From Betaproteobacteria bacterium (GTDB taxonomy: Bacteria > Pseudomonadota > Gammaproteobacteria > Burkholderiales > Rhodocyclaceae), in the NCBI GenBank assembly GCA_004295105.1, contig SHNC01000215.1, forward strand, positions 71,879-135,878: DNA of 64,000 bases, written 5' to 3'. Shown here piece by piece: positions 1 to 64,000 of this stretch. The first letter of the stretch is position 1. Each line of letters begins with the position of its first letter. The position numbers were made by a program, and so were the translations under genes. The notes under the pieces were generated by a model. The model was not told where the DNA came from. It saw nothing but the letters and a program-made list of their open reading frames with translations, and searched no databases.

Positions 1-1
1 C

Positions 2-172
2 CTCGGAGATGTGTTCACGAAACTGGAGTCGGCGGCCGCGAGCGGCCAAGCAGAGCAGCTCGACGTGCTCATGCCCATTCTGAGCGCTGAAGCCGACGCC
101 GCCATCGAGTGGGTCGGGGTGCAGATAGGCCAGATCGGGGCATCCGCTCAAGTCGATGGTGCGAAACCCTAA
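2..172 (+). CDS. C-terminal end of a CDS entering from the left, possibly an Hpt (histidine phosphotransfer)-like helical domain
   Basis: Open frame from position 2 to TAA at 170-172: LGDVFTKLESAAASGQAEQLDVLMPILSAEADAAIEWVGVQIG... The amphipathic helical pattern resembles Hpt C-termini. Partial, so the identity is a guess. Confidence 0.35.
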   Translation, partial: LGDVFTKLESAAASGQAEQLDVLMPILSAEADAAIEWVGVQIGQIGASAQVDGAKP

Positions 173-331
173 GCGTGTGGGCGCCCCGGAATCGTGAAGT
201 CTGAAGTCTTTTGACGGTCTGCTCGCGGGTACTGTGAAACCGGTCCGAGCCGCCTTGAAGACTGATCCTTCTGCAAGGATCGCCTTCGCATAGTGACCGG
301 GATCCGGGATCTGCGAGAAGCGCCAAGTCGG

Positions 332-1312
332 TCACGCTGCCGCGCACCGACGACGCATCGCCAGTTCGTTGTGGATCATCTGCATCGCCGTGCCGATGAT
401 TCGCTCCACGATGCTGCCGTAGTGTGGTCGCCCGAGCGGACCATAGTCCAACCGGATGCCGTGCTGCTCGCAGCCACGGCGCAGCGCCTCGCTCTTGAAT
501 TCGACCGCGTTGTCCAGGTAGAGCAGCATGGGCTTGCCGCTCATCGGCCAGTCCATTTCCACGTTCAGTTTTTCCAGCCAAGGGCGCTTGTCACAGGCGA
601 CATGTACGAGGCACAGACCGGCGGAGACGGCGGACGGCGCGTCCAACGTGACCACCATGCCGAACACGCAACGGGTGAACACGTCGATGGCGATGGTGAG
701 ATACGGGCGACCAATCGGCTGCCGGTCGCGCTCGTCCCCTACGATCAGGTCGATGACCGTGTGGTCGATCTGAACCTGCTCCAGCGGTGCGGTCACGGCG
801 GGCGGCTCGCCGCCGGCACCCTGCAGGTCGCGGGACGCATCCTCGTCTTCCCGGCGGCGAGTGGCCTTGCGCGGATCGAGGCTGGCGATTCGCGGCGCCA
901 CGTTGTTGCGCGCCGGCACCCGCAGCTTTTGCGCTTTGCACGCCTGCGCGACCTCGCGATGAAGCGCCGCCAGACTACGCCGCTGCTTGGTCAGGAAGCG
1001 CTTTTGCAACAGCTCGCGGATGATGCGTTCGACCGGCTCCGGCAGACGCCCCTTGCCTTTCCCGCCACCGGATCGGCCGCGAGCCAGGTCCGTAACCAGC
1101 CCCCCGCCATGTCGGGCGCGGCGGATCAGCACATACACCTGCCGACTGGACAAGCCAAGCGCTTGAGCGGCGGCATCGGCGGCTTCATGCCCGACCACCT
1201 CAAGCGCTGCCAGTGGTCCGACGATTTCCGCCCGGTGCCGGGCCTGCGCCCATGCCTCGTCGGGCAGCGTAGCCACACCATGCTCGGCAATCGGTGATGT
1301 GTCTGACGCCAT
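332..1312 (-). pseudogene. tniA: Truncated TniA DDE transposase (Tn402/Tn5053 family)
   Basis: MASDTSPIAEHGVATLPDEAW...QVQIDHTVID...IDVFTRC...LYLDNA...IVERIIGTAMQMIHNEL matches the TniA N-terminal and catalytic region as I recall it. After MQMIHxEL the frame runs into unrelated sequence and stops, so the C-terminal ~40% is missing. Confidence 0.9.
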
Positions 1313-1455
1313 GCTCACACCTCGCTTTGGTGCACACGAGTATTGAGCATAGTCGAGCTGGGTGCAGGTGACTTCTGATATTGCGCTGTCAGGAGCCGCC
1401 TGCACAACGGTCGTTGCGGCCAATCAGTTGGTGCAGTCGTCTTCTGAAACTGACA
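361..1455 (-). mobile_element. Remnant of a Tn402/Tn5053-family transposon (IRt end plus 5' part of tniA)
   Basis: Terminal IR at 1431-1455, internal TniA-binding repeats and a tniA 5' portion. TniA similarity stops abruptly near 361. No tniB, tniQ or tniR. Confidence 0.88.
1328..1455 (-). repeat. IRt end: 25-bp terminal inverted repeat (1431-1455) plus internal 19-bp TniA-binding repeats
   Basis: Minus strand reads TGTCAGTTTCAGAAGACGACTGCAC (Tn402/Tn5053 IR type), followed by related copies TCAGAAGTCACCTGCACC (~1361-1378) and TCAATACTCGTGTGCACCA (1328-1346). Confidence 0.88.
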
Positions 1456-1814
1456 CCAAGGACGCAGGCTTGGCGAATGTCCAGACCGAGGTTCGTGACT
1501 TCGTCGACCATGGCACGGGGGTGCCGGATAGCTCGCAGGGGCATGTCATGGTCTTCAATCTGCTGCATATCGAAGACCCGCTGGCACTGCTGCGCGAAGC
1601 ACATCGAGCCCTTAAGCCTGGCGGTTTCCTCTCGGTGATTCACTGGCGCAGCGACCTCGATACGCCGCGCGGACCGCCACTCGCTCTCCGGCCCAAGCAG
1701 GAACAATGTGCAGGCCGGCTCGCCGAGGCCGGATTCCATTCGGTTCTTCAAGAGGACCTCGGCTCTTCGGCGCCGTATCAGTTCGGGATCCTGGCAAGGC
1801 GGGCAGCCCGCTGA
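1456..1814 (+). pseudogene. 3' remnant of a class I SAM-dependent methyltransferase; the 5' part is replaced by the transposon end
   Basis: AGLANVQTEVRDF...HVMVFNLLHIEDPLALLREAHRALKPGGFLSVIHW is a typical methyltransferase C-terminal half. It begins immediately after the IR and has no glycine-rich SAM motif. Confidence 0.7.
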
Positions 1815-2073
1815 CCTTCCCTGCAGGCCTGTTGAGCCCGAGCAGCAGTTGATCAACCCTCTCCTGCCTCGCACGCGGGACAGGGGCAGCGATGGATGGC
1901 ACGGGTAGGACGGGCACCCGTCTCCGATGGTGTCGATCGGCCCCCTATGCGCACATACCTGACACGGAAGGTGTGCGAGCAGCTGGGCGCACAACGGAAA
2001 TCGGCCCCGAAGGGCCGCGGAAGAACGAACTGAAGGACCGGCGACCCGAAGGCCGCCGGCGTGGGGTGGTGGA

Positions 2074-4347
2074 TCAGGCCCCAACGAGTTGCCGGGCCAG
2101 GGCCACCTCGACGGAATCCCCGTCTTGATTCAGGACATCGAGCCCCGATTCGGGCACGTCTCCCGACGTGCTTTGCGAGACCATGATCTTCCTCGCCATC
2201 AACCCGAGGCAGGTCATCTGCGAGGAGTTGGCATAGCCGAGGTAGATCACGCGCACCGGCTGCTTCTGGCCGATGCGCCAGGAGCGCCGGGCGGCCTGCT
2301 GCAACGAATACACGTTGTAGCCCGACTGCATGAACACGATCGTCGGGAACTCCAACAGGTCCAGGCCAGTTTTCACCAGCTCGGGATTGGTGATGAGCAC
2401 GTCGATGCCACGGTCCAACTGCTCGGCGATCCAGTCCTCGCGGCGGGCGGCATCCACGCTTGCGCGCAGCACCGCCACCTTGAAGCCTTCCTGCTCCAGC
2501 AGCACCTTCAGGCGCGACGTGGTGTCGCGCGTGCCGGTGTAGACCGAATAGACCAGGGTCTTGCGCCCTTCCGCCTTCTCCTGCCTGCAGATCTCGATCA
2601 GCTCGCGTTCCTTGGGCATCACTTCCAGCTCGTTGAACTGAGCCGGCACGAACGCCAAGGTGTTGCGCGTGCGTGGATGCACTACCGTCTCCGACCGGAA
2701 GCAGCAATCCGGCCAGGCCAGCAGGACATTGAGGACCACACCGAGCAGCGTCGTGTCGCGCCTTGCCAGGGCCTGCTTCAGCTCCTGGGTCAGCCGACCT
2801 GCCAGATCGCGGTAGGCCGCGGCTTGTGCCGTGTCCATCGCGACTTCGCGGAACTCCTCGTCGTAGGGCGGCAGCACGTTGCCACCGATGTCCTTCAACT
2901 TGAGGAAGACCGTAAACGGCAGGACGCAACGCAGCACGCCCTTCGGACCAAAGCCAGGCGCCTTGACCGTGCGCACCGATACCTTGGTGCCCTTGGCCGT
3001 CTTGTGCGCCGTGCCGGTGCTCTCGGAATAGATATCCTTGAGCACGCCGTGATCGCGCATGAACGCCATCGCCGCCGACGTCATGCTCCCGCTCTTCGTC
3101 GGCCGGTAGCCGTCTTCGATCATCCGGCCCGGCAGGGCTCGGAACAGCAGGTGGAACAGGTCGTCGCCGTAACCGCCCATCAGTGTGCCGGTGAGCAACA
3201 GCGTCCTGCGCGCCTTGGCCGCCAACACCCCCATGGCCTGGCCCTGTGCAGAGCCGCCGTTCTTGTACTCGTGCGCCTCGTCGGCGATGAGCAGGTCGAA
3301 CGTACCTTGGGGAAGCTGCCTCTTGATGAACTCGGACGGCTGGTAGCCGCCCTCGCCGAAGCCGAATTCCATGCTGGCCATCGCACGTTCCATCCGGTGC
3401 GCCTGACGATCCGAGAAGACCAGCTCACCGCGGTCGTCCATCAGGTTGATGAACTCGTGGATGTTGTCCCCGAGCATCGACGCGAGGAACGCATCGCCGA
3501 ACTTCTGCATCAGCTTCTGCGCGGTGACTTCCCCGATGGTCGGGATGCGCTTCAGGGCTTTAAGGACGGCGGAGGACTGGTCACTGGCGGACAGGCCCCT
3601 CGGGCGGATCAGCGTCCACAGCGGTGCGGCGCAGTTGCTGCACTTGCGGCGAACCTCGTCGGCTTCCAGCTCGACCGGGTTGATCGGCTCACCATCGAGG
3701 TCGATGATGATGTGACCGCAACCCGGGCACGCGCCCACGTCTCCGTGGGGCGTCCGCCGCCGGGTGAAGACGGGCTTCCAGTGGAAGCCCATCCGCATCC
3801 GCACACGGCCCAGGACGAAGAACTCCTGACCCTGCGCCGGCACGCCCAACTGCTCGCGCAGCTTCAGCAGCTTGACCAGTGTGTCCGGGCCATTGAGCAC
3901 CCAGACCTTGGCGCCGGCCACCGTCTCCTGGATTTCGCGTCGCCACTTGTAGACCAGGTGGGGTGGCGAGAGCACCAGGGTGCGGCGGTAGCCTTCGGCG
4001 TTGAGCACGGCGGCCGCGGCAATACCGACGGTCGTCTTGCCGCAGCCCATCTCGCCGTTGACGATGGCGGCACGTTCGCCGCGGTCGGCCAGCAGCTCCG
4101 TGACGGCATGGACCACATTGGCTTGCGCCTGGAACAGGTTGCGCTTGAGACCCGCGAGGACGATTTGGCGATGCGCCCGCGGCTGGCCGGTGTAGACCGG
4201 GGGATTGGCGCGGTTCAGCGAATCGAGCAGCTCGTCGCCGAACTCCGATACGAAGTCCTGCAGGCTCAGCGTGAGGGGTGAAGCAGCCGCTTCGAGCAGG
4301 TCACCCTGCGCAGCGGTTTCGGGAACGGCTTCAGGATCGAGGGACAT
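2074..4347 (-). CDS. SF2 (SNF2/DEAH-like) helicase of the ICE backbone
   Basis: Motif I NGEMGCGKT, motif II IADEAH, LLLTGT and C-terminal QAARRSWRIGQ; Zn-finger CPGC...CSNC. ATG at 4347 follows GGAG. Confidence 0.9.
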   Translation of the reverse strand: MSLDPEAVPETAAQGDLLEAAASPLTLSLQDFVSEFGDELLDSLNRANPPVYTGQPRAHRQIVLAGLKRNLFQAQANVVHAVTELLADRGERAAIVNGEMGCGKTTVGIAAAAVLNAEGYRRTLVLSPPHLVYKWRREIQETVAGAKVWVLNGPDTLVKLLKLREQLGVPAQGQEFFVLGRVRMRMGFHWKPVFTRRRTPHGDVGACPGCGHIIIDLDGEPINPVELEADEVRRKCSNCAAPLWTLIRPRGLSASDQSSAVLKALKRIPTIGEVTAQKLMQKFGDAFLASMLGDNIHEFINLMDDRGELVFSDRQAHRMERAMASMEFGFGEGGYQPSEFIKRQLPQGTFDLLIADEAHEYKNGGSAQGQAMGVLAAKARRTLLLTGTLMGGYGDDLFHLLFRALPGRMIEDGYRPTKSGSMTSAAMAFMRDHGVLKDIYSESTGTAHKTAKGTKVSVRTVKAPGFGPKGVLRCVLPFTVFLKLKDIGGNVLPPYDEEFREVAMDTAQAAAYRDLAGRLTQELKQALARRDTTLLGVVLNVLLAWPDCCFRSETVVHPRTRNTLAFVPAQFNELEVMPKERELIEICRQEKAEGRKTLVYSVYTGTRDTTSRLKVLLEQEGFKVAVLRASVDAARREDWIAEQLDRGIDVLITNPELVKTGLDLLEFPTIVFMQSGYNVYSLQQAARRSWRIGQKQPVRVIYLGYANSSQMTCLGLMARKIMVSQSTSGDVPESGLDVLNQDGDSVEVALARQLVGA

Positions 4348-4446
4348 GGTGATGCTCCAAGGTGAAGGGGCATGCACCTCCCCCAAGGGGCGATGACATG
4401 CCCCAGCGTGGGAAGAAAAAAGACGGGGCAAGGCCGTCGAGGTGGA

Positions 4447-4752
4447 TCAATACTCGCTGGGCAGCAGCAGCGTGGTGACGCTGCGATCCCATTCGGTGAT
4501 GATCCAGAGCTTCAGGCCGGGCGTGACCTGGTAGGACGAGAACAGACGTTCCTCGCCGGACTTCAGTGCGGCGTCGTTCAGTTGCCGGTCGTCATCGCAC
4601 AGGTCGCCCCAGTCGCCATGAAGATGGCGGCGCAGGTACGGCGCGGGATTGAGCCGGCCCTGTCGGACCAGTTCGTCGATGCCGATGGTCATGACCACCT
4701 GTCCAGGGGAAAAGCGTGCTTGCGATGCGAAGTTGAGGATTGCGAGTGCCAT
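4447..4752 (-). CDS. Conserved ICE/plasmid hypothetical protein (RHxxGDWG...ITEWDRSVTTLLLPSEY family)
   Basis: 101 aa from MALAILNF; recognisable family motif and backbone position. Confidence 0.8.
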   Translation of the reverse strand: MALAILNFASQARFSPGQVVMTIGIDELVRQGRLNPAPYLRRHLHGDWGDLCDDDRQLNDAALKSGEERLFSSYQVTPGLKLWIITEWDRSVTTLLLPSEY

Positions 4753-4852
4753 GGTGATTTCTCTTTGCGGAAAAGCGGGCCACGGCACCCCTTCGGGGCG
4801 ACATGACCCCGGTGGGTGAAAAGCATGACGGCGAACCGTCAGGGAACAACAA

Positions 4853-5962
4853 TCAGCGGATGGTCAGCACCTCGCCCCGTGTCGGGGAACCTGGCGTCAT
4901 GTCCCAGGCGCGGATGACCGGCACGAACTTGTCGGTGAGGATGCGCGTTTCGGCGACAGAGCCGTCGTCGCGTTCGGTGTATTCCGTCTGGAGGGTTTTC
5001 TCCTTGTGGGTATCACCTTTGACGACGAGCACGCGCCCGGTCCTGGAGCTCACCGCGCCCGAGATCGCGCCCGCGGCCAAGGCAAGGGCGAGATGCCAGT
5101 GGGACAAGGCCCGCGCCGGCGGGCGCAGCGACTGCTGCGCGGCGCCCAAGTGCGTGTCGAGCGCCGGCCAGAGCCCTTGCAACCGGCCGACTTCGTCGGC
5201 GAACTGCTCGGGTTCCATCGTCACGCGATAGAAGTGCTCCGGCTCGGCCGGGCTGGCGGGGACCGTGTACGGCAGGAACGGCCATTCCAGCGGCAGCTCC
5301 TCGGCGTCGGCGTCGCCTTGCCCGATCTGCAGCAGCAGACCGCGGACGGCCTTGGCCGAATCCGATGTCTGGTCGCGCTGGCGAACCCGACGACCGAAGA
5401 CCACCACCTGCCTGAATTGCGTTTCCACCGCTCGATAGATGCGCAGGTCGGCGAAGTGCCGCGTCAGCCATCCGACCAGCTCGGCATCGAGCACGTAGGA
5501 CGGCACGATGAAGACCAGCACGCCGCCGTATTGCAGCAGCGGCAGCGCACGCTGATAGAAAAGCTTCTCCAGCCTGGCGCGGCCCTGGCCCTGGTAGCCG
5601 ATGTTGCCATTGGCGTCCTTGGATAGGTCGCCATACGGCGGGTTGAGCCACAGCAGGCCAAAGGTCTGGCGTGAGATCAGCGTGTCCATCAGGTCACCGT
5701 GGATGCAGCGATCGACCAGTTGGCGTGCGTGGCGGGCACGCTCGGCGTCGTACTCGACGGCAAAGGCCTGGACCTGCCCGCGCCCGAGGGCGTGGGCCGC
5801 TTCGGCGATCGCCACGCCTTCGCCAGCGCAGGGATCGAGGATGCACATCGGGCCGTCCGCGGGCGCCAGTGCGGTGAGCGCTCTTTCGAGCGTGGATTCA
5901 TCAGTGGGGAAGTACCCGCTCTTCACAAAATTGCGGGCGAGCCGCGGGAACATGAGTGCCAT
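4853..5962 (-). CDS. Class I SAM-dependent, probably N6-adenine, DNA methyltransferase (DUF6094-type)
   Basis: Motif I ILDPCAGEG and motif IV LWLNPPY; starts MALMFPRLARNF at ATG 5962. Confidence 0.85.
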   Translation of the reverse strand: MALMFPRLARNFVKSGYFPTDESTLERALTALAPADGPMCILDPCAGEGVAIAEAAHALGRGQVQAFAVEYDAERARHARQLVDRCIHGDLMDTLISRQTFGLLWLNPPYGDLSKDANGNIGYQGQGRARLEKLFYQRALPLLQYGGVLVFIVPSYVLDAELVGWLTRHFADLRIYRAVETQFRQVVVFGRRVRQRDQTSDSAKAVRGLLLQIGQGDADAEELPLEWPFLPYTVPASPAEPEHFYRVTMEPEQFADEVGRLQGLWPALDTHLGAAQQSLRPPARALSHWHLALALAAGAISGAVSSRTGRVLVVKGDTHKEKTLQTEYTERDDGSVAETRILTDKFVPVIRAWDMTPGSPTRGEVLTIR

Positions 5963-6030
5963 GGGAATCTCCTGGGGCATGACGATGAAAGGAAGCGGAT
6001 ATGCGCGTGTGCATGTCCGGTACGAAGGCT

Positions 6031-6687
6031 TCAGGCCACCGCTTCGAGCGGCAGGTCGGAGGTGTTCGGGTGCCCGATGGCGTCTGTGGTGAGCACGTTG
6101 CTGCGGATCAGTCCGCCCAGCGCCTGGGTCAGCGCCGGAACATCGATAGCTAGCCGATGGCCTTCCAATGGCCCGAGGGCGAACGGAAGGCGGGTCAGCA
6201 TCGACTGCGCCTGCAACAGCTCCAGCACGATGTCGCGCCAGTGATCGAGCAGCGGCAGCGGGCAGGTATCCCGCACCAGCGACCACAGCCGGTCGAGCCG
6301 GTGTGCGGACTCGCGCGGCAGAAGTGCCAGCGCGCTGGCGTTGGCCTTGTCGGGCTTCACAGCGCGACGGTCGAACAGCCACACGTTGGTCAGCGAGCCG
6401 AACAGCGTGCGGCGGTAGGCGCGGGTAATGCGCTTCTCCAGGTTCTCGACGTTGCCGACGAAGACCGGAAGCGCGCCACCTTGCTCAGTGACGATGTGGA
6501 ACTGGTCCAGCCCCTGCGCATCCCGCCCGAGGGTCAGGCGAGCCAGAAACTCCTGGACGGCGGTGTCGCGCGCCCAGATCGAGAGAAAGACCAGGTTGCC
6601 GTGTTCGTCACCGACGCAGCCGTCGGCCATGAGGTCGGGGCACTCGTCGATGCGGTACAGCGTCTTGGAAGGATGGGTGGCAGGCAT
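6031..6687 (-). CDS. Conserved ICE hypothetical protein
   Basis: 218 aa (LSIWARDTAVQEFLARLTLG); RBS GAGGA; usual position upstream of the MTase. Confidence 0.8.
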   Translation of the reverse strand: MPATHPSKTLYRIDECPDLMADGCVGDEHGNLVFLSIWARDTAVQEFLARLTLGRDAQGLDQFHIVTEQGGALPVFVGNVENLEKRITRAYRRTLFGSLTNVWLFDRRAVKPDKANASALALLPRESAHRLDRLWSLVRDTCPLPLLDHWRDIVLELLQAQSMLTRLPFALGPLEGHRLAIDVPALTQALGGLIRSNVLTTDAIGHPNTSDLPLEAVA

Positions 6688-6793
6688 GGTGTTGTCCTCG
6701 AAGGAATCGGAGACAGCACGGCCCGCCGGGGCAGTCGCTGCCCCGAGGGGTGGAAGATAGGCGCCGGGAACGGACTGGTGAAGAGAGAGACCT

Positions 6794-6866
6794 GTGCGTC
6801 ACAACGCACCGTAGCCTTGAAGGTCTTGGCTACCTGGGCATGTTGTCGGCGTTGCCGACGGACATG
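6794..6866 (-). repeat. Structured leader element, copy A of 4
   Basis: Plus strand: GTGCGT-caca-ACGCAC, GTAGCC-ttgaaggtctt-GGCTAC, ctggg, CATG-tt-GTCGGC-gtt-GCCGAC-gga-CATG. Confidence 0.8.
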
Positions 6867-7300
6867 GGGGCAGATTGCTTCAGGTGATCTATGGGCCGTA
6901 GCGAAAACCCGATTTGCAAGGTGCCCCTTTTTGCCTGCTTGGCCCCGATACCTGAGGAGGGGGCTGGCCAGCAATACCATCGCTACAGTTCGCTGTAGCG
7001 TGGTTCGGGAATCCGGGCGAGACATAACGGCCGCGAAAATTGGGCGGGTGCAAATGGCGGACAAGCGATCGGGAACCGGTCGGCCGGCTGTGATGGCCGT
7101 CGGTCAAGTCGTCGGCCATGCTGCCGCTGACCAGACGTGTCGTTAGCGGCCGATCAGGATCACCGGTCGCTGACCGCAAAATTAGGCCCAGCGGAAGCTT
7201 CCATGACCAGCGAATTCACCCTTTACAGGGCGCGCGAAAAAGCCCTGGCCGAACGGTCTCGGCACAGGGCTTCGGCTTACCAGAAGGATGGTGGCGGCAA

Positions 7301-8629
7301 TCAGACGGCAGCCTGCTTCGCCCCCCATTCTCGCAGCGATTTCATCGCCCCTTCCAGGCGCCCTTGAACATCACGAAGCGGCGCGCAGTCCGGGTAGTGC
7401 TTGCTCAGGAGCCCACGGACTTGCACGAGGTCTGCGAGCAGTCGCTCGCGGACCGGTGCCGGCATGTCCTTCCGGAGTGGCATCGGCAAGGTTCCGTGGT
7501 AATACACGTCGAAGAAGCGCTCGCTGTCGAGTTCTGCCGCGGTGTACTCGGCTTGCAGCCATGAATCCAGCTTGGCCCGAACCTGCTCAACCCGCGCACG
7601 CACCCCCTCGCGGTTACCACAGAGGCCTACTATTCCCTTCAGTAGGGTTCCAACCTCCTCGTGGGTCTCGATGGGCATTCTTCCCTTGGGCATCCGGATC
7701 GTTCGGCCGAGGTCGTAGCCGATGATGCGCGTGGTCTCTGTGTCGCGGCACAGGAAGGGGTCTAGCGGTGCGATCGCACGGAGTCCCGCTTGTTGCTCCA
7801 GCAGCGAACGGAACGTTGGTCGGAATGGGCCGGATACCCCGGACCACTCCGCGAAAACGATCGGCGCCGGTGCGGATTCAAGCACCGCTCGAATAGCGTC
7901 GAAGTGCGCGGCGCTGGTCTCGTGCACAGCGACGAACATCAGGCTGCCGATGTCCGGTGCGTACATCCCTGGCCACGGGGCTTGCTCGATGCGGTATCCG
8001 TGCTGTGCTGCCCAGGCTGCCCGTCGGGCCAACTTCTCCGGTCCAATTGCGCCTTCATACGGTTCGTCGATCATCACTTCGATGCCGCGCTCGGGATCGA
8101 TCCAGTGCGTCGTGTGGTCGGCCGCCGGCAGTGACTCTGCAATCTTCGGTCGGAGAAGCCTACGCCCGTCGGCTGGACGCAGGCCCGTTGCTGCCATGAA
8201 CTGCAACTCGCGGGCGGCGAAACAAAGGGCTTGTCGGGCCGCATCCTGACCGCGATACATGGCCTTGCTTGCGAGGTGATCCGGTGCGCGGCCCCGGAAC
8301 TTGCCCAGGGCGCGACAGGCCCGCAGTTTCCTTGCGTCGATCAGCGATTGCCAGGGGCGCTCGAGACGCAGTTCCATCGTCTCGCGGCCTTCTGCGATGC
8401 TGCGCGGTTCGCGCCAGTATGCGGTGAGGAAGAGACTGTGCAGCGGCTTCGGCGGCTCTGCCCGCTCGTGGCCGAGTGTCGCCAATGCATTGCGGTAGTT
8501 CGCGTACCCGGCCTGCATCGAGGCGAGGTCGAGGGCGTTCGTATGCTGGATGCCTTCGCTCTTGCGCAGAGCATTGGCGAGGCGTTTGATACCGACGATG
8601 GTCGTCGGTCGAATGTCGTTGCCGATCAT
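7301..8629 (-). CDS. DUF5623-like protein of unknown function (accessory insertion in the ICE backbone)
   Basis: 442 aa; N-terminus IRPTTIVGIKRLANALRKSEGIQHTNALDLASMQAGYANY matches my recollection of DUF5623; ATG at 8629 follows GGGAG. Confidence 0.7.
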   Translation of the reverse strand: MIGNDIRPTTIVGIKRLANALRKSEGIQHTNALDLASMQAGYANYRNALATLGHERAEPPKPLHSLFLTAYWREPRSIAEGRETMELRLERPWQSLIDARKLRACRALGKFRGRAPDHLASKAMYRGQDAARQALCFAARELQFMAATGLRPADGRRLLRPKIAESLPAADHTTHWIDPERGIEVMIDEPYEGAIGPEKLARRAAWAAQHGYRIEQAPWPGMYAPDIGSLMFVAVHETSAAHFDAIRAVLESAPAPIVFAEWSGVSGPFRPTFRSLLEQQAGLRAIAPLDPFLCRDTETTRIIGYDLGRTIRMPKGRMPIETHEEVGTLLKGIVGLCGNREGVRARVEQVRAKLDSWLQAEYTAAELDSERFFDVYYHGTLPMPLRKDMPAPVRERLLADLVQVRGLLSKHYPDCAPLRDVQGRLEGAMKSLREWGAKQAAV

Positions 8630-8774
8630 GTTCAACTCCCGGCCCGAATCGTGACGTCACCCGCCAACCGCCATCCGAGCCAGAGGTCGCTCATGAGGGC
8701 CAAGAGATCGAAGGCAGCACTGTCAACAGCTTTGGTGAGACGGGTGCCCGGCTCCTGCCCGGAGCCGAGGCGCC

Positions 8775-8803
8775 ATTGTGCAACCCGAGCGCGTTAGGTG
8801 CAA
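8775..8803 (-). promoter_or_regulatory. Putative sigma70 promoter of the DUF5623-like gene
   Basis: Minus strand TTGCAC-N17-CACAAT, about 140 nt upstream of the ATG. Confidence 0.4.
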
Positions 8804-9005
8804 CTGGCCGCAGCTCTCAGCCCGCCTCGTACGCACTTTCGCTCACGGTACCGAGCACTGCGACGTAGGTGAGTCGCACTGCGGCGCACGCGGTATCGAG
8901 CAGCGCCTGGGCTGCATCACACGGCGGATAGGTCGAGGTAAACAGCACACGCTCTTCGGCGAAGAAAAAGCGGACCATGCCGCGATGGACACGATCCGCT
9001 TGGGG

Positions 9006-9833
9006 TCAGGCTTTCAGCTTGCGCAGGCCATCCGCGAGCAGCCAGAGCGCCCGGTTGAGCCGCACATTCTGGTCGATGCCCTGGACAGGCCGGGTGCGCT
9101 GCTGGCGCCCGTTGGCACTGCGGCCGCTCAGGCCGCCTTTGACGAGGTTCTCCTGGACCCGGTTGAATGTGGACCACAAGTCCGCATGGTTGTCGTCGAA
9201 GCGACGGGGACGCAGGAGCTGGCTTTCCGTGATCGGCAGGGTCCTGTCCGGTTCGTCGTACTTGAGGACCAGGGCCGAGCGGGCGAAGACCTCGGCCTCG
9301 CCGTCGTCGAGCGTGATGGCACGCATGCCGTCGCGCGAGTCCTGCACCTGTTCGAACCCGTCCAGCACCTCGTAGGCGCCCTCGATCACGTGATCGGTGA
9401 CGTTGCCCTTGTGAGGCACGCGCACGTCGGCGAACGTGTCGCCGCATACCAGGCCGTTCTGGCACACGAAACGGAACATGCCCGCCAGCATCTGGTAGCT
9501 GCTGGTGCCATCGTGCGAATTGAGCAGGATGATCTCGTTCGCCTCGGCGCCGTTGATCTGGCTCGCATGGCGAAGGCGCAGCATGTGCTTGGTGTAGTCG
9601 CGGCGGTCCTCCTGGCGCACGCGGGTCTGGCACACCATGAACGGCTGGAAGCCTTCCTTGCGCAGTTCGGTCAGCACAGCCGCCGTGGGAATGTAGCTGT
9701 ACCGCTCGGAGCGGCTTTCGTGCGGGGTGTCCGCGAAGATGGAGGGCGCGACGGTGCGAATCTGGTCGTCGGACAGTGGGTGATTCGACCGCAGCACCGG
9801 GGAGCGATGAGAAAAGCGGGACGCGAGTTGCAT
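9006..9833 (-). CDS. DUF932/DUF945 family protein
   Basis: PHESRSERYSYIPT...KHMLRLR...NSHDGTSSYQMLAGMFRFVCQNG...LWSTFNRVQENL; GGAG RBS. Confidence 0.92.
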   Translation of the reverse strand: MQLASRFSHRSPVLRSNHPLSDDQIRTVAPSIFADTPHESRSERYSYIPTAAVLTELRKEGFQPFMVCQTRVRQEDRRDYTKHMLRLRHASQINGAEANEIILLNSHDGTSSYQMLAGMFRFVCQNGLVCGDTFADVRVPHKGNVTDHVIEGAYEVLDGFEQVQDSRDGMRAITLDDGEAEVFARSALVLKYDEPDRTLPITESQLLRPRRFDDNHADLWSTFNRVQENLVKGGLSGRSANGRQQRTRPVQGIDQNVRLNRALWLLADGLRKLKA

Positions 9834-9923
9834 GACGATCTCCTTGAATGAGAGACCGGGGCCCCGCCCCACCGGGGAAGAACCCCGGCGGGTGGTGTAA
9901 CGCCGCTGACGCGACGGTGGGAA

Positions 9924-10535
9924 TCAGGCCTTGGAGAGATGCCAGTCCTGGGACAGCGGAGCGAACTCGTAGCCCATCACACCGAGACGGTCGCGCTGCT
10001 GACGCAGGATGCGACGATCGACGGTGGCGTCGAGCTTGACGATCTCGCTCAGCGGCCAGAGCGCACCGAACAGCGCCGCGTCGTCCGACTCGGCGGAAGC
10101 GTCGGGGAATTCGGCGGCCGATTCGTTGCCGAACGGCGTCGTGTCGACCAGGGGATCGCACGGGTTGTGCGACTTCGCCTTGGGCTTGGCCTTGGACGTT
10201 GCCGGCACGGGCGCCTGCGCTTCCTCGTCGATCGGATCGACTTCCTGCGGACTCAGCTGGCGGGCTTCGTCGCGGCTCAGGGCATCGATGTTGGACAGCG
10301 TCATCCCGCCCAGGAGGGCACGGATCTCGATGACCATACGGCCGTTGGCACTGTAGGTGGAGGGACGGATCTCGGCAATGACGAAATCGCCCTCGTACTT
10401 GCCTTCGGCGTACTGATCGAGCTCGGCGTTCTTCACGACGAACTCGCCGATCGAGGTCGCGAGGCGGCCGACGTTGAAGTCGCCGTTGCGGCCGTGGATG
10501 GTCTTGATGGCCAGTTGGCCTGGGAGGCTGATCAT
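9924..10535 (-). CDS. DUF3275 family ICE protein
   Basis: MISLPGQLAIKTIHGRNGDFNVGRLATSIGEFVVK; AGGAG RBS; backbone synteny. Confidence 0.85.
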   Translation of the reverse strand: MISLPGQLAIKTIHGRNGDFNVGRLATSIGEFVVKNAELDQYAEGKYEGDFVIAEIRPSTYSANGRMVIEIRALLGGMTLSNIDALSRDEARQLSPQEVDPIDEEAQAPVPATSKAKPKAKSHNPCDPLVDTTPFGNESAAEFPDASAESDDAALFGALWPLSEIVKLDATVDRRILRQQRDRLGVMGYEFAPLSQDWHLSKA

Positions 10536-10589
10536 GAAGGTCTCCTGCGAACGAGAGAGGACAAGGCCCCGGGGATGGGGCCTTGCGGA

Positions 10590-11135
10590 TCAGAACGACT
10601 CGGCAACGGCCAATGCGGGGGCATCGGCCGCGTCGTCGGCAGCATCGGCGACGGGCCTGGACGGCTCCGGTGCCGCGGCTTGCTGCGCGGCGGGCGCGTC
10701 GGACGGGACTTCCGGGTCGCGCTCGTCGCTCTCGGTCGGCTTGGGGTCGGCCTTGTAGACGAGCTTGCCGTCGACCTTGATCCAACTGACGAACAGGAGG
10801 CGGGCCTTGAGGCTCACCCCTTGCTCGCCGGCACGCTTGCCCTTGGAGTAGGTAAAGGTGTCGGTCCACAGGTCGCCCAGGCGGAAGCCGATCAGCACCT
10901 TCCTCTCCGCCTCGACGGCATCGATGCAGCGACGAACCAGGTGCTGCGCTTCCGAGCCCGATACGCGCGTGTCGAAGCGCACATACGAGACGTCATCGCT
11001 GGGACCATTGAGCGCTGCAATGTCGCAGGCCAGGAACGCATCGCCCTTCTTGGGCTTCACTTCGCGGATGCGATTGAGGTACCCGAGGCCGGTGATGTGG
11101 AGGTCGAAGTAGGACTTTTCGGGGGAAGTGGTCAT
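10590..11135 (-). CDS. DUF3577 / STY4534-family ICE protein
   Basis: SYFDLHITGLGYLNRIREV...CDIAALNG...GDLW; AGGAG RBS. Confidence 0.88.
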   Translation of the reverse strand: MTTSPEKSYFDLHITGLGYLNRIREVKPKKGDAFLACDIAALNGPSDDVSYVRFDTRVSGSEAQHLVRRCIDAVEAERKVLIGFRLGDLWTDTFTYSKGKRAGEQGVSLKARLLFVSWIKVDGKLVYKADPKPTESDERDPEVPSDAPAAQQAAAPEPSRPVADAADDAADAPALAVAESF

Positions 11136-11290
11136 GGTGAATCTCCTGAGAACAATGAGGCGGAGACACACCCGACCCAGGCGGGGAAGGTGTGGAACCC
11201 CCGCGTGGGTTTATGGAGCAGCTTGGTGGCATCGCCATCGGAAAGCGATGGACGTTCGCGCGTGGATGCCGGTGCGAACTGGAGTGATCA

Positions 11291-11367
11291 ACGCGGTCGG
11301 AACTGCGTCGTAGCCTCGAGGATCGCGGCTACCTGGGTATGTTGCTGAGGGGAATCAGCAGAACATG
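11291..11367 (-). repeat. Structured leader element, copy D of 4
   Basis: Plus strand: ACGCGG-tcggaa-CTGCGT, GTAGCC-tcgaggatcgc-GGCTAC, ctggg, TATG-t-TGCTGA-ggggaa-TCAGCA-gaa-CATG. Confidence 0.75.
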
Positions 11368-11612
11368 ACATCAGCCTGCCATTCCTCGGCGTGATGGGCC
11401 AGAGGAAAACAGCATCGGAGCTTGACCCGATTCGTCCCTCCGTCGCTTCCCTTGAAAAGGGAGGCTGTCCGCGCGCGCGCCTCTTGCGGATGTCGATCCA
11501 CGCGGACCGCAATTGCCGCAGATGTGGCGCGGATCGCGCGTTTGCAATGGGTACAACAGTGCCCATGGTCATTTTTGTCAGGGAGCGGCTTCCACCACCT
11601 GCGTCGGCCCCC

Positions 11613-11642
11613 TTGTCAGCTCGCGCGCCTGAAAGCTAGACT
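11613..11642 (+). promoter_or_regulatory. Putative sigma70 promoter of the czc cluster (near-leaderless czcI mRNA)
   Basis: TTGTCA-N18-TAGACT ending 8 nt before the ATG at 11651; no SD sequence. Confidence 0.4.
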
Positions 11643-11650
11643 TCCGCCCC

Positions 11651-12007
11651 ATGCGTCGTTGGCTTGCCATCCTCCTGCTCTGTCTATTGCCGCTCCAGGT
11701 GTCCTGGGCAGCGGTGGCCGACTATTGCGCCCACGAGCATGACCGCCAGGCCCAACATTTCGGCCATCACGATGATGAGCACACCGCGTGGTCCGGTCCG
11801 TCCGACAGCCCGGACACGGGCGGCAAAGTCAAGCTGGCGCACGATCACAACCACAACCATCTCTCGGGGTTCGTCGGCCTGCTTGCCGAGCCGACCGGCA
11901 ACCAGCGCCTTGCCAGCACCTCCATCCACCCCGACCACGGGACGCGGACCTACCCGGCCGTCCCGCCCGATCAGCCCGAACGCCCTCAATGGTCTCGTCC
12001 CGCCTGA
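11651..12007 (+). CDS. czcI: CzcI-like His-rich exported protein
   Basis: Signal peptide, YCAHE, HFGHH, His-rich tract, C-terminal PERPQW; directly upstream of czcC. Confidence 0.7.
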   Translation: MRRWLAILLLCLLPLQVSWAAVADYCAHEHDRQAQHFGHHDDEHTAWSGPSDSPDTGGKVKLAHDHNHNHLSGFVGLLAEPTGNQRLASTSIHPDHGTRTYPAVPPDQPERPQWSRPA

Positions 12008-12098
12008 AACGGCGAGACGAGCGTCCCGGATTTTCCTGATCTAGCGCAAGGCGCTAGCGCTTCGTTTCGCCGAATTCCTTCCCTGTTCGGAGAATTCG

Positions 12099-13391
12099 AT
12101 GCGAAACCTCATGTTGCCGCTGCTGCTGGCGGCCTTCTCCATGCATTCCGCGGTGGCGCAGGATGTCGGCCCCGACGTGGGCGGCAGTGTGCTGTCCGAT
12201 GCCACACGAAACCCGGCGCTCGAGCCGTCGGGCCCGCTGAGCCTGGCCGCGGCGCTCGACCTGACGCTGCAGGCCAATCTCGATCTGGCGCTTGCCGGCC
12301 ATGAAGTGGACGCGACCGCGGCGGCGGTGCGCCAGGCCGGCCTGCTGCCCAACCCCGAGCTGTCGGCGCTGGTCGAAGACACCCGTCGGGACTCGCGCAC
12401 CGTCACGCTGCAACTGAACCAGCCGCTCGAGCTGGGCGGCAAGCGCGCCGCGCGCGTCGATGCGGCCGAGCGCGCACACGATGTCGCCGCGGCCGACCTC
12501 ATCACCCGGCGCACCGAACTGCGCGCCGACGTGACTGCCGCATTCTTCGACCTGCTGGTCGCCCAGGAGCGCGCGCGCCTGGCGGCCGAGTCCGCCGACC
12601 TGGCCCAGCGCGCGACCACCGCCGCAGCGCGGCGCGTGGCGGCGGGCAAGGTGTCGCCGGTGGAAGAAACCAAGGCGCGGGTGGCCGAGGCCGCGGTGAA
12701 GGTCGAGTCGACCCAGGCGGCGAGCGAATTGCGCGCGGCCCGGCGGCGGCTGGCCGCCTTCTGGGGCAATGCGGCGCCGCGCTTCGACGCCGCGGTCGCG
12801 CCGGTGGGCGTCCCGGTCGAGCCGCGTGCCTACGGCGAACTGGCGATGCAGCTCGAAACAGCGCCGGCGCTGGCGCGCGCGGGCCTCGAGATCGAGCGGC
12901 GGCGCGCGCTGGTCGAGGTCGAACGGGCGCGCCGCGTTCCCGACCTCACGGTGAGCCTCGGCGTGAAGCGCGACGAATCGCTCGGGCGTGACCAGGCCAT
13001 CCTTGGTGTGTCCGTGCCGCTGCCGCTGTTCGACCGCAACCAGGGCAACCTCGCCGAAGCTCTCAAGCGCCAGGATCTGGCCCGCGATGAGCGCGCCGCG
13101 CTGCGCATCCGCCTCGAGCGCGACGTGGCCGACGCCTGGGAACGGCTCGACAGCGCCCGGGGCGAGGCGGCAGCGCTGCAGGACGAGGTCCTGCCCGGTG
13201 CCCGCCAGTCCCTCGACGCCGCCACCAAGGGCTTCGAACTGGGCAAGTTCGGCTTTCTCGACGTTCTCGACGCCCAGCGCACCCTGTTCCAGGCCAGGGC
13301 CCAGCACCTGCGCGCCCTGGCGGCGGCCTACCGCGCGCGGGCCGACCTCGATCGCATCCTGGGCGAGCCGGCTGCGCCGGTTGCCCGCTGA
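12099..13391 (+). CDS. czcC: TolC-family outer membrane factor of the Co/Zn/Cd RND system
   Basis: LPNPEL, QPLELGGKR, SVPLPLFDRNQG, FLDVLDAQRTL; first gene of the CBA operon. Confidence 0.9.
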   Translation: MRNLMLPLLLAAFSMHSAVAQDVGPDVGGSVLSDATRNPALEPSGPLSLAAALDLTLQANLDLALAGHEVDATAAAVRQAGLLPNPELSALVEDTRRDSRTVTLQLNQPLELGGKRAARVDAAERAHDVAAADLITRRTELRADVTAAFFDLLVAQERARLAAESADLAQRATTAAARRVAAGKVSPVEETKARVAEAAVKVESTQAASELRAARRRLAAFWGNAAPRFDAAVAPVGVPVEPRAYGELAMQLETAPALARAGLEIERRRALVEVERARRVPDLTVSLGVKRDESLGRDQAILGVSVPLPLFDRNQGNLAEALKRQDLARDERAALRIRLERDVADAWERLDSARGEAAALQDEVLPGARQSLDAATKGFELGKFGFLDVLDAQRTLFQARAQHLRALAAAYRARADLDRILGEPAAPVAR

Positions 13392-13408
13392 GACTCCCGG
13401 AGCAATCC

Positions 13409-14914
13409 ATGACAACAAGCAAACCCAAGAAACAGATCGTTGCCATCGCCATCGTGATCGCCCTCGGCGTCGCGCTTGGCGCGGCCATCCTCGCCGTGGA
13501 TCGAAACATGTCCGGCGCTGCCGAGGGTGGCCACGGCCACGCCGAGGAAGCGGCAGGCGATCATGACGAAGCGCTCGTCCGTGGCCCCTACGGCGGCCGC
13601 CTGTTCACCGAGAGCGACTACGGCCTGGAAGTGACGATCTTCGAGCAGGGGGTCGAACCGCAGTTCCGCCTGTACACCTACCGCGACGGCAAGCCCCTGG
13701 CGCCCAAGGACAGCGCGGTGGAGCTGACACTGGAGCGGCTGGGCCGGGCGCCGCAGGTGTTCCGCTTCGCCGCCGAGGGCGATTACCTGAAAGGCGATGC
13801 GATCGTGAGCGAGCCGCATTCCTTCAAGGTGACGGTGAATGCCAGCCACGCCGGCAAGCCCTACCAGTTCGGTTATGAGCAGGTCGAGGGGCGGGTCAGC
13901 ATGAGCGACGAGCAGCTCGCGCAGGCCGGGGTGGAACTGGCCACCGCCGGTCCGGCGCGCCTGGCGACCCGCCTGGAGCTTCTGGGCGAGGTCCGCTACA
14001 ACAGCGATCGCACCGTGCAGGTGGTGCCGCGGCTGGCCGGGCGGGTGGAGTCGGTCGCAGTGAGCGCCGGCGAGCGCGTGAAACAGGGCCAACTGCTGGC
14101 GGTGCTGGCGAGCCAGTCGCTGGCCGACCAGCGCGGCGAGCTGCTCGCAGCCGAGCAGCGCCTGGCGCTGGCGCGCTCGACCCACGAGCGCGAGAAGACC
14201 CTGTGGCAGGAGAAGATCTCGGCCGAACAGGACTATCTGCAGGCCCGGACCGCGCTGCAGGAGGCGACGATCGCCGTGCAGGGCGCGCGCCAGAAGCTGG
14301 CGGCCTTGGGTGGGGCGCCCAGCAAGGGAGACCTGACGCGCTACGAGCTGCGCGCGCCGATCGCCGGCGTGGTGACCGACAAGCGCATCGCGGTCGGCGA
14401 GGTGGTGCGCGAAGACAGTGCCGTGTTCACCGTGTCCGACCTGTCGACGGTCTGGGTCGAGGCCACCGTGCCGGCCGCCGACCTGGGCGCGATCGCCGAG
14501 GGGCAGTCGGCCAGCGTGCGCGCCAGTGCCTTGTCCGAGCCGGCCGAGGGCCGCATCGCCTACGTCAGCGCACTGGTCGGCGAGCAGACGCGGGCGGCGA
14601 CCGCGCGCATGGTGCTGCCCAACCCGAACGGGGCATGGCGCCCCGGCCTGCCGGTGAAGGTGGCGGTGGTCGCCTCCGAGACCGAGGTGGCGGTGGCCGT
14701 CGCCGCCGATGCCATCCAGACGGTGCGCGACGGGAAGGTGGTGTTTGGCCGCTACGGCGACGCGCTGGAGGCGCGCCCGCTGGAGCTGGGTCGCAGCGAC
14801 GGCCGCTACGTCGAGGTGAAGGAGGGGCTGCAGGCCGGCGAGCGTTACGCCGCCGCCAACAGCTTCGTGATCAAGGCCGAGCTGGGCAAGGCCGGCGCCA
14901 GCCACGACCACTGA
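13409..14914 (+). CDS. czcB: RND periplasmic adaptor
   Basis: N-terminal TM, His-rich segment, lipoyl/hairpin domains, C-terminal KAGASHDH. Confidence 0.9.
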   Translation: MTTSKPKKQIVAIAIVIALGVALGAAILAVDRNMSGAAEGGHGHAEEAAGDHDEALVRGPYGGRLFTESDYGLEVTIFEQGVEPQFRLYTYRDGKPLAPKDSAVELTLERLGRAPQVFRFAAEGDYLKGDAIVSEPHSFKVTVNASHAGKPYQFGYEQVEGRVSMSDEQLAQAGVELATAGPARLATRLELLGEVRYNSDRTVQVVPRLAGRVESVAVSAGERVKQGQLLAVLASQSLADQRGELLAAEQRLALARSTHEREKTLWQEKISAEQDYLQARTALQEATIAVQGARQKLAALGGAPSKGDLTRYELRAPIAGVVTDKRIAVGEVVREDSAVFTVSDLSTVWVEATVPAADLGAIAEGQSASVRASALSEPAEGRIAYVSALVGEQTRAATARMVLPNPNGAWRPGLPVKVAVVASETEVAVAVAADAIQTVRDGKVVFGRYGDALEARPLELGRSDGRYVEVKEGLQAGERYAAANSFVIKAELGKAGASHDH

Positions 14915-15009
14915 GGCGCAGGCCCCATGTCACAACCCGCACGCTCGTCGTTTGCCGCTATCCAAGGGGGCGCATGCCTCCTACCGGACGGTCCGTCAGG
15001 AGACCTCGC

Positions 15010-15351
15010 ATGAAACAGATCACCGCCATCATTCGCCCGCACCGCCTCGAAGCGGTCGAGCAAGCCCTCCACGCGCTGCCCCGTCTGCCGGGCTTCACGG
15101 TCTTTCCCGCGCGAGGGCATCCGCGTGGCCACGGGCAGGATCACCACTTCCTCGCCGACGAATGGAACCCCGACGCCCATGACGCGCTGGTGCTGCTTGT
15201 GTTGTGCAGCGACGATGCCGCGACCGGCATCGTTTCCGCCATCCAGCATGCCGCCCGCACGGGTACCCCGGGCGACGGCCTCGTCGCGATTGCCGAACTC
15301 GGCGACGTGATGCGGATTCGCACCGGCGAGCGCGGCGACGCGGCACTTTGA
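15010..15351 (+). CDS. P-II family signal-transduction-like protein
   Basis: MKQITAIIRPHRLEAVEQAL...TGTPGDGLV...RIRTGERG gives the PII N-terminus, B-loop and C-loop; GGAG-like RBS. Confidence 0.88.
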   Translation: MKQITAIIRPHRLEAVEQALHALPRLPGFTVFPARGHPRGHGQDHHFLADEWNPDAHDALVLLVLCSDDAATGIVSAIQHAARTGTPGDGLVAIAELGDVMRIRTGERGDAAL

Positions 15352-18534
<3,183 letters not shown>

Positions 18535-18542
18535 GTGCAAGA

Positions 18543-18560
18543 CCCCCGGCAAGCCGGGGG
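18543..18560 (+). terminator. GC hairpin after czcA (terminator or mRNA stabiliser)
   Basis: CCCCCGGC-aa-GCCGGGGG; no U-tract. Confidence 0.4.
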
Positions 18561-18592
18561 ATCGAAACGCTGAACATCCAAGGGAACACATC

Positions 18593-18913
18593 ATGGGCTT
18601 TTTCGAGCGGATGCTGGACAACCTAACGCGTGGTGGATTTGGTGGCCACCACGGCGGCTACCGCGGCAGCCATGGAGGCGACCGTCATGGCAGCCGCCAT
18701 GGCGTTCCGCAAGATGGAGGCCGCGGTGTGCCTCAGGGCGACCCTCCAGAGACCGGCAACGTCTGCCCCAAGTGCGGCAGTACCAATTCGGTCCAAGCGC
18801 GCTTCTGCCAACAGTGCGGTACTTCGCTGCAGCGCGAGAAATGTTCAGGCTGCGGCGCGGAGCTCGCGGCGAACGCCAGGTTTTGCGGCCAGTGTGGGAA
18901 ACCGAGGCCGTGA
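18593..18913 (+). CDS. Gly/His-rich protein with a double zinc ribbon
   Basis: CPKC...CQQC and CSGC...CGQC; N-terminal GGHHGG...HGSRH. Confidence 0.8.
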   Translation: MGFFERMLDNLTRGGFGGHHGGYRGSHGGDRHGSRHGVPQDGGRGVPQGDPPETGNVCPKCGSTNSVQARFCQQCGTSLQREKCSGCGAELAANARFCGQCGKPRP

Positions 18914-18956
18914 CGCGCAGTTCGGGTGACGCTGCTTGATTTCGGGAGATCGCACC

Positions 18957-21284
18957 ATGGCCGAGAAATTCACCCTCGACGTATCCCTGCTTCTGCCCGG
19001 TATCCCGGATGAACAGGATGCCTGCGTCGGAAGGCTGAACACCTTGTTACAGGCCGAAGGCGTGGAGAAGGCCCACGTCGTGCGCGAGGACGGTGTCGCT
19101 CGCGTGTGCCTGCACTACGATCCGCAGCGGTTCGGCGCCGCCGACGTGCGTCGGCTCGCCACCGCGGCCGGGGCCTCCCTGGTCAAGCGCTATGCGCACG
19201 CAAGCCTGCGCATCGACGGCATGGATTGTGCGACCTGTGCCGACGTGATCGAGCACGCCCTTGCGCGCCTCGACGGCGTGCTCGAGGCCAGGGTGAGCTA
19301 CGCCGCCGAACGGCTGCGCCTGGAATACGACCGCGAGAAGGTTTCGGCCAAGGCCGTCGAACGCCGGCTCGAAGCCCTGGGTTACCGCGTCGTCGCAGAC
19401 GAGGCCGAGGAGGGATGGTGGGACGAACATCGCGAGCTCGTCTTCAGCCTCGCGGCCGGCGTGCTGCTGCTGGCCGGCTGGCTGCTGTCGCGCACGGGCG
19501 TGGCGGATGCCATCCCGATGACGCTGTACGGGGCGGCCTATGCATGCGGCGGCTTCTTCACGCTGCGTGACGCGATACAGAGCGTGCGCGCCGGACGCTT
19601 CGACATCGATACCCTGATGCTGGTCGCGGCGGCCGGGGCCGCTGCGCTCGGGGAGTGGGCCGAGGGGGCGCTGCTGCTGTTCCTGTTCAGCCTCGGCCAT
19701 GCGCTCGAGCATCGGGCCATGGACCGCGCGCGGCGCGCCATCGAGGCACTCGCGGCGCTCGCCCCCAAGACCGCCCTGGTGCGGCGCGACGGCGCCGAGA
19801 TCGAGGTGCTGGTGGCGGGGCTGCAGCGTGGCGACCACGTCATCGTCAAGCCGGGGCAGCGCCTGCCGGCCGACGGCAGAGTGGCCGAGGGCGGCGCCGC
19901 GGTCGACCAGTCGCCGGTCACCGGCGAGTCGATCCCGGTGGATAAGGCGGTGGGCGATACCGTCTTTGCTGGCACGGTCAATGGCGAAGGCGCACTCGTC
20001 GTCGAGGTGACCAGGCTCGCCACCGAAACGACGCTGGCGCGGATGGTCCGCCTCGTTTCCGAGGCGCAGGCACAAAAATCGCCAACCCAGCAGTTCACCG
20101 ACCGCTTCGAGCGCATCTTCGTCCCTACCGTGCTGATCGGCGCCGCGCTGCTGATCGCCGTGCCGCCGCTGCTGGGCTATCCGCTGGCCGACGCCTTCTA
20201 CCGCGCCATGGCGGTGCTGGTGGCAGCCTCGCCGTGCGCGCTCGCCATCGGCACGCCCGCGGCCGTGCTGTCCGCGGTGGCGCGGGCAGCCCGTGCGGGC
20301 GTGCTGATCAAGGGCGGCGCCCATCTGGAGAACCTCGGCAGGTTGCGTGCGATCGCCTTCGACAAGACGGGCACCATCACCGAGGGCCGGCCGCGCCTGA
20401 CCGACGTCGTGCCACTCGACATGACCGCGGACGAGCTGCTTGCCGTCGCCGCGGCGGTCGAGAGCCGCAGTGCCCATCCGCTGGCGCGCACCATCGTCGA
20501 TGCCGCCGGGCTGCGCGGCCTGCGCTGGGAGGAGGCCCAAAAGGTCGAGGCGGTCACCGGGCAGGGCATCCGCGCACAGGTCGGCGGACGGACGGTGGAG
20601 GTCGGCAACCGCAAGCTGTTCGGCGCCGGGGCGGTGGATGCCGCGCTGGACGGTCGGGTCGAGGCGCTCGAGGCGAGCGGCCGGACCACCATGCTCGTGC
20701 GGGTCGATGGCCGCTTCGCCGGCATTCTCGGCCTGATGGACACGCCGCGCGCCGGCGTGCGCGAGATGCTCGGGCGGCTGCACGCGCTGGGCATTGCCGA
20801 GCGCGTCATGTTGACCGGCGACAACGAGCGCGTGGCCCGAACGGTTGCGCAGGACGTGGGCCTGAACGACGTGCGCGCGAGCCTGCTGCCGGAAGACAAG
20901 GTCACGGCGATGGCCGAACTGGTCGCCCGTTACGGTCAGGTCGCCATGGTGGGCGACGGCGTCAATGACGCGCCGGCGCTCGCCCGTGCCACGGTGGGCA
21001 TCGCCATGGGCGGGGCCGGCAGCGACGTCGCGCTCGAGACGGCGGACATCGTCCTGATGGGCGACGAACTCGGCAAGCTGCCGTTCGCGGTCAGCCTGAG
21101 CCGCGCCGCGCGCACGGCGATCCGGCAGAACCTGTACCTCTCGCTCGGCGTGGTGGCCTTGCTGATCCCCGCCACGCTGTCCGGCTGGGCCGGTATCGGG
21201 GTTGCGGTGCTGATCCACGAGGGCTCGACCATCGTCGTCGTACTCAATGCCTTGCGTCTGCTGCGCTTCGATGAGAAACGATAG
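18957..21284 (+). CDS. Heavy-metal P1B-type ATPase (P1B-4/CzcP-CadA-like; Zn/Cd/Co/Pb)
   Basis: GMDCATC HMA domain, TGES, SPC in TM6, [15 protein letters not shown] and HEGST in the last TM. Confidence 0.92.
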   Translation: MAEKFTLDVSLLLPGIPDEQDACVGRLNTLLQAEGVEKAHVVREDGVARVCLHYDPQRFGAADVRRLATAAGASLVKRYAHASLRIDGMDCATCADVIEHALARLDGVLEARVSYAAERLRLEYDREKVSAKAVERRLEALGYRVVADEAEEGWWDEHRELVFSLAAGVLLLAGWLLSRTGVADAIPMTLYGAAYACGGFFTLRDAIQSVRAGRFDIDTLMLVAAAGAAALGEWAEGALLLFLFSLGHALEHRAMDRARRAIEALAALAPKTALVRRDGAEIEVLVAGLQRGDHVIVKPGQRLPADGRVAEGGAAVDQSPVTGESIPVDKAVGDTVFAGTVNGEGALVVEVTRLATETTLARMVRLVSEAQAQKSPTQQFTDRFERIFVPTVLIGAALLIAVPPLLGYPLADAFYRAMAVLVAASPCALAIGTPAAVLSAVARAARAGVLIKGGAHLENLGRLRAIAFDKTGTITEGRPRLTDVVPLDMTADELLAVAAAVESRSAHPLARTIVDAAGLRGLRWEEAQKVEAVTGQGIRAQVGGRTVEVGNRKLFGAGAVDAALDGRVEALEASGRTTMLVRVDGRFAGILGLMDTPRAGVREMLGRLHALGIAERVMLTGDNERVARTVAQDVGLNDVRASLLPEDKVTAMAELVARYGQVAMVGDGVNDAPALARATVGIAMGGAGSDVALETADIVLMGDELGKLPFAVSLSRAARTAIRQNLYLSLGVVALLIPATLSGWAGIGVAVLIHEGSTIVVVLNALRLLRFDEKR

Positions 21285-21342
21285 CGCTCGCCGCTGGCCG
21301 TGCCCGGCATTGACCGGACCGTGGCCGGGCGCCCGGGGCGCC

Positions 21343-21705
21343 GTGCTCCGGCGGCTCGTTGTGGCGCTGCTGCTGGCGATGATGCCGATCCAGCTCTGGT
21401 TCGCGGCGGTTGGCAGCTACTGCCGGCACGAATCCGGCGCAGCCGCGCGCCATGTCGGCCATCACGACCATCGCCATCATGACGCTTCCGCCAGCAAGGA
21501 TGTCGGCAAGGAGAAGGGCTCGACGCCAACCCTGCAGGCCGACGCCGATTGCGGCGCTTGCCATCTGAATGCCCCGGGGGCGACGGCGGCGCTGATCGCG
21601 TTCGTCACCGCCGGCATCGTGATCGGCGAAACCGCGCTGCGACGCCCCTCACCCTCCATCTTTCCCCCGGAACCCGAAAGGCCCAAGTGGGCGCCGACTG
21701 TCTGA
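21343..21705 (+). CDS. Second CzcI-like His-rich exported protein
   Basis: GTG start; YCRHE...HVGHHDHRHH...DCGACH...PERPKW, parallel to the 11651 protein. Confidence 0.65.
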   Translation: MLRRLVVALLLAMMPIQLWFAAVGSYCRHESGAAARHVGHHDHRHHDASASKDVGKEKGSTPTLQADADCGACHLNAPGATAALIAFVTAGIVIGETALRRPSPSIFPPEPERPKWAPTV

Positions 21706-21820
21706 GTCCGACGGAACGTGCCTGCGACAGACCGCAGTACCCGGATCCTCTTTCGCCGCTACGGCGAAGCGAGGCGGCGTCCCGTCGACCCCTTCCCAGA
21801 TTTCCGAATGAGGACGGTCG

Positions 21821-22906
21821 ATGCGTTCGATGCACATCATTGGCAGCAGCGAGCTGGGCGGCGCAGAGAGTTTCTACCTGCGCCTGGTCCATGCCCTCGC
21901 GGCGGTACCGGGCCACGAGGCCATTGCAATACCCCGCCGGGGCGGGCAGGTCTCCGCCCTGCTTGCGGACACCATCCGACGACACTGCGTCGGCCTGCAC
22001 AACGGCTGGGACGCACTGTCGGTGCTGGCGATCCGTCGCCTGGTTCATGAGCTGCGCCCCGACATCGTGCAGACCTACATGGGGCGGGCGACCCGCCTGA
22101 CGCGCGTGCCGCGCAACGCGCCCGCGGTCCATGTGGCGCGCCTTGGCGGCTTCTACAAGATCGACGGTTACTACCGGCATGCCGACGCCTGGGTGGGCAA
22201 CACCGCGGCGCTGTGCGACTACCTCGTCCGCAACGGCTTGCCCGCGAACCGGATCTATCGCATCGGCAACTTCGTGGACGTTCCGCCGCCCACGCCCGCC
22301 GAGACCCTGGCGGCGCTGCGCCGGCGGCACCGCATCGCCGAGGACGCCGTGGTGGCCTTCGCGCTGGGCCGATTCGTCGACAAGAAGGGATTCGCCGATC
22401 TGCTGCAGGCTTTCGCCGGCCTTCCCCGTGAGATCGACAGTCGGCCGCTGATGCTGGTGATCGCGGGTGACGGCCCGCAGAGTGGGGCGTTGGCGCGTCA
22501 GGCGACGGCACTGGGGATCGCCGAGCGGGTGCGCTGGGTCGGCTGGCAGACCGATGCCACGCCCTACTTCCACCTCGCGCAGGTGTTCGTCTGCCCGTCC
22601 CGCGACGAACCCCTGGGCAACGTCATCCTCGAGGCCTGGGCGCACGGACTGCCGGTGGTCTCGACGGCGACGGCGGGCGCCGCCGAACTCATCCGGCCCG
22701 ACGAGGACGCGCTGGTGGCCGAGGCCCACAACCCGGCGGCCTTGTCCGGCGCCCTTGGCGCGCTGCTCGGTGCGGGCGCGACCGCCTGGGAACAGCTCGC
22801 CGGGCGCGGCCGAGAGACGCTCACGGTCCGTCACGGCAGGTCCGCCGTGGTCGGAGCCTATCTGTCGATGTATGCGGAGCTGATCGGACGCGGCGGGACA
22901 TCATGA
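21821..22906 (+). CDS. GT4 family glycosyltransferase
   Basis: N-terminal GGAE, GRFVDKKG, and EPLGNVILEAWAHGLPVV (EX7E motif). Confidence 0.9.
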   Translation: MRSMHIIGSSELGGAESFYLRLVHALAAVPGHEAIAIPRRGGQVSALLADTIRRHCVGLHNGWDALSVLAIRRLVHELRPDIVQTYMGRATRLTRVPRNAPAVHVARLGGFYKIDGYYRHADAWVGNTAALCDYLVRNGLPANRIYRIGNFVDVPPPTPAETLAALRRRHRIAEDAVVAFALGRFVDKKGFADLLQAFAGLPREIDSRPLMLVIAGDGPQSGALARQATALGIAERVRWVGWQTDATPYFHLAQVFVCPSRDEPLGNVILEAWAHGLPVVSTATAGAAELIRPDEDALVAEAHNPAALSGALGALLGAGATAWEQLAGRGRETLTVRHGRSAVVGAYLSMYAELIGRGGTS

Positions 22907-23022
22907 CGACGACCGGGCCGCAAGGCCCCTGCAGTGTTGTCCGCCATGAGGCGCCGGGCGAGCGGGCGCGATCGAGGTCCTCGCGTGGCGCGGAACCCCA
23001 TCGCCCCGAATCGGCCTACAAC

Positions 23023-23352
23023 TCAATTCAGATAGAGTTGCCGCATGGATTCGCGCTCGGCGGGCGTCATGTTCTTGAGTTCTTCGAGCACCTGCGCCCG
23101 CGTCTTTCCGCCGCCCTTGCTGGGCTCGGGAAGCAGGACATCGCGCAGTGAATTCTCATAGCTGCCGTCGGCCTTGGCCTGCTGCAGTTCGCGGATCACT
23201 TCGGCACGGGTTTTGGTGCTCTCTGCATGGTCGGCATGAAAGGTGGGGCCTGAATTGCTGTACGTGTTGTGCCATACCTCGGCGAACGACAGGGTCGGGA
23301 CGACGAGCAGGCTGGCGGCGAATGCCGCGGATGTCAGGAGGCGGTTGGCCAT
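23023..23352 (-). CDS. Small exported protein (DUF4148-like, KTRAEV/KTRAQV repeats)
   Basis: Signal peptide ending SFA; two KTRA(E/Q)V repeats. Confidence 0.75.
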
Positions 23353-23468
23353 GATGGACTCCGATGGAACGTTCGGGGGCGCCAGGCCTTCCAGGCCGGG
23401 CGACGCCTTGAAGACCAAGGCATGGCAACAGTCTATGAACCTGCCTCCGTCAATTTGCGAACTGCCGG

Positions 23469-23484
23469 ATTACGATTTTGTAAT
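23469..23484. promoter_or_regulatory. CopR/CzcR-type response-regulator box (partial)
   Basis: ATTAC-gattt-TGTAAT between the divergent small exported gene and the response regulator. Confidence 0.6.
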
Positions 23485-23518
23485 GTCACGCTCATTTCCT
23501 TTCGGGGAGAATCAGGTC

Positions 23519-24208
23519 ATGAAAGTGCTGGTGGTCGAGGACGAGCCCAAGCTGGCGGAATATCTGCGCAAGGCCCTGACGCAGAGCAGCTATGTCGTCG
23601 ATGTCGTCGCCGATGGGTTGAGCGGGCTGCACCTCGCGCGTGAGCAGGCCTACGACCTGATCGTTCTGGACGTCATGCTGCCGCAACTCGACGGCTTCGG
23701 CGTGCTGAGCGCGTTGCGCAAGAGCAGCCATGTGCCGGTGCTGATGCTCACCGCGCGCGACAGCATTGAAGACAGGGTGAAGGGCTTGCAGCGGGGCGCG
23801 GACGATTACCTCGTCAAGCCCTTTGCGCTCTCCGAGTTGCTCGCGCGCGTGCAGGCGCTGCTTCGTCGGGGCGGGATGTCGGCGTCGACGCCCCTGGAGC
23901 CTGCAATGCTCGTTCTGGACGACCTCGAGGTCGATCTCATCCGCCGCAGGGCCACACGGGGCGGACAGCGGCTCGATCTGACGGCGAAGGAATTCACGCT
24001 GCTGACCCTGCTGTTGCGCCGGCGCGGCGAAGTCCTCTCGCGCACGGTGCTCGCCGAGCAGGTGTGGGACATGAATTTCGACAGCAACATCAATGTCGTC
24101 GAAGTGGCCGTGCGTCGGCTGCGCGCAAAACTGGACCAGGCCTTCGACCGCAAACTCCTGCATACCGTGCGTGGCATGGGATACGTACTCGAGCGTCGGG
24201 ACGAATGA
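23519..24208 (+). CDS. Heavy-metal response regulator (CzcR/CusR, OmpR family)
   Basis: [43 protein letters not shown]. Confidence 0.93.
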
Positions 24209-25548
24209 GCGCCCGCAAGCCCCGCTCGTTGCGGCGATGGCTTTCCGTTGCGCTCGCCGTGCTGACGCTCTCCGGATTGGGGGGCGTGGGCGCGGCCGTC
24301 TTTCTGGCGACGGGGCTCAGTCTGACCGCCCGGCAGGCGGCCACCGTGCGGCAGCACCGGGAAGTCATCGAGCATCTCGCCGAGGAAGTCAGGACGCCGG
24401 GCGATCTTGATGATCTGCGGCACAAGCTCGACGATTTCTTCGTTGGCCGCTCGGATCTTCGACTGGAAATTCGTTCGCCGTCGGGCCAGGCGATATTCGA
24501 ACGTGACACCCGACGCATGCGTGCGCCGGCGCATCAACGTCAGTCTGTGTTCGAGCTAGCTTCGCCGGCCTGGCCCGCCGGCGGTGCCAAGGCCGAGTTG
24601 CTGCTGGATGTGTCGGCCGATGAACAGTTGCTGCAATGGCTGGCGTGGACCTTGGTCGCGTCCGCCTTGATCGGCGCCGCGGTGATCTCCCTCGCCGCCG
24701 CCTGGCTCGTGCGCCGTGCGCTCGAGCCGGTCGATGCCCTGGCGCGACAGGCAACCAGCCTCGTGCCTGAGCACCTCGACGCACGCCTCGACGGAACGGC
24801 CCAGGCGGCCGAAATGCAGCCCTTGGTAGCGCAATTCAATGCGGTGCTCGCGCGGCTGCAGCGCGCCTATCGTCAGATGGAAGCGTTCAATGCCGATGTC
24901 GCGCACGAACTGCGGACACCGCTGGCAACGCTGATCGGGCAGACGGAACTGGCCTTGGAGGGGAGCGAAGGCGCGGCGGAACTCAGGGAGGTCATGGCGT
25001 CCAATTTAGAGGAGTTGCAGCATCTTTCCAGCCTCGTTCATGACATGCTGTTCATCGCCAATGCGGACAGAGGAGCAAGGATACGCGCTGGTGGTATCGA
25101 GCACCTCGCCACCCTTGCGCATGAGGTCGCTGAGTACCACGAAGCGGCATTGCTCGATGCCGGTTTGACGGTTGCCATTCGCGGAGACGCCGCCGCGCGG
25201 GTCGATGGGCGCCTGATTCGTCTGGCACTGTCCAACCTGTTGTCGAATGCGACCCGCTATGCGACCGCGAATTCGGAGATCGAGATCCGGATCATGCGCG
25301 ATGCTTCAGGAGACATTGCACTGGCGGTGACCAACTCAGGTATAGAGATTGCGGAGGAGCACCTTCCGAGAATTTTCGATCGATTCTATCGGGTGGATAC
25401 GTCGCGCATCCATGGAGGCGCGCGCAATTATGGATTGGGTCTGGCAATCGTCGCCGCGATTGCGCACATGCACGACGGTCGGACTTTCGCGCGTTCGTCC
25501 GGCGGGTACACGACCATCGGGCTCGTGCTGCCTGCCAAGGTCGAGTAG
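24205..25548 (+). CDS. Heavy-metal sensor histidine kinase (CzcS/CusS family)
   Basis: Two TMs, HAMP, AHELRTP, NLLSNA, FDRFYR, GLGLAIV; ATGA overlap with the regulator. Confidence 0.92.
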
Positions 25549-25650
25549 GCCGTCTCCTCGGAGGCTTGGCTTCCGTCACCGCCGAGATGCGCAGAACTGC
25601 TTCTGCTTCAGCAATGAAATGGCCCGTATCGTTCACGTCGCGCGCCGACC

Positions 25651-25677
25651 CTGACAAAGGTGTAATCCCCACGTCAC
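25651..25677. promoter_or_regulatory. CopR/CzcR-type box
   Basis: CTGACA-aagg-TGTAAT-N6-GTCAC upstream of the 25781 gene. Confidence 0.7.
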
Positions 25678-25780
25678 TGTCCTGACAGCTTGTCGGGCGT
25701 AGCCTTGATACCGTGCTTGAAGCCGAGTTGGATTCGGCGAGAGCTGTCGAACGATCAACCTGCAATGCTCGGAGGCCGTC

Positions 25781-26059
25781 ATGCGTTACCCCAAAATTCT
25801 TCTTGCGACCTTGCTTGCCGGAGCTGCCACAGTCGCTGTCGCCGAGCCCGATCGAAGCACGCCGGTCAAGGACGCCACGTCGGCCGCTTCTGCGGAGGGC
25901 AAAGCGCCGCCCGCGCAGCCGGTTTCCCGTCATAGTCATGCGGCGGAGAAGCTTGGATTTCCGCTCACCCAGAAGGACAGCAAGTCGGGGCAGGCCAAAG
26001 CGGGCACGACCGACAACGAACGCTCCATGCGTCACGATCACGTCCGCGACATGAAGTAA
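25781..26059 (+). CDS. Small exported His-motif protein (HSHxxEK...RHDHxRDxK)
   Basis: Signal peptide; two short His motifs; preceded by a metal-regulator box and GGAGG. Confidence 0.7.
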   Translation: MRYPKILLATLLAGAATVAVAEPDRSTPVKDATSAASAEGKAPPAQPVSRHSHAAEKLGFPLTQKDSKSGQAKAGTTDNERSMRHDHVRDMK

Positions 26060-26363
26060 TGCCAGGGGCCATGTCAGTTGCCGACTGACACGTTCAACAC
26101 ATGCTCCACCAGCAGGCCGCGTGCGCCCGGGCGTGGAAGCGACACCCGGCCTGCGCCTGGCAACTCGCCCGCCGCAACGGACCGAATGAGACACGCCACA
26201 GACGAACCGGGGAACGTCGCCGCCTCTCAGGATGGGGGATGTCCATCCGCTGGGTTGATCATGCGCCCGCTGGCGGAGTCGCCCAGCCGTTCGCTCCGAC
26301 CTTGTGAATCGTTTCGTCGATTGCCCCCGTCGACACGGCGCAGCAAGTCGCTGCCCACACAGA

Positions 26364-26990
26364 ATGCGCTTGCTTGAAACACGCCTGATCTCGGCGCTGA
26401 CGCACGAAGCCGATCAGGGCGCCTTCCCTTTGGTGGTGAGCGTCGTCGCCGCGGCGGCGACGTTGTCGATGACCGTACCTTTCGCCTCGCTGCTGGTCGC
26501 CGCCGCACTGATGGCTCCGCGGCGCTGGAGATCAATCGCGCTGTTCTCGAGCGTGGGCGCGGCGCTGGGCGCCGCCTTGCTCTACCTCGCATTTCACCAC
26601 CTGGGCTGGGCGATGCTCTACGCTACCTACCCCGATGTCGTACGCTCGACAGCGTGGTCCGATGCAACACGCTGGCTGTCCCGCTACGGCGTCGTATCAC
26701 TGCAGCTGATCGCCGCCTTGCCGCTGCCCCTGACGCCGGCCTTGATGTTCGCCGCAATATCTCGCCTCCCGGTCGCAGAAGTGCTGGCGTTGTGGCTTGG
26801 GAAACTCGCGAAGTACCTTGCCTATGCATGGCTGACATCGCTATTTCCGGAGCACGTGTTGCGCCACGGCTGGGCACGGGTGGCCGCGCTCCACGCCGCG
26901 CTTGCGCGTGCCGCCACCGAGAGTGATTGGCCGCGCGCGCGCCATCACCGACCCGTCGCCGATGAAAACCAGACCCGGCGCGGCCCATAG
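26364..26990 (+). CDS. DedA/VTT-like integral membrane protein
   Basis: Hydrophobic; SVGAALGAALLY...RYG...ALPLPLTP...GKLAKY pattern. Start uncertain. Confidence 0.6.
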   Translation: MRLLETRLISALTHEADQGAFPLVVSVVAAAATLSMTVPFASLLVAAALMAPRRWRSIALFSSVGAALGAALLYLAFHHLGWAMLYATYPDVVRSTAWSDATRWLSRYGVVSLQLIAALPLPLTPALMFAAISRLPVAEVLALWLGKLAKYLAYAWLTSLFPEHVLRHGWARVAALHAALARAATESDWPRARHHRPVADENQTRRGP

Positions 26991-27040
26991 CCCACCTCAC
27001 ACCCACGTCGCCGCTCCATCCCTGTCATGTGCTTTTCAGC

Positions 27041-27569
27041 TCAGGCCAGCTTCCTCGCCGGTACCGGACTCCTGGCGATCGCTACCATGACGCTCCGCTG
27101 CGCCGAGACGTACTCCGCCGCGGCTGCGCTGTGGGCGAGCGCACCAAGCTCGGCGCGTTGCTGGTTCGCAGTTCGCCGCTCGAAAAGTTCCCGCAGACGG
27201 TCGGCATCACGGCGCGCCTGAACTTCGGCCGCCCCGGCCTGGGCGGCCCCCGCCCGCGCGCGCGACAAGGCGGCGTCAGCACTGGTGATGGCCAGCGGTA
27301 CCTCCCTGCGCAGCAGGGCCACGGAGGCCTGCGTCGCTTCGAACTGGGCATCCAGCACCGCCACCGCGGCCCGCGCCTGATCAACCTTGGCGCGCAGGGT
27401 ACTTGGAGGCAATGGCGACGTTATTCCCTTCGATGCGCCCGTTGGCCTGGATCAAGCCCTCGGGCAATTCACCGCGGTTGCTCGCCAGAAACAAGGCGGC
27501 CAGTGTGGCCGCTGCGGCGACGATGAGGCCTGCCCACAGCGCCTTCTTTCGCGTCGGTATCGCGTTCAT
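27041..27569 (-). pseudogene. HlyD-family secretion adaptor, internally deleted/frameshifted and truncated
   Basis: N-terminal TM and ANGRIEG...IASKYP in one frame (27381-27569); the coiled-coil hairpin continues in another frame (27041-27412) and stops early. Confidence 0.75.
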
Positions 27570-27626
27570 ATCTGCCTGTTCGCCACGTCACATACGCTTC
27601 GCAAGCGCGCAACACGCCGGTGCGGA

Positions 27627-27998
27627 TCAGCAACCTCGGCGATGATGCCGATGCGCGGAAGGTGCGTTTTCCACGCCCGACGCGGCCGCAAAGCGCTCCG
27701 GCTCGGCCTCGAAGCGGTCGCGGTTCTCGCGCGTCGCGAAGTAATACGTCCGATCCTTATAGACGCAGGTGACTGCCCGGGTCGGTTCGACCGGCTGGCC
27801 GCTCACCGCGTCGATAACCGACGCCGGCGGCGACACCTCATCGGCCCGGCTCGAGCTTCTCGAGCCTTCATCGTGATCATGCCCATGGCGGTGCGATCGA
27901 TGTCCTCCCGCGCCACACCCCATTCCACCGCGGCGCATCAGGACGAACATGCCCAGGGCGAAGACGATCCAGATCCAGTTTTGCGTAAGCCATTCCAT
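27627..27998 (-). CDS. Membrane-anchored YHS-domain protein
   Basis: MEWLTQNWIWI TM, GMGCG, His-rich linker, DAVSG...YKDRTYYFATRENRDRFEAEPERF; GGAG RBS. Confidence 0.82.
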   Translation of the reverse strand: MEWLTQNWIWIVFALGMFVLMRRGGMGCGAGGHRSHRHGHDHDEGSRSSSRADEVSPPASVIDAVSGQPVEPTRAVTCVYKDRTYYFATRENRDRFEAEPERFAAASGVENAPSAHRHHRRGC

Positions 27999-28065
27999 GT
28001 CGCTCTCCTCGGTTGTCGCCGGTCGCGCATGACACGTCGCCGCGTGCCTATTGTTTCCGGCGCGA

Positions 28066-29850
28066 TCAATGCCCTTGTCGGTCAAAGAGTGCCCAGAACA
28101 TCGCCTCCTGGGTCTCGTCCCGCCACTTGCGCAAACCTTCGAGACCGTTGGAAATCATTCGGCTCACGGCCTGCTCGCCCACCAACGCGGGGTTATCGGC
28201 ATTCACCGGTTGCCGGTGTTCACGAACCATGGGCGACATCGCTTCCACTAAGTGCATCCAGGGGCTGAACCTTGCCGAGAACAGATAGCGGCTCGTGCGC
28301 ATCGGATGCAGCCACTTCAGTGTCAACGCCGTCCACGGCGTGGCAAAGGTCTGTACCACCGGACTGACGAAGCAGCGGTAGAGCGATTCATTGAACTCGG
28401 AGAGCTGCCGCACAGCCTCGAACGTTTCGGGCGGAGAATCAAAGTGGAGGTCCTCGACCTGGCGCTCCTCGAACACGACCTCGTACTGCGGCTTGCGGCA
28501 ATCTGGATCACCCGTGGGATTGATGATCTTCATCTCGTAAAGGCCTGGCGAGAGCCCCTCCAATTCGTGCACGGATTCCAGGATCGCCCGATGCTCGAGG
28601 CGGGCGACGCTCGCCGAAGCGAAGATGCCGAGATGACCGACGTGGGGATTGATCAGAAAGACGATGCGTTGCCCTGCGGCCTTCAGCGCGGCGGTCGTCG
28701 GATAGATTGCCGGAATCCAGTTCAGGGCCTGATGCGGCGGGGTGATGTTGTCGCCGCTGGACGCGAAGATCAGCAGCGGATTGCGAATTCGCTTCAGGTC
28801 GATCATGCAGTCGTCGCAGACCCGCATCTCGCCACGCTCGAGCTTGTTGCCGACGAAAAGGTTCTCGACGATGGCGACGATTTCCTCACGGCTCAAAAAG
28901 TAGAATCCCGACCACCAGCGCTCGAAATCGAGAAACCGCTCACGTTCGTCATCGATGTTGGCAAACACGCCGTAGAGCTTGTCCCACATCGCGTGCGCCG
29001 GATTCAGGGCCTCGAAGTTCTGCACCAGCCACGCACCGTCAAAACTACCGTTACTCAGATCGGCGAGGAAATGCGTCATCCACACGCCGCCAACGAGTCC
29101 GCCCGCCAGACGCATCGGGTTCACGTCAGGGGCGCCAGCCCAATAGGACAGGGGTGAGCCGTTGAGGACCGCCGGCCCGGCCAGCCCGCCACACCCCGCC
29201 GATAGCAGGGCCATAGCCCAGCCGGCCTGGCAGTTTCCATACAACACCGGAGTGCGCCCCTCATGGCGTCGGCTCACTTCCTCGACGAAGCGGCGCAAGG
29301 CGTGTAGCACATCGGCCAGAGTTTGGCCAAGACACGGTTCGGGATAGAACATGACGAAATAGACGGCATGCCCCTCATGCAGCGCCATGCCAACCTCCGA
29401 GTCGCGCTTGAAGCCACCGATCCCTGGGCCATGGCCGGCGCGCGGATCGACGATGATCAGCGGGCGCTTGGTGTCGTCCGCGCAGTGCGCGTAGCAGTCC
29501 GCATCGGTGCCGGTGCCGGTGATCCGTAGCAAGGCATAGTTCGCCGGCCGCTCGAAGTGGCGTGCGTCGAGGAGAAGCTCGTAGTCGAAGTCGAGAAGCG
29601 GCGGCAGACCCGCCTGCTCGTGCTCGAGCATGTTGTCGGCTCGCTCGCGCAAGGTATCGAGAAACAGCACCGTACGCTGCCAAAAGTCGATCGGGTAGGC
29701 CCATGGTGTTGCCCACATGGACGCGCTGGAGGTGGGGTCCGCCGCTCGACTGACAACGGTCGACACCGGTATCGCTTGTTGGCCTGCCGACGCCGGAGCG
29801 GGCAGTCCTTTGGGTGCTCTGTGGTTCTTGGTCGCTGCTTTGGTCATCAT
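28066..29850 (-). CDS. DUF3141 alpha/beta-hydrolase-fold protein (PHA-synthase-like)
   Basis: DPRAGHGPGIGGFK, GNCQAG, SSGDNITPP, GHLGIF. Confidence 0.88.
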   Translation of the reverse strand: MMTKAATKNHRAPKGLPAPASAGQQAIPVSTVVSRAADPTSSASMWATPWAYPIDFWQRTVLFLDTLRERADNMLEHEQAGLPPLLDFDYELLLDARHFERPANYALLRITGTGTDADCYAHCADDTKRPLIIVDPRAGHGPGIGGFKRDSEVGMALHEGHAVYFVMFYPEPCLGQTLADVLHALRRFVEEVSRRHEGRTPVLYGNCQAGWAMALLSAGCGGLAGPAVLNGSPLSYWAGAPDVNPMRLAGGLVGGVWMTHFLADLSNGSFDGAWLVQNFEALNPAHAMWDKLYGVFANIDDERERFLDFERWWSGFYFLSREEIVAIVENLFVGNKLERGEMRVCDDCMIDLKRIRNPLLIFASSGDNITPPHQALNWIPAIYPTTAALKAAGQRIVFLINPHVGHLGIFASASVARLEHRAILESVHELEGLSPGLYEMKIINPTGDPDCRKPQYEVVFEERQVEDLHFDSPPETFEAVRQLSEFNESLYRCFVSPVVQTFATPWTALTLKWLHPMRTSRYLFSARFSPWMHLVEAMSPMVREHRQPVNADNPALVGEQAVSRMISNGLEGLRKWRDETQEAMFWALFDRQGH

Positions 29851-30002
29851 GGAGACTCCGATCAATCCGTCGTTTCACTCTTTAGCCATTGGTGCCGATC
29901 ACTTTGCAAACGTGGAAACACGATCCTCCTGGGGTCGTCAACATCGCACCTCTGGCCCCTCACGGTCCTGCTCGTCACCGTATCCCCGCCGCATCTCGCG
30001 CC

Positions 30003-31250
30003 TCATCCCCGCTCCTCCTCGGTCGAGGGGCACGCAACATTGCGCGCAGTCGCTGCGACGCGCGTCGACACGAGCGCGGCACCGGCAAGCAGACCGGCAC
30101 TCAGCCAGAAGGGTGCCTCGGGCCGCACGTTGAACAGGACCCCGGCGGCGAACGAGCCTGCGGCCTGCCCCAGATTCCCCGCAGCAATGCTCTTGCCAAG
30201 GGCTGCCCCCTGGTGGTCGCCCGCGTCGACCGAAATGCGGTAGTTCACAACGGGAACGAGAATGCCCGCGGCGGCGGCGATCAGACCGACCAGGCCCACC
30301 ACACCGGGATCGCTGTCGCTGTAGGGCAAAAGGGCCATACCACCCGCGAGCGCCACGAAGGCCGATGTCGTCACGAGTCCGCTGTGCAGCCATGCGGGCG
30401 ACGAGCGGAAGACTGCAAGCTGGGCCGCAATCATGACGACGCTGCATTCCATGAAAATGAGGCTGATCGCCGTTGCAGGCATCCCGAGGAAGCGCTGGGC
30501 GCGCAGCGCGATGGCGACCTCGAAACTGCCAATCCCGAACATGAGCAGCATCAACAACAGGAACAAGGTCGGCCGCACGCGCGCCCCGTCCTGCGTGATG
30601 GTTATGGTGTGCATCACCCCGCTCGGCAGACGAAAAAACAGGGCAACCCAGGCCAGTGCACCCAAGGCAGCAGCGACAGCGAAGGGCGAGGCCAGCGCCC
30701 AATGCCATAAGCCCGCGCTGCTCGAAGTGGCTCCCGCACGGGTCGTGAAGCCACTCAAGGCCGGCCCCGCCAGCAGCCCCAGGCCGGCGGCTGCGCTCAA
30801 CCCGGCAAAGCGGCGTGCGCGTTGTTCTGCCGGATGGCTGGCACCGGCGAAAGCCATCGCGACCGGCAACACCGCGGCGGCGAAGACGCCACTGGCGACG
30901 CGCATGGCGTAAGCCTGGAACAGGGTCGGGGAGAGCCCGAACAGCGACACCGTCGCCACATAACCCGCCAGCCCTGTCAGAAGGACGGGCCGCAGCCCGA
31001 CGTGGTCCGCAAATCGTCCGCAGATGGGCGCGAACGCGAACAGCGCCAAGGTGTAGACACCCGTCAGCATGCCTGCATGCCACGACGTGTCGTAACGCCG
31101 GCCGCCATCTGCCAGATGCTCGATGAAGGGGACCGTCACCGGCAACAGGCTGCCGTAGCCCAGGGAGACCACGAACACCGCCGACGTCAGCAGCAAGTAG
31201 ACGTCGTCCGTGTTGGCGTAAATCGAGCGTCGCTTCAACACTGTTGGCAT
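30003..31250 (-). CDS. MFS transporter (DHA1/TetA-like)
   Basis: About 12 TMs; motif A GRFADHVGLRPVLL. Confidence 0.88.
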   Translation of the reverse strand: MPTVLKRRSIYANTDDVYLLLTSAVFVVSLGYGSLLPVTVPFIEHLADGGRRYDTSWHAGMLTGVYTLALFAFAPICGRFADHVGLRPVLLTGLAGYVATVSLFGLSPTLFQAYAMRVASGVFAAAVLPVAMAFAGASHPAEQRARRFAGLSAAAGLGLLAGPALSGFTTRAGATSSSAGLWHWALASPFAVAAALGALAWVALFFRLPSGVMHTITITQDGARVRPTLFLLLMLLMFGIGSFEVAIALRAQRFLGMPATAISLIFMECSVVMIAAQLAVFRSSPAWLHSGLVTTSAFVALAGGMALLPYSDSDPGVVGLVGLIAAAAGILVPVVNYRISVDAGDHQGAALGKSIAAGNLGQAAGSFAAGVLFNVRPEAPFWLSAGLLAGAALVSTRVAATARNVACPSTEEERG

Positions 31251-31266
31251 CTTCCCGGACGACCCG

Positions 31267-31818
31267 TCAATGATGGTTGTAGCGAAACTCCGCCTCGAGC
31301 GCCTCGGCATCGCCGGGCTGCCGGAATTGAAGTCTCAGTCGATAGGCGGTACCGCGGCCTGTCATCGGCACCTGCCCTACGTAGGCCGGATCGTTGCCGT
31401 GGAAGCCCGGCGCCAGCGGCCAGCGAGTGGCGATCCGTCCCTTTCTCGCGACCTCCACCGCTACGGCTGCGTCCGCGATGGGATGCCCCGTCGTCCTCTC
31501 CCTCAGCAATGCGACGATGCGGTGTTCGCTCTCTCCCAACGGCGTCGTCGCATGCCCTTGGGAAGGTGTGACCTGGAGCCACACCACGACTCCATCCACG
31601 GTCTCGCGCTGGAATATCTCCTCAGCGAGAGCGGGCGAGAAGCAGGTAGCCGCGATCACCGGAAATAGTCGGCGAGCTAGTTTGCGGAGACGCCCGGCTC
31701 GAAGACCCTGTCCTCGAACGATCGGCTCTCCCTCGCAAGCAACCGAGCAAGTCAGGCTGGCGCGCGGAGGAGTCAGCCCGACTTCACCACGCCTCCCAGC
31801 GAACGTATTGACATCCAT
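31267..31818 (-). CDS. Hypothetical exported beta-sandwich protein (YtkA/FixH-like)
   Basis: Signal-like segment ending PALA; HRIVALL...IADAAV...YRLRLQF...EAEFRY. Start uncertain. Confidence 0.55.
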   Translation of the reverse strand: MDVNTFAGRRGEVGLTPPRASLTCSVACEGEPIVRGQGLRAGRLRKLARRLFPVIAATCFSPALAEEIFQRETVDGVVVWLQVTPSQGHATTPLGESEHRIVALLRERTTGHPIADAAVAVEVARKGRIATRWPLAPGFHGNDPAYVGQVPMTGRGTAYRLRLQFRQPGDAEALEAEFRYNHH

Positions 31819-31844
31819 GGACTTGCCCCCTTTCAGCATCGCCG

Positions 31845-32504
31845 CTATTCCTTGGCGCTCTCCACACCCCTCCCAGCACCGAGGCGCGGAATGAACGCGG
31901 GCGTCCGGTCGCGGTAAGCCCGATATTCGTCGCCGAACTCCGCTAGCGCATCCTTCTCTTCGCTACGTGCCAAGCGCGCATAGACGACCAGCAGGATCGG
32001 GAAGAGGATGAGCGTGATCAGGGTCGGCCACTGCAGCAGGAAGCCGAACATGACCAGCACGAAGGCCACGTATTGCGGGTGGCGGATGCGGGCATACGGG
32101 CCGGTCGTGGCCACACGGTGGGCGCGTTGCGCCTCGTACAGCGGTGGCCAGGCACGGGCGAGCAGCATGAAGCCGGCGACCATGAAGACGGCGCTCAACA
32201 AGTGGAAGGGGCCGAAATGCGGGTTGGACCGCCAGCCGAACATGACTTCGAGCAAGTGGCCGGAGTCGTGCGAGAGAAAATCGACACCCGGAAAGCGCGA
32301 CGAGAGCCAGCCCGACAGCAGGTAGATCGTCAGCGGAAAACCGTACATTTCGGTGAACAGCGCGACGATGAACGCTGCGAACCCGCCAAAGGTGCGCCAG
32401 TCCCGCTTCGTGCGCGGCTTGTAGAAGCTGAACGCGAAGACGAGGAAGAACAGCGAATTGATGATGACCAGTGACCACAGGCCATAGGACGAGGAGTCGG
32501 TCAT
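31845..32504 (-). CDS. Isoprenylcysteine carboxyl methyltransferase-family membrane protein
   Basis: TTGPYARIRHPQY...EE...FGDEYRAYRDRTPAFIP. Confidence 0.92.
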   Translation of the reverse strand: MTDSSSYGLWSLVIINSLFFLVFAFSFYKPRTKRDWRTFGGFAAFIVALFTEMYGFPLTIYLLSGWLSSRFPGVDFLSHDSGHLLEVMFGWRSNPHFGPFHLLSAVFMVAGFMLLARAWPPLYEAQRAHRVATTGPYARIRHPQYVAFVLVMFGFLLQWPTLITLILFPILLVVYARLARSEEKDALAEFGDEYRAYRDRTPAFIPRLGAGRGVESAKE

Positions 32505-32767
32505 TTCCTTTCTCCCGATCCGTTGCGTCCGTCACGGCGATCGTGGCTGGAATCATCGTGGCCATCGCCGTGATGCATGAACAGGTGCATCAACGGACAG
32601 ACGAGCAGCAAGAGCCAAGGTAGGAAAGGCAGCACATGGGCGCGGTGCTCGGCGAGCAGGAAGAATGCGGCAATCGCGGCAAAGGCGAGGAAGACCCAGT
32701 GTGTCCGGCGACGCATCCGGTCGCCGGACTCCGCCGGTAGTTGGCGGTGGCTGTGATTCGAAGTCAT
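32501..32767 (-). CDS. DUF2933 family small membrane protein
   Basis: EHRAHV...LLLLVCPLMHLFMHHG. Confidence 0.9.
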   Translation of the reverse strand: MTSNHSHRQLPAESGDRMRRRTHWVFLAFAAIAAFFLLAEHRAHVLPFLPWLLLLVCPLMHLFMHHGDGHDDSSHDRRDGRNGSGERK

Positions 32768-32782
32768 GACTTCTCTCCCGGC

Positions 32783-33253
32783 TCAACGCCGCTTGAATTC
32801 GAAGACGGCTTCGACCGGGGCGGCTCTGTCCGGAACGCGCGCCTGAACGTCGATGCGATAGGGTCCCTCGCCCGACAGCACGAAATAGCCGCCGAAGCTG
32901 GTGGTGCCATCGATCTGCATCGGCTCGAGTACCTTGCTTGTACCGGCCATACCCAGTTCCGCGACGGTAGCCCGGATTTCTGCCTGGGTCACACGTGCAC
33001 CGCCGGAATCGAACAGTGCGATGAGCAGGTGGTAGCCGTCTCTCGCGGGCAGCCGCCCACCGTGCATCGTCCGCTCCTCATGGGATTGGGGATGCTGCGT
33101 GGCCACCTGCGCCGGCACCAGGCCGTAGTAGATGTCATAGCCGGATGCGTTGATGTGCTGCCGGGAGTCCGCCGCCGAGGCCGACGCGACGACGCCCAGC
33201 AGGCTGGTCAGCACAACGCGGCGTCTCCATGGTGCGACATACAGCGTTTTCAT
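32783..33253 (-). CDS. Exported putative metal-binding protein (DUF4426/YtkA-like)
   Basis: Signal peptide; YYGLVPA...HPQSHEERTMHGG...YHLLIALFD...LEPMQI...SFGGYF. Confidence 0.75.
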   Translation of the reverse strand: MKTLYVAPWRRRVVLTSLLGVVASASAADSRQHINASGYDIYYGLVPAQVATQHPQSHEERTMHGGRLPARDGYHLLIALFDSGGARVTQAEIRATVAELGMAGTSKVLEPMQIDGTTSFGGYFVLSGEGPYRIDVQARVPDRAAPVEAVFEFKRR

Positions 33254-34089
33254 GATGGCTCTCCTTGAGCAGGGTCCGGATGTGCGATCCAGAAAGTGAG
33301 CAGGCCCATCCAGCGGCCGCGCGCCTCGATCCGGCCGAAGCCGGCACGGCGCAGGAAGGCGGGGATCTCGCCGCGCAGGTTCGAAGCCGTCATCGGCATC
33401 AGCAGCATCGGCGCGAAGAGCAGCCACCACAGCGGATTGGCCGGCCGGTCCAGATCGACGATGACCAGCCGCCCGCCGGGCTTGAGCACCCGCCGCACGC
33501 TGCTCAGGCCCATGTCCTTCACGTCCGGTGGCAGGTGATGCAGCATCGCGCTGCACAGCACGACGTCGAACGAGGCATCGGCAAAGGGCAGTGTCTCGAT
33601 GGCCGCGACGTCGAAGCGTGCCGCACTGCCGGCACGTTGGGCACGCTCGCGCGCGACCGCGATCATCGCCGGTGCGGCGTCCACGCCGATGACCTGGCCT
33701 GCCGCTGCCACTGCCTCGGCGGCCAGACGGGTCAGCACCCCCGTGCCGCAGCCGACGTCGAGGACCCGCTCGCCTTGCACGAGCCCCGCGTGGCGCAGCG
33801 TTTCACGCCGGAAGCGATCGCCCAGCCCGAGCCTGGGGCAATACCAGTCGTAGATCGGGGCGGCCCAGCCCAGGGTCACACCGCGCGTCTGGGGCGCACC
33901 CGCCAACGGAAACGCGGGCGAGCGACGAAGCTGGAGGGCCCCCCAGATCAGGATGGCCGGACACACCAGCAGCACGCTGACGATGAATGCTGTTGTCCAG
34001 GTGAGTCCCCAGCCGGCCAGCACCAGCATGGCCAGCAGAACGGCCAGGGCTGGGCAAAGCCAGATCCAGCGATCGAGTTGTCCTTTCAC
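33250..34089 (-). CDS. Class I SAM-dependent methyltransferase (UbiE-like) with an N-terminal membrane hairpin
   Basis: VLDVGCGTG, FDVVLCSAMLHH, VLKPGG; two N-terminal TMs containing WLCP and LVCP. Confidence 0.88.
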   Translation of the reverse strand: MKGQLDRWIWLCPALAVLLAMLVLAGWGLTWTTAFIVSVLLVCPAILIWGALQLRRSPAFPLAGAPQTRGVTLGWAAPIYDWYCPRLGLGDRFRRETLRHAGLVQGERVLDVGCGTGVLTRLAAEAVAAAGQVIGVDAAPAMIAVARERAQRAGSAARFDVAAIETLPFADASFDVVLCSAMLHHLPPDVKDMGLSSVRRVLKPGGRLVIVDLDRPANPLWWLLFAPMLLMPMTASNLRGEIPAFLRRAGFGRIEARGRWMGLLTFWIAHPDPAQGEPS

Positions 34090-34104
34090 GGCCGCGCTCC
34101 TGCC

Positions 34105-36531
34105 TCACGCCCGCCCGATCCGGCTGCGCTTGAGCAGCGCGGAATTGACGATCACGGACAGCGACGACAGCGCCATCGCTGCCCCGGCGATGATGGGGTT
34201 CAGGTAACCGAGCGCCGCGATCGGAATGCCGATCGTGTTGTAGGCAAACGCCCAGAACAGGTTCTGCTTGATCTTTCGCATCGTCGCCCGCGACAGCCGG
34301 ATCGACTCCACCACATCGCGCACGTCGTCGCGGATCAGGATGATGCTGCCGGTCTCCTTCGCGACGTCCGAGCCCGAGCCGATGGCGATGCCGATGTCGG
34401 CAGTGGCCAGCGCCGGTGCGTCGTTCACGCCGTCGCCCACCATTGCGACGCATTGCCCCTTCGCCTTCAGCGACTGGATGATCTCCGCCTTGGATTCGGG
34501 CAGCACCTCGGCAATCACCTCCGAGATGCCCAGCTCACCGGCGATCGCATTCGCCGTGCGGCGGTTGTCGCCGGTCAGCATGACGACGCCGATGCCTTCC
34601 GCGCGCAGGCTGGCGACCGCCTCGCGGGCTTCAGGCTTGAGCGTGTCGGCCACCGCGACGATGCCTACCAATGCGCCTGCGGCGCCGATCAGCATCGCCG
34701 TCTTGCCCTCGGCCTCCAACCGCGCCATCGCCGCTTCGGCGGCGGCGGTGTCGATACGCTCGCGGGCGAACAGGCGGCGGTTGCCCAGCAGCACCTGCAG
34801 GCCCTCGATCTCGCCGCGCACGCCATGGCCCGGCACCGCCTCGAAGTGCGCTGCGGGCGGTAGGGCGATGTTGCGGTGTTGCGCGGCGCGCACGATCGCC
34901 TCGCCGAGCGGATGTTCGGAGCCCGCTTCGAGCGCGGCGGCCTGCCGCAGCACTTCATCTTCGGGCCAGCCGCCGAGCACGACGATGTCGGTCACCGCCG
35001 GCTCACCGCGCGTCAGCGTGCCAGTCTTGTCGAACACGACGGTGGTGAGCTGCTGCGCACGTTCCAGCACTTCACCGCCGCGAATCAGGATGCCCGCTTC
35101 GGCGCCCTTGCCGACGCCCACCATCAGCGCTGCCGGCGTCGCGATGCCCAGCGCGCAGGGGCAGGCAATGATCAGCACCGCGATGAAGGCGAGCAGCGCC
35201 TGCGGGAAATTGCCCACCGCCCACCAGCCGAAGAAGGCCAGGAAGGCCACCACGAGGACGGCGGGGACGAAGTAGCCGGTGACCCGGTCGGCGATGCGCT
35301 GGATGTTGGCGGTGCTGGCCTGGGCGTCCTCGACCAGCTTGATGATCTGCGCCAGCGCCGTCTCGGCGCCGATCTTGGTCGCCCTGAAGCGGAACGCGCC
35401 GGTGCGGTTGAGTGTGCCGCCGATCACCGCGCTGCCTGTCGTCTTCTCCACCGGCATCGACTCGCCGGTGAGCATCGACTCGTCGACGGACGATCCGCCC
35501 TCGACGACCACGCCGTCGGTCGGAACCTTCTCGCCGGGCCGCACGGCGACGATCTCGTCGACCATCACCGTCTCGGCCGGCACCTCCATCTCGACACCGC
35601 CGCGCACCACGTGGGCGGTCGCCGGCTTGAGGTCCAGCAGCTTGCGCACCGCGGCCGACGAGCGCTTCTTGATCATTTCCTCCATGTACTTGCCGAGCAG
35701 GACGAAGGCGATGATCACCGCCGACACTTCGAAGTAGACGTCACGTTCCTCGACCTTCACCGGCAGCACGTCGGGGAAGAACAGCACCGCGACGCTGTAC
35801 AGGTAGGCGACCGAGGTGCCGAGCGCGATCAGGAAGTCCATGTTGATCGTGCGCGTGCGGATCGCGGTCCACGAGCCCTTGTAGAAGCTCCAGCCGCCGA
35901 TGAACTGCACCGGTGTGACGAGCAGGAACAGCCACATGCCCCAGGTGAACCAGGGCAGCGCCGGGATCGGCGCCCAGGTGATGATGGTGGCGCCGGTGGC
36001 CAGGCCGAGGAAGGCGCCCGCGCGCAGGATGGCGAGCGCCAGCACGCCGGTCAGCGCCACGGTGACGCGGGTGCGCATCGACTTCAGCTCGCTCTCGGGC
36101 GACTCGAAAGTGCGCTGGCAGCCGACGCTGCAGAAGTAGTACGAGCGGCCGGCGCGCTCGGTCTTCAGCGCGGTGGCCTTGTCGACCATCATGCCGCAGA
36201 TCGGATCTTTCGCCATGTCCTTGCCCGGCCTGGCCGATCGCGGCGCGTCTCTTGGCATGGCCTCGGTGTGGGAATGGCCGTGTGAATGAGCCGCAGTACG
36301 TGCAGCGCTTGTCGGCTGCGGCGACACATAGCGCGGCGGATCGGCGTCGAACGCGGTCTTGCAGCGGGCGCTGCAGAAGTAATACGTCGTGGCCGCGAAG
36401 GTCGTCCGCAGGGGCGAGTCGGCAGTCACGGTCATGCCGCAAACCGGATCCTTCAATGCACCGCTTGCCGACCGGTCCGAGTGCGGATGACCGGCGGATG
36501 CGGGATGGTCGTGACGGTGAGCCTGGTCCAT
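34105..36531 (-). CDS. copA: Cu(I)/Ag(I)-translocating P1B-1 ATPase with two N-terminal YHS domains
   Basis: Two KDP(V/I)CGM...YYFCSxxC domains, TGES, CPC, DKTGT, HP, YN and MALSS. Confidence 0.93.
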
Positions 36532-36566
36532 GGTGATTTCCTCGTCGTGGAGCGCGGAGCGTCGTC

Positions 36567-36716
36567 TCAGGTCTTCGCCCGGGGTGGTCCCTGGCGTTGC
36601 GACGCTCCAGGCGCTCTGGAGCAGCAGGAAGAAACAGGGGCCGTCCGATGCGCCTTCTCGTTTTCACGGCACCACTCGCGGAACAACATCCAAAGGGAAC
36701 GCAACCAGTCTTTCAT
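36567..36716 (-). CDS. 49-aa protein with an SCCS motif; first gene of the Cu-ATPase operon
   Basis: [34 protein letters not shown]; AGGAG RBS; downstream of a metal box. Confidence 0.6.
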
Positions 36717-36794
36717 GTCGGTCTCCTGCATCGCAAAGGCCAGCGAGAGGCTGACCTCCTGATACAAGACTAGTACCGTGAGGCTGTCCGCACG

Positions 36795-36821
36795 GTGACC
36801 CGTCCATTACATTTGCGTCAC
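36795..36821. promoter_or_regulatory. CopR-type box upstream of the Cu-ATPase operon
   Basis: GTGAC-N6-ATTAC-atttg-CGTCAC. Confidence 0.65.
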
Positions 36822-36870
36822 CTTGGCGACAGCTTCGGCCACTTGATACGCATGGTCACCGTCACCGCGC

Positions 36871-39800
36871 TCAGGCAGCCACGGCAGATCGGGACGGGGC
36901 GGACTTCCTGCGCAGCTCCCATTGCTTGACCAGCGCATAGATCGCCGGAATGACGGCCAGCGTCAGCACGGTCGACGACACCATGCCCCCCACCATCGGC
37001 GCGGCGATCCGGCTCATGACCTCGCTGCCGGTACCGCTGCCCCACATGATCGGCAGCAGACCCGCCATGATCGCCACCACCGTCATCATCTTCGGCCGCA
37101 CGCGTTCGACCGCCCCTTCCATGATCGCCTCGTACAGGTCGGCGATGCCGGCCTCGCGGCCCTCTGCCTGCCTGCGCTCGCGGAGTTCCTTCCAGGCATG
37201 GTCGAGGTAGATCAGCATGATCACCCCGGTCTCGGCGGCGACGCCCGCCAGCGCGATGAAGCCCACCGCCACCGCCACGCTCATCTGGTAGTCCAGCCAC
37301 CACATCAGCCAGATCCCGCCCACCAAGGCGAAGGGCACCGACAGCATCACGATCAGGGTTTCGGTCAGGCGGCGGAAATTCAGGTACAGCAGCACGAAGA
37401 TCAGTGCCAGCGTCAGCGGCAGCACGAGCTTCATCTTGTCCTTGGCGCGCTCCATGTTCTCGAACTGGCCGCTCCAGGTGGCGTAGTAACCCTGCGGGAA
37501 AGCGACGTCCTGTGCGACCGCCTGCTGCGCGCGCTTGACGAAAGCGCCGATGTCGGCCTCCCGCGTGTCGACGTAGACATAGGCGGCGAGCAATGCGTTT
37601 TCGGTGCGGATGCCCGGTGCGCCGCGTGTCAGCCGTACATCGGCCACCTGGCCGAGCGGGATCGGTCCGCCCATCGTCGGGATGTAGACCTCGGACGCGA
37701 GCCGTTGTGGGTCGTCGCGCAGGCCGCGGGCGTAGCGCACCGACACGCCGTAACGCTCCAGCCCCTCGACGGTGGTGGTGACCATCTCCCCGCCCAGCGC
37801 GGTGGCGATCGCATCCTGGACCATGTCGATGGTCAGGCCATAGCGCGCGAGCTGGTCGCGGCGCGGCACGATGTCGACGTAATAGCCGCCGGCCACGCGC
37901 TCGGCATAGGCGCTGCTGGTGCCCGGCACCTTGCGCACCGCCGCCTCGACCGACTTGGCCACCTTCTCCAGCGTTTCCAGATCCTTGCCGAAGACCTTCA
38001 CGCCCACCGGCGTACGGATGCCGGTGGACAGCATGTCGATGCGGGCCTTGATCGGCATGGTCCACGAGTTGGCCAGGCCAGGGAACTTCAACGCCGCGTC
38101 CATCTCCGCGATCAGCTTGTCGGTGGTCATGCCCGGCCGCCATTCGCCTTGCTGCTTCAGGTTGACCACGGTCTCGAACATTTCCAGCGGTGCCGGGTCG
38201 GTGGCGGTGTTTGCTCGGCCTGCCTTGCCATAAACGGATGCGACCTCGGGGAAGGTCTTGATGATGCGGTTGGTGGTCGCCAGCAGCCGCCCCGCCTCGG
38301 TGACCGACATGCCCGGCAGCGCGGCCGGCATGTAGAACAGCGTGCCTTCGTTGAGCGTGGGCATGAACTCCGAGCCGAGCTGGCGTGCCGGCACGATCGT
38401 CGCCGCCATCGCGATGACGGCCAGCAGCAGCGTCACCCCCTTGAAGCGCAGCACGGCGCGGATGATGGGGCGGTACAGCGAGATCAGCGCGCGGTTCACC
38501 GGATTCCTCGCCTCGGGCAGGATGCGCCCGCGCACGAAGAACAGCATCAGCACCGGCACCAGCGTCACCGACAGCAGCGCCGCGCCCGCCATGGCGAAGG
38601 TCTTGGTGAAGGCGAGCGGCGAGAACAGCCGGCCTTCCTGCCCTTCCAGCGTGAACACCGGCAGGAAGGACACGGTGATGATCAGCAGCGAGAAGAACAG
38701 CGCCGGACCCACCTCCTTGCACGCGCGCACGATGGCCGCCGTACGGTCGGCCTGCGAGGCACCCGCGGGCAGATGCTCGATCCGTTTGTGCGCGTTCTCG
38801 ATCATGACGATCGCCGCATCGACCATCGCCCCGATCGCGATCGCGATGCCGCCCAGGCTCATGATGTTGGAGCCCAGGCCGAGTGCGCGCATGGCGATGA
38901 AGGCGATCAGGATGCCCAGCGGCAGCGTGATGATCGCCACCAGCGCGCTCCTCACATGCAGCAGGAACACCACGCACACCGCGGCGACGATCAGGCTTTC
39001 CTCGAGCAGCGTCCATTTGAGGTTCGCGATCGCCCGCTCGATCAGCTCGGAGCGGTCGTAGACCGGCACGATCTCGGCGCCGGCTGGCAGGCCGGGGGCG
39101 ATCTCGGCGATCTTGGCCTTGACGTTGGCGATCACGTCGAGCGCGTTCTGGCCGAAGCGCGCCATGACGATGCCGGAGGCGACCTCGCCCTCGCCGTTCA
39201 GTTCGGCGATGCCGCGACGCTCGGCCGGCACCAGCTCGACGCGGGCGACATCAGCGACGCGCACCGGCGTGCCGCGCTCGGCCTTCAGCACGATGCCGGC
39301 GATGTCCTCGACGCTGCGCAGGTAGCCGCGGCCGCGCACCATGTATTCCTTTTCGGCCAGTTCCACGACGCGTCCGCCGACGTCGCGGTTGGAGGCGCGG
39401 ATCGCCTTGGTCACGTCATCGAGGGTGATGCCGTAGCCGGCGAGCCGGATCGGGTCGACGGTGACCTGGTATTCGCGCACGAAGCCGCCCAGGCTCGCCA
39501 CCTCGGACACGCCCTGCGCCTTGGTGAGCTGGTAGCGCACGTACCAGTCCTGCAGGCTGCGGGTGTCGGCGAGGCTCATGTCCTTGCCCAGTAAGGCGTA
39601 TTGGTACACCCAGCCGACCCCGGTCGCGTCGGGCCCGATCTGCGGTGCGACGCCCGCCGGCAGCCGGCCGGCGGCCGAGCTCAGGTATTCGAGCACGCGC
39701 GAGCGCGCCCAGTAGATGTCGGTGCCGTCCTCGAAGATCACATACACATAGGACGCGCCGAACATCGAGAAGCCGCGCACGACCTTGGCGCGCGGCACCG

Positions 39801-40098
39801 CCAGCATTGAGGTCGTGAGCGGATAGGTCACCTGGTCCTCGACCACCTGTGGCGCCTGCCCGGGGTAGTCGGTGTACACGATGACCTGCACGTCGGACAG
39901 GTCGGGCAGCGCATCGAGCGGCGTCTTCTGCACCGCGTAGAGGCCGCCGCCGATCAGGAACAGGGTCGCCAGCAGGACCAGGAACACATTGCGTGCCGAC
40001 CAGTCGATGACGCGGTCGAGCAGTCCGCGGCCGGCGTCCGCCTCTGCCCGCAGATCGCCCTCATTTACCGGAGACGGTCCGGCAGTGCTCGCGCTCAT
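36871..40098 (-). CDS. cusA: Cu/Ag efflux RND transporter (CusA/SilA)
   Basis: LDALPDLSDVQV, GPDATGVGWVYQY, SWTMPIKARIDMLSTG, RVRPKMMT. Confidence 0.95.
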   Translation of the reverse strand: MSASTAGPSPVNEGDLRAEADAGRGLLDRVIDWSARNVFLVLLATLFLIGGGLYAVQKTPLDALPDLSDVQVIVYTDYPGQAPQVVEDQVTYPLTTSMLAVPRAKVVRGFSMFGASYVYVIFEDGTDIYWARSRVLEYLSSAAGRLPAGVAPQIGPDATGVGWVYQYALLGKDMSLADTRSLQDWYVRYQLTKAQGVSEVASLGGFVREYQVTVDPIRLAGYGITLDDVTKAIRASNRDVGGRVVELAEKEYMVRGRGYLRSVEDIAGIVLKAERGTPVRVADVARVELVPAERRGIAELNGEGEVASGIVMARFGQNALDVIANVKAKIAEIAPGLPAGAEIVPVYDRSELIERAIANLKWTLLEESLIVAAVCVVFLLHVRSALVAIITLPLGILIAFIAMRALGLGSNIMSLGGIAIAIGAMVDAAIVMIENAHKRIEHLPAGASQADRTAAIVRACKEVGPALFFSLLIITVSFLPVFTLEGQEGRLFSPLAFTKTFAMAGAALLSVTLVPVLMLFFVRGRILPEARNPVNRALISLYRPIIRAVLRFKGVTLLLAVIAMAATIVPARQLGSEFMPTLNEGTLFYMPAALPGMSVTEAGRLLATTNRIIKTFPEVASVYGKAGRANTATDPAPLEMFETVVNLKQQGEWRPGMTTDKLIAEMDAALKFPGLANSWTMPIKARIDMLSTGIRTPVGVKVFGKDLETLEKVAKSVEAAVRKVPGTSSAYAERVAGGYYVDIVPRRDQLARYGLTIDMVQDAIATALGGEMVTTTVEGLERYGVSVRYARGLRDDPQRLASEVYIPTMGGPIPLGQVADVRLTRGAPGIRTENALLAAYVYVDTREADIGAFVKRAQQAVAQDVAFPQGYYATWSGQFENMERAKDKMKLVLPLTLALIFVLLYLNFRRLTETLIVMLSVPFALVGGIWLMWWLDYQMSVAVAVGFIALAGVAAETGVIMLIYLDHAWKELRERRQAEGREAGIADLYEAIMEGAVERVRPKMMTVVAIMAGLLPIMWGSGTGSEVMSRIAAPMVGGMVSSTVLTLAVIPAIYALVKQWELRRKSAPSRSAVAA

Positions 40099-40099
40099 G

Positions 40100-41671
40100 T
40101 CAATGCCCCCCATGGGCGCTGGTCGCGGGCGCCTGCACCGCCGACATGCGTTCGATGCGGGTGATGACGAATTCGCCCTCGCCGCGCTGCTCGAACTCGA
40201 AGCGCGCCGGCAGCCCCGCGACGATGCCCTTCGCCAGCCCGGGGGCGGCCAGAGTGAAGTCCATCGTCATCGCCGGCCAGTTCAGCGCGGGAATCTCGCC
40301 GTGGCTGATCGTGACGCTGTTCGCCGCGAGGTCGATGGCGTCGATCGTACCCTCACCGCGGTAGGTGGCCGCCGCGACAGGGTCGTGGCCCTGTGCCGCC
40401 TTCCCCGCATGCGGCTCAGCCTCGGTCAGGTTCGACAGCGAGGCCTTGAGCTGGCTCTCCGAGTCGATCAGGAAGTTGGCCGACACCACGACGCGGTCGC
40501 CCGCGCGCAGTCCTTCGAGCACCTCGACGGCATCGGCGCCATGCTGGCCAAGCCGGACCGGTTGCGGCTTGAAGCGCCCTTCGTCCAGGGCCAGCAGCAC
40601 GACCTGGCGCTTGCCGTCGTCGATCACCGCCGAGCTCGGCACGACGGTTCGCGGTGTGGTGTCGGCGACCGACAGGTCGACCCGGGCGAACATGCCCGGA
40701 CGCAGCAATCCTTCGCGATTGTCGAGTTCGAGCCGCACCGGCGTGCTGCGGGTCGCGGCGTTCAGGGTCGGATACAGGTAGGCAACCTTTCCTTCGAAGC
40801 GCCGTCCCGGGAAGGCATCCAGGGTGATGGCGGCCGATTGCCCGACTCTCGCGCGTGCCAGGTCCTGCTCGTATACATCGGCGATCACCCAGACCTTCGA
40901 CAGGTCGGCGATGCGGAACAACGCGTCGCCCGGCATGAAGCGGGCACCCTGCACGGCCACCTTGTCGACCACGATGCCGTCGGCCGGCGCGTGGAAGGTC
41001 TGGCGGGCGGCCGTCTGGCCGGCCACCTCGAGGTTGCGCAGGCGTGCGCGCGTCGCCTCCGCCAGTCGGCGGGCCGATTCGCGCGCCAGCGCATCGCTCG
41101 CGCCGCTGTCGCGCGCCAGCCGCTCGGCGATGCGGAGTTCCTCGCCGGCCGACTGCAGTTCGGGGCTATAGGTGGTGAACAGCGGTTGCCCCTTGCTCAC
41201 CCTGTCGCCCACCGCATTGACATGCAGGCGCTCGATCCAGCCTTCGAAGCGCGGCGCGACGACGACCTGCTTGCGCTCATCGATCTCGACCCGGCCGTTG
41301 GCACGGACCGCCGCCTCCAGCGCACGGCTTTCGACCATTGCGGTCTTGACCCCCAGGGTCTGGACGCGGGCTGCACTCACCGCCACGACGCCGGCGTCGT
41401 CCGGCTTGTCGTCCGCATAGACGGGGACGTAGTCCATCCCCATCGAATCTTTTTTCGGTACCGGCGACGTGTCTGGGAGCCCCATCGGATTGCGGTAGTA
41501 GAGAATCCTGCGCTTCGCGGCAGGCGCCGCTGCGGTATCGCTGCCGGCCGCCGCTTGTGGGACCGGCGCATCGGCCGGGGTGGTGTGCTGGCGTTGTGCG
41601 ATCCAGTATCCCGCACCGGCGGCGAGGACGAGCCCGGCGGTGATCGCCGTGATTCTGAGAACGGAATTCAC
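40100..41671 (-). CDS. cusB: CusB/SilB adaptor with a C-terminal CusF-like domain
   Basis: YYRNPMG...KKDSMGMDY, SANFLIDSES, C-terminal ISHGEIPALNWPAMTMDF. Confidence 0.92.
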   Translation of the reverse strand: MNSVLRITAITAGLVLAAGAGYWIAQRQHTTPADAPVPQAAAGSDTAAAPAAKRRILYYRNPMGLPDTSPVPKKDSMGMDYVPVYADDKPDDAGVVAVSAARVQTLGVKTAMVESRALEAAVRANGRVEIDERKQVVVAPRFEGWIERLHVNAVGDRVSKGQPLFTTYSPELQSAGEELRIAERLARDSGASDALARESARRLAEATRARLRNLEVAGQTAARQTFHAPADGIVVDKVAVQGARFMPGDALFRIADLSKVWVIADVYEQDLARARVGQSAAITLDAFPGRRFEGKVAYLYPTLNAATRSTPVRLELDNREGLLRPGMFARVDLSVADTTPRTVVPSSAVIDDGKRQVVLLALDEGRFKPQPVRLGQHGADAVEVLEGLRAGDRVVVSANFLIDSESQLKASLSNLTEAEPHAGKAAQGHDPVAAATYRGEGTIDAIDLAANSVTISHGEIPALNWPAMTMDFTLAAPGLAKGIVAGLPARFEFEQRGEGEFVITRIERMSAVQAPATSAHGGH

Positions 41672-42987
41672 TTGATGTCCCCTGTGAGTTTCTTGATTTC
41701 GGCGTAGGCCAGGCGGGTATCGAGTTCGGTCTGCAGCGTCTTCATGCGGATGTCGATGAGCTGGCGCTCGGCTTCGATCACGGTGTCGAAATCGACCTTG
41801 CCGCTGGCGAGCGCCGCGCGGCTGGCGTCACGCGTCGCTCGCGCCTGGGGCAGCAAGGTGTGCTCGAGCAGACGCAGGCTGTCGCGCCCCTGGGCGAACA
41901 TCGACCACGCCGTGCCCAGTTCGCCCGCGGTGCGCGCCTGGGCGTCGGCGCGGCGCGCTTCGGCGGCGGTCAACATGTATTCGGCTTCGCGCTCCCTGGA
42001 GCGGCGGCTGTCCTGCTGCAGCGGGATCATCACTTCGAACATCACGTCCCACGAATTCTTGCCCTCGTAGGGACGGTTATTGCGCAGGCCGACGGCGAAA
42101 TCCGGCAGACGGTCTCGGTAGGTGCGCTCGCGCTCGGCGCGGGCGACGTCGATGCCGAACGCGGCGGCATGCACCGCCGGGTTGCGCGCTGCCGCAGCCT
42201 CGAACAGCGCCGCCGGCTCGAGGCGCTCGGGCAGCGCATCGGGCTCGACCGGGGCGGCCAGCGGCGCCTGGGGCGCGCGGCCGAGCACGCCATTGAGTGC
42301 CGTCATCAGGCCATGGCGACGCTGTTCGATTTCGACGGCGGCCAGCCGTTGCGCGGTGATCTCCCGCTGCATGCGCAACACGCCCTGTTGCGGCAGCAGG
42401 CCGAGCCTGTAGCGCGCCAGGCTGAGCTCTTCCAGGCCCTGCAGCAGGGTGAGCCCTTCGCGATTCAGCCCCAGTTCGCGATCGGCGGCGTAGTAGCGCA
42501 GCCACAGGGTTTCGATTTTCGCGGCGAGTTCCGTCCACGCGGCGTCGCGCATCGCGCCGGTTTGCGTCGCCCGCGCCTCGGCCGCCTGCACCGCCAGCTC
42601 GCGCTTGCCCCAGCCGGGCAGGGTCTGGGTGATACGGTAGCGGGTCTCGCCGACCTGGCCGGGCAGCAGCGACGCCGGTCGATCGCGCATCGTCATCGCG
42701 TTGGTGACGTCCATCAGTTCGACCTCGAAGGTCGGATCGGGCAGCGCTCCCGCGGGAGTGACGCGCTCGCGGGCGGCCGCCGCTTCGGCGCGTTCGACGG
42801 CGAAGCCCGGATTGGCCTCGCGCGCATATTCGATCAATGCCTGTGGCGTGGCGCCGAGGCTGGCACCGGCTGTCCCAGGCGGAGACTGGCTCGAAACCGT
42901 CCCGCTGGCCAGGGCGAACGCGAGGAAGAGTGCAAGGACGGCAGGGCGCGGCAGGCGCCCCGTCGATGCGAAGGATAGGGGTTTCAT
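41668..42987 (-). CDS. cusC: TolC-family outer membrane factor of the cus system
   Basis: ALPDP, QTLPGWGKRELA and other OEP repeats; overlaps the cusB start. Confidence 0.8.
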   Translation of the reverse strand: MKPLSFASTGRLPRPAVLALFLAFALASGTVSSQSPPGTAGASLGATPQALIEYAREANPGFAVERAEAAAARERVTPAGALPDPTFEVELMDVTNAMTMRDRPASLLPGQVGETRYRITQTLPGWGKRELAVQAAEARATQTGAMRDAAWTELAAKIETLWLRYYAADRELGLNREGLTLLQGLEELSLARYRLGLLPQQGVLRMQREITAQRLAAVEIEQRRHGLMTALNGVLGRAPQAPLAAPVEPDALPERLEPAALFEAAAARNPAVHAAAFGIDVARAERERTYRDRLPDFAVGLRNNRPYEGKNSWDVMFEVMIPLQQDSRRSREREAEYMLTAAEARRADAQARTAGELGTAWSMFAQGRDSLRLLEHTLLPQARATRDASRAALASGKVDFDTVIEAERQLIDIRMKTLQTELDTRLAYAEIKKLTGDIK

Positions 42988-43123
42988 AGCGGGCGATTGG
43001 GCAGCGTGGCTGCCCTGTGCGTGGCAGGCAGCGCCGCACCCTCACCCGCAGCCTGCCGCCGGCGCGGACAGCGTCGGCGGTAGACCACTCAGGCAGGCAT
43101 GCGCGGCGCCTGCGGGGTTGGCA

Positions 43124-43477
43124 TCAGGGCGTGACTTCGAGGGCGGTGACGGTGAGGGCACCACCGATCTTGTCGACGGTGAAGCGGATCTTGTCGCCCG
43201 CCTTCACCTGTTCGAGCATCGCGGGGTCGGCCGCGCGGAACACCATGGTCATCGCCGGCATCGCCAGCGTCTCGAGCGGACCGTGCGCGATCGTGAGTTT
43301 GCCCGCCGCCTTGTCGACCTTCTTGACCGTGCCTTCGGCGTATTTCGCTGCCGCTTCGGCGGTCGCGGCCGACCCCGCAGGGTGATGCGAATCATGGTCG
43401 GTTTGAGCAAGAACCGCGCCCGGGACAGTGAGGCCCAACAAGACGACAAGCGCGGTCGAGCGAAGCATGGTTTTCAT
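43124..43477 (-). CDS. cusF: CusF-family periplasmic Cu/Ag chaperone
   Basis: IAHGPLETLAMPAMTMVF. Confidence 0.88.
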   Translation of the reverse strand: MKTMLRSTALVVLLGLTVPGAVLAQTDHDSHHPAGSAATAEAAAKYAEGTVKKVDKAAGKLTIAHGPLETLAMPAMTMVFRAADPAMLEQVKAGDKIRFTVDKIGGALTVTALEVTP

Positions 43478-43559
43478 TGGGGGTCGCCTTTTCGATTTGG
43501 GGGTAACGAATGAATTGCCGTGGTGGTCTGCAGTATGCCGAGGGCTGGCCGACAGCAGG

Positions 43560-43586
43560 CTGACGGTTCGATTACATTTTTGTCAG
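43560..43586. promoter_or_regulatory. CopR-type box upstream of cusF-cusCBA
   Basis: CTGAC-N6-ATTAC-atttt-TGTCAG. Confidence 0.75.
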
Positions 43587-43598
43587 GGGGGCATGCCG

Positions 43599-44099
43599 CT
43601 AACGGACGACGACGGTGCCGATCATGCCGGCCTGGAAGTGCCTGGGAATCAGGCATGCGAATTGGAACTCGCCCGGGCGGTTGAAGCACCAGATCGTTTC
43701 CCCCCGCCCGCCCGGACGGACATGCGCCATCCAGGGTTCGTCATGCTCCATTTCCGGAAACCGCTCCATCATCTCGGCATGCTCCTTGAGCGCTTCCGGC
43801 GTGCCGATGACCATCTCGTGCATGACTGCGCCGCGATTGTGGTGGGAGAAGCGGATTGTCTCGCCCAGCCGTACCTCGATGCGGTCCGGCGTGAAACGCA
43901 TCTCATCGGTCATCTCAAGCGGTATCGTGCGGCTGACATCCTTTGCTTCACCGGCGATGCCCCAGGGCTGCTGCTCCTTTTCAACCGGAACCCGCTTGCT
44001 GCCCGCGTGTGCCGCATCACCATGGGCGAAGGCGCGGCGGTGCAAGGCGAATACGCCGGCCGCCAAACCTGCGGCGAGAAAACGTCGACGACTTTTCAT
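43599..44099 (-). CDS. Periplasmic cupredoxin (CopI/plastocyanin-like) with a Tat-like signal
   Basis: SRRRFL; MRFTP...HEMVIG...FACLIPRHFQAGM. Confidence 0.88.
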   Translation of the reverse strand: MKSRRRFLAAGLAAGVFALHRRAFAHGDAAHAGSKRVPVEKEQQPWGIAGEAKDVSRTIPLEMTDEMRFTPDRIEVRLGETIRFSHHNRGAVMHEMVIGTPEALKEHAEMMERFPEMEHDEPWMAHVRPGGRGETIWCFNRPGEFQFACLIPRHFQAGMIGTVVVR

Positions 44100-44162
44100 G
44101 GGAATCTCCATCTCGGTTGGGATTGCGTTGTTGTCATATGAACCATGCGGCCCGCCGGCCGC

Positions 44163-45566
44163 TCAGTGGGCCGGGTGTCCGCCCGGTTTTCGTACCTGCA
44201 TTTCGACGCTGGCGGCCGCGTTCCCGCGGGGCATGCTCGAGGAGCCCGCCGCATCGCTGCGAGCGGGTTCAGGCAGCGCTGCGCCCGCCCACTCGTAGGC
44301 CACCGTTCCTTTCGGATGCTTGAACCAGCCCGGGTCGCGGTAGTCCCCACGCTTCTGGTCACGACGCACCTTCAGCACGGTGAACATGCCGCCCATCTCC
44401 ACCGCGCCGAACGGGCCCTGGCCGGTCATCATCGGCAGCGTGTTGTCGGGCAGCGGCATCTCCATCTCGCCCATGTCGGCCATGCCGCGCTCACCCATCA
44501 CCATGTAGTCGGGCACCAGCTTCTGGAGGTTCTCGACCAGCCCACGGTGGTCGACGCCGATCATGGTCGGCACGTCGTGCCCCATCGCGTTCATCGTGTG
44601 ATGGGACTTGTGGCAGTGCATCGCCCAGTCGCCTTCCTCGTCGGCGATGAACTCGACCTGGCGCATCTGGCCGACGGCGATGTCGGTGGTCACTTCCGGC
44701 CAGCGCGACTCAGGGCGCGTCGGCCCACCATCGGTGCCGGTGACCTCGAACTCGTGGCCGTGGATGTGGATCGGGTGGTTGGTCATCGTCAGGTTGCCGA
44801 TGCGCACCCGCACGCGGTCGCCTTTGCGGACGTTGAGCGAGTCGATGCCGGGGAAGGCGCGGCTGTTCCAGGTCCACAGGTTGAAGTCGAGCATGGTGTT
44901 GACCTTGGGCACGTAACTGCCCGGCTCGATGTCGTAGGCATTGAGCAGGAAGCAGAAGTCGCGATCGACGCGCGCGATGTGCGGATGCGCCTCGCGCGGG
45001 TGGGTGACCCAGAAGCCCATCATGCCCATCGCCATCTGCGTCATCTCGTCGGCGTGCGGGTGGTACATGAAGGTGCCGGGGCGGCGTGCGACGAACTCAT
45101 AGACGAAGGTCTTCCCCGGCGGGATCTGCGGCTGGTTGAGGCCACCGACGCCGTCCATGCCGTTGGGCAGGCGCTGGCCGTGCCAGTGGATGGTGGTGTG
45201 CTCGGGCAGGCGGTTGGTGACGAAGAGGCGCACGCGGTCGCCTTCGACCACCTCGATCGTCGGCCCCGGCGACTGGCCGTTGTAGCCCCACAGCCGCGCC
45301 ACCATGCCGGGGGCGATCTCGCGCTCTACCGGTTCGGCGACGAGGTGGAACTCCTTGACGCCGTTCTTCATGCGCCAGGGGGCGGTCCAGCCGTTCAAGG
45401 TGACGACCGGGTCGTAGGGGCGGCCATTGGGCGGACTCAGCGGGGCCGCCGTTGCAGCGCTGGACTGGATCACGGGTTCGGGCAGCGCGGCGAGTGCGGC
45501 GCGGCTGACGGTTCCGGCGGCGGCCAAGAGGCCCGCCCCGGCGAGGAAGCTGCGTCGGGTGGTCAT
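44163..45566 (-). CDS. Tat-exported multicopper oxidase
   Basis: TRRSFL; HWHG, MYHPH, HPIHIHGH, HCHKSHH. Confidence 0.95.
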   Translation of the reverse strand: MTTRRSFLAGAGLLAAAGTVSRAALAALPEPVIQSSAATAAPLSPPNGRPYDPVVTLNGWTAPWRMKNGVKEFHLVAEPVEREIAPGMVARLWGYNGQSPGPTIEVVEGDRVRLFVTNRLPEHTTIHWHGQRLPNGMDGVGGLNQPQIPPGKTFVYEFVARRPGTFMYHPHADEMTQMAMGMMGFWVTHPREAHPHIARVDRDFCFLLNAYDIEPGSYVPKVNTMLDFNLWTWNSRAFPGIDSLNVRKGDRVRVRIGNLTMTNHPIHIHGHEFEVTGTDGGPTRPESRWPEVTTDIAVGQMRQVEFIADEEGDWAMHCHKSHHTMNAMGHDVPTMIGVDHRGLVENLQKLVPDYMVMGERGMADMGEMEMPLPDNTLPMMTGQGPFGAVEMGGMFTVLKVRRDQKRGDYRDPGWFKHPKGTVAYEWAGAALPEPARSDAAGSSSMPRGNAAASVEMQVRKPGGHPAH

Positions 45567-45583
45567 GAACGTCTCCGGAAAGC

Positions 45584-46996
45584 TCAGTGGCCACCGCCGG
45601 CTTCTGCCGGCGATGCGCCCGATTGAAGGGTGAGCGGTGCGATCGGCTGGCCGAGCAGGCTCGCCTTCAGCGCCGCTTCGGCACGCCAGAAGTCGCCCTC
45701 GGCTTCTATTGCCTGCACCGAACTCGTGACCTGCGCGCGCGCCTCGGCAAGGAGGTCGAAGACTCCAATTAACATGCCGTTGTATTGGAGTACCGACTCT
45801 TCGACGATATTGCGACGTAGCGGCACAATCTCGTCGCGGTAGTGGCGCGCCAGGTCGTAGGCGCTGCGATAGGCGTCATACGCCGTGCGCACATGCGAAC
45901 TGGCATTGCGGGCGACATTGACCGTGCGATTGAACGCGGCCAGATAACGCGCTTCGCCTCCAGCGCGGGACGCGTCGCCGAAGTCGAACAGCGGCAGCGG
46001 AAGTTCGACCTCGAAGCCACGCTGCGTCGGCTTGCCGGTTTCGCTGTTGCTCACCCCCGATACATGCAGCCCATTGACCACGCTGGTCACGCGCGTAAGC
46101 CCAAGGTCCTTCGCCGTCCGCTCCAGATCAGCCCGGGCGATACGCAGGTCAAGCCGCTCCTCCAGCAGTGTCTTCCCGGCGGCACCTTCATCCATGGGCG
46201 CCTTCGGCAACTCGGGTAGGCGCTCTGGCAGATTGAGGGCCGTGGCCTGAACCGGCGTCAGGCCAAGGCGCCGCACGAGTGCCTCGCGCGCGGCGGTCGC
46301 ATTCTGCCGGGCCCGAATCAGGGCCGCCGCGGACTCGGCCGCCAGGGCCTGCTCGCGCGCGCGCTGCAGGCGGCTGAAATTGCCGGTCGCCTGCATGCGT
46401 CGCGCCAGTTCCGCGCTCGTGCCCGTGGCCATGGCCACGTCCTCGCGATAACGGGCGACCTGGCGTGCGGCGACGGCGTCGATCCAGGCCTGGCGCACCT
46501 CGGTGACGGTGTTCAGAAGCGCGCTCGACGCCTGTAGCCGCGTCTGCTGCTGCCGGTACTCCGCGCGCTCCAGCCTGGCCGGCAATAACAGAAGGTCGAG
46601 CAGGGAAACGCTCAAAACGCGTCCGATATCAAGGTCGCGCTCGCCTCCGCCCGAGCGATACAGATGCTCGAAGCTGAACACTGGATTGGCGATGCGTCCC
46701 GACTGCGTCGCATCCGCTGACGCGGTGGCCGCCTCCGCCAGCAGGACCTGGAAGCCCGGGCTGTAACCGAGCGCGATGCGTACCGCATCCTCCATCTGCA
46801 AGGGCTGGGCAAGCAGGCGGTCGACTTCGCTGCCCACCGCCTCGCGCTCCGTATCCGAGCGGAGCCAGCGCACTTCGCTCCCGGTCTGCTCGCGTGCGAA
46901 ACGCTGTACCTCACTAAAGTTGTCGTTGACAGCGACGCTGGCGCAGCCGCTGAGGACAGCAGCGGCAATGAGGGAAAGCGGAAGCGCGAATCTCAC
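45584..46996 (-). CDS. TolC-family lipoprotein of the copper oxidase operon
   Basis: Lipobox LSGC; IANP; ELPLPLFDFG; LQYNGMLIGVFDLL; GTG start. Confidence 0.88.
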   Translation of the reverse strand: MRFALPLSLIAAAVLSGCASVAVNDNFSEVQRFAREQTGSEVRWLRSDTEREAVGSEVDRLLAQPLQMEDAVRIALGYSPGFQVLLAEAATASADATQSGRIANPVFSFEHLYRSGGGERDLDIGRVLSVSLLDLLLLPARLERAEYRQQQTRLQASSALLNTVTEVRQAWIDAVAARQVARYREDVAMATGTSAELARRMQATGNFSRLQRAREQALAAESAAALIRARQNATAAREALVRRLGLTPVQATALNLPERLPELPKAPMDEGAAGKTLLEERLDLRIARADLERTAKDLGLTRVTSVVNGLHVSGVSNSETGKPTQRGFEVELPLPLFDFGDASRAGGEARYLAAFNRTVNVARNASSHVRTAYDAYRSAYDLARHYRDEIVPLRRNIVEESVLQYNGMLIGVFDLLAEARAQVTSSVQAIEAEGDFWRAEAALKASLLGQPIAPLTLQSGASPAEAGGGH

Positions 46997-47313
46997 GGTT
47001 TCGCTCCCGGTTGGGCAGCATTCGGCGTGCGGGCTTGCCGCAGGTGACCGATGTGGCCACCCAGGCGCTCGACCTCGTCATTAACGTCGCGCCAAGGACG
47101 CATGGGTTCGTCCGCCTGATAGCGACGATAGGCCTCAAGAGGTGATCGATAGGCAGGCAGGGGAGGCCGATCGGTCTGATCGCGTTGATCTCCCCTTTGT
47201 TGGGTGTCCGTGACCGGTGGTCCGTACCGCGATTCGGTCGCCTGTGCGCCAAACGCCAGGCTGAGCCCAAGCCCGACGCTAGCGCCGAAAAGCAGCATGC
47301 TGTTTCTCTTCAT
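46993..47313 (-). CDS. Exported hypothetical protein of the copper oxidase operon
   Basis: Signal peptide; YRSPLEAYRRY...WRDVNDEVERLGGH. Confidence 0.75.
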   Translation of the reverse strand: MKRNSMLLFGASVGLGLSLAFGAQATESRYGPPVTDTQQRGDQRDQTDRPPLPAYRSPLEAYRRYQADEPMRPWRDVNDEVERLGGHIGHLRQARTPNAAQPGAKP

Positions 47314-47390
47314 GGGGATCACTCGCTCGTTATTTTTCGTCGTCGCGCTCGGGAGGCGTGCGCGAAGTCACTCCGCCTCCCGGCGGCGGG

Positions 47391-47858
47391 TTAATTCGGG
47401 GCGGGCTGGGCCGGCGCCGACTGTGTGCCCATCATTTGTTCCATCATCTTCATATGCTGCTGCATGAGCCTCATGTGCTCGTTCATGACCTTGGGATCCA
47501 TCATCATGCCGCCCATCGACCCGGGAGCACCGGTCGGACCGCGCGCGCCCTTCATCTGTCCACCCATGGGGCCGGCCATCGGCCCGCTCATCGGGCACCC
47601 CGCAGACGTCGCCTTCGAAGCGGCATCGAGGGCCTGGATCTGCTCCTCCATCAACGCCATGCGGCGTTCCGGATCGGTGGTTTCTCGAATCGATTTCATG
47701 CGCGCCTGAAGGGCCGGCACGCTGGCGGCCGGCGACCAAGCCTGGGCCTGACGAGTTGCCGTTGGGGTGCCCTGAGCGAACACCGGCCCGGCAAGCAAGG
47801 CGCCGGACAAGGCGAGCACCGGCATGACGCCAGCCAGAACGTGCAGATTGCGTTTCAT
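47391..47858 (-). CDS. Met-rich exported protein (putative Cu(I)/Ag(I) binder)
   Basis: Signal peptide; about 20 Met, concentrated in GPM repeats and a C-terminal HMRLMQQHMKMMEQMM helix; GGAGG RBS. Confidence 0.75.
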   Translation of the reverse strand: MKRNLHVLAGVMPVLALSGALLAGPVFAQGTPTATRQAQAWSPAASVPALQARMKSIRETTDPERRMALMEEQIQALDAASKATSAGCPMSGPMAGPMGGQMKGARGPTGAPGSMGGMMMDPKVMNEHMRLMQQHMKMMEQMMGTQSAPAQPAPN

Positions 47859-47948
47859 GATCGACCTCCGAGTGAATGGACGTGACACGACGATGGCAGG
47901 ACAGATCCAGCCATCTGGCAATCTTGCTCGCACCCGCCTGTCCCCAAG

Positions 47949-47975
47949 CTGACCGTCGGATTACATTTCTGTAAT
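47949..47975. promoter_or_regulatory. CopR-type box in the divergent promoter region
   Basis: CTGAC-N6-ATTAC-atttc-TGTAAT. Confidence 0.75.
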
Positions 47976-48043
47976 CCTGTAATCCGGCCTATACCCCGAG
48001 GCAAACTTGAAACCTGTTACGGGCTTCATTAGGTTGGGCTGCC

Positions 48044-48724
48044 ATGAAAATCCTCATCGTCGACGACGAGCTGAAGACGGGTGAGTACCTGCGCCAAGGC
48101 TTGGCCGAGGCCGGTTTCGTCGTTGATCTTGCGCGCGACGGCCTCGATGGTCTGCACTTGGCCTTGAACGGCACCTACCACCTGATCGTGCTCGACGTGA
48201 TGCTTCCCTCCCTGGACGGCTGGGGCGTGCTTCAAGCCCTGCGCCGCAACGGATGCGAAACGCCAGTGCTGTTTCTGACCGCACGCGATCAGGTCGAGGA
48301 CCGCGTGCGCGGACTCGAACTGGGCGCGGACGACTACCTCGTCAAACCCTTTGCGTTCTCCGAACTGCTGGCGCGGGTGCGGACACTGCTGAGGCGCGGA
48401 CGCAGCCATGAGCCCGACGTGCTGCGTTCGTCGAATCTGGAACTGGATCTGCTGAGGCGCCGCGTGACGCGCTGCGGCCAGCGCGTCGACCTCACCGCCA
48501 AGGAGTTCGCGCTGCTCGAGCTGCTGCTGCGTCGCCAGGGAGAGGTGCTGCCCCGTTCCTTGATCGCGTCGCAGGTGTGGGATATGAATTTCGACAGCGA
48601 CACCAACGTGATCGAGGTTGCGGTGCGCCGCCTGCGGGCCAAGGTCGACGACCCCTTCGATCCGAAACTGATCCGCACGGTGCGAGGCATGGGTTACGTG
48701 CTCGAGGCCGTGGAGCCGGCTTGA
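48044..48724 (+). CDS. copR: Copper response regulator (CopR/CusR)
   Basis: [44 protein letters not shown]; adjacent to the cop genes. Confidence 0.88.
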
Positions 48725-48726
48725 CG

Positions 48727-50133
48727 ATGATCCGCTCATTGTCCCTGACGGCCCGGCTCACGCTGCTCTTCGCAGCGCTGACGGCAAGCCTGCTGATCGC
48801 CGCGGGGATCGTTCTGGGGCGCGCCCTCGATGCCCATTTCCGCGAACTGGACCTGCACGAGCTGCATGGCAAGCTCACGCTGATCCGCAACCTGCTGGAG
48901 CACAGAACCGCCGAGACCACGCCGTCCGACCTGTTTGTGCGGTTGGATGACTCCTTTGTCGGCCACGACAGTGTGGGGGTGCTGTTGCGTGGGAGCGATG
49001 GCCAGGTTCTGCACGTCATCCGTCGCGAGCATTTCGATGACGCGCTTCTGGCCGGCACTCCACCGACTGAAGGAGTGCGCCAGTGGTCAGTCGGCGGGCG
49101 GCCGCACATCGGCCTTGCGGCAGGTGTTGCCTTGCCGACCGATGGTTCGCGCCAGCAGGACGTTCAGCTCCTCATCGCGCTGGACCCCTCGCACCACAGC
49201 CAGTTCCTGGTCTCGGTCCGGCGCGTATTGTGGGCGGGTATCGCGCTTGGCGCATTGCTGGCCGGCTTCGTCGGCTGGTTCGCCGCGCACCGGGGGTTGG
49301 CCCCGCTGCGGAGGGTCAGCGCCACGGCGCGCGACCTGTCGGCCCAGCGCCTCGATGAACGCCTGCACGAGGGGGACGCGCCGCCGGAGGTGCGCGAACT
49401 GGTCGACGCCTTCAACGCCATGCTCGAACGACTGCAAGCGGCCTTTCAGCGCCTGGCGGACTCTTCCGCGGACATCGCCCATGAATTGAGGACACCGATC
49501 TCGAACCTGATGACGCAGACCGCGGTCGCGCTGTCGAAGCCCCGCAGCGCCGACGAGTACCGCGACGTGCTGGCGTCGAATCTCGAGGAGTACGAGCGCA
49601 TCGCGCGCATGGTGGGCGACATGCTGTTCCTGGCGAAGGCCGAGGAGAACAGCCTGGCGCATGACAATGAACTCATCGACCTCACCGACGAAGCCCGTGC
49701 GCTGGCCGATTTCTACGAGGCGCTGGCCGAAGAACATGGGGTGCACATCGTGTGCCACGGCCACGCCAGGGTGCGCGGCGATCGCCTGATGCTGCGGCGG
49801 GCGCTGTCGAATCTGTTGTCCAACGCCCTGCGACACACCCCCGAAGGCGGCCGGATCGAGATTGCCATCGAAGCCCTGGAGAGTCAGGTCAAGCTCGCGG
49901 TACGCAACATTGGGGACCCAATTCAGCCCGACCAGCTTGAACGCATCTTCGAGCGCTTCCATCGCGGCAGCGACAAACGCGAACGCCATGGGGAAGGCGC
50001 CGGGCTGGGGTTGGCGATCACGCGTTCGATCGTGCGCGCTCATGGTGGCGAGATCGCGGCCGACTCGTCGCACGGCGTGACCACCTTCACGATCACATTG
50101 CCGTTGCCACCCGACGGGCAACAGGCTTCGTGA
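48727..50133 (+). CDS. copS: Copper sensor histidine kinase (CopS/CusS)
   Basis: SLTARLTLLF, HF...DLHEL, AHELRTP, NLLSNA, GLGLAI. Confidence 0.88.
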   Translation: MIRSLSLTARLTLLFAALTASLLIAAGIVLGRALDAHFRELDLHELHGKLTLIRNLLEHRTAETTPSDLFVRLDDSFVGHDSVGVLLRGSDGQVLHVIRREHFDDALLAGTPPTEGVRQWSVGGRPHIGLAAGVALPTDGSRQQDVQLLIALDPSHHSQFLVSVRRVLWAGIALGALLAGFVGWFAAHRGLAPLRRVSATARDLSAQRLDERLHEGDAPPEVRELVDAFNAMLERLQAAFQRLADSSADIAHELRTPISNLMTQTAVALSKPRSADEYRDVLASNLEEYERIARMVGDMLFLAKAEENSLAHDNELIDLTDEARALADFYEALAEEHGVHIVCHGHARVRGDRLMLRRALSNLLSNALRHTPEGGRIEIAIEALESQVKLAVRNIGDPIQPDQLERIFERFHRGSDKRERHGEGAGLGLAITRSIVRAHGGEIAADSSHGVTTFTITLPLPPDGQQAS

Positions 50134-50176
50134 GCCGCGAACCACGCCGCCCTCAGCGACGGGGATACGGGCCAAG

Positions 50177-50203
50177 ATTACAGAATCGTAATCAGCCGGT
50201 CAG
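50177..50203. promoter_or_regulatory. CopR-type box upstream of the DUF411 gene
   Basis: Minus strand CTGAC-N6-ATTAC-gattc-TGTAAT. Confidence 0.7.
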
Positions 50204-50263
50204 CCTGGCGTCGGGGTCGACCTGCCACACTTTCCATCAGACACATCGACTGGAGAAATTGCC

Positions 50264-50710
50264 ATGACGTTGTTGAAACCCGTGCTTCGATCCGTACTGC
50301 TTGGCCTGGCAATCGTTGCCGGCGGCGCCACTGCGCAAGCCAGCCCCAAAGTCGAAGTGTTCAAGAGTCCTTACTGCGGCTGCTGCGGGAAGTGGGTCGA
50401 GCATCTGCGCAAGAGCGGCTTCGACGTCGTGACGAAGGATGTCGATAACGTCCCGGCCGCAAGGGCGTCGCTCGGAATGCCCGACCGCTTTGCGTCTTGT
50501 CATACGGCCAAGGTCGGGCCGTACTCCATCGAAGGTCACGTCCCCGCCGACGACATCCGACGCCTTATCTCCGAGTCTCCAAAGGCAGTAGGACTGGCTA
50601 CGCCGGGCATGCCGCAGGGTTCGCCCGGAATGGAGACCTCGACCCCACAACCCTATGAGACGCTTCTAGTCGGACTTGACAGAAGCGCGACGATTTTTGC
50701 CCGACACTGA
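50264..50710 (+). CDS. DUF411 (CopG-like) periplasmic metal-binding protein
   Basis: CGCC, SCHTA, IEGHVPA, PGMPQGSPGME. Confidence 0.92.
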   Translation: MTLLKPVLRSVLLGLAIVAGGATAQASPKVEVFKSPYCGCCGKWVEHLRKSGFDVVTKDVDNVPAARASLGMPDRFASCHTAKVGPYSIEGHVPADDIRRLISESPKAVGLATPGMPQGSPGMETSTPQPYETLLVGLDRSATIFARH

Positions 50711-50773
50711 GGGCCCGTTCGGCGAGCGACAGCCCTGGGGACGTCTTTCCGGCACCCTTAACCTGAACTCGCT

Positions 50774-51016
50774 CTATGGCTGGTTGCGAAGCTCACCGGT
50801 CATATCGATGACCGCATTGTGGAGAAAGCGAGGGGCTGCTGATTGGCCGGATTGCGACAACTCCAGGCCCGAGAGATTGCGCCGGACAACGGTCATCGGC
50901 AGCCAGCCAAACTCCTCGTCAACACGCGCCCGCTCTGGGTGCAGGGGTCGGCGGTTGCCGGTACGGGGCGGCTCAGGACGTGCTGGAGATGGGCGTGAGC
51001 GCGCGGTGAGAGCCAC
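50774..51016 (-). other. Possible small ICE backbone ORF or remnant at the cargo junction
   Basis: 80-aa ORF co-oriented with the backbone directly after DUF3085; no recognisable motif. Confidence 0.3.
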
Positions 51017-51067
51017 GGCGCCAGGAAATGAGGCGCCCCCGGAGCGGGGGCTGGGAATGCGGGACGG

Positions 51068-51432
51068 TCAGATGCCGTTTCGCGTCCGCACAACGGCCCG
51101 CAGCGACAGGTGCGCTGCCGTGGCAGACACCTAGAGGTCGCCATCGTCGCTTAGGATGAGTGCGAAGACGCCATGCGCGGATCGAAGAACTCACCAAAAT
51201 CATCGCCACCGAACTCGGCGCGCGCCAGCTCCCACCAGTCGTCGAACGCATCGATATCCGGATTGCAGCACACTGCGTATGCGACGAGCCTCTGGCGTCC
51301 ATCGGGCCGATGTTCGTCACGCCGGGCCAGGAAGGACACGCCCTGGTCCTTGACCACGACGACGCGGCATCGGTTGACCGCCGCCTCGGAAAGCACGGGC
51401 GGTAGGTCGGTGCCCTTGCATCGAAAAGACAT
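51068..51432 (-). pseudogene. DUF3085 family protein, frameshifted and with an in-frame stop
   Basis: MSFRCKGTDL...VKDQGV...CNPDIDAFDDWWELARAEFGGDDFGEFFDP; the expected tail DGVFALILSDDGDL*VSATAAHLSL is in another frame and contains TAG. Confidence 0.8.
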
Positions 51433-51497
51433 GAATGTGATCTCCAGGGAGCGGATTGAGGAACCTCCCGCCGGGTGAGCGGGAGGCTTCGTGGCGG

Positions 51498-52295
51498 TCA
51501 GTGCCGAACAGACTTGCGACCGGACAGGCATTGCACGCGGATGCGCCGCCAGCTCCCGTCGTCGATGAGACGTTCCAAGGTCTCGCCAAGAGCGTCAAAG
51601 AACACTTCATCGACCCGTTCGACCAGCTCGCCGTCACGGTGCAATTCCACCGAATAAAGGTCGAGCCCGCGCCTGTACTGGACAGCGACCCGCCCTTGGA
51701 ACTTTGCCGTGACCACCGTGAAGGCGATGGTCGGTGGAGTCGCGATGATGTCCTTGGGCAGCGGATCGACCCAGGTGAAATCACGCGCGCCGGCATCCAC
51801 GAGCAGATGGGTGATGCGCCGATAGCCGTCTGGAGCGGGCAACTGTTCCATCTGCTGAATCAGGTCCTGCAGCTCGGGACAGCGGGGTTCCGGGATCGGC
51901 AGCTTGGCCGGCGCGGAACCGAGCACGAACCGCTGAACCTTGTACGGCTTGCCGTCGGCAGTGAACTCGGTGTGCTCCTCGGGCGTGTCCGCCCGCTGAC
52001 CGTCGAAGCGGCGTCTGGCATAGGGTTCAACCTGCACCTTGGCCCCCTCGTCGGGCACTTCGGTCACGAGCGTCCGATCGAGCACCGCGAACTCGGCCCG
52101 CCCCGTCTTGACGACGATGGCCTCGTCGGTGGCGACGACGACCCTGCCCTCGAAAGGCTTTGGGTCGATATGAAAGCCCAGGGTCGAAACCTTGGGCTGG
52201 CCGTCGAAGACGCTGAACTTGAACGAACGGACGTTGGAAGGCAGATGACCGACAACAAGCGTTGGCATCTGGGCACGGATGGCTTGGGTATCCAT
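51498..52295 (-). CDS. Conserved ICE hypothetical protein (often mis-annotated as a GTPase)
   Basis: MDTQAIRAQMP...IDPKPFEG...PYARRRFDG...RITHLLVDAGA; AAGGAG RBS; no P-loop visible. Confidence 0.82.
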   Translation of the reverse strand: MDTQAIRAQMPTLVVGHLPSNVRSFKFSVFDGQPKVSTLGFHIDPKPFEGRVVVATDEAIVVKTGRAEFAVLDRTLVTEVPDEGAKVQVEPYARRRFDGQRADTPEEHTEFTADGKPYKVQRFVLGSAPAKLPIPEPRCPELQDLIQQMEQLPAPDGYRRITHLLVDAGARDFTWVDPLPKDIIATPPTIAFTVVTAKFQGRVAVQYRRGLDLYSVELHRDGELVERVDEVFFDALGETLERLIDDGSWRRIRVQCLSGRKSVRH

Positions 52296-52400
52296 GGGGA
52301 GACTCCTTGTGGCAACCAAGGGACTCCCGCCCGCAAAGGAGGTCGGTCCCTTGAGGGTGAGGTGGATGGACGCGGGTGCGCCCGGAGAACGAAACAACCA

Positions 52401-52473
52401 GCACAGCGAACCGCGCCACAGTCTTGAAGGTCTTGACTGCCTGGGCATGCTGCTGGCAACGCCAGCGAACATG
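52401..52473 (-). repeat. Structured leader element, copy B of 4
   Basis: Plus strand: gcacag-cgaa-ccgcgc, aCAGTC-ttgaaggtctt-GACTGc, ctggg, CATG-ct-GCTGGC-aac-GCCAGC-gaa-CATG. Confidence 0.8.
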
Positions 52474-52637
52474 CGGCCAGCGTGCGGCTCACGGCGGCGG
52501 GCGTCTGCCGGGAATCGGCAATCTGCCGAGACCGCGTTCCGCAGAAGTGGAGCACCGCGACGAGGGACATCGCCCCGAACGGGGACGCATGTCCCTCCTG
52601 GGGTGGCATGAACAGACGGTGGATTGCCAGGTGCGGC

Positions 52638-53030
52638 TCACCAGCCGGTGTAGTGCAGTGTGAGATCGGCGATGACCTTGCGCCGTTCCAGATCGAGACC
52701 GCCGAAGTCCGACAGCCCCTCAAAGCCGCAATGCTTGAGCATCGCACCGCCCTCGCGGGAGTTGTAGAAGCTCGCCATCGCCGACAGGAACATGCGTTGA
52801 CCGCTGCTCAGCACACCCAGGGCGTCGTTGAGCATCAGCATGTTGGGCCGCAGGTCCCACTTGGTGGTGGCACGCTGCAGACCATCGCGGGTACCGTCGC
52901 CGAACCACTCGTGGCCGGCGATCTGCGCGCCGCGCTTCCAGGCCTCGAAGAAGGCCTGCGGTGCAGCTTCTAAGTGCGCCTGTTCCAGCGCGATCTGATC
53001 GAGCACGTCTTTGGGCAGAGACAGATTCAT
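52638..53030 (-). CDS. Conserved ICE hypothetical protein
   Basis: AFFEAWKRG...WFGDG...LSSGQRMFL...FYN...LDLERR; AAGGAG RBS. Confidence 0.8.
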   Translation of the reverse strand: MNLSLPKDVLDQIALEQAHLEAAPQAFFEAWKRGAQIAGHEWFGDGTRDGLQRATTKWDLRPNMLMLNDALGVLSSGQRMFLSAMASFYNSREGGAMLKHCGFEGLSDFGGLDLERRKVIADLTLHYTGW

Positions 53031-53235
53031 GAGAGGACTCCTTGAAGAATGGGGAATCAGGGGTGAGCGAACTACGTTCAGGCATGGGAATCCAGGGCGC
53101 GCTGTGCTGCGAGGTGGTTTGGGGAGCACGCATCCCGTAGGGGATGGGGTTTCCCTCGGGTGGTTGAAAAAGGGTGCATCGTCGCCAAGTCAGCGAGCGT
53201 CCGCGGTGGGCGATGCGAAGCGGACTGGATCGGTC

Positions 53236-53310
53236 AACGCGGCGAACCGCGTTGCAGTCTTGGAACCTGGACTGCCTGGGCATGCCACTGACAACTGTCA
53301 GCAACGCATG
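53236..53310 (-). repeat. Structured leader element, copy C of 4
   Basis: Plus strand: AACGCGG-cgaa-CCGCGTT, GCAGTC-ttggaacctg-GACTGC, ctggg, CATG-cca-CTGAC-aact-GTCAG-caacg-CATG. Confidence 0.8.
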
Positions 53311-53883
53311 GCCTAACGATGGGCGCGAAGCATGGCTACCGTCCCAGAGAAAGCCGAATCGCGGACGGCCCGCCTTAGGGCAATGGTCCGCATCACGGAA
53401 CAAGGCAAGGACCAGGGCGCCGAAGGCCACACGTGCCTTCGGCTGGAGAGGAAGGAAAACCACCTGTGGGCGGCGTCAGCGCAGGCCGTCGTCAAAGCCG
53501 TTCGCTGCGTCAGCAATCGCACCCGGCCCGTTTCGTGGCTGGGGCCGGAAACCTCTGGCGTGCATCCACACACAAAGGGAGCCCGATGTTTCGCCGGCGG
53601 GCACCGGCACTGAATACCCTTGGCGCAAGGGGCCTCCTCACGGCTCGTGCGGCGGCGAGGCGTCAGGAGGCCCCTCAGGACCGAGGCAAGGCACACCGAT
53701 CAAGGGAATGGTGACGGGCGCAATTCGTGGAGCAATGACCTTCTCGCCCCGCCGCCCTGTACTGGGCAGACGGGGCGCGCACACCGTTGCAGAAGGAGAC
53801 GTGCGCTGGAGAGTCCCGCCATGCGCGGGACGTTTGCCCCGCCGCCAGGAAAGCGGCCGGCGTGGCAGAGGGACGTGTATGGG

Positions 53884-55899
53884 TCAGGTCGCCTTGGGCA
53901 CAGTGCGCTGCTTGCGTGGCGCTTCGCGCTTGCTTGCCGAGGACTCGAGCGGAAGCGTACCCTTGCAGTCTGGATAGCACCTGCATGACCAGAACGCGCC
54001 ACTCTTGCCGGTACGCTGGCGCATCGGCGCGCCGCACTGCGGGCAGCGCGGCGACGGCGGCAGCGCGATGGAAAGCATCGCGCCCCGATGCTGCTGCACA
54101 AGTTGGGCCACCCAGGCGGACTGCTTGGCGATGAAGGTATCCAGCGTCATCTGTCCGGCCTCGATCATGTCGAGCGCCTGCTCCCAGATGGCAGTCATGC
54201 CGGGATCGGCGATGGCCGCCGGTACGGCGTCGATGAGTGTGAAGGCCGCATCCGACGCGCGGATGGCGCGGCCCTTCCTCAGCAGGTAGCCGCGCTCGAG
54301 CAGGCCCGTGATTGTGCTGGCGCGCGTGGCCTCGGTACCGATGCCCGTCGTCTCCTTCAGCTTCTGTCTAAGCCGCGGGTCGTCCACAAGCTTGGCCACG
54401 CCCTTCATCGCCTTGACAAGTTCGCCCTGGGTGTAGGGCTTCGGCGGCAGCGTTTTCAACCCCTTCAGCTCGACATGTTCGACCCCGCAGCGCGATCCGC
54501 TCGCCAGTGGCGGCAGCACTTGGCTGCGCTGCGCTTCCTCGCCATCGGCAGCGTCCGGCTCCGGTGTCGCCAATACCTGGCGCCAGCCGATCACGACGAT
54601 CTGCTTGCCCACTGCCACAAGCGACTGGCCGCCGCTGGCGAGCTGTGCCACCGTACGGTCAAATTCATGGTGCGGGAGGAACTGCGCAAGGTAATGGGCG
54701 CGGATCAGCCGGTAGACGGCCCGCTCCTTATCGTTCATGGCCGACAGGTTGGCGGGCTCCAGCGTCGAGATGATGCCGTGGTGAGCCGTCACCTTGCCGT
54801 CGTTCCAGGCGCGCGAACGCTGGTTGCGGTCGAGCTGGCCGATCAAGGGCCGCAGGCAGGGATCGGTGGCGAGCAATGCATCGAGCACCGCCGGCACTTC
54901 CGCGAGCATGCTTTCCGGCAGATAGCGCGAGTCGCTGCGCGGATAGGTCGTCGCCTTGTGCGTCTCGTACAGCGCCTGCGCGATATCCAGCGTCTCCTGC
55001 ACATCGAGGCCGAGCTGACGCGAACACACTTCCTGCAAGGTGCCCAGGTCGAACGGTAGCGGCGGTGCCTCCCGCACACGCTCGGTGCCCACCGACACGA
55101 CCTGTGCATCGCATGCCGCGCGAATGCGATCCGCAGCCTGCTGCGTCACCGGCTGCTGTAGGCAGCGATCTGCTGCATCCGCGCTGCCTTCGGGCGGTTT
55201 CCAGTTCGCGGTGAAGGACTGGCCGTCATGGGATAGCAGCACGCCCACGGCCCAATAAGGCACGGAGACGAAGCGCGCGATCTCGCGATCGCGGTCCACC
55301 ACCAGTTTCAGCGTCGGTGTCTGAACGCGGCCCACCGACAGCACGCCGGTATAGCCGGCCTGGCGCCCCAGCAGTGTGAACAAGCGGCTCAGGTTCATCC
55401 CGATCAGCCAGTCGGCACGCGATCGGGCGAGTGCGGAGAAATACAGCGGCAGCGTCTCGGCGGACGGCTTGAGTGCCCTCAGCGCTTTGCGGATCGACGC
55501 ATCGTTGAGCGCCGACAGCCACAGACGCTGTATCGGCCCACGGTAGCCGCATAGATCGATGATCTCGCGGGCGATCATCTCGCCCTCGCGGTCGGCGTCG
55601 GTCGCAATCACCAGTTCGCCCGCCTTGGCGACATGCTGCTGCACGACCTTTAATTGCGCTGCGGTCGCCACCTTGGGCTCGACACGCCAACGCTCGGGAA
55701 GAATGGGCAGTTGCTCGATGGCCCAGCGCTTGTATTGCTCGCCGTAGCTTTCGGGCGGAACCGCCTCAACCAGATGACCGATGCACCAGGTCACGACGAC
55801 ACCCGCGCCACTGTAGCAGCCGTTGCCGCGTTGGCCGGCGCCCAGCACACGGGCAATGTCCTTGCCCTGGGACGGCTTCTCGCACAGGAACACGCGCAT
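53884..55899 (-). CDS. topB: DNA topoisomerase III
   Basis: MRVFLCEKPS, ATDADREGE, SVGRVQTP, TTYPRSD, GIGTEATR; C-terminal Zn ribbon. Confidence 0.96.
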   Translation of the reverse strand: MRVFLCEKPSQGKDIARVLGAGQRGNGCYSGAGVVVTWCIGHLVEAVPPESYGEQYKRWAIEQLPILPERWRVEPKVATAAQLKVVQQHVAKAGELVIATDADREGEMIAREIIDLCGYRGPIQRLWLSALNDASIRKALRALKPSAETLPLYFSALARSRADWLIGMNLSRLFTLLGRQAGYTGVLSVGRVQTPTLKLVVDRDREIARFVSVPYWAVGVLLSHDGQSFTANWKPPEGSADAADRCLQQPVTQQAADRIRAACDAQVVSVGTERVREAPPLPFDLGTLQEVCSRQLGLDVQETLDIAQALYETHKATTYPRSDSRYLPESMLAEVPAVLDALLATDPCLRPLIGQLDRNQRSRAWNDGKVTAHHGIISTLEPANLSAMNDKERAVYRLIRAHYLAQFLPHHEFDRTVAQLASGGQSLVAVGKQIVVIGWRQVLATPEPDAADGEEAQRSQVLPPLASGSRCGVEHVELKGLKTLPPKPYTQGELVKAMKGVAKLVDDPRLRQKLKETTGIGTEATRASTITGLLERGYLLRKGRAIRASDAAFTLIDAVPAAIADPGMTAIWEQALDMIEAGQMTLDTFIAKQSAWVAQLVQQHRGAMLSIALPPSPRCPQCGAPMRQRTGKSGAFWSCRCYPDCKGTLPLESSASKREAPRKQRTVPKAT

Positions 55900-56106
55900 G
55901 AAGTCTCCTTCGAAATGTGCGATTCATCGGATGGGCGTCAGCTTGGCGGGACCAGGAGATGCCGGCAGCAGGGAAGCCGATTGGTGCAGACACCGCTTTG
56001 TGATCGGCTGGCGGTCCGTTGCCGCAGCGGTTTGCATAGACGCAGGCGCTGGCACAGCAAGGGCGACGTTTCGGGAGCGCGGCTGGAACTCTGTGGACGA
56101 CCTTGG

Positions 56107-56127
56107 AGCTATCCCCTGGGGATAGCT
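56107..56127. promoter_or_regulatory. Perfect palindrome upstream of topB (candidate operator or parS-like site)
   Basis: AGCTATCCCC-t-GGGGATAGCT; the core recurs at 58012-58024. Confidence 0.5.
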
Positions 56128-56189
56128 CGTTGGTGCATCGCGGGCGTATGACGGTTGCTGCAGCCGCCCTCGAGGGGATTACGGGCGAG

Positions 56190-56573
56190 CTACTGTCCGC
56201 CGACCGGCTTGGCGCTGAGCGCCACCGACTCGATGCGGTACGGCAGGATGCCCACGCGTCGGGCCTCGACCTTGAATGTGGCGCGCTCGTTATTGTCGGC
56301 GTCCTCCCATTCGTCGCGCACGGTGCGGCCCTCGACCAGTACCCGCATACCTTTCTGGTACAGCGCTCTCCAGTGCTCGGTGTCGCGGTGCCACAGCTCC
56401 ACCGGCGCCCAGAAGCCGCCGCGATCTTCGTACTCGCCGTCTTTTTTCGGGATCGGGTTGTCGAAATAGACGTTCAGGCGAAGCAGCCGGCGCGGCTCGT
56501 CGTTACCGTTCGGGAATTCGCGGTAGTCCGGCGCAGAACCGATGTTGCCCTCGCCGACGAAGTGCGTGCTCAT
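56190..56573 (-). CDS. ssb: Single-stranded DNA-binding protein (ICE type)
   Basis: FVGEGNIGSAP...YFDN...GGFWAPVELW...KGMRVLVEGR OB fold. Confidence 0.92.
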   Translation of the reverse strand: MSTHFVGEGNIGSAPDYREFPNGNDEPRRLLRLNVYFDNPIPKKDGEYEDRGGFWAPVELWHRDTEHWRALYQKGMRVLVEGRTVRDEWEDADNNERATFKVEARRVGILPYRIESVALSAKPVGGQ

Positions 56574-57118
56574 GGTGACTCCTTGGTGGTGGGTGGAGCG
56601 GACGCCGTGTGCCCGTGGACACGGCGCAGGTAAGCTGCTTCGGCCTGGGCGGCCTTACTCGCGCACTCCCTGGCTTGACGAGCGATGCTGTGGGTCAGAC
56701 TGATCTGCATGTTCAGCACGATGCGCTGTAGTTCCATCGCATACAGATCGTCGATCAGCGAGGCCGGCGTCGCGGGGCTGGCGAGCAGGGCCTCCCATAA
56801 CACCGCGCCCATGGAGGAGCGGTCGAGGTTACGCCAGCGCAGAAAGGTCGTCCCTGCGCCAGTGGCCTGCTGGGCCAGTTGCACACCGAGCAGGCTGTAA
56901 GGGTAAGCGCGCGCCTGTGCCAACACGCGCCGCTGCGCCAGGCCAATCATTTCGTCGCGCAGCGCTGCGCAGCGGCTGGCCCAGGTTTCCAGACTCCCCT
57001 TACCCTTAAAAGGCTGTAAAAGCCCTTTTAGGTAGCCTGCGTGTTCCAGCCGCTGAAAGTCCGCCTGTTCGAGCGGCGTGAAGCGCGTGGCGTGGCTGAT
57101 GGGGGACAATGCGGTCAT
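56570..57118 (-). CDS. DUF3158 family protein (position and size of the ICEclc InrR-like regulator)
   Basis: LKGLLQPFKGKG...TTFLRWRN...E.QRIVLNMQISL. The InrR assignment is by synteny only. Confidence 0.8.
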   Translation of the reverse strand: MTALSPISHATRFTPLEQADFQRLEHAGYLKGLLQPFKGKGSLETWASRCAALRDEMIGLAQRRVLAQARAYPYSLLGVQLAQQATGAGTTFLRWRNLDRSSMGAVLWEALLASPATPASLIDDLYAMELQRIVLNMQISLTHSIARQARECASKAAQAEAAYLRRVHGHTASAPPTTKESP

Positions 57119-57888
57119 GCGCCAGCACCCTCATAGCCCGCCGCACTATCGGCTGCGCCACCCGTGGAAGCCGGCGCATCGAGCTCGTTGGCAGGCTCCG
57201 GCGTACCGGGTCTGGTCGTCCGCCGCGCGATCGGTGGCGCGAAGCGCGAGCGGCGCGAGCCTTCCAGCACGTTCTGCGGCAGCTCGCCGAACTTCTCCAG
57301 CGCCGCTCGCGCCACGGCGTTCTTCGCCGCGAAGTCGTCGCGCGTCGTACCCGAGTAGCGATACTGCTGGGCGAGCGAGAACAGGCTGCGCAGCGCATGG
57401 GCGCCATCATTGAGCCAGCGCTCCAAGGTGCTGCGGTCGATCAGCGCCGTGTGGTGCGCCAGGATGAGTTTTCGTGCCAGGCCGTCGTAGTCGGCCAGCA
57501 GGTACACCGCCATGAAGCCGAGCTGGGCGTTCACAAACAACGGCAGTTTCACCGGCTGCACATTCATGTTCTCGCCCAGCGACAGCGCCGGGGGCACGTC
57601 ATCCAAGGCCTGATCCACCTGTTCACGCAGGGTCTGAAGGCGGGTCTTGGTCTCGACGAGCTTGTCCTCGATCCGCAACATCCACCAGTCCGAGTACGGG
57701 TCGTCCTGCTCGGCGCCGCGCTTCATCTTGTTCATCAAACTGATGAAGCCGTTGAGTCCGATGATGCCGGCGCGTCCTTCGGTCGGCGCGCGGCCGTGCC
57801 ATATGCGCGAGGCGTGATGCGTGTGCAGCGTCAGCGACATCGCGCTGCGCAGCGACCCGAGATTCAGTTGCAGGGGTTCATTGGCCAT
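57115..57888 (-). CDS. PFL_4669-family ICE protein
   Basis: LGSLRSAMSLTLHTHHASRIWHGR...QDDPYSDWWM. Confidence 0.88.
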   Translation of the reverse strand: MANEPLQLNLGSLRSAMSLTLHTHHASRIWHGRAPTEGRAGIIGLNGFISLMNKMKRGAEQDDPYSDWWMLRIEDKLVETKTRLQTLREQVDQALDDVPPALSLGENMNVQPVKLPLFVNAQLGFMAVYLLADYDGLARKLILAHHTALIDRSTLERWLNDGAHALRSLFSLAQQYRYSGTTRDDFAAKNAVARAALEKFGELPQNVLEGSRRSRFAPPIARRTTRPGTPEPANELDAPASTGGAADSAAGYEGAGA

Positions 57889-58011
57889 GGAGTCGACTCG
57901 CGGTGTATGAGCAAGTCGCCAGCATCAGCACTGGCCGGAAGGCCGTCAGTCAACAAACCGCATTCGCGACCGGCCCGGTTTGCTCACAGCGGAAGGCTCC
58001 GTGTTCCAGCC

Positions 58012-58024
58012 ATCCCCTGGGGAT
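58012..58024. promoter_or_regulatory. Second copy of the ATCCCC-T-GGGGAT palindrome, upstream of the PFL_4669-like gene
   Basis: Direct sequence match to the core of 56107-56127. Confidence 0.45.
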
Positions 58025-58032
58025 AGTCAGCA

Positions 58033-59226
58033 TCAGCGTTCACGCAAGGCCTCTCGGAGTTGTGCCAGGTAGGCACGTGCCACCTCGGGGTCTGCCGGAC
58101 GGGATGCGGGCGGTGCCGATGGCGCTGGTGGCGGGGGCGCCGGCGGCAGCGATGCGCTTTCTCCAGCCCAGGCCCTGAACTCCCCGCGGATCGCCTTCTG
58201 GATGATGCCAAAAAGATAGCCGGCCGGGTTGCGTACCGCGCCGTTGCCGCAGCGTGCCGCCCACTCGTCGAGAACGGCCTGCCGCTGCGTCTCGTCCACC
58301 TGCTGCAGCGCCACCAGCGCGCCGGACTGCTGCTCGTCCTTCAGGCGCAGGAAGCGCTCGGGCAGCCGCAGATTCTGCAACGCCCGCGCGCGCGGTACCG
58401 TACGTACTTCATTGATACGACGATTACGTACTGTACGGTCCTCCTTCGGAATCCGAAGAGAGCTGTCCGGCGCAGGTTCAGATCCCGCTTCGGATTCCGA
58501 AGACAGGTGCAGAGCATTCCGAAGAAGGGCATCCCGGCCTTCTTCGGAATCGTGGTCGGCGACCTCCTGTGGATAACTCTCTGTTGCCAAGCCATGCCCC
58601 ACCATGCGCAGTGCCAGCACCTGCAAGCGGGTCGGCAGCGTGCGCCCGCTGAGCAGCGGGTCATCGGCAATCTCTTTGAGCGTATTCATGCCCACGATCT
58701 GTACCGCCTTGGCGGCATGGGTCAGCGCCTGGCTGACCAGGCCCAGGTAGTCGGGGTCGAGCTGCATCGCCTCGAAGGGCGACAGCGGTTCGTCGTGCAG
58801 TACATAGAGGTTACCTTGGATCCGGCCGGTCTTGGGATCGCGCCGCCGCCGCACGAGGCTGAGCCAGCGCGTCAGCCGCAGCAGCGTCAAGGCGCGCGCC
58901 ACGGTCTCGTGCGAGGCTTGCGCCGCACAGGGCATGGACGCCAGATAGGGGCGGAGCTGATCGTAGGTGGGAAAGGCGGTCACGCCGTCGTCGTTGAGCT
59001 GCAGGCGGAAAACCTGCCAGGCATTGCGCTCCAGCGGCGTCAGGCGCCGGTCGAGGAACAGCGCGCGCGGCACGCTCTCGTGCCGGTTGCCGCTATAAAG
59101 GAAACCGTCCTGGCTTGGCGCCGTGCCCTGCGCCGGTTCCCTCGGCTCAAAGTGCCGCAGCGCCTCGTCGAACAACGCCGACAGCGCGACGGGGCCTTCG
59201 CGCCATGGTGCACCTCCCGTGGTCAT
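58033..59226 (-). CDS. STY4528-family ICE replication-type HTH protein
   Basis: FLYSGNRHESVPRALFLDRRLTPLERNAW...FPTYDQL...LRLTRWLS; C-terminal RNPAGYLFGIIQKA. Confidence 0.88.
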   Translation of the reverse strand: MTTGGAPWREGPVALSALFDEALRHFEPREPAQGTAPSQDGFLYSGNRHESVPRALFLDRRLTPLERNAWQVFRLQLNDDGVTAFPTYDQLRPYLASMPCAAQASHETVARALTLLRLTRWLSLVRRRRDPKTGRIQGNLYVLHDEPLSPFEAMQLDPDYLGLVSQALTHAAKAVQIVGMNTLKEIADDPLLSGRTLPTRLQVLALRMVGHGLATESYPQEVADHDSEEGRDALLRNALHLSSESEAGSEPAPDSSLRIPKEDRTVRNRRINEVRTVPRARALQNLRLPERFLRLKDEQQSGALVALQQVDETQRQAVLDEWAARCGNGAVRNPAGYLFGIIQKAIRGEFRAWAGESASLPPAPPPPAPSAPPASRPADPEVARAYLAQLREALRER

Positions 59227-59229
59227 GTT

Positions 59230-59790
59230 CTACACCAGCCCCTGGTCGATCCACTTTCGTATCGCTGCCCACACCACCGACATCGGAAGGCTCAGCGCCT
59301 CGGCCAGGTCCATGGTCAGCGCCAGCATCGCCATATCGTCGGTGAGGGCAATACGGCGCTCGGCAACGCCGGCCTTCCAATCCTCCCACAAGACAGCGTC
59401 CTGCGGCTCGTCGAGCACCGGATGCCGACCCTTGCGCTTGGGCAGCCCGAGGATGTCGCGGCGCAACGCCACTTCCTGATGCGTGAGTCCGTAGAACGTG
59501 CTGACCATCTCCGTGCTCGCCCCCAGGCGCAGCATGCGGTCCACCGTGGCGATCTCCCGCTCCGCGTCGTGGACCTGGCTCAGCAGCCGCTTCAACACTT
59601 CCCGGTTCACCGATACCGAACACCACGACACCGTGGCATTCACCAGCATGCTCACGAGTTCGGGGTGCTTCAGCGCATCCAGCTCCTCCTCGCCGAAACC
59701 CATCGCCTTGCAGCGGCGCAATTGGCCGTTGCGCAGGTCATGCAGAGCCTGGGCGATCACGGCTTGGTTGAGCGGGTGCGGTGCCGACAT
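59230..59790 (-). CDS. DUF2857 family regulator (BisC-like)
   Basis: LNQAV...LRNGQLRRC...LRLGAS.EM...GLTHQEVALRR; synteny. Confidence 0.85.
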   Translation of the reverse strand: MSAPHPLNQAVIAQALHDLRNGQLRRCKAMGFGEEELDALKHPELVSMLVNATVSWCSVSVNREVLKRLLSQVHDAEREIATVDRMLRLGASTEMVSTFYGLTHQEVALRRDILGLPKRKGRHPVLDEPQDAVLWEDWKAGVAERRIALTDDMAMLALTMDLAEALSLPMSVVWAAIRKWIDQGLV

Positions 59791-59809
59791 ACGGAAACCT
59801 CCTGCGCGC

Positions 59810-61462
59810 TCAAAACTTGTGGCCCGGGTCACCGGCTTCCAGGTCCAGCAGCCGGCGCGCCAGGCGCAGCAGACGGAAGAGCTTCACCAGTGCAGCATCG
59901 CTCAGGCGTGTGGACGAGCCGCCGTGGCCAAGCAGCAGCGCCGCCAGCTCGTGGGTCAGCCGCGCGTGATCCAATCCGTTCGCGGGTGCCGGTGCAGCAC
60001 TCAGGGCATGCAGCAGCGTCAGCACCGTGCGCTCGAACGCCGGCAGCGCCTTCGCCTGGCCTACGGCCGGCGCCGCGCAGACGAAGCCGACGCCACCGTC
60101 GCTGGCCTCGATGTAGTCGGCTACTGCCGCCTCTCCGGCGATCTCGCGCGCGAACTGCGCGATGTGTACGCGCAGGTGATCCGGCACGTCCAGCCCCGGA
60201 TCGATGTACCAGACGTCCGAGATGGGATAGAGCCCGCCCGCCTGCACAGGGATTGCACGCAGCGCATCGGCCGCGAAGTCGGGCAGCTTGTCGCCAAGCT
60301 GGTCCGCGACCATCCGCTGGATGGATTGCAGGCGCTCCGTGGTCGGTGCCGGTGTCACGATGTGCCCTTGCAGGCGCTCGTCGCGTTGTCCGTGCTGGTC
60401 CTCCGGCGCTTCGGGAGGCGCAGGCGCAGGCGCAGGCGTTGTCCCTGCTGACGCTGGAGGCGCGACCGGCGTGGCGTCGCGCGACACAGACAAGGCGGGT
60501 GGCTGCTGAGGTGCGGAAACCGGCGGGGGAGCAGCAGCAGGCGCGACAGGCCCCGCCGGTTCGCTGGTCAGCACACGCTGACGGGCTTCACTGTCGCTGA
60601 TCTCCAGCGCCAGCGTGTCGTAGTCCGCATCCAGCAGCTCGGCCATCTGGCCCACCAGCTCGTCCTGCACCCGCCGTAGCGAGAACTCGTCCGGCTGTGT
60701 GTCGAACTGCGTCAGCACGTCCTGAAACAAGGTGGCGAAGTCCAAGGCCACGATGCGGCCCAGCGCACGCCGCTCCCAGATGCGCTCGCACGCCTTGCGC
60801 AACACGGCGAGCCGATCCACCTGATGCCGTCCCAGTCCGCCGTAGAGCAGCGTCGGAATCGCCGGCAGCAGATAGCGCACCGCATCGTTCATCCGGCTGA
60901 TGTGTGACTGCGGCACCGGATAACCGTCGGCCGTCAGCCGCCGCGCGAGCTCGCTCTGCGACAGCGCCTGGCCACTTTCCTGCTCGTAGAACTCGCGGGC
61001 CTTCTCGATGCCCAAGGCCCGCTCGATGAAGGTCAACCCGCCGCGCAGCTCGTTTTCGGCCAGATGCCCGGTCAGCGCAACGATTTCGCCGCGCGCGGGC
61101 CAAGGGCGGAACAAGCACGAAATGCGGAAGAAGCGTTCATCCTTCGTCTCGCGCCACAACTCGCGCAGGATCGCCAGCCGCGTGTTGCCGCCGTTGCGAA
61201 TGATGTAGTGCACCTCGCCCGGCCTGCGCGTGATTGCGGGGGGCGCGTCCAGACCGCGTTCGCGGATGGACGCCTTGATCTCCGCATAGACCGGGTTGCG
61301 CGTGACGCGCGGGTCGTGGTCGTAGGGCCGCAACTGGTCCAGCGTCACCACCATCGGCGTGTCGGCGATCGGGTCGCTCAAGGTCACGGCCGAAGGGCTG
61401 CTGCGCTCAAACCCTGTGGTCAACAGCTTGGCAGCCATGTCCTGCGGCGTCAGCTCAACCAC
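59810..61462 (-). CDS. parB: ParB-like ICE protein (BisD-like)
   Basis: LRPYDHDPR...IRERGLDAPP...GGNTRL...ENELRG...HTH ARRL...QSHISRM; GTG start overlaps the stop of the upstream small gene. Confidence 0.88.
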   Translation of the reverse strand: MVELTPQDMAAKLLTTGFERSSPSAVTLSDPIADTPMVVTLDQLRPYDHDPRVTRNPVYAEIKASIRERGLDAPPAITRRPGEVHYIIRNGGNTRLAILRELWRETKDERFFRISCLFRPWPARGEIVALTGHLAENELRGGLTFIERALGIEKAREFYEQESGQALSQSELARRLTADGYPVPQSHISRMNDAVRYLLPAIPTLLYGGLGRHQVDRLAVLRKACERIWERRALGRIVALDFATLFQDVLTQFDTQPDEFSLRRVQDELVGQMAELLDADYDTLALEISDSEARQRVLTSEPAGPVAPAAAPPPVSAPQQPPALSVSRDATPVAPPASAGTTPAPAPAPPEAPEDQHGQRDERLQGHIVTPAPTTERLQSIQRMVADQLGDKLPDFAADALRAIPVQAGGLYPISDVWYIDPGLDVPDHLRVHIAQFAREIAGEAAVADYIEASDGGVGFVCAAPAVGQAKALPAFERTVLTLLHALSAAPAPANGLDHARLTHELAALLLGHGGSSTRLSDAALVKLFRLLRLARRLLDLEAGDPGHKF

Positions 61463-61691
61463 GGCCGTCCTCCGGTGCCTGCCGGTCGGCACGGCGAAGC
61501 TGCGCGCGGGCATTGCGATCGGCACGGTGGTCGCTCGCAGTCGAGCTGGTAAAGATCGACGCGCAGCCTTGTTTCGTGAATTTCAGGTGCCCGCTGGACG
61601 TGCGCACCACGCACCAGCCATCACCCAGTGCGAATTCGATCAGCGCTCGCAGCCGTTCACGGCCACGCGCCAGTTCATGCGCGCTCGCCAT
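61455..61691 (-). CDS. Small basic protein between parA and parB (Shi-like; HicA-like motif)
   Basis: 78 aa: GWCVVRTSSGHLKFTK...IFTSSTASDHRA; overlaps both neighbours. Confidence 0.75.
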   Translation of the reverse strand: MASAHELARGRERLRALIEFALGDGWCVVRTSSGHLKFTKQGCASIFTSSTASDHRADRNARAQLRRADRQAPEDGRG

Positions 61692-62541
61692 GGCCGGCAC
61701 CTCCCCCATCGGGTCGGCCGGTGACCAGCGCGAAGCGCTCCCGCCACGGGGGGAACAGCTCGCCGGCCAGCATGCGCATGGTGTCCAGCGCCGCCGGCGC
61801 CGTGCGCCCAGTCGGCTGCCGGTACTCCACCCGATGTACGGGTAGTCCTCGCGTCGCAGCGCGCGGATACGCTTCGATGGCCGGCACGTCGGTGTCGAGC
61901 ACCTGCACGCCAGCCTGTTCCTGAAACACCTGTCGCAACGCCTGCTGGACCAGACGCGCGTTCGACGATACCGGATGCACACGGTTGATGAGCAGGCGCA
62001 GCGGCGGCGGCTCGATACCCAGGTGCCGATACGGCGCGATGTCCTCGATCAGTTGCAGCGTGCCGCGTCGCAGCTCGCGCGCCGCGAGGATTTCCGGCGT
62101 TACCGGCGACAGCGCCAAGTCCGACGCCAGCACCGCCATCTCCAGCAGCACACTGCGCGCACCCTGCGTATCGATCAACAGCAAATCATAGTGCGTGCGG
62201 AATGAGGGAAGCAAATGGCGCAGTCGCAGGCGTCCATCCGGAGCGTGCAACAGCAGCGTGCTCAGTTCACCGCGGTCGTCGTTGGAGAGCACCACGTCCA
62301 GGCCCGTGATCGCGGTGCGCGACACCAGTTGCCCGATGCGCCGCTCGTTGAAGGCCAGCATTTCGTAGATGCCACCGGGCGCGCGCACGTCCAGCGTGAA
62401 ATAGCTCGACAGCGTGGGCTGCACGTCCAGGTCAAGCAGCAGCACGCGCAGCCCCGAATCGGCAATGAAGCCGCCGAGGTTGGCTGCCGTCGTGGTCTTG
62501 CCCACGCCGCCCTTGGTCGAAATGATGGACACCACCTGCAT
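61675..62541 (-). CDS. parA: ParA/Soj family ATPase
   Basis: STKGGVGKTT, LDLDVQ, LLIDTQG. Confidence 0.95.
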   Translation of the reverse strand: MQVVSIISTKGGVGKTTTAANLGGFIADSGLRVLLLDLDVQPTLSSYFTLDVRAPGGIYEMLAFNERRIGQLVSRTAITGLDVVLSNDDRGELSTLLLHAPDGRLRLRHLLPSFRTHYDLLLIDTQGARSVLLEMAVLASDLALSPVTPEILAARELRRGTLQLIEDIAPYRHLGIEPPPLRLLINRVHPVSSNARLVQQALRQVFQEQAGVQVLDTDVPAIEAYPRAATRGLPVHRVEYRQPTGRTAPAALDTMRMLAGELFPPWRERFALVTGRPDGGGAGHGERA

Positions 62542-62581
62542 GCGCTTCTCCTCGTCGAATGGCATGAACGGAGAACAAGCG

Positions 62582-62800
62582 TCAGGCGCGTTCTTTGAGG
62601 CGATCGGAGATCCACTGTTCGATCTCCACCGAGTCCCAGCCCACCGCACGCACGCCCAGGCGCAGCGCCTTGGGGAACTTGCCTTCCTTCATCAGGCTGT
62701 AGATGTGCGCGCGCTTGAAGCCGGTCTTGGCTTCGACCTCGGCGCGGCGCAGGATGCGGTGTTCGGTCGTTGCCGCCGTAGCGTCGGTCTGCGAAGACAT
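62582..62800 (-). CDS. alpA: AlpA family transcriptional regulator
   Basis: RILRRAEVEAKTGFKRAHIYSLMKEGKFPKALRLGVRAVGW; GGAG RBS. Confidence 0.93.
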   Translation of the reverse strand: MSSQTDATAATTEHRILRRAEVEAKTGFKRAHIYSLMKEGKFPKALRLGVRAVGWDSVEIEQWISDRLKERA

Positions 62801-62918
62801 GAGGGTCACTCCTTAACGCTCAGTGGCGTTGATTGCCGTGACTCGAATTTGGAACGTCGCGTTGAGGAATGACACCGCAAATGCGGTATCCGCGACCGCA
62901 GATACGGTCTGGCATCGC

Positions 62919-63680
62919 TCAGGAAGTTGTGCCCTGCAAATTGCGCCGAGCCAGTGCGAACTTGGCCTGCAGGGTGCGCTCGGTGATCCCCATCGCGTTG
63001 CCGTGATGCGCCACCAGCGCACTGATGATGGCCTCCTGCGTCAGGAAGCTGGAATACGGCATGCCGCTGGGCGACTTGCCCAGCAGCAGCGTCACTAATC
63101 CGCCAACGATGTTCAGGTAGGTAGATTCGCTGCGCGGCCCCAGCGTGTTCGCACGCTCAACGTCAGCGGCACAGGCTGCGTGCGTTTTCAGCAACGCCTC
63201 ATGCTCGGCGCGCAGCGTCTCGTGCACACCCAGGTGTTCCGCGAGCCGCGCCTTGATCCCTTCCCGCTCGGCCAGCAATGCGCCCACCGTGTCCAGACTG
63301 ATCGCCGGGTGAAGCACACGCCCGACCTCATCGCACCGAAACGCCGGTTTCTCGCCGGGGTAGTAGTGCGCCATCCAGGCTTTCAGATCGACATGCCGCA
63401 CGGTCAGCGACGGGTCGTCCATCGCCAGGCCCTGCGCGTCCCGCACCAAGCCCTCCTTGCCATACGGTATCTCGCCGTGAGCGAGCGCATCGAAGACTCT
63501 TTCGGTGTTCAACCGCAGCAACGGCCAACGCGGAAACTCCGTTGCCTCCGGCAGAGGCCGCCACCCCAAGGTCGCCAGGATGCGCCGCTCGAAGCGCAGC
63601 AATCCGCTCCAGCGGATTGCTGCCTCGATCGGGCGGTAGTAAGTCTTGGCGCCATCGGCCAGGCTGCTCGACTTCGGCAT
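62919..63680 (-). CDS. Conserved ICE regulator upstream of alpA (BisR-like)
   Basis: YYRPIEAAIRWSGL...RHVDLKAWM...C-terminal YLNIVGGL...GITERTLQAKFA; GGAGG RBS. The BisR assignment is by synteny. Confidence 0.75.
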   Translation of the reverse strand: MPKSSSLADGAKTYYRPIEAAIRWSGLLRFERRILATLGWRPLPEATEFPRWPLLRLNTERVFDALAHGEIPYGKEGLVRDAQGLAMDDPSLTVRHVDLKAWMAHYYPGEKPAFRCDEVGRVLHPAISLDTVGALLAEREGIKARLAEHLGVHETLRAEHEALLKTHAACAADVERANTLGPRSESTYLNIVGGLVTLLLGKSPSGMPYSSFLTQEAIISALVAHHGNAMGITERTLQAKFALARRNLQGTTS

Positions 63681-64000
63681 ATCGCACGCCTCCATTCGTC
63701 ATCCCACCAAATCCTCGCACGCGCACCCGCCGTACAGGCGGCGTGCACGAATGTCGAGGAGTCTCCGGGCGAAACGAGCAGGTGGCAAAGCGGAGAAGAC
63801 TGTGGCATCGGTGATGCCGCCTTTACCGGTGCGAGATGTGCGCCTTGCCGCGCATGGCCCCATCTCTGACAATCTTTAGGCTGCGAAACATGTCGTCACC
63901 GTCGGCATTCGCGGGCGCCATGCTTGACCCGGAGAACCAGGCCAAAGTCTTTACAGGGAAATGGTCCCAGTAAAGCGCGATCAACTGAACGCGCCCGAAC

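Follow-up and report, generated by a model that had tools for sequence, protein, structure and literature searches.

The radC RNA motif, originally detected in a sludge metagenome, was described by Weinberg et al. (2010, Genome Biol 11:R31, PMC2864571) as a four-hairpin RNA in the 5′ UTRs of DNA-related genes of Proteobacteria that is absent from phages; it is catalogued in Rfam as RF01754, without functional characterization. Cury et al. (2017, NAR 45:8943, PMC5587801) found in their counts that radC and STAXI dominate among the RNA genes that MPF-G ICEs carry. In ICEclc, the transfer-competence promoters of the BisDC regulon share the core GCCGWTTYCC, which also occurs in the window and can be read as a weak inverted repeat (Sulser et al. 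2022, PMC9286271; Daveri et al. 2025, PMC12409273), and radC is unmentioned in both papers. Here, we compare these systems with four dispersed elements in a stretch of 64,000 nucleotides (hereafter, the window), which, in agreement with that survey, is an ICE of the ICEclc/PAGI-2 type carrying several copies of radC. The sequencing runs containing most of the window are activated-sludge metagenomes.

Four radC RNAs in the window and the genes behind them

The four elements are members of the radC RNA family. The Rfam model (gathering threshold 40 bits) has exactly four matches in the window, all spanning model positions 1–149 and all on the minus strand: copy A at 6721..6876 (92.0 bits, and 106.8 bits with our own model), copy D at 11229..11377 (106.1 bits), copy B at 52327..52483 (95.2 bits), and copy C at 53176..53320 (105.0 bits). 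A filter-free search with our own model yielded no fifth copy (the next-best match scores 12.8 bits), and CTGGGYATG occurs six times against 1.24 expected. The initial annotation had placed all four elements correctly (copy A, for instance, at 6794–6866), and its three hairpins are P1–P3, but it had overlooked the 3′ domain (the linker and P4), such that the true length is about twice that given. Its invariant CTGGG is the CCCAG junction in the minus-strand reading, the CCAGTYCG similarity that it saw continuing towards the genes is part of the conserved linker, and the P3 loop is indeed often UUCG on the minus strand. It had also suggested a check against Rfam, stating that a match to a known family would count against novelty; such a full match is what we obtain, and the element cannot be called new, the motif having been published in 2010 and its abundance in MPF-G ICEs noted in 2017.

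The start codons given previously (6687, 11135, 52295, and 53030) are plausible, lying 31–146 nt past the 3′ end of the full element, and the description of the elements as heading ICE core transcription units is supported. The minus-strand gene behind copy A (6031..6687, 218 aa) has no family match; genes of its own family stand behind 18 of the 191 radC copies. It precedes a DUF6094 methyltransferase (4853–6382) and a helicase with ResIII/SNF2-related domains (2074–4431). Copy D is followed on the minus strand by a DUF3577/STY4534-family ICE replication protein (10590..11135; Pfam 3.7e-61, NCBIfam 5.6e-60) and then by DUF3275 and DUF932 genes, and a gene of the DUF3577/STY4534 family also lies behind L100:4462, the radC copy to which the sequence printed for ICEclc P81655 corresponds. 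Behind copies B and C are minus-strand genes of 265 aa (51498..52295) and 130 aa (52638..53030), neither with a family match, the former belonging to the commonest radC-associated family (42 of 191 copies). The genes targeted by radC serve accessory roles in DNA handling or establishment and are not part of the transfer machinery. Also in the window are a perfect bisS site (GAGCTATCCCCTGGGGATAGCTC, 56106..56128; 0 mismatches, 0 expected by chance), the sequence at which the ParB-like BisD clamp loads in ICEclc (PMC12409273), and a same-strand block of AlpA, ParA, DUF2857, AcaB-like (57115–57888, Pfam AcaB), DUF3158, SSB, and topoisomerase III genes, which can be read from its gene content as the ICEclc regulatory block.

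Structure, covariation, and strand preference

On the gene-sense strand, the radC fold consists of P1 (CAUG...CAUG), P2 (6 bp with an 11-nt loop), P3, and the 3′ domain. We assessed this structure in 169 distinct homologues: among the 36 from genomes, 94.6% of pair cells are paired and 28 of 35 pairs are altered on both sides, and among the 133 from metagenomes the corresponding values are 94.8% and 33 of 35, with only 26–44% paired in controls in which the partner was slid by 1–3 columns. The selection on structure proposed initially is thus borne out by strong covariation among homologues. We note that the presence of paralogue subtypes makes many column pairs look more strongly covarying than they are, and that the folding energies of single sequences are unremarkable and fail to tell the strands apart.

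Beyond the Rfam drawing, there is at least one covarying pseudoknot, between GRYC in the P2 loop and GRYC directly 3′ of P3, with pair states of UA 69/CG 43, AU 77/GC 30, and GC 96/GU 28 that switch even within single gene types. Most subtypes have, in addition, a second crossing helix pair, GUUCGC/GCGAAC with GCAUCC/GGAUGC. In the window, the P2 loop GACC of copy A can pair with GGUC just past P3; copy D has a GAUC/GAUC loop–linker pairing together with GUUCGC/GCGAAC and GCAUC/GAUGC; and copy C has GUCCGC/GCGGAC and GCAUCG/CGAUGC. Copy B has a UUCG loop on P3, and P3 together with the U-rich tract after it is flagged as terminator-like (52418–52399). Rivas (2020) reports extra covarying pairs for this family, and these may be the same as the present crossing helices.

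The wobble pairs, which look mixed in the four copies and had been described as such, favor the gene-sense strand across the 169 homologues, where G-U exceeds A-C by ~6:1 (108 vs 17 and 391 vs 63 in two counts, and 245 vs 55 when two G-U-consensus positions are excluded), although the alignments were fitted to the model structure and strand, which biases pair counts, including those of G-U, somewhat in that direction.

A promoter motif in fixed register and its ICEclc counterpart

All four window copies belong to the promoter-bearing subtypes, in which a bipartite motif, AA..GG-N11-TnCCGWTT, precedes radC at a constant spacing, its end lying 30 nt before radC position 1 without indels (AA at −55/−54, GG at −50/−49, T at −37, and CCGWTT at −35..−30). 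This was seen in the ungapped upstream profile of 30 distinct flanks and again in 87 distinct flanks of an independent collection, and in the same subtypes C−1, A+1, and U+5 are nearly invariant. The motif is found in 39/39, 27/30, 20/24, and 17/17 copies of four gene types and in 0/33 RadC-type copies; the latter have no promoter motif and lie between genes, with the upstream ORF running into P1 and stopping at a UAG at the start of P2.

Scored with a weight matrix trained only on loci outside the window (shuffle maxima: mean 13.8, peak 21), the minus-strand motifs of copy D (CGAATCGGG...GATGCTGTTTTCCT, 11403..11434) and copy B (GGAACGCGG...ATTGCCGATTCCCG, 52509..52540) each reach 26.5 and exceed every shuffle. 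That of copy A (CAAAAAGGGG...AATCGGGTTTTCG, 6902..6933, minus strand, −57..−26 from radC position 1) is borderline at 16.1, and the weak motif of copy C (CTAAGGCGGG...GATTCGGCTTTCTC, 53347..53378, minus strand) scores 11.8, within the chance range, its position and type being as in orthologues such as L048:2609. A fifth minus-strand motif with no radC behind it (57951..57982, score 22.3) lies 63 nt upstream of the AcaB-like gene, and is likely the counterpart of ICEclc PinR, which is 175 bp from its start codon. In PalpA, P67231, Pint, and the AcaB-like promoter of the window, the motif is present with too little room for radC.

The motif core is the promoter motif published for the ICEclc transfer-competence regulon, the core of which, GCCGTTTCC, is printed in the ICEclc S3 Fig. 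The printed P81655, P88400, and P58432 sequences map onto radC-bearing loci, with identities of 98% between P81655 and a radC copy and of 95% between P58432 and a RadC-type copy, and the RF01754 model also matches the ICEclc-like loci L070, L096, L100, and L086. The 27-bp MEME "promoter motif" printed for P81655 and P58432 is radC P1 plus CAUGCC, such that the overlap with ICEclc promoters suspected initially does exist, and the alignment of these two sequences on P1 appears to be in the wrong register. Sulser et al. (2022, PMC9286271) detected no independent promoter at P58432, observed that read coverage was highest upstream of ORF81655, and proposed control at the post-transcriptional level. 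Gaillard et al. (2010) observed a primer-extension product ~250 bp ahead of the start codon of ORF81655, and 5′RACE failed at 58432, 81655, and 88400; in the near-identical locus L100, radC position 1 is 235 bp upstream. As no conserved −10 element is visible in the upstream flanks, we place the start site from this geometry and the approximate published primer extension.

The probable leader RNA and alternative readings

We consider it probable that radC is a transcribed, pseudoknotted 5′ leader that acts after transcription has started, in line with the cis-acting leader option of the initial annotation and with Rfam's own classification. Transcription would begin between −22 and +1, placing radC at the extreme 5′ end of late ICE transcripts, where the compact fold could stabilize the mRNA and/or set its translation. 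Since six unrelated gene families have the same leader, it probably binds one shared, putative trans-acting factor; ahead of RadC genes, the same fold would operate between genes without a promoter. The variable distance from element to start codon is a poor fit to simple occlusion of the ribosome-binding site.

The leader might instead act on the transcribing polymerase, as a put/EAR-like processive antiterminator or a riboswitch-like attenuator sensing a transfer-competence signal. The complex pseudoknotted fold with its invariant unpaired nucleotides, the fixed register to the promoter, the ~14.5 kb P81655 transcript, the terminator-like P3 and U-tract of B-type copies, the mutual exclusion between the outer P4 helix of Rfam and helices a and b, and the entry "switch ? 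complex" in Weinberg et al. (2010, PMC2864571) would all suit such a role. We nevertheless regard it as doubtful, as several radC units consist of one short gene and then a terminator, making antitermination unnecessary there, the U-tract after P3 is limited to one subtype, and the heterogeneous target genes show no ligand-related association. That the hairpins are a palindromic double-stranded operator or promoter for BisC/BisDC or another regulator, with RNA structure as a by-product, is improbable: the ICEclc MEME motif does fall on P1, BisC ChIP peaks are located at these promoter regions (PMC12409273), the distance to the promoter motif is invariant, and many single-stranded positions are invariant in sequence, but a protein operator would retain its sequence, whereas here the stems vary with complementarity kept at 28–33 of 35 pairs. 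The G-U excess is, moreover, strand-specific, the two non-nested long-range pairings covary, RadC-type copies are without a promoter (with published work finding no promoter activity there), and the motif that radC-less ICEclc promoters also have is upstream of radC, not inside it.

Covariation alone cannot distinguish RNA from single-stranded DNA of the same strand, because G-T pairs are also tolerated in DNA hairpins. A structure on the transferred strand, either a Frpo-like recipient promoter (an option raised in the initial annotation) or an ssi-type priming site for the complementary strand, would suit genes that resemble leading-region establishment genes (STY4534-family ICE replication protein (DUF3577), RadC, DUF932, orphan methyltransferase, and helicase), and deletion of ORF81655–75419 or ORF88400–84388 leaves ICEclc transfer between isogenic strains unaffected. 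Frpo is a single long, imperfect hairpin formed by the template strand that is transferred, in which the −35 and −10 boxes become double-stranded again. A promoter of this type needs its fold in the template strand of the genes that it drives, and thus the ~6:1 wobble bias towards the non-template strand is evidence against it. The plus-strand −35/−10-like pairs proposed previously fail a standard sigma-70 scan, the supposed −35, TTGAAG, is within the single-stranded P2 loop, the final T of the −10 is not conserved, and such a promoter would point away from the genes. The fixed 35-nt register to a double-stranded promoter motif and the invariant C−1/A+1 have no role in a priming site, and we judge a single-stranded-DNA function distinctly improbable. 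Finally, radC-headed gene sets differ between ICEs, and a variant in two wastewater runs has copies B and C fused in register (joints 52434>53270 and 52452>53288), and lacks the intervening 835 bp with the copy C gene and its promoter, as would be expected were the repeats chiefly recombination sites for gaining and losing gene-plus-leader units. Ordinary homologous recombination between similar repeats also gives in-register fusion, no dedicated recombinase association was seen, and cassette exchange leaves the covariation, strand bias, and fixed promoter register unexplained, making it highly improbable as the main function.

Compared with known systems, the post-initiation leader that we favor shares with Frpo/ssi elements a structured position ahead of establishment-type genes of a conjugative element, but differs from Frpo in having several short hairpins, a preference for the non-template strand, and no −35/−10 in duplex. 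The CUP repeats of IncN plasmids such as pKM101 are near-identical DNA repeats with a promoter and a repressor site, with no structure-preserving covariation reported for them; the comparison drawn with them initially holds for position, both being dispersed repeats ahead of leading-region genes, and for nothing beyond it. Relative to the picture in the ICEclc papers, the promoter motif lies upstream of the element described initially, not within it. Cury et al. (2017, PMC5587801) give counts and an anti-restriction association, with no promoter link and no mechanism. With respect to RF01754 (PMC2864571), the element itself is no different, with the same four-hairpin layout and full-length matches far over threshold, which removes its novelty; what is added is a promoter motif in fixed register, a division of the copies into promoter-bearing subtypes and intercistronic ones, a connection with ICEclc promoters, and two crossing helices not shown in the Rfam drawing.

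Identity and conserved fold of the four elements

Scanning the whole window against Rfam (RF01754 gathering threshold, 40 bits) gave exactly four above-threshold matches, all to the radC RNA (RF01754), all on the minus strand and all covering the full model (1–149 of 149) at 92.0–106.1 bits, namely copy A at 6721–6876 (92.0 bits), copy D at 11229–11377 (106.1 bits), copy B at 52327–52483 (95.2 bits), and copy C at 53176–53320 (105.0 bits). The initial annotation had placed four three-hairpin elements at these positions; they are there and align well with one another on the minus strand, where its hairpins read as P1 (CAUG-stem-CAUG), P2 (6 bp with an 11-nt loop), and P3 (frequently with a UUCG loop), its invariant CTGGG as the CCCAG junction, and its CCAGTYCG as a portion of the conserved linker. 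This description is correct as far as it goes, but it missed about half of each element, as the RF01754 model also includes a 3′ domain, in which there is a fourth hairpin. It had also named a full match to an existing Rfam family as the outcome that would remove the novelty of the element, and because this is the match obtained, the four elements are new instances of a known family and the element itself is a rediscovery.

The radC motif was reported by Weinberg et al. 2010 from 167 representatives, having first been detected in a sludge metagenome (PMC2864571), and a 2017 survey found it to be common in this class of integrative and conjugative element (ICE) (Cury et al., PMC5587801); in the literature searched, we found no paper assigning it a function. 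A filter-free search of the window with our own covariance model gave no fifth copy (next best, 12.8 bits), and the viral contigs and phage records searched for radC RNA gave no matches. Each of the four copies is followed by a same-strand gene, and is thus in a potential 5′ UTR position, as is typical of the family, which precedes genes for DNA-related proteins in Proteobacteria and does not occur in phages.

The initial annotation had proposed that selection acts on structure, and that the copies be aligned, modeled, and searched for in ICEclc/PAGI-2-family ICEs. Our covariance model, built from the four window copies on the Rfam structure, yielded 41 copies from the window and 25 genome loci taken together, and a further 152 from 100 metagenome loci (a first genome-wide DNA pattern was too loose, with 25 of 120 loci being real, and a tighter pattern was used on the metagenomes). 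With the caveats that the model's structure and strand guided the alignments and that paralogue subtypes are not independent, 94.6% of cells are paired and 28 of 35 pairs are changed on both sides among 36 distinct sequences from the window and genome loci, and 94.8% and 33 of 35, respectively, among 133 distinct metagenome sequences, compared to 26–44% paired in controls with partners slid by 1–3 columns. Helices P1–P4 are therefore maintained through compensatory changes in both sequence sets, and selection on structure is borne out in homologues.

Subject to the same caveats, G-U exceeds A-C on the gene-sense strand by 108 to 17 in the genome set and by 391 to 63 in the metagenome set, and by 245 to 55 after dropping two pairs with a G-U consensus, which argues for selection of the fold on the strand with the same sense as the downstream genes. 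Single-sequence folding recovers the three hairpins on both strands, with overlapping Z-scores (−1.5 to −2.1 for the minus strand, +0.6 to −3.4 for the plus strand), and so no strand call was made from folding energies.

Since an all-against-all covariation scan was swamped by correlations between paralogue subtypes, additional helices were accepted only where the pairing state switches inside a single gene type. One such helix, pseudoknot 1, pairs G-R-Y-C on the 5′ side of the P2 loop with G-R-Y-C immediately 3′ of P3 (UA 69/CG 43; AU 77/GC 30; GC 96/GU 28; CG 114; slid controls, 10–48%), switches between GAUC/GAUC (10) and GGUC/GACC (9) within the RadC type, and is possible in 4/4 window copies. 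Two further helices, which cross each other, are found in the 3′ domain of the RadC, DUF3577, 80-aa, and C subtypes, this domain being different in the B and A subtypes: helix a (GUUCGC/GCGAAC, with variants GUCCGC/GCGGAC and GCUCGC/GCGAGC) and helix b (GCAUCC/GGAUGC, with variants GCAUCG/CGAUGC, GCACCC/GGGUGU, and GCAUUC/GAAUGC), each of which competes with the 3-bp outer P4 helix of Rfam. Rivas 2020 places radC among families with extra covarying pairs, and helices a and b may be the pairs detected there.

In copy B, as in B-type copies generally, a U-rich tract comes after P3, and the two together (52399–52418, minus strand) scored as terminator-like; the tract also contributes the 3′ half of pseudoknot 1 (GGUU), and this arrangement could be an attenuator specific to the B subtype. 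We also considered a conserved leader peptide, which was rejected (the 11-codon ORF that AUG...UAG forms in copy A loses its frame in copy D and its stop in copy B), as was a CsrA/RsmA site at the 3′ GGAUGC, which is not kept in DUF3577-type copies (CGAUGC).

A promoter motif in fixed register with the radC element

Aligning the upstream flanks without gaps on radC position 1 (the model start) revealed a bipartite motif, comprising AA at −55/−54, GG at −50/−49, T at −37, and CCGWTT at −35 to −30, with further conserved positions at G −22, C −1, A +1, and U +5. There are zero indels from −55 to +12, even though −29 to −2 is poorly conserved. This register is seen in 30 distinct genome flanks, in which A+1 is invariant without having been a selection criterion, and it recurs in 87 distinct metagenome flanks, which were retained for carrying A+1 and U+5. 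At many loci, the gene upstream has a typical terminator just ahead of the motif. The core printed for the promoters PalpA, PinR, P88400, and P67231 of ICEclc, GCCGWTTYCC (Sulser et al. 2022, PMC9286271), is found here as GCCGTTTCC at −35 to −27 from radC position 1 for copies B, D, A, and weakly C, that is, outside the coordinates of the initial annotation, whose element is itself not the motif.

A weight matrix was trained solely on non-window loci, and its shuffle maxima have a mean of 13.8 and a highest value of 21. With this matrix, the motif scores 26.5 for both copy B and copy D, 16.1 for copy A, and a weak 11.8 for copy C. A fifth site at 57951–57982 (minus strand; 22.3) lies 63 nt upstream of an AcaB-like gene, without radC, and probably corresponds to PinR of ICEclc. 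The core reads as a weak inverted repeat, AAW..G-N14-C..WTT, centered at −42.5 from A+1, a position which we take to have the geometry of a class-II activator site; spacings fit a sigma-54 or ECF reading poorly.

When the 191 copies are sorted by downstream gene, the motif is present in 39/39 cases for the 265-aa family (copy B type, 42 copies), 17/17 for the 218-aa family (copy A type, 18 copies), 27/30 for DUF3577 (copy D type, 31 copies), and 20/24 for a ~80-aa family (24 copies), and in 0/33 for RadC-JAB, which follows 35 of the 191 homologues. In 26/27 RadC-type cases, an upstream 262-aa ORF crosses P1 and has as its stop codon the UAG with which P2 begins (...EMPADVVGDMPR*), as seen, for instance, at the homologous loci L081, L044, L078, L056, L053, L011, and L117, among others. 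As this ORF is translated through P1, ribosomes must unfold the 5′ half of the RadC-type RNA.

These observations bear on how the element might act. The RadC-type copies retain the same fold between genes, without a promoter, and a promoter role at the DNA level is difficult to reconcile with this. The initial annotation had offered an Frpo/ssi-like single-stranded DNA promoter as one of its two readings, and this is not supported: such a promoter requires the fold in the template strand, while the wobble bias (391 versus 63) indicates the opposite, nontemplate strand, and it requires its −35/−10 hexamers in a duplex stem, while the proposed −35, TTGAAG, sits in the 11-nt P2 loop; in addition, our scan scored no sigma-70-like site on either strand. 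A double-stranded DNA operator would leave the compensatory changes, the crossing helices, and the promoter-less copies unexplained. A single-stranded DNA priming site on the same strand is compatible with the covariation, but offers no reason for the fixed promoter register.

The other reading put forward initially, a cis-acting RNA leader, is the one supported by the compensatory changes, the gene-sense G-U bias, and the 5′ UTR position. Within this RNA-leader reading, it is possible that the leader acts on RNA polymerase, through antitermination or attenuation; we found no trans-acting factor, ligand, or expression platform for radC.

The element carrying the copies

The window is an ICE of the ICEclc/PAGI-2 type. 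Its left core encodes a helicase with ResIII/SNF2-related domains, a DUF6094 methyltransferase, and DUF5623, DUF932, DUF3275, and DUF3577 proteins, and its right core topoisomerase III, SSB, DUF3158, an AcaB-like protein, DUF2857, ParA, and AlpA; neither a relaxase gene nor an oriT was identified in the window. The ~40-kb cargo block (11600–51000) encodes heavy-metal functions (RND and Cus-type efflux, a CusS-like kinase, a multicopper oxidase, and a P-type ATPase), sits between copies D and B, and starts directly upstream of the copy D motif. An rve-type transposase lies at 332–1423. Copy A heads a set of minus-strand genes at 2074–6687 that looks like an operon, encoding a 218-aa protein of no assigned family, a DUF6094/Eco57I-like methyltransferase (4853–6382), and a ResIII/SNF2-related helicase (2074–4431), and such an orphan methylase set would suit an antirestriction or establishment function. 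For the products of the genes downstream of copies A, B, and C, scans of Pfam, NCBIfam, and PHROGs gave no family match, and a PDB sequence search with the 265-aa protein behind copy B gave none either.

Two wastewater/aquatic RNA runs contain a variant with an in-register fusion of copies B and C (joints 52434>53270 and 52452>53288), without the intervening 835 bp that hold a 130-aa gene and the copy B promoter. Units made up of radC and its gene thus act as cassettes that can be exchanged, probably via homologous recombination between radC copies. Contig ends in public RNA runs were considered as transcript 5′ ends and found unusable, as these are assembled contigs whose breaks, in the metatranscriptomes, fall at 30-nt graph overlaps and at strain variants; isolate "RNA" runs yield genome-like contigs of 50–120 kb. 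Contig depth in two metatranscriptome runs is ~2–4-fold higher on the gene side of 52336–52347, inside P4 of copy B, a step that could be a processed 5′ end but is not trustworthy, as strain variants branch at the same point.

Correspondence with ICEclc

We compared the S3 Fig of Sulser et al. (PMC9286271) with three homologous loci outside the window (L100:4462–4607, L117:2446–2593, and L096:4486–4675). The printed P81655 sequence is 98% identical to the radC copy ahead of a DUF3577 gene (L100:4469–4511), and that of P58432 is 95% identical to RadC-type copies; the 27-bp "motif" of these two promoters is therefore radC P1, and not the shared promoter motif. As the true motif lies ~35 nt upstream of the radC element in L100, the figure is likely in the wrong register for both. 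For P88400, the match is to the promoter motif, which in L096 lies 16 nt upstream of a radC copy. The printed ICEclc sequences read GTGAGCG where relatives have GTCAGCG, and the changed bases, which would break P1 pairs, may be either a copying artefact or a real difference.

Taken together, P88400 and P81655 would drive radC leaders, P84835 probably doing so too, and the "P58432 promoter" is a promoter-less intergenic radC copy. These assignments, along with the fixed register, tie the orphan motif to ICEclc, the best-studied ICE of the family, in the literature on which we found no mention of radC. The weak primer-extension product obtained by Gaillard 2010 lies upstream of ORF81655, ~250 bp from its start codon, with 5′RACE failing at 58432, 81655, and 88400; in L100, radC position 1 sits 235 bp upstream from the start codon. 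Upstream of ORF58432, reads are not depleted (Sulser et al. 2022, PMC9286271), which agrees with the reassignment of P58432. Transcription of radC, and its action at the RNA level, have indirect support from the G-U bias, this primer extension, and high read coverage upstream of ORF81655.

Tentatively, radC could be the dedicated leader of a sub-regulon under BisDC, the transfer-competence activator, in ICEclc-family ICEs, with activator site, start site, and leader forming one fixed-register module, and the pseudoknotted leader imposing a factor- or signal-dependent post-transcriptional checkpoint on accessory establishment genes (DUF3577, RadC, the orphan methyltransferase operon, and others). 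If so, the published ICEclc "promoter motif" would, at P81655 and P58432, be the radC RNA and not a protein-binding site. The fixed register and the ICEclc assignments would also explain why upstream read coverage at ORF81655 mismatches reporter output, and why P58432 has the motif without promoter activity (PMC9286271). What is new here is modest: promoter and leader form a fixed module, copies divide into promoter-bearing and intercistronic ones, the family can be mapped onto late promoters of ICEclc (with a likely register error in the published motif figure), and there are two extra covarying helices. The function of a 16-year-old orphan motif becomes directly testable, in ICEclc reporter fusions in Pseudomonas putida.

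The regulators can likewise be set against those of ICEclc. A gene block in the window is syntenic with ICEclc; a 571-aa and a 200-aa protein are candidates for BisD and BisC, respectively, and Pfam gave no ParB domain. The 15-nt BisC site consensus of ICEclc, described as a weak inverted repeat, resembles our motif core by that description (PMC12409273). The bisS sequence GAGCTATCCCCnGGGGATAGCTC, the loading site of the ParB-like BisD clamp in ICEclc (PMC12409273), has a single zero-mismatch occurrence at 56106–56128, just beyond the 3′ end of the SSB gene, compared to two copies in ICEclc.
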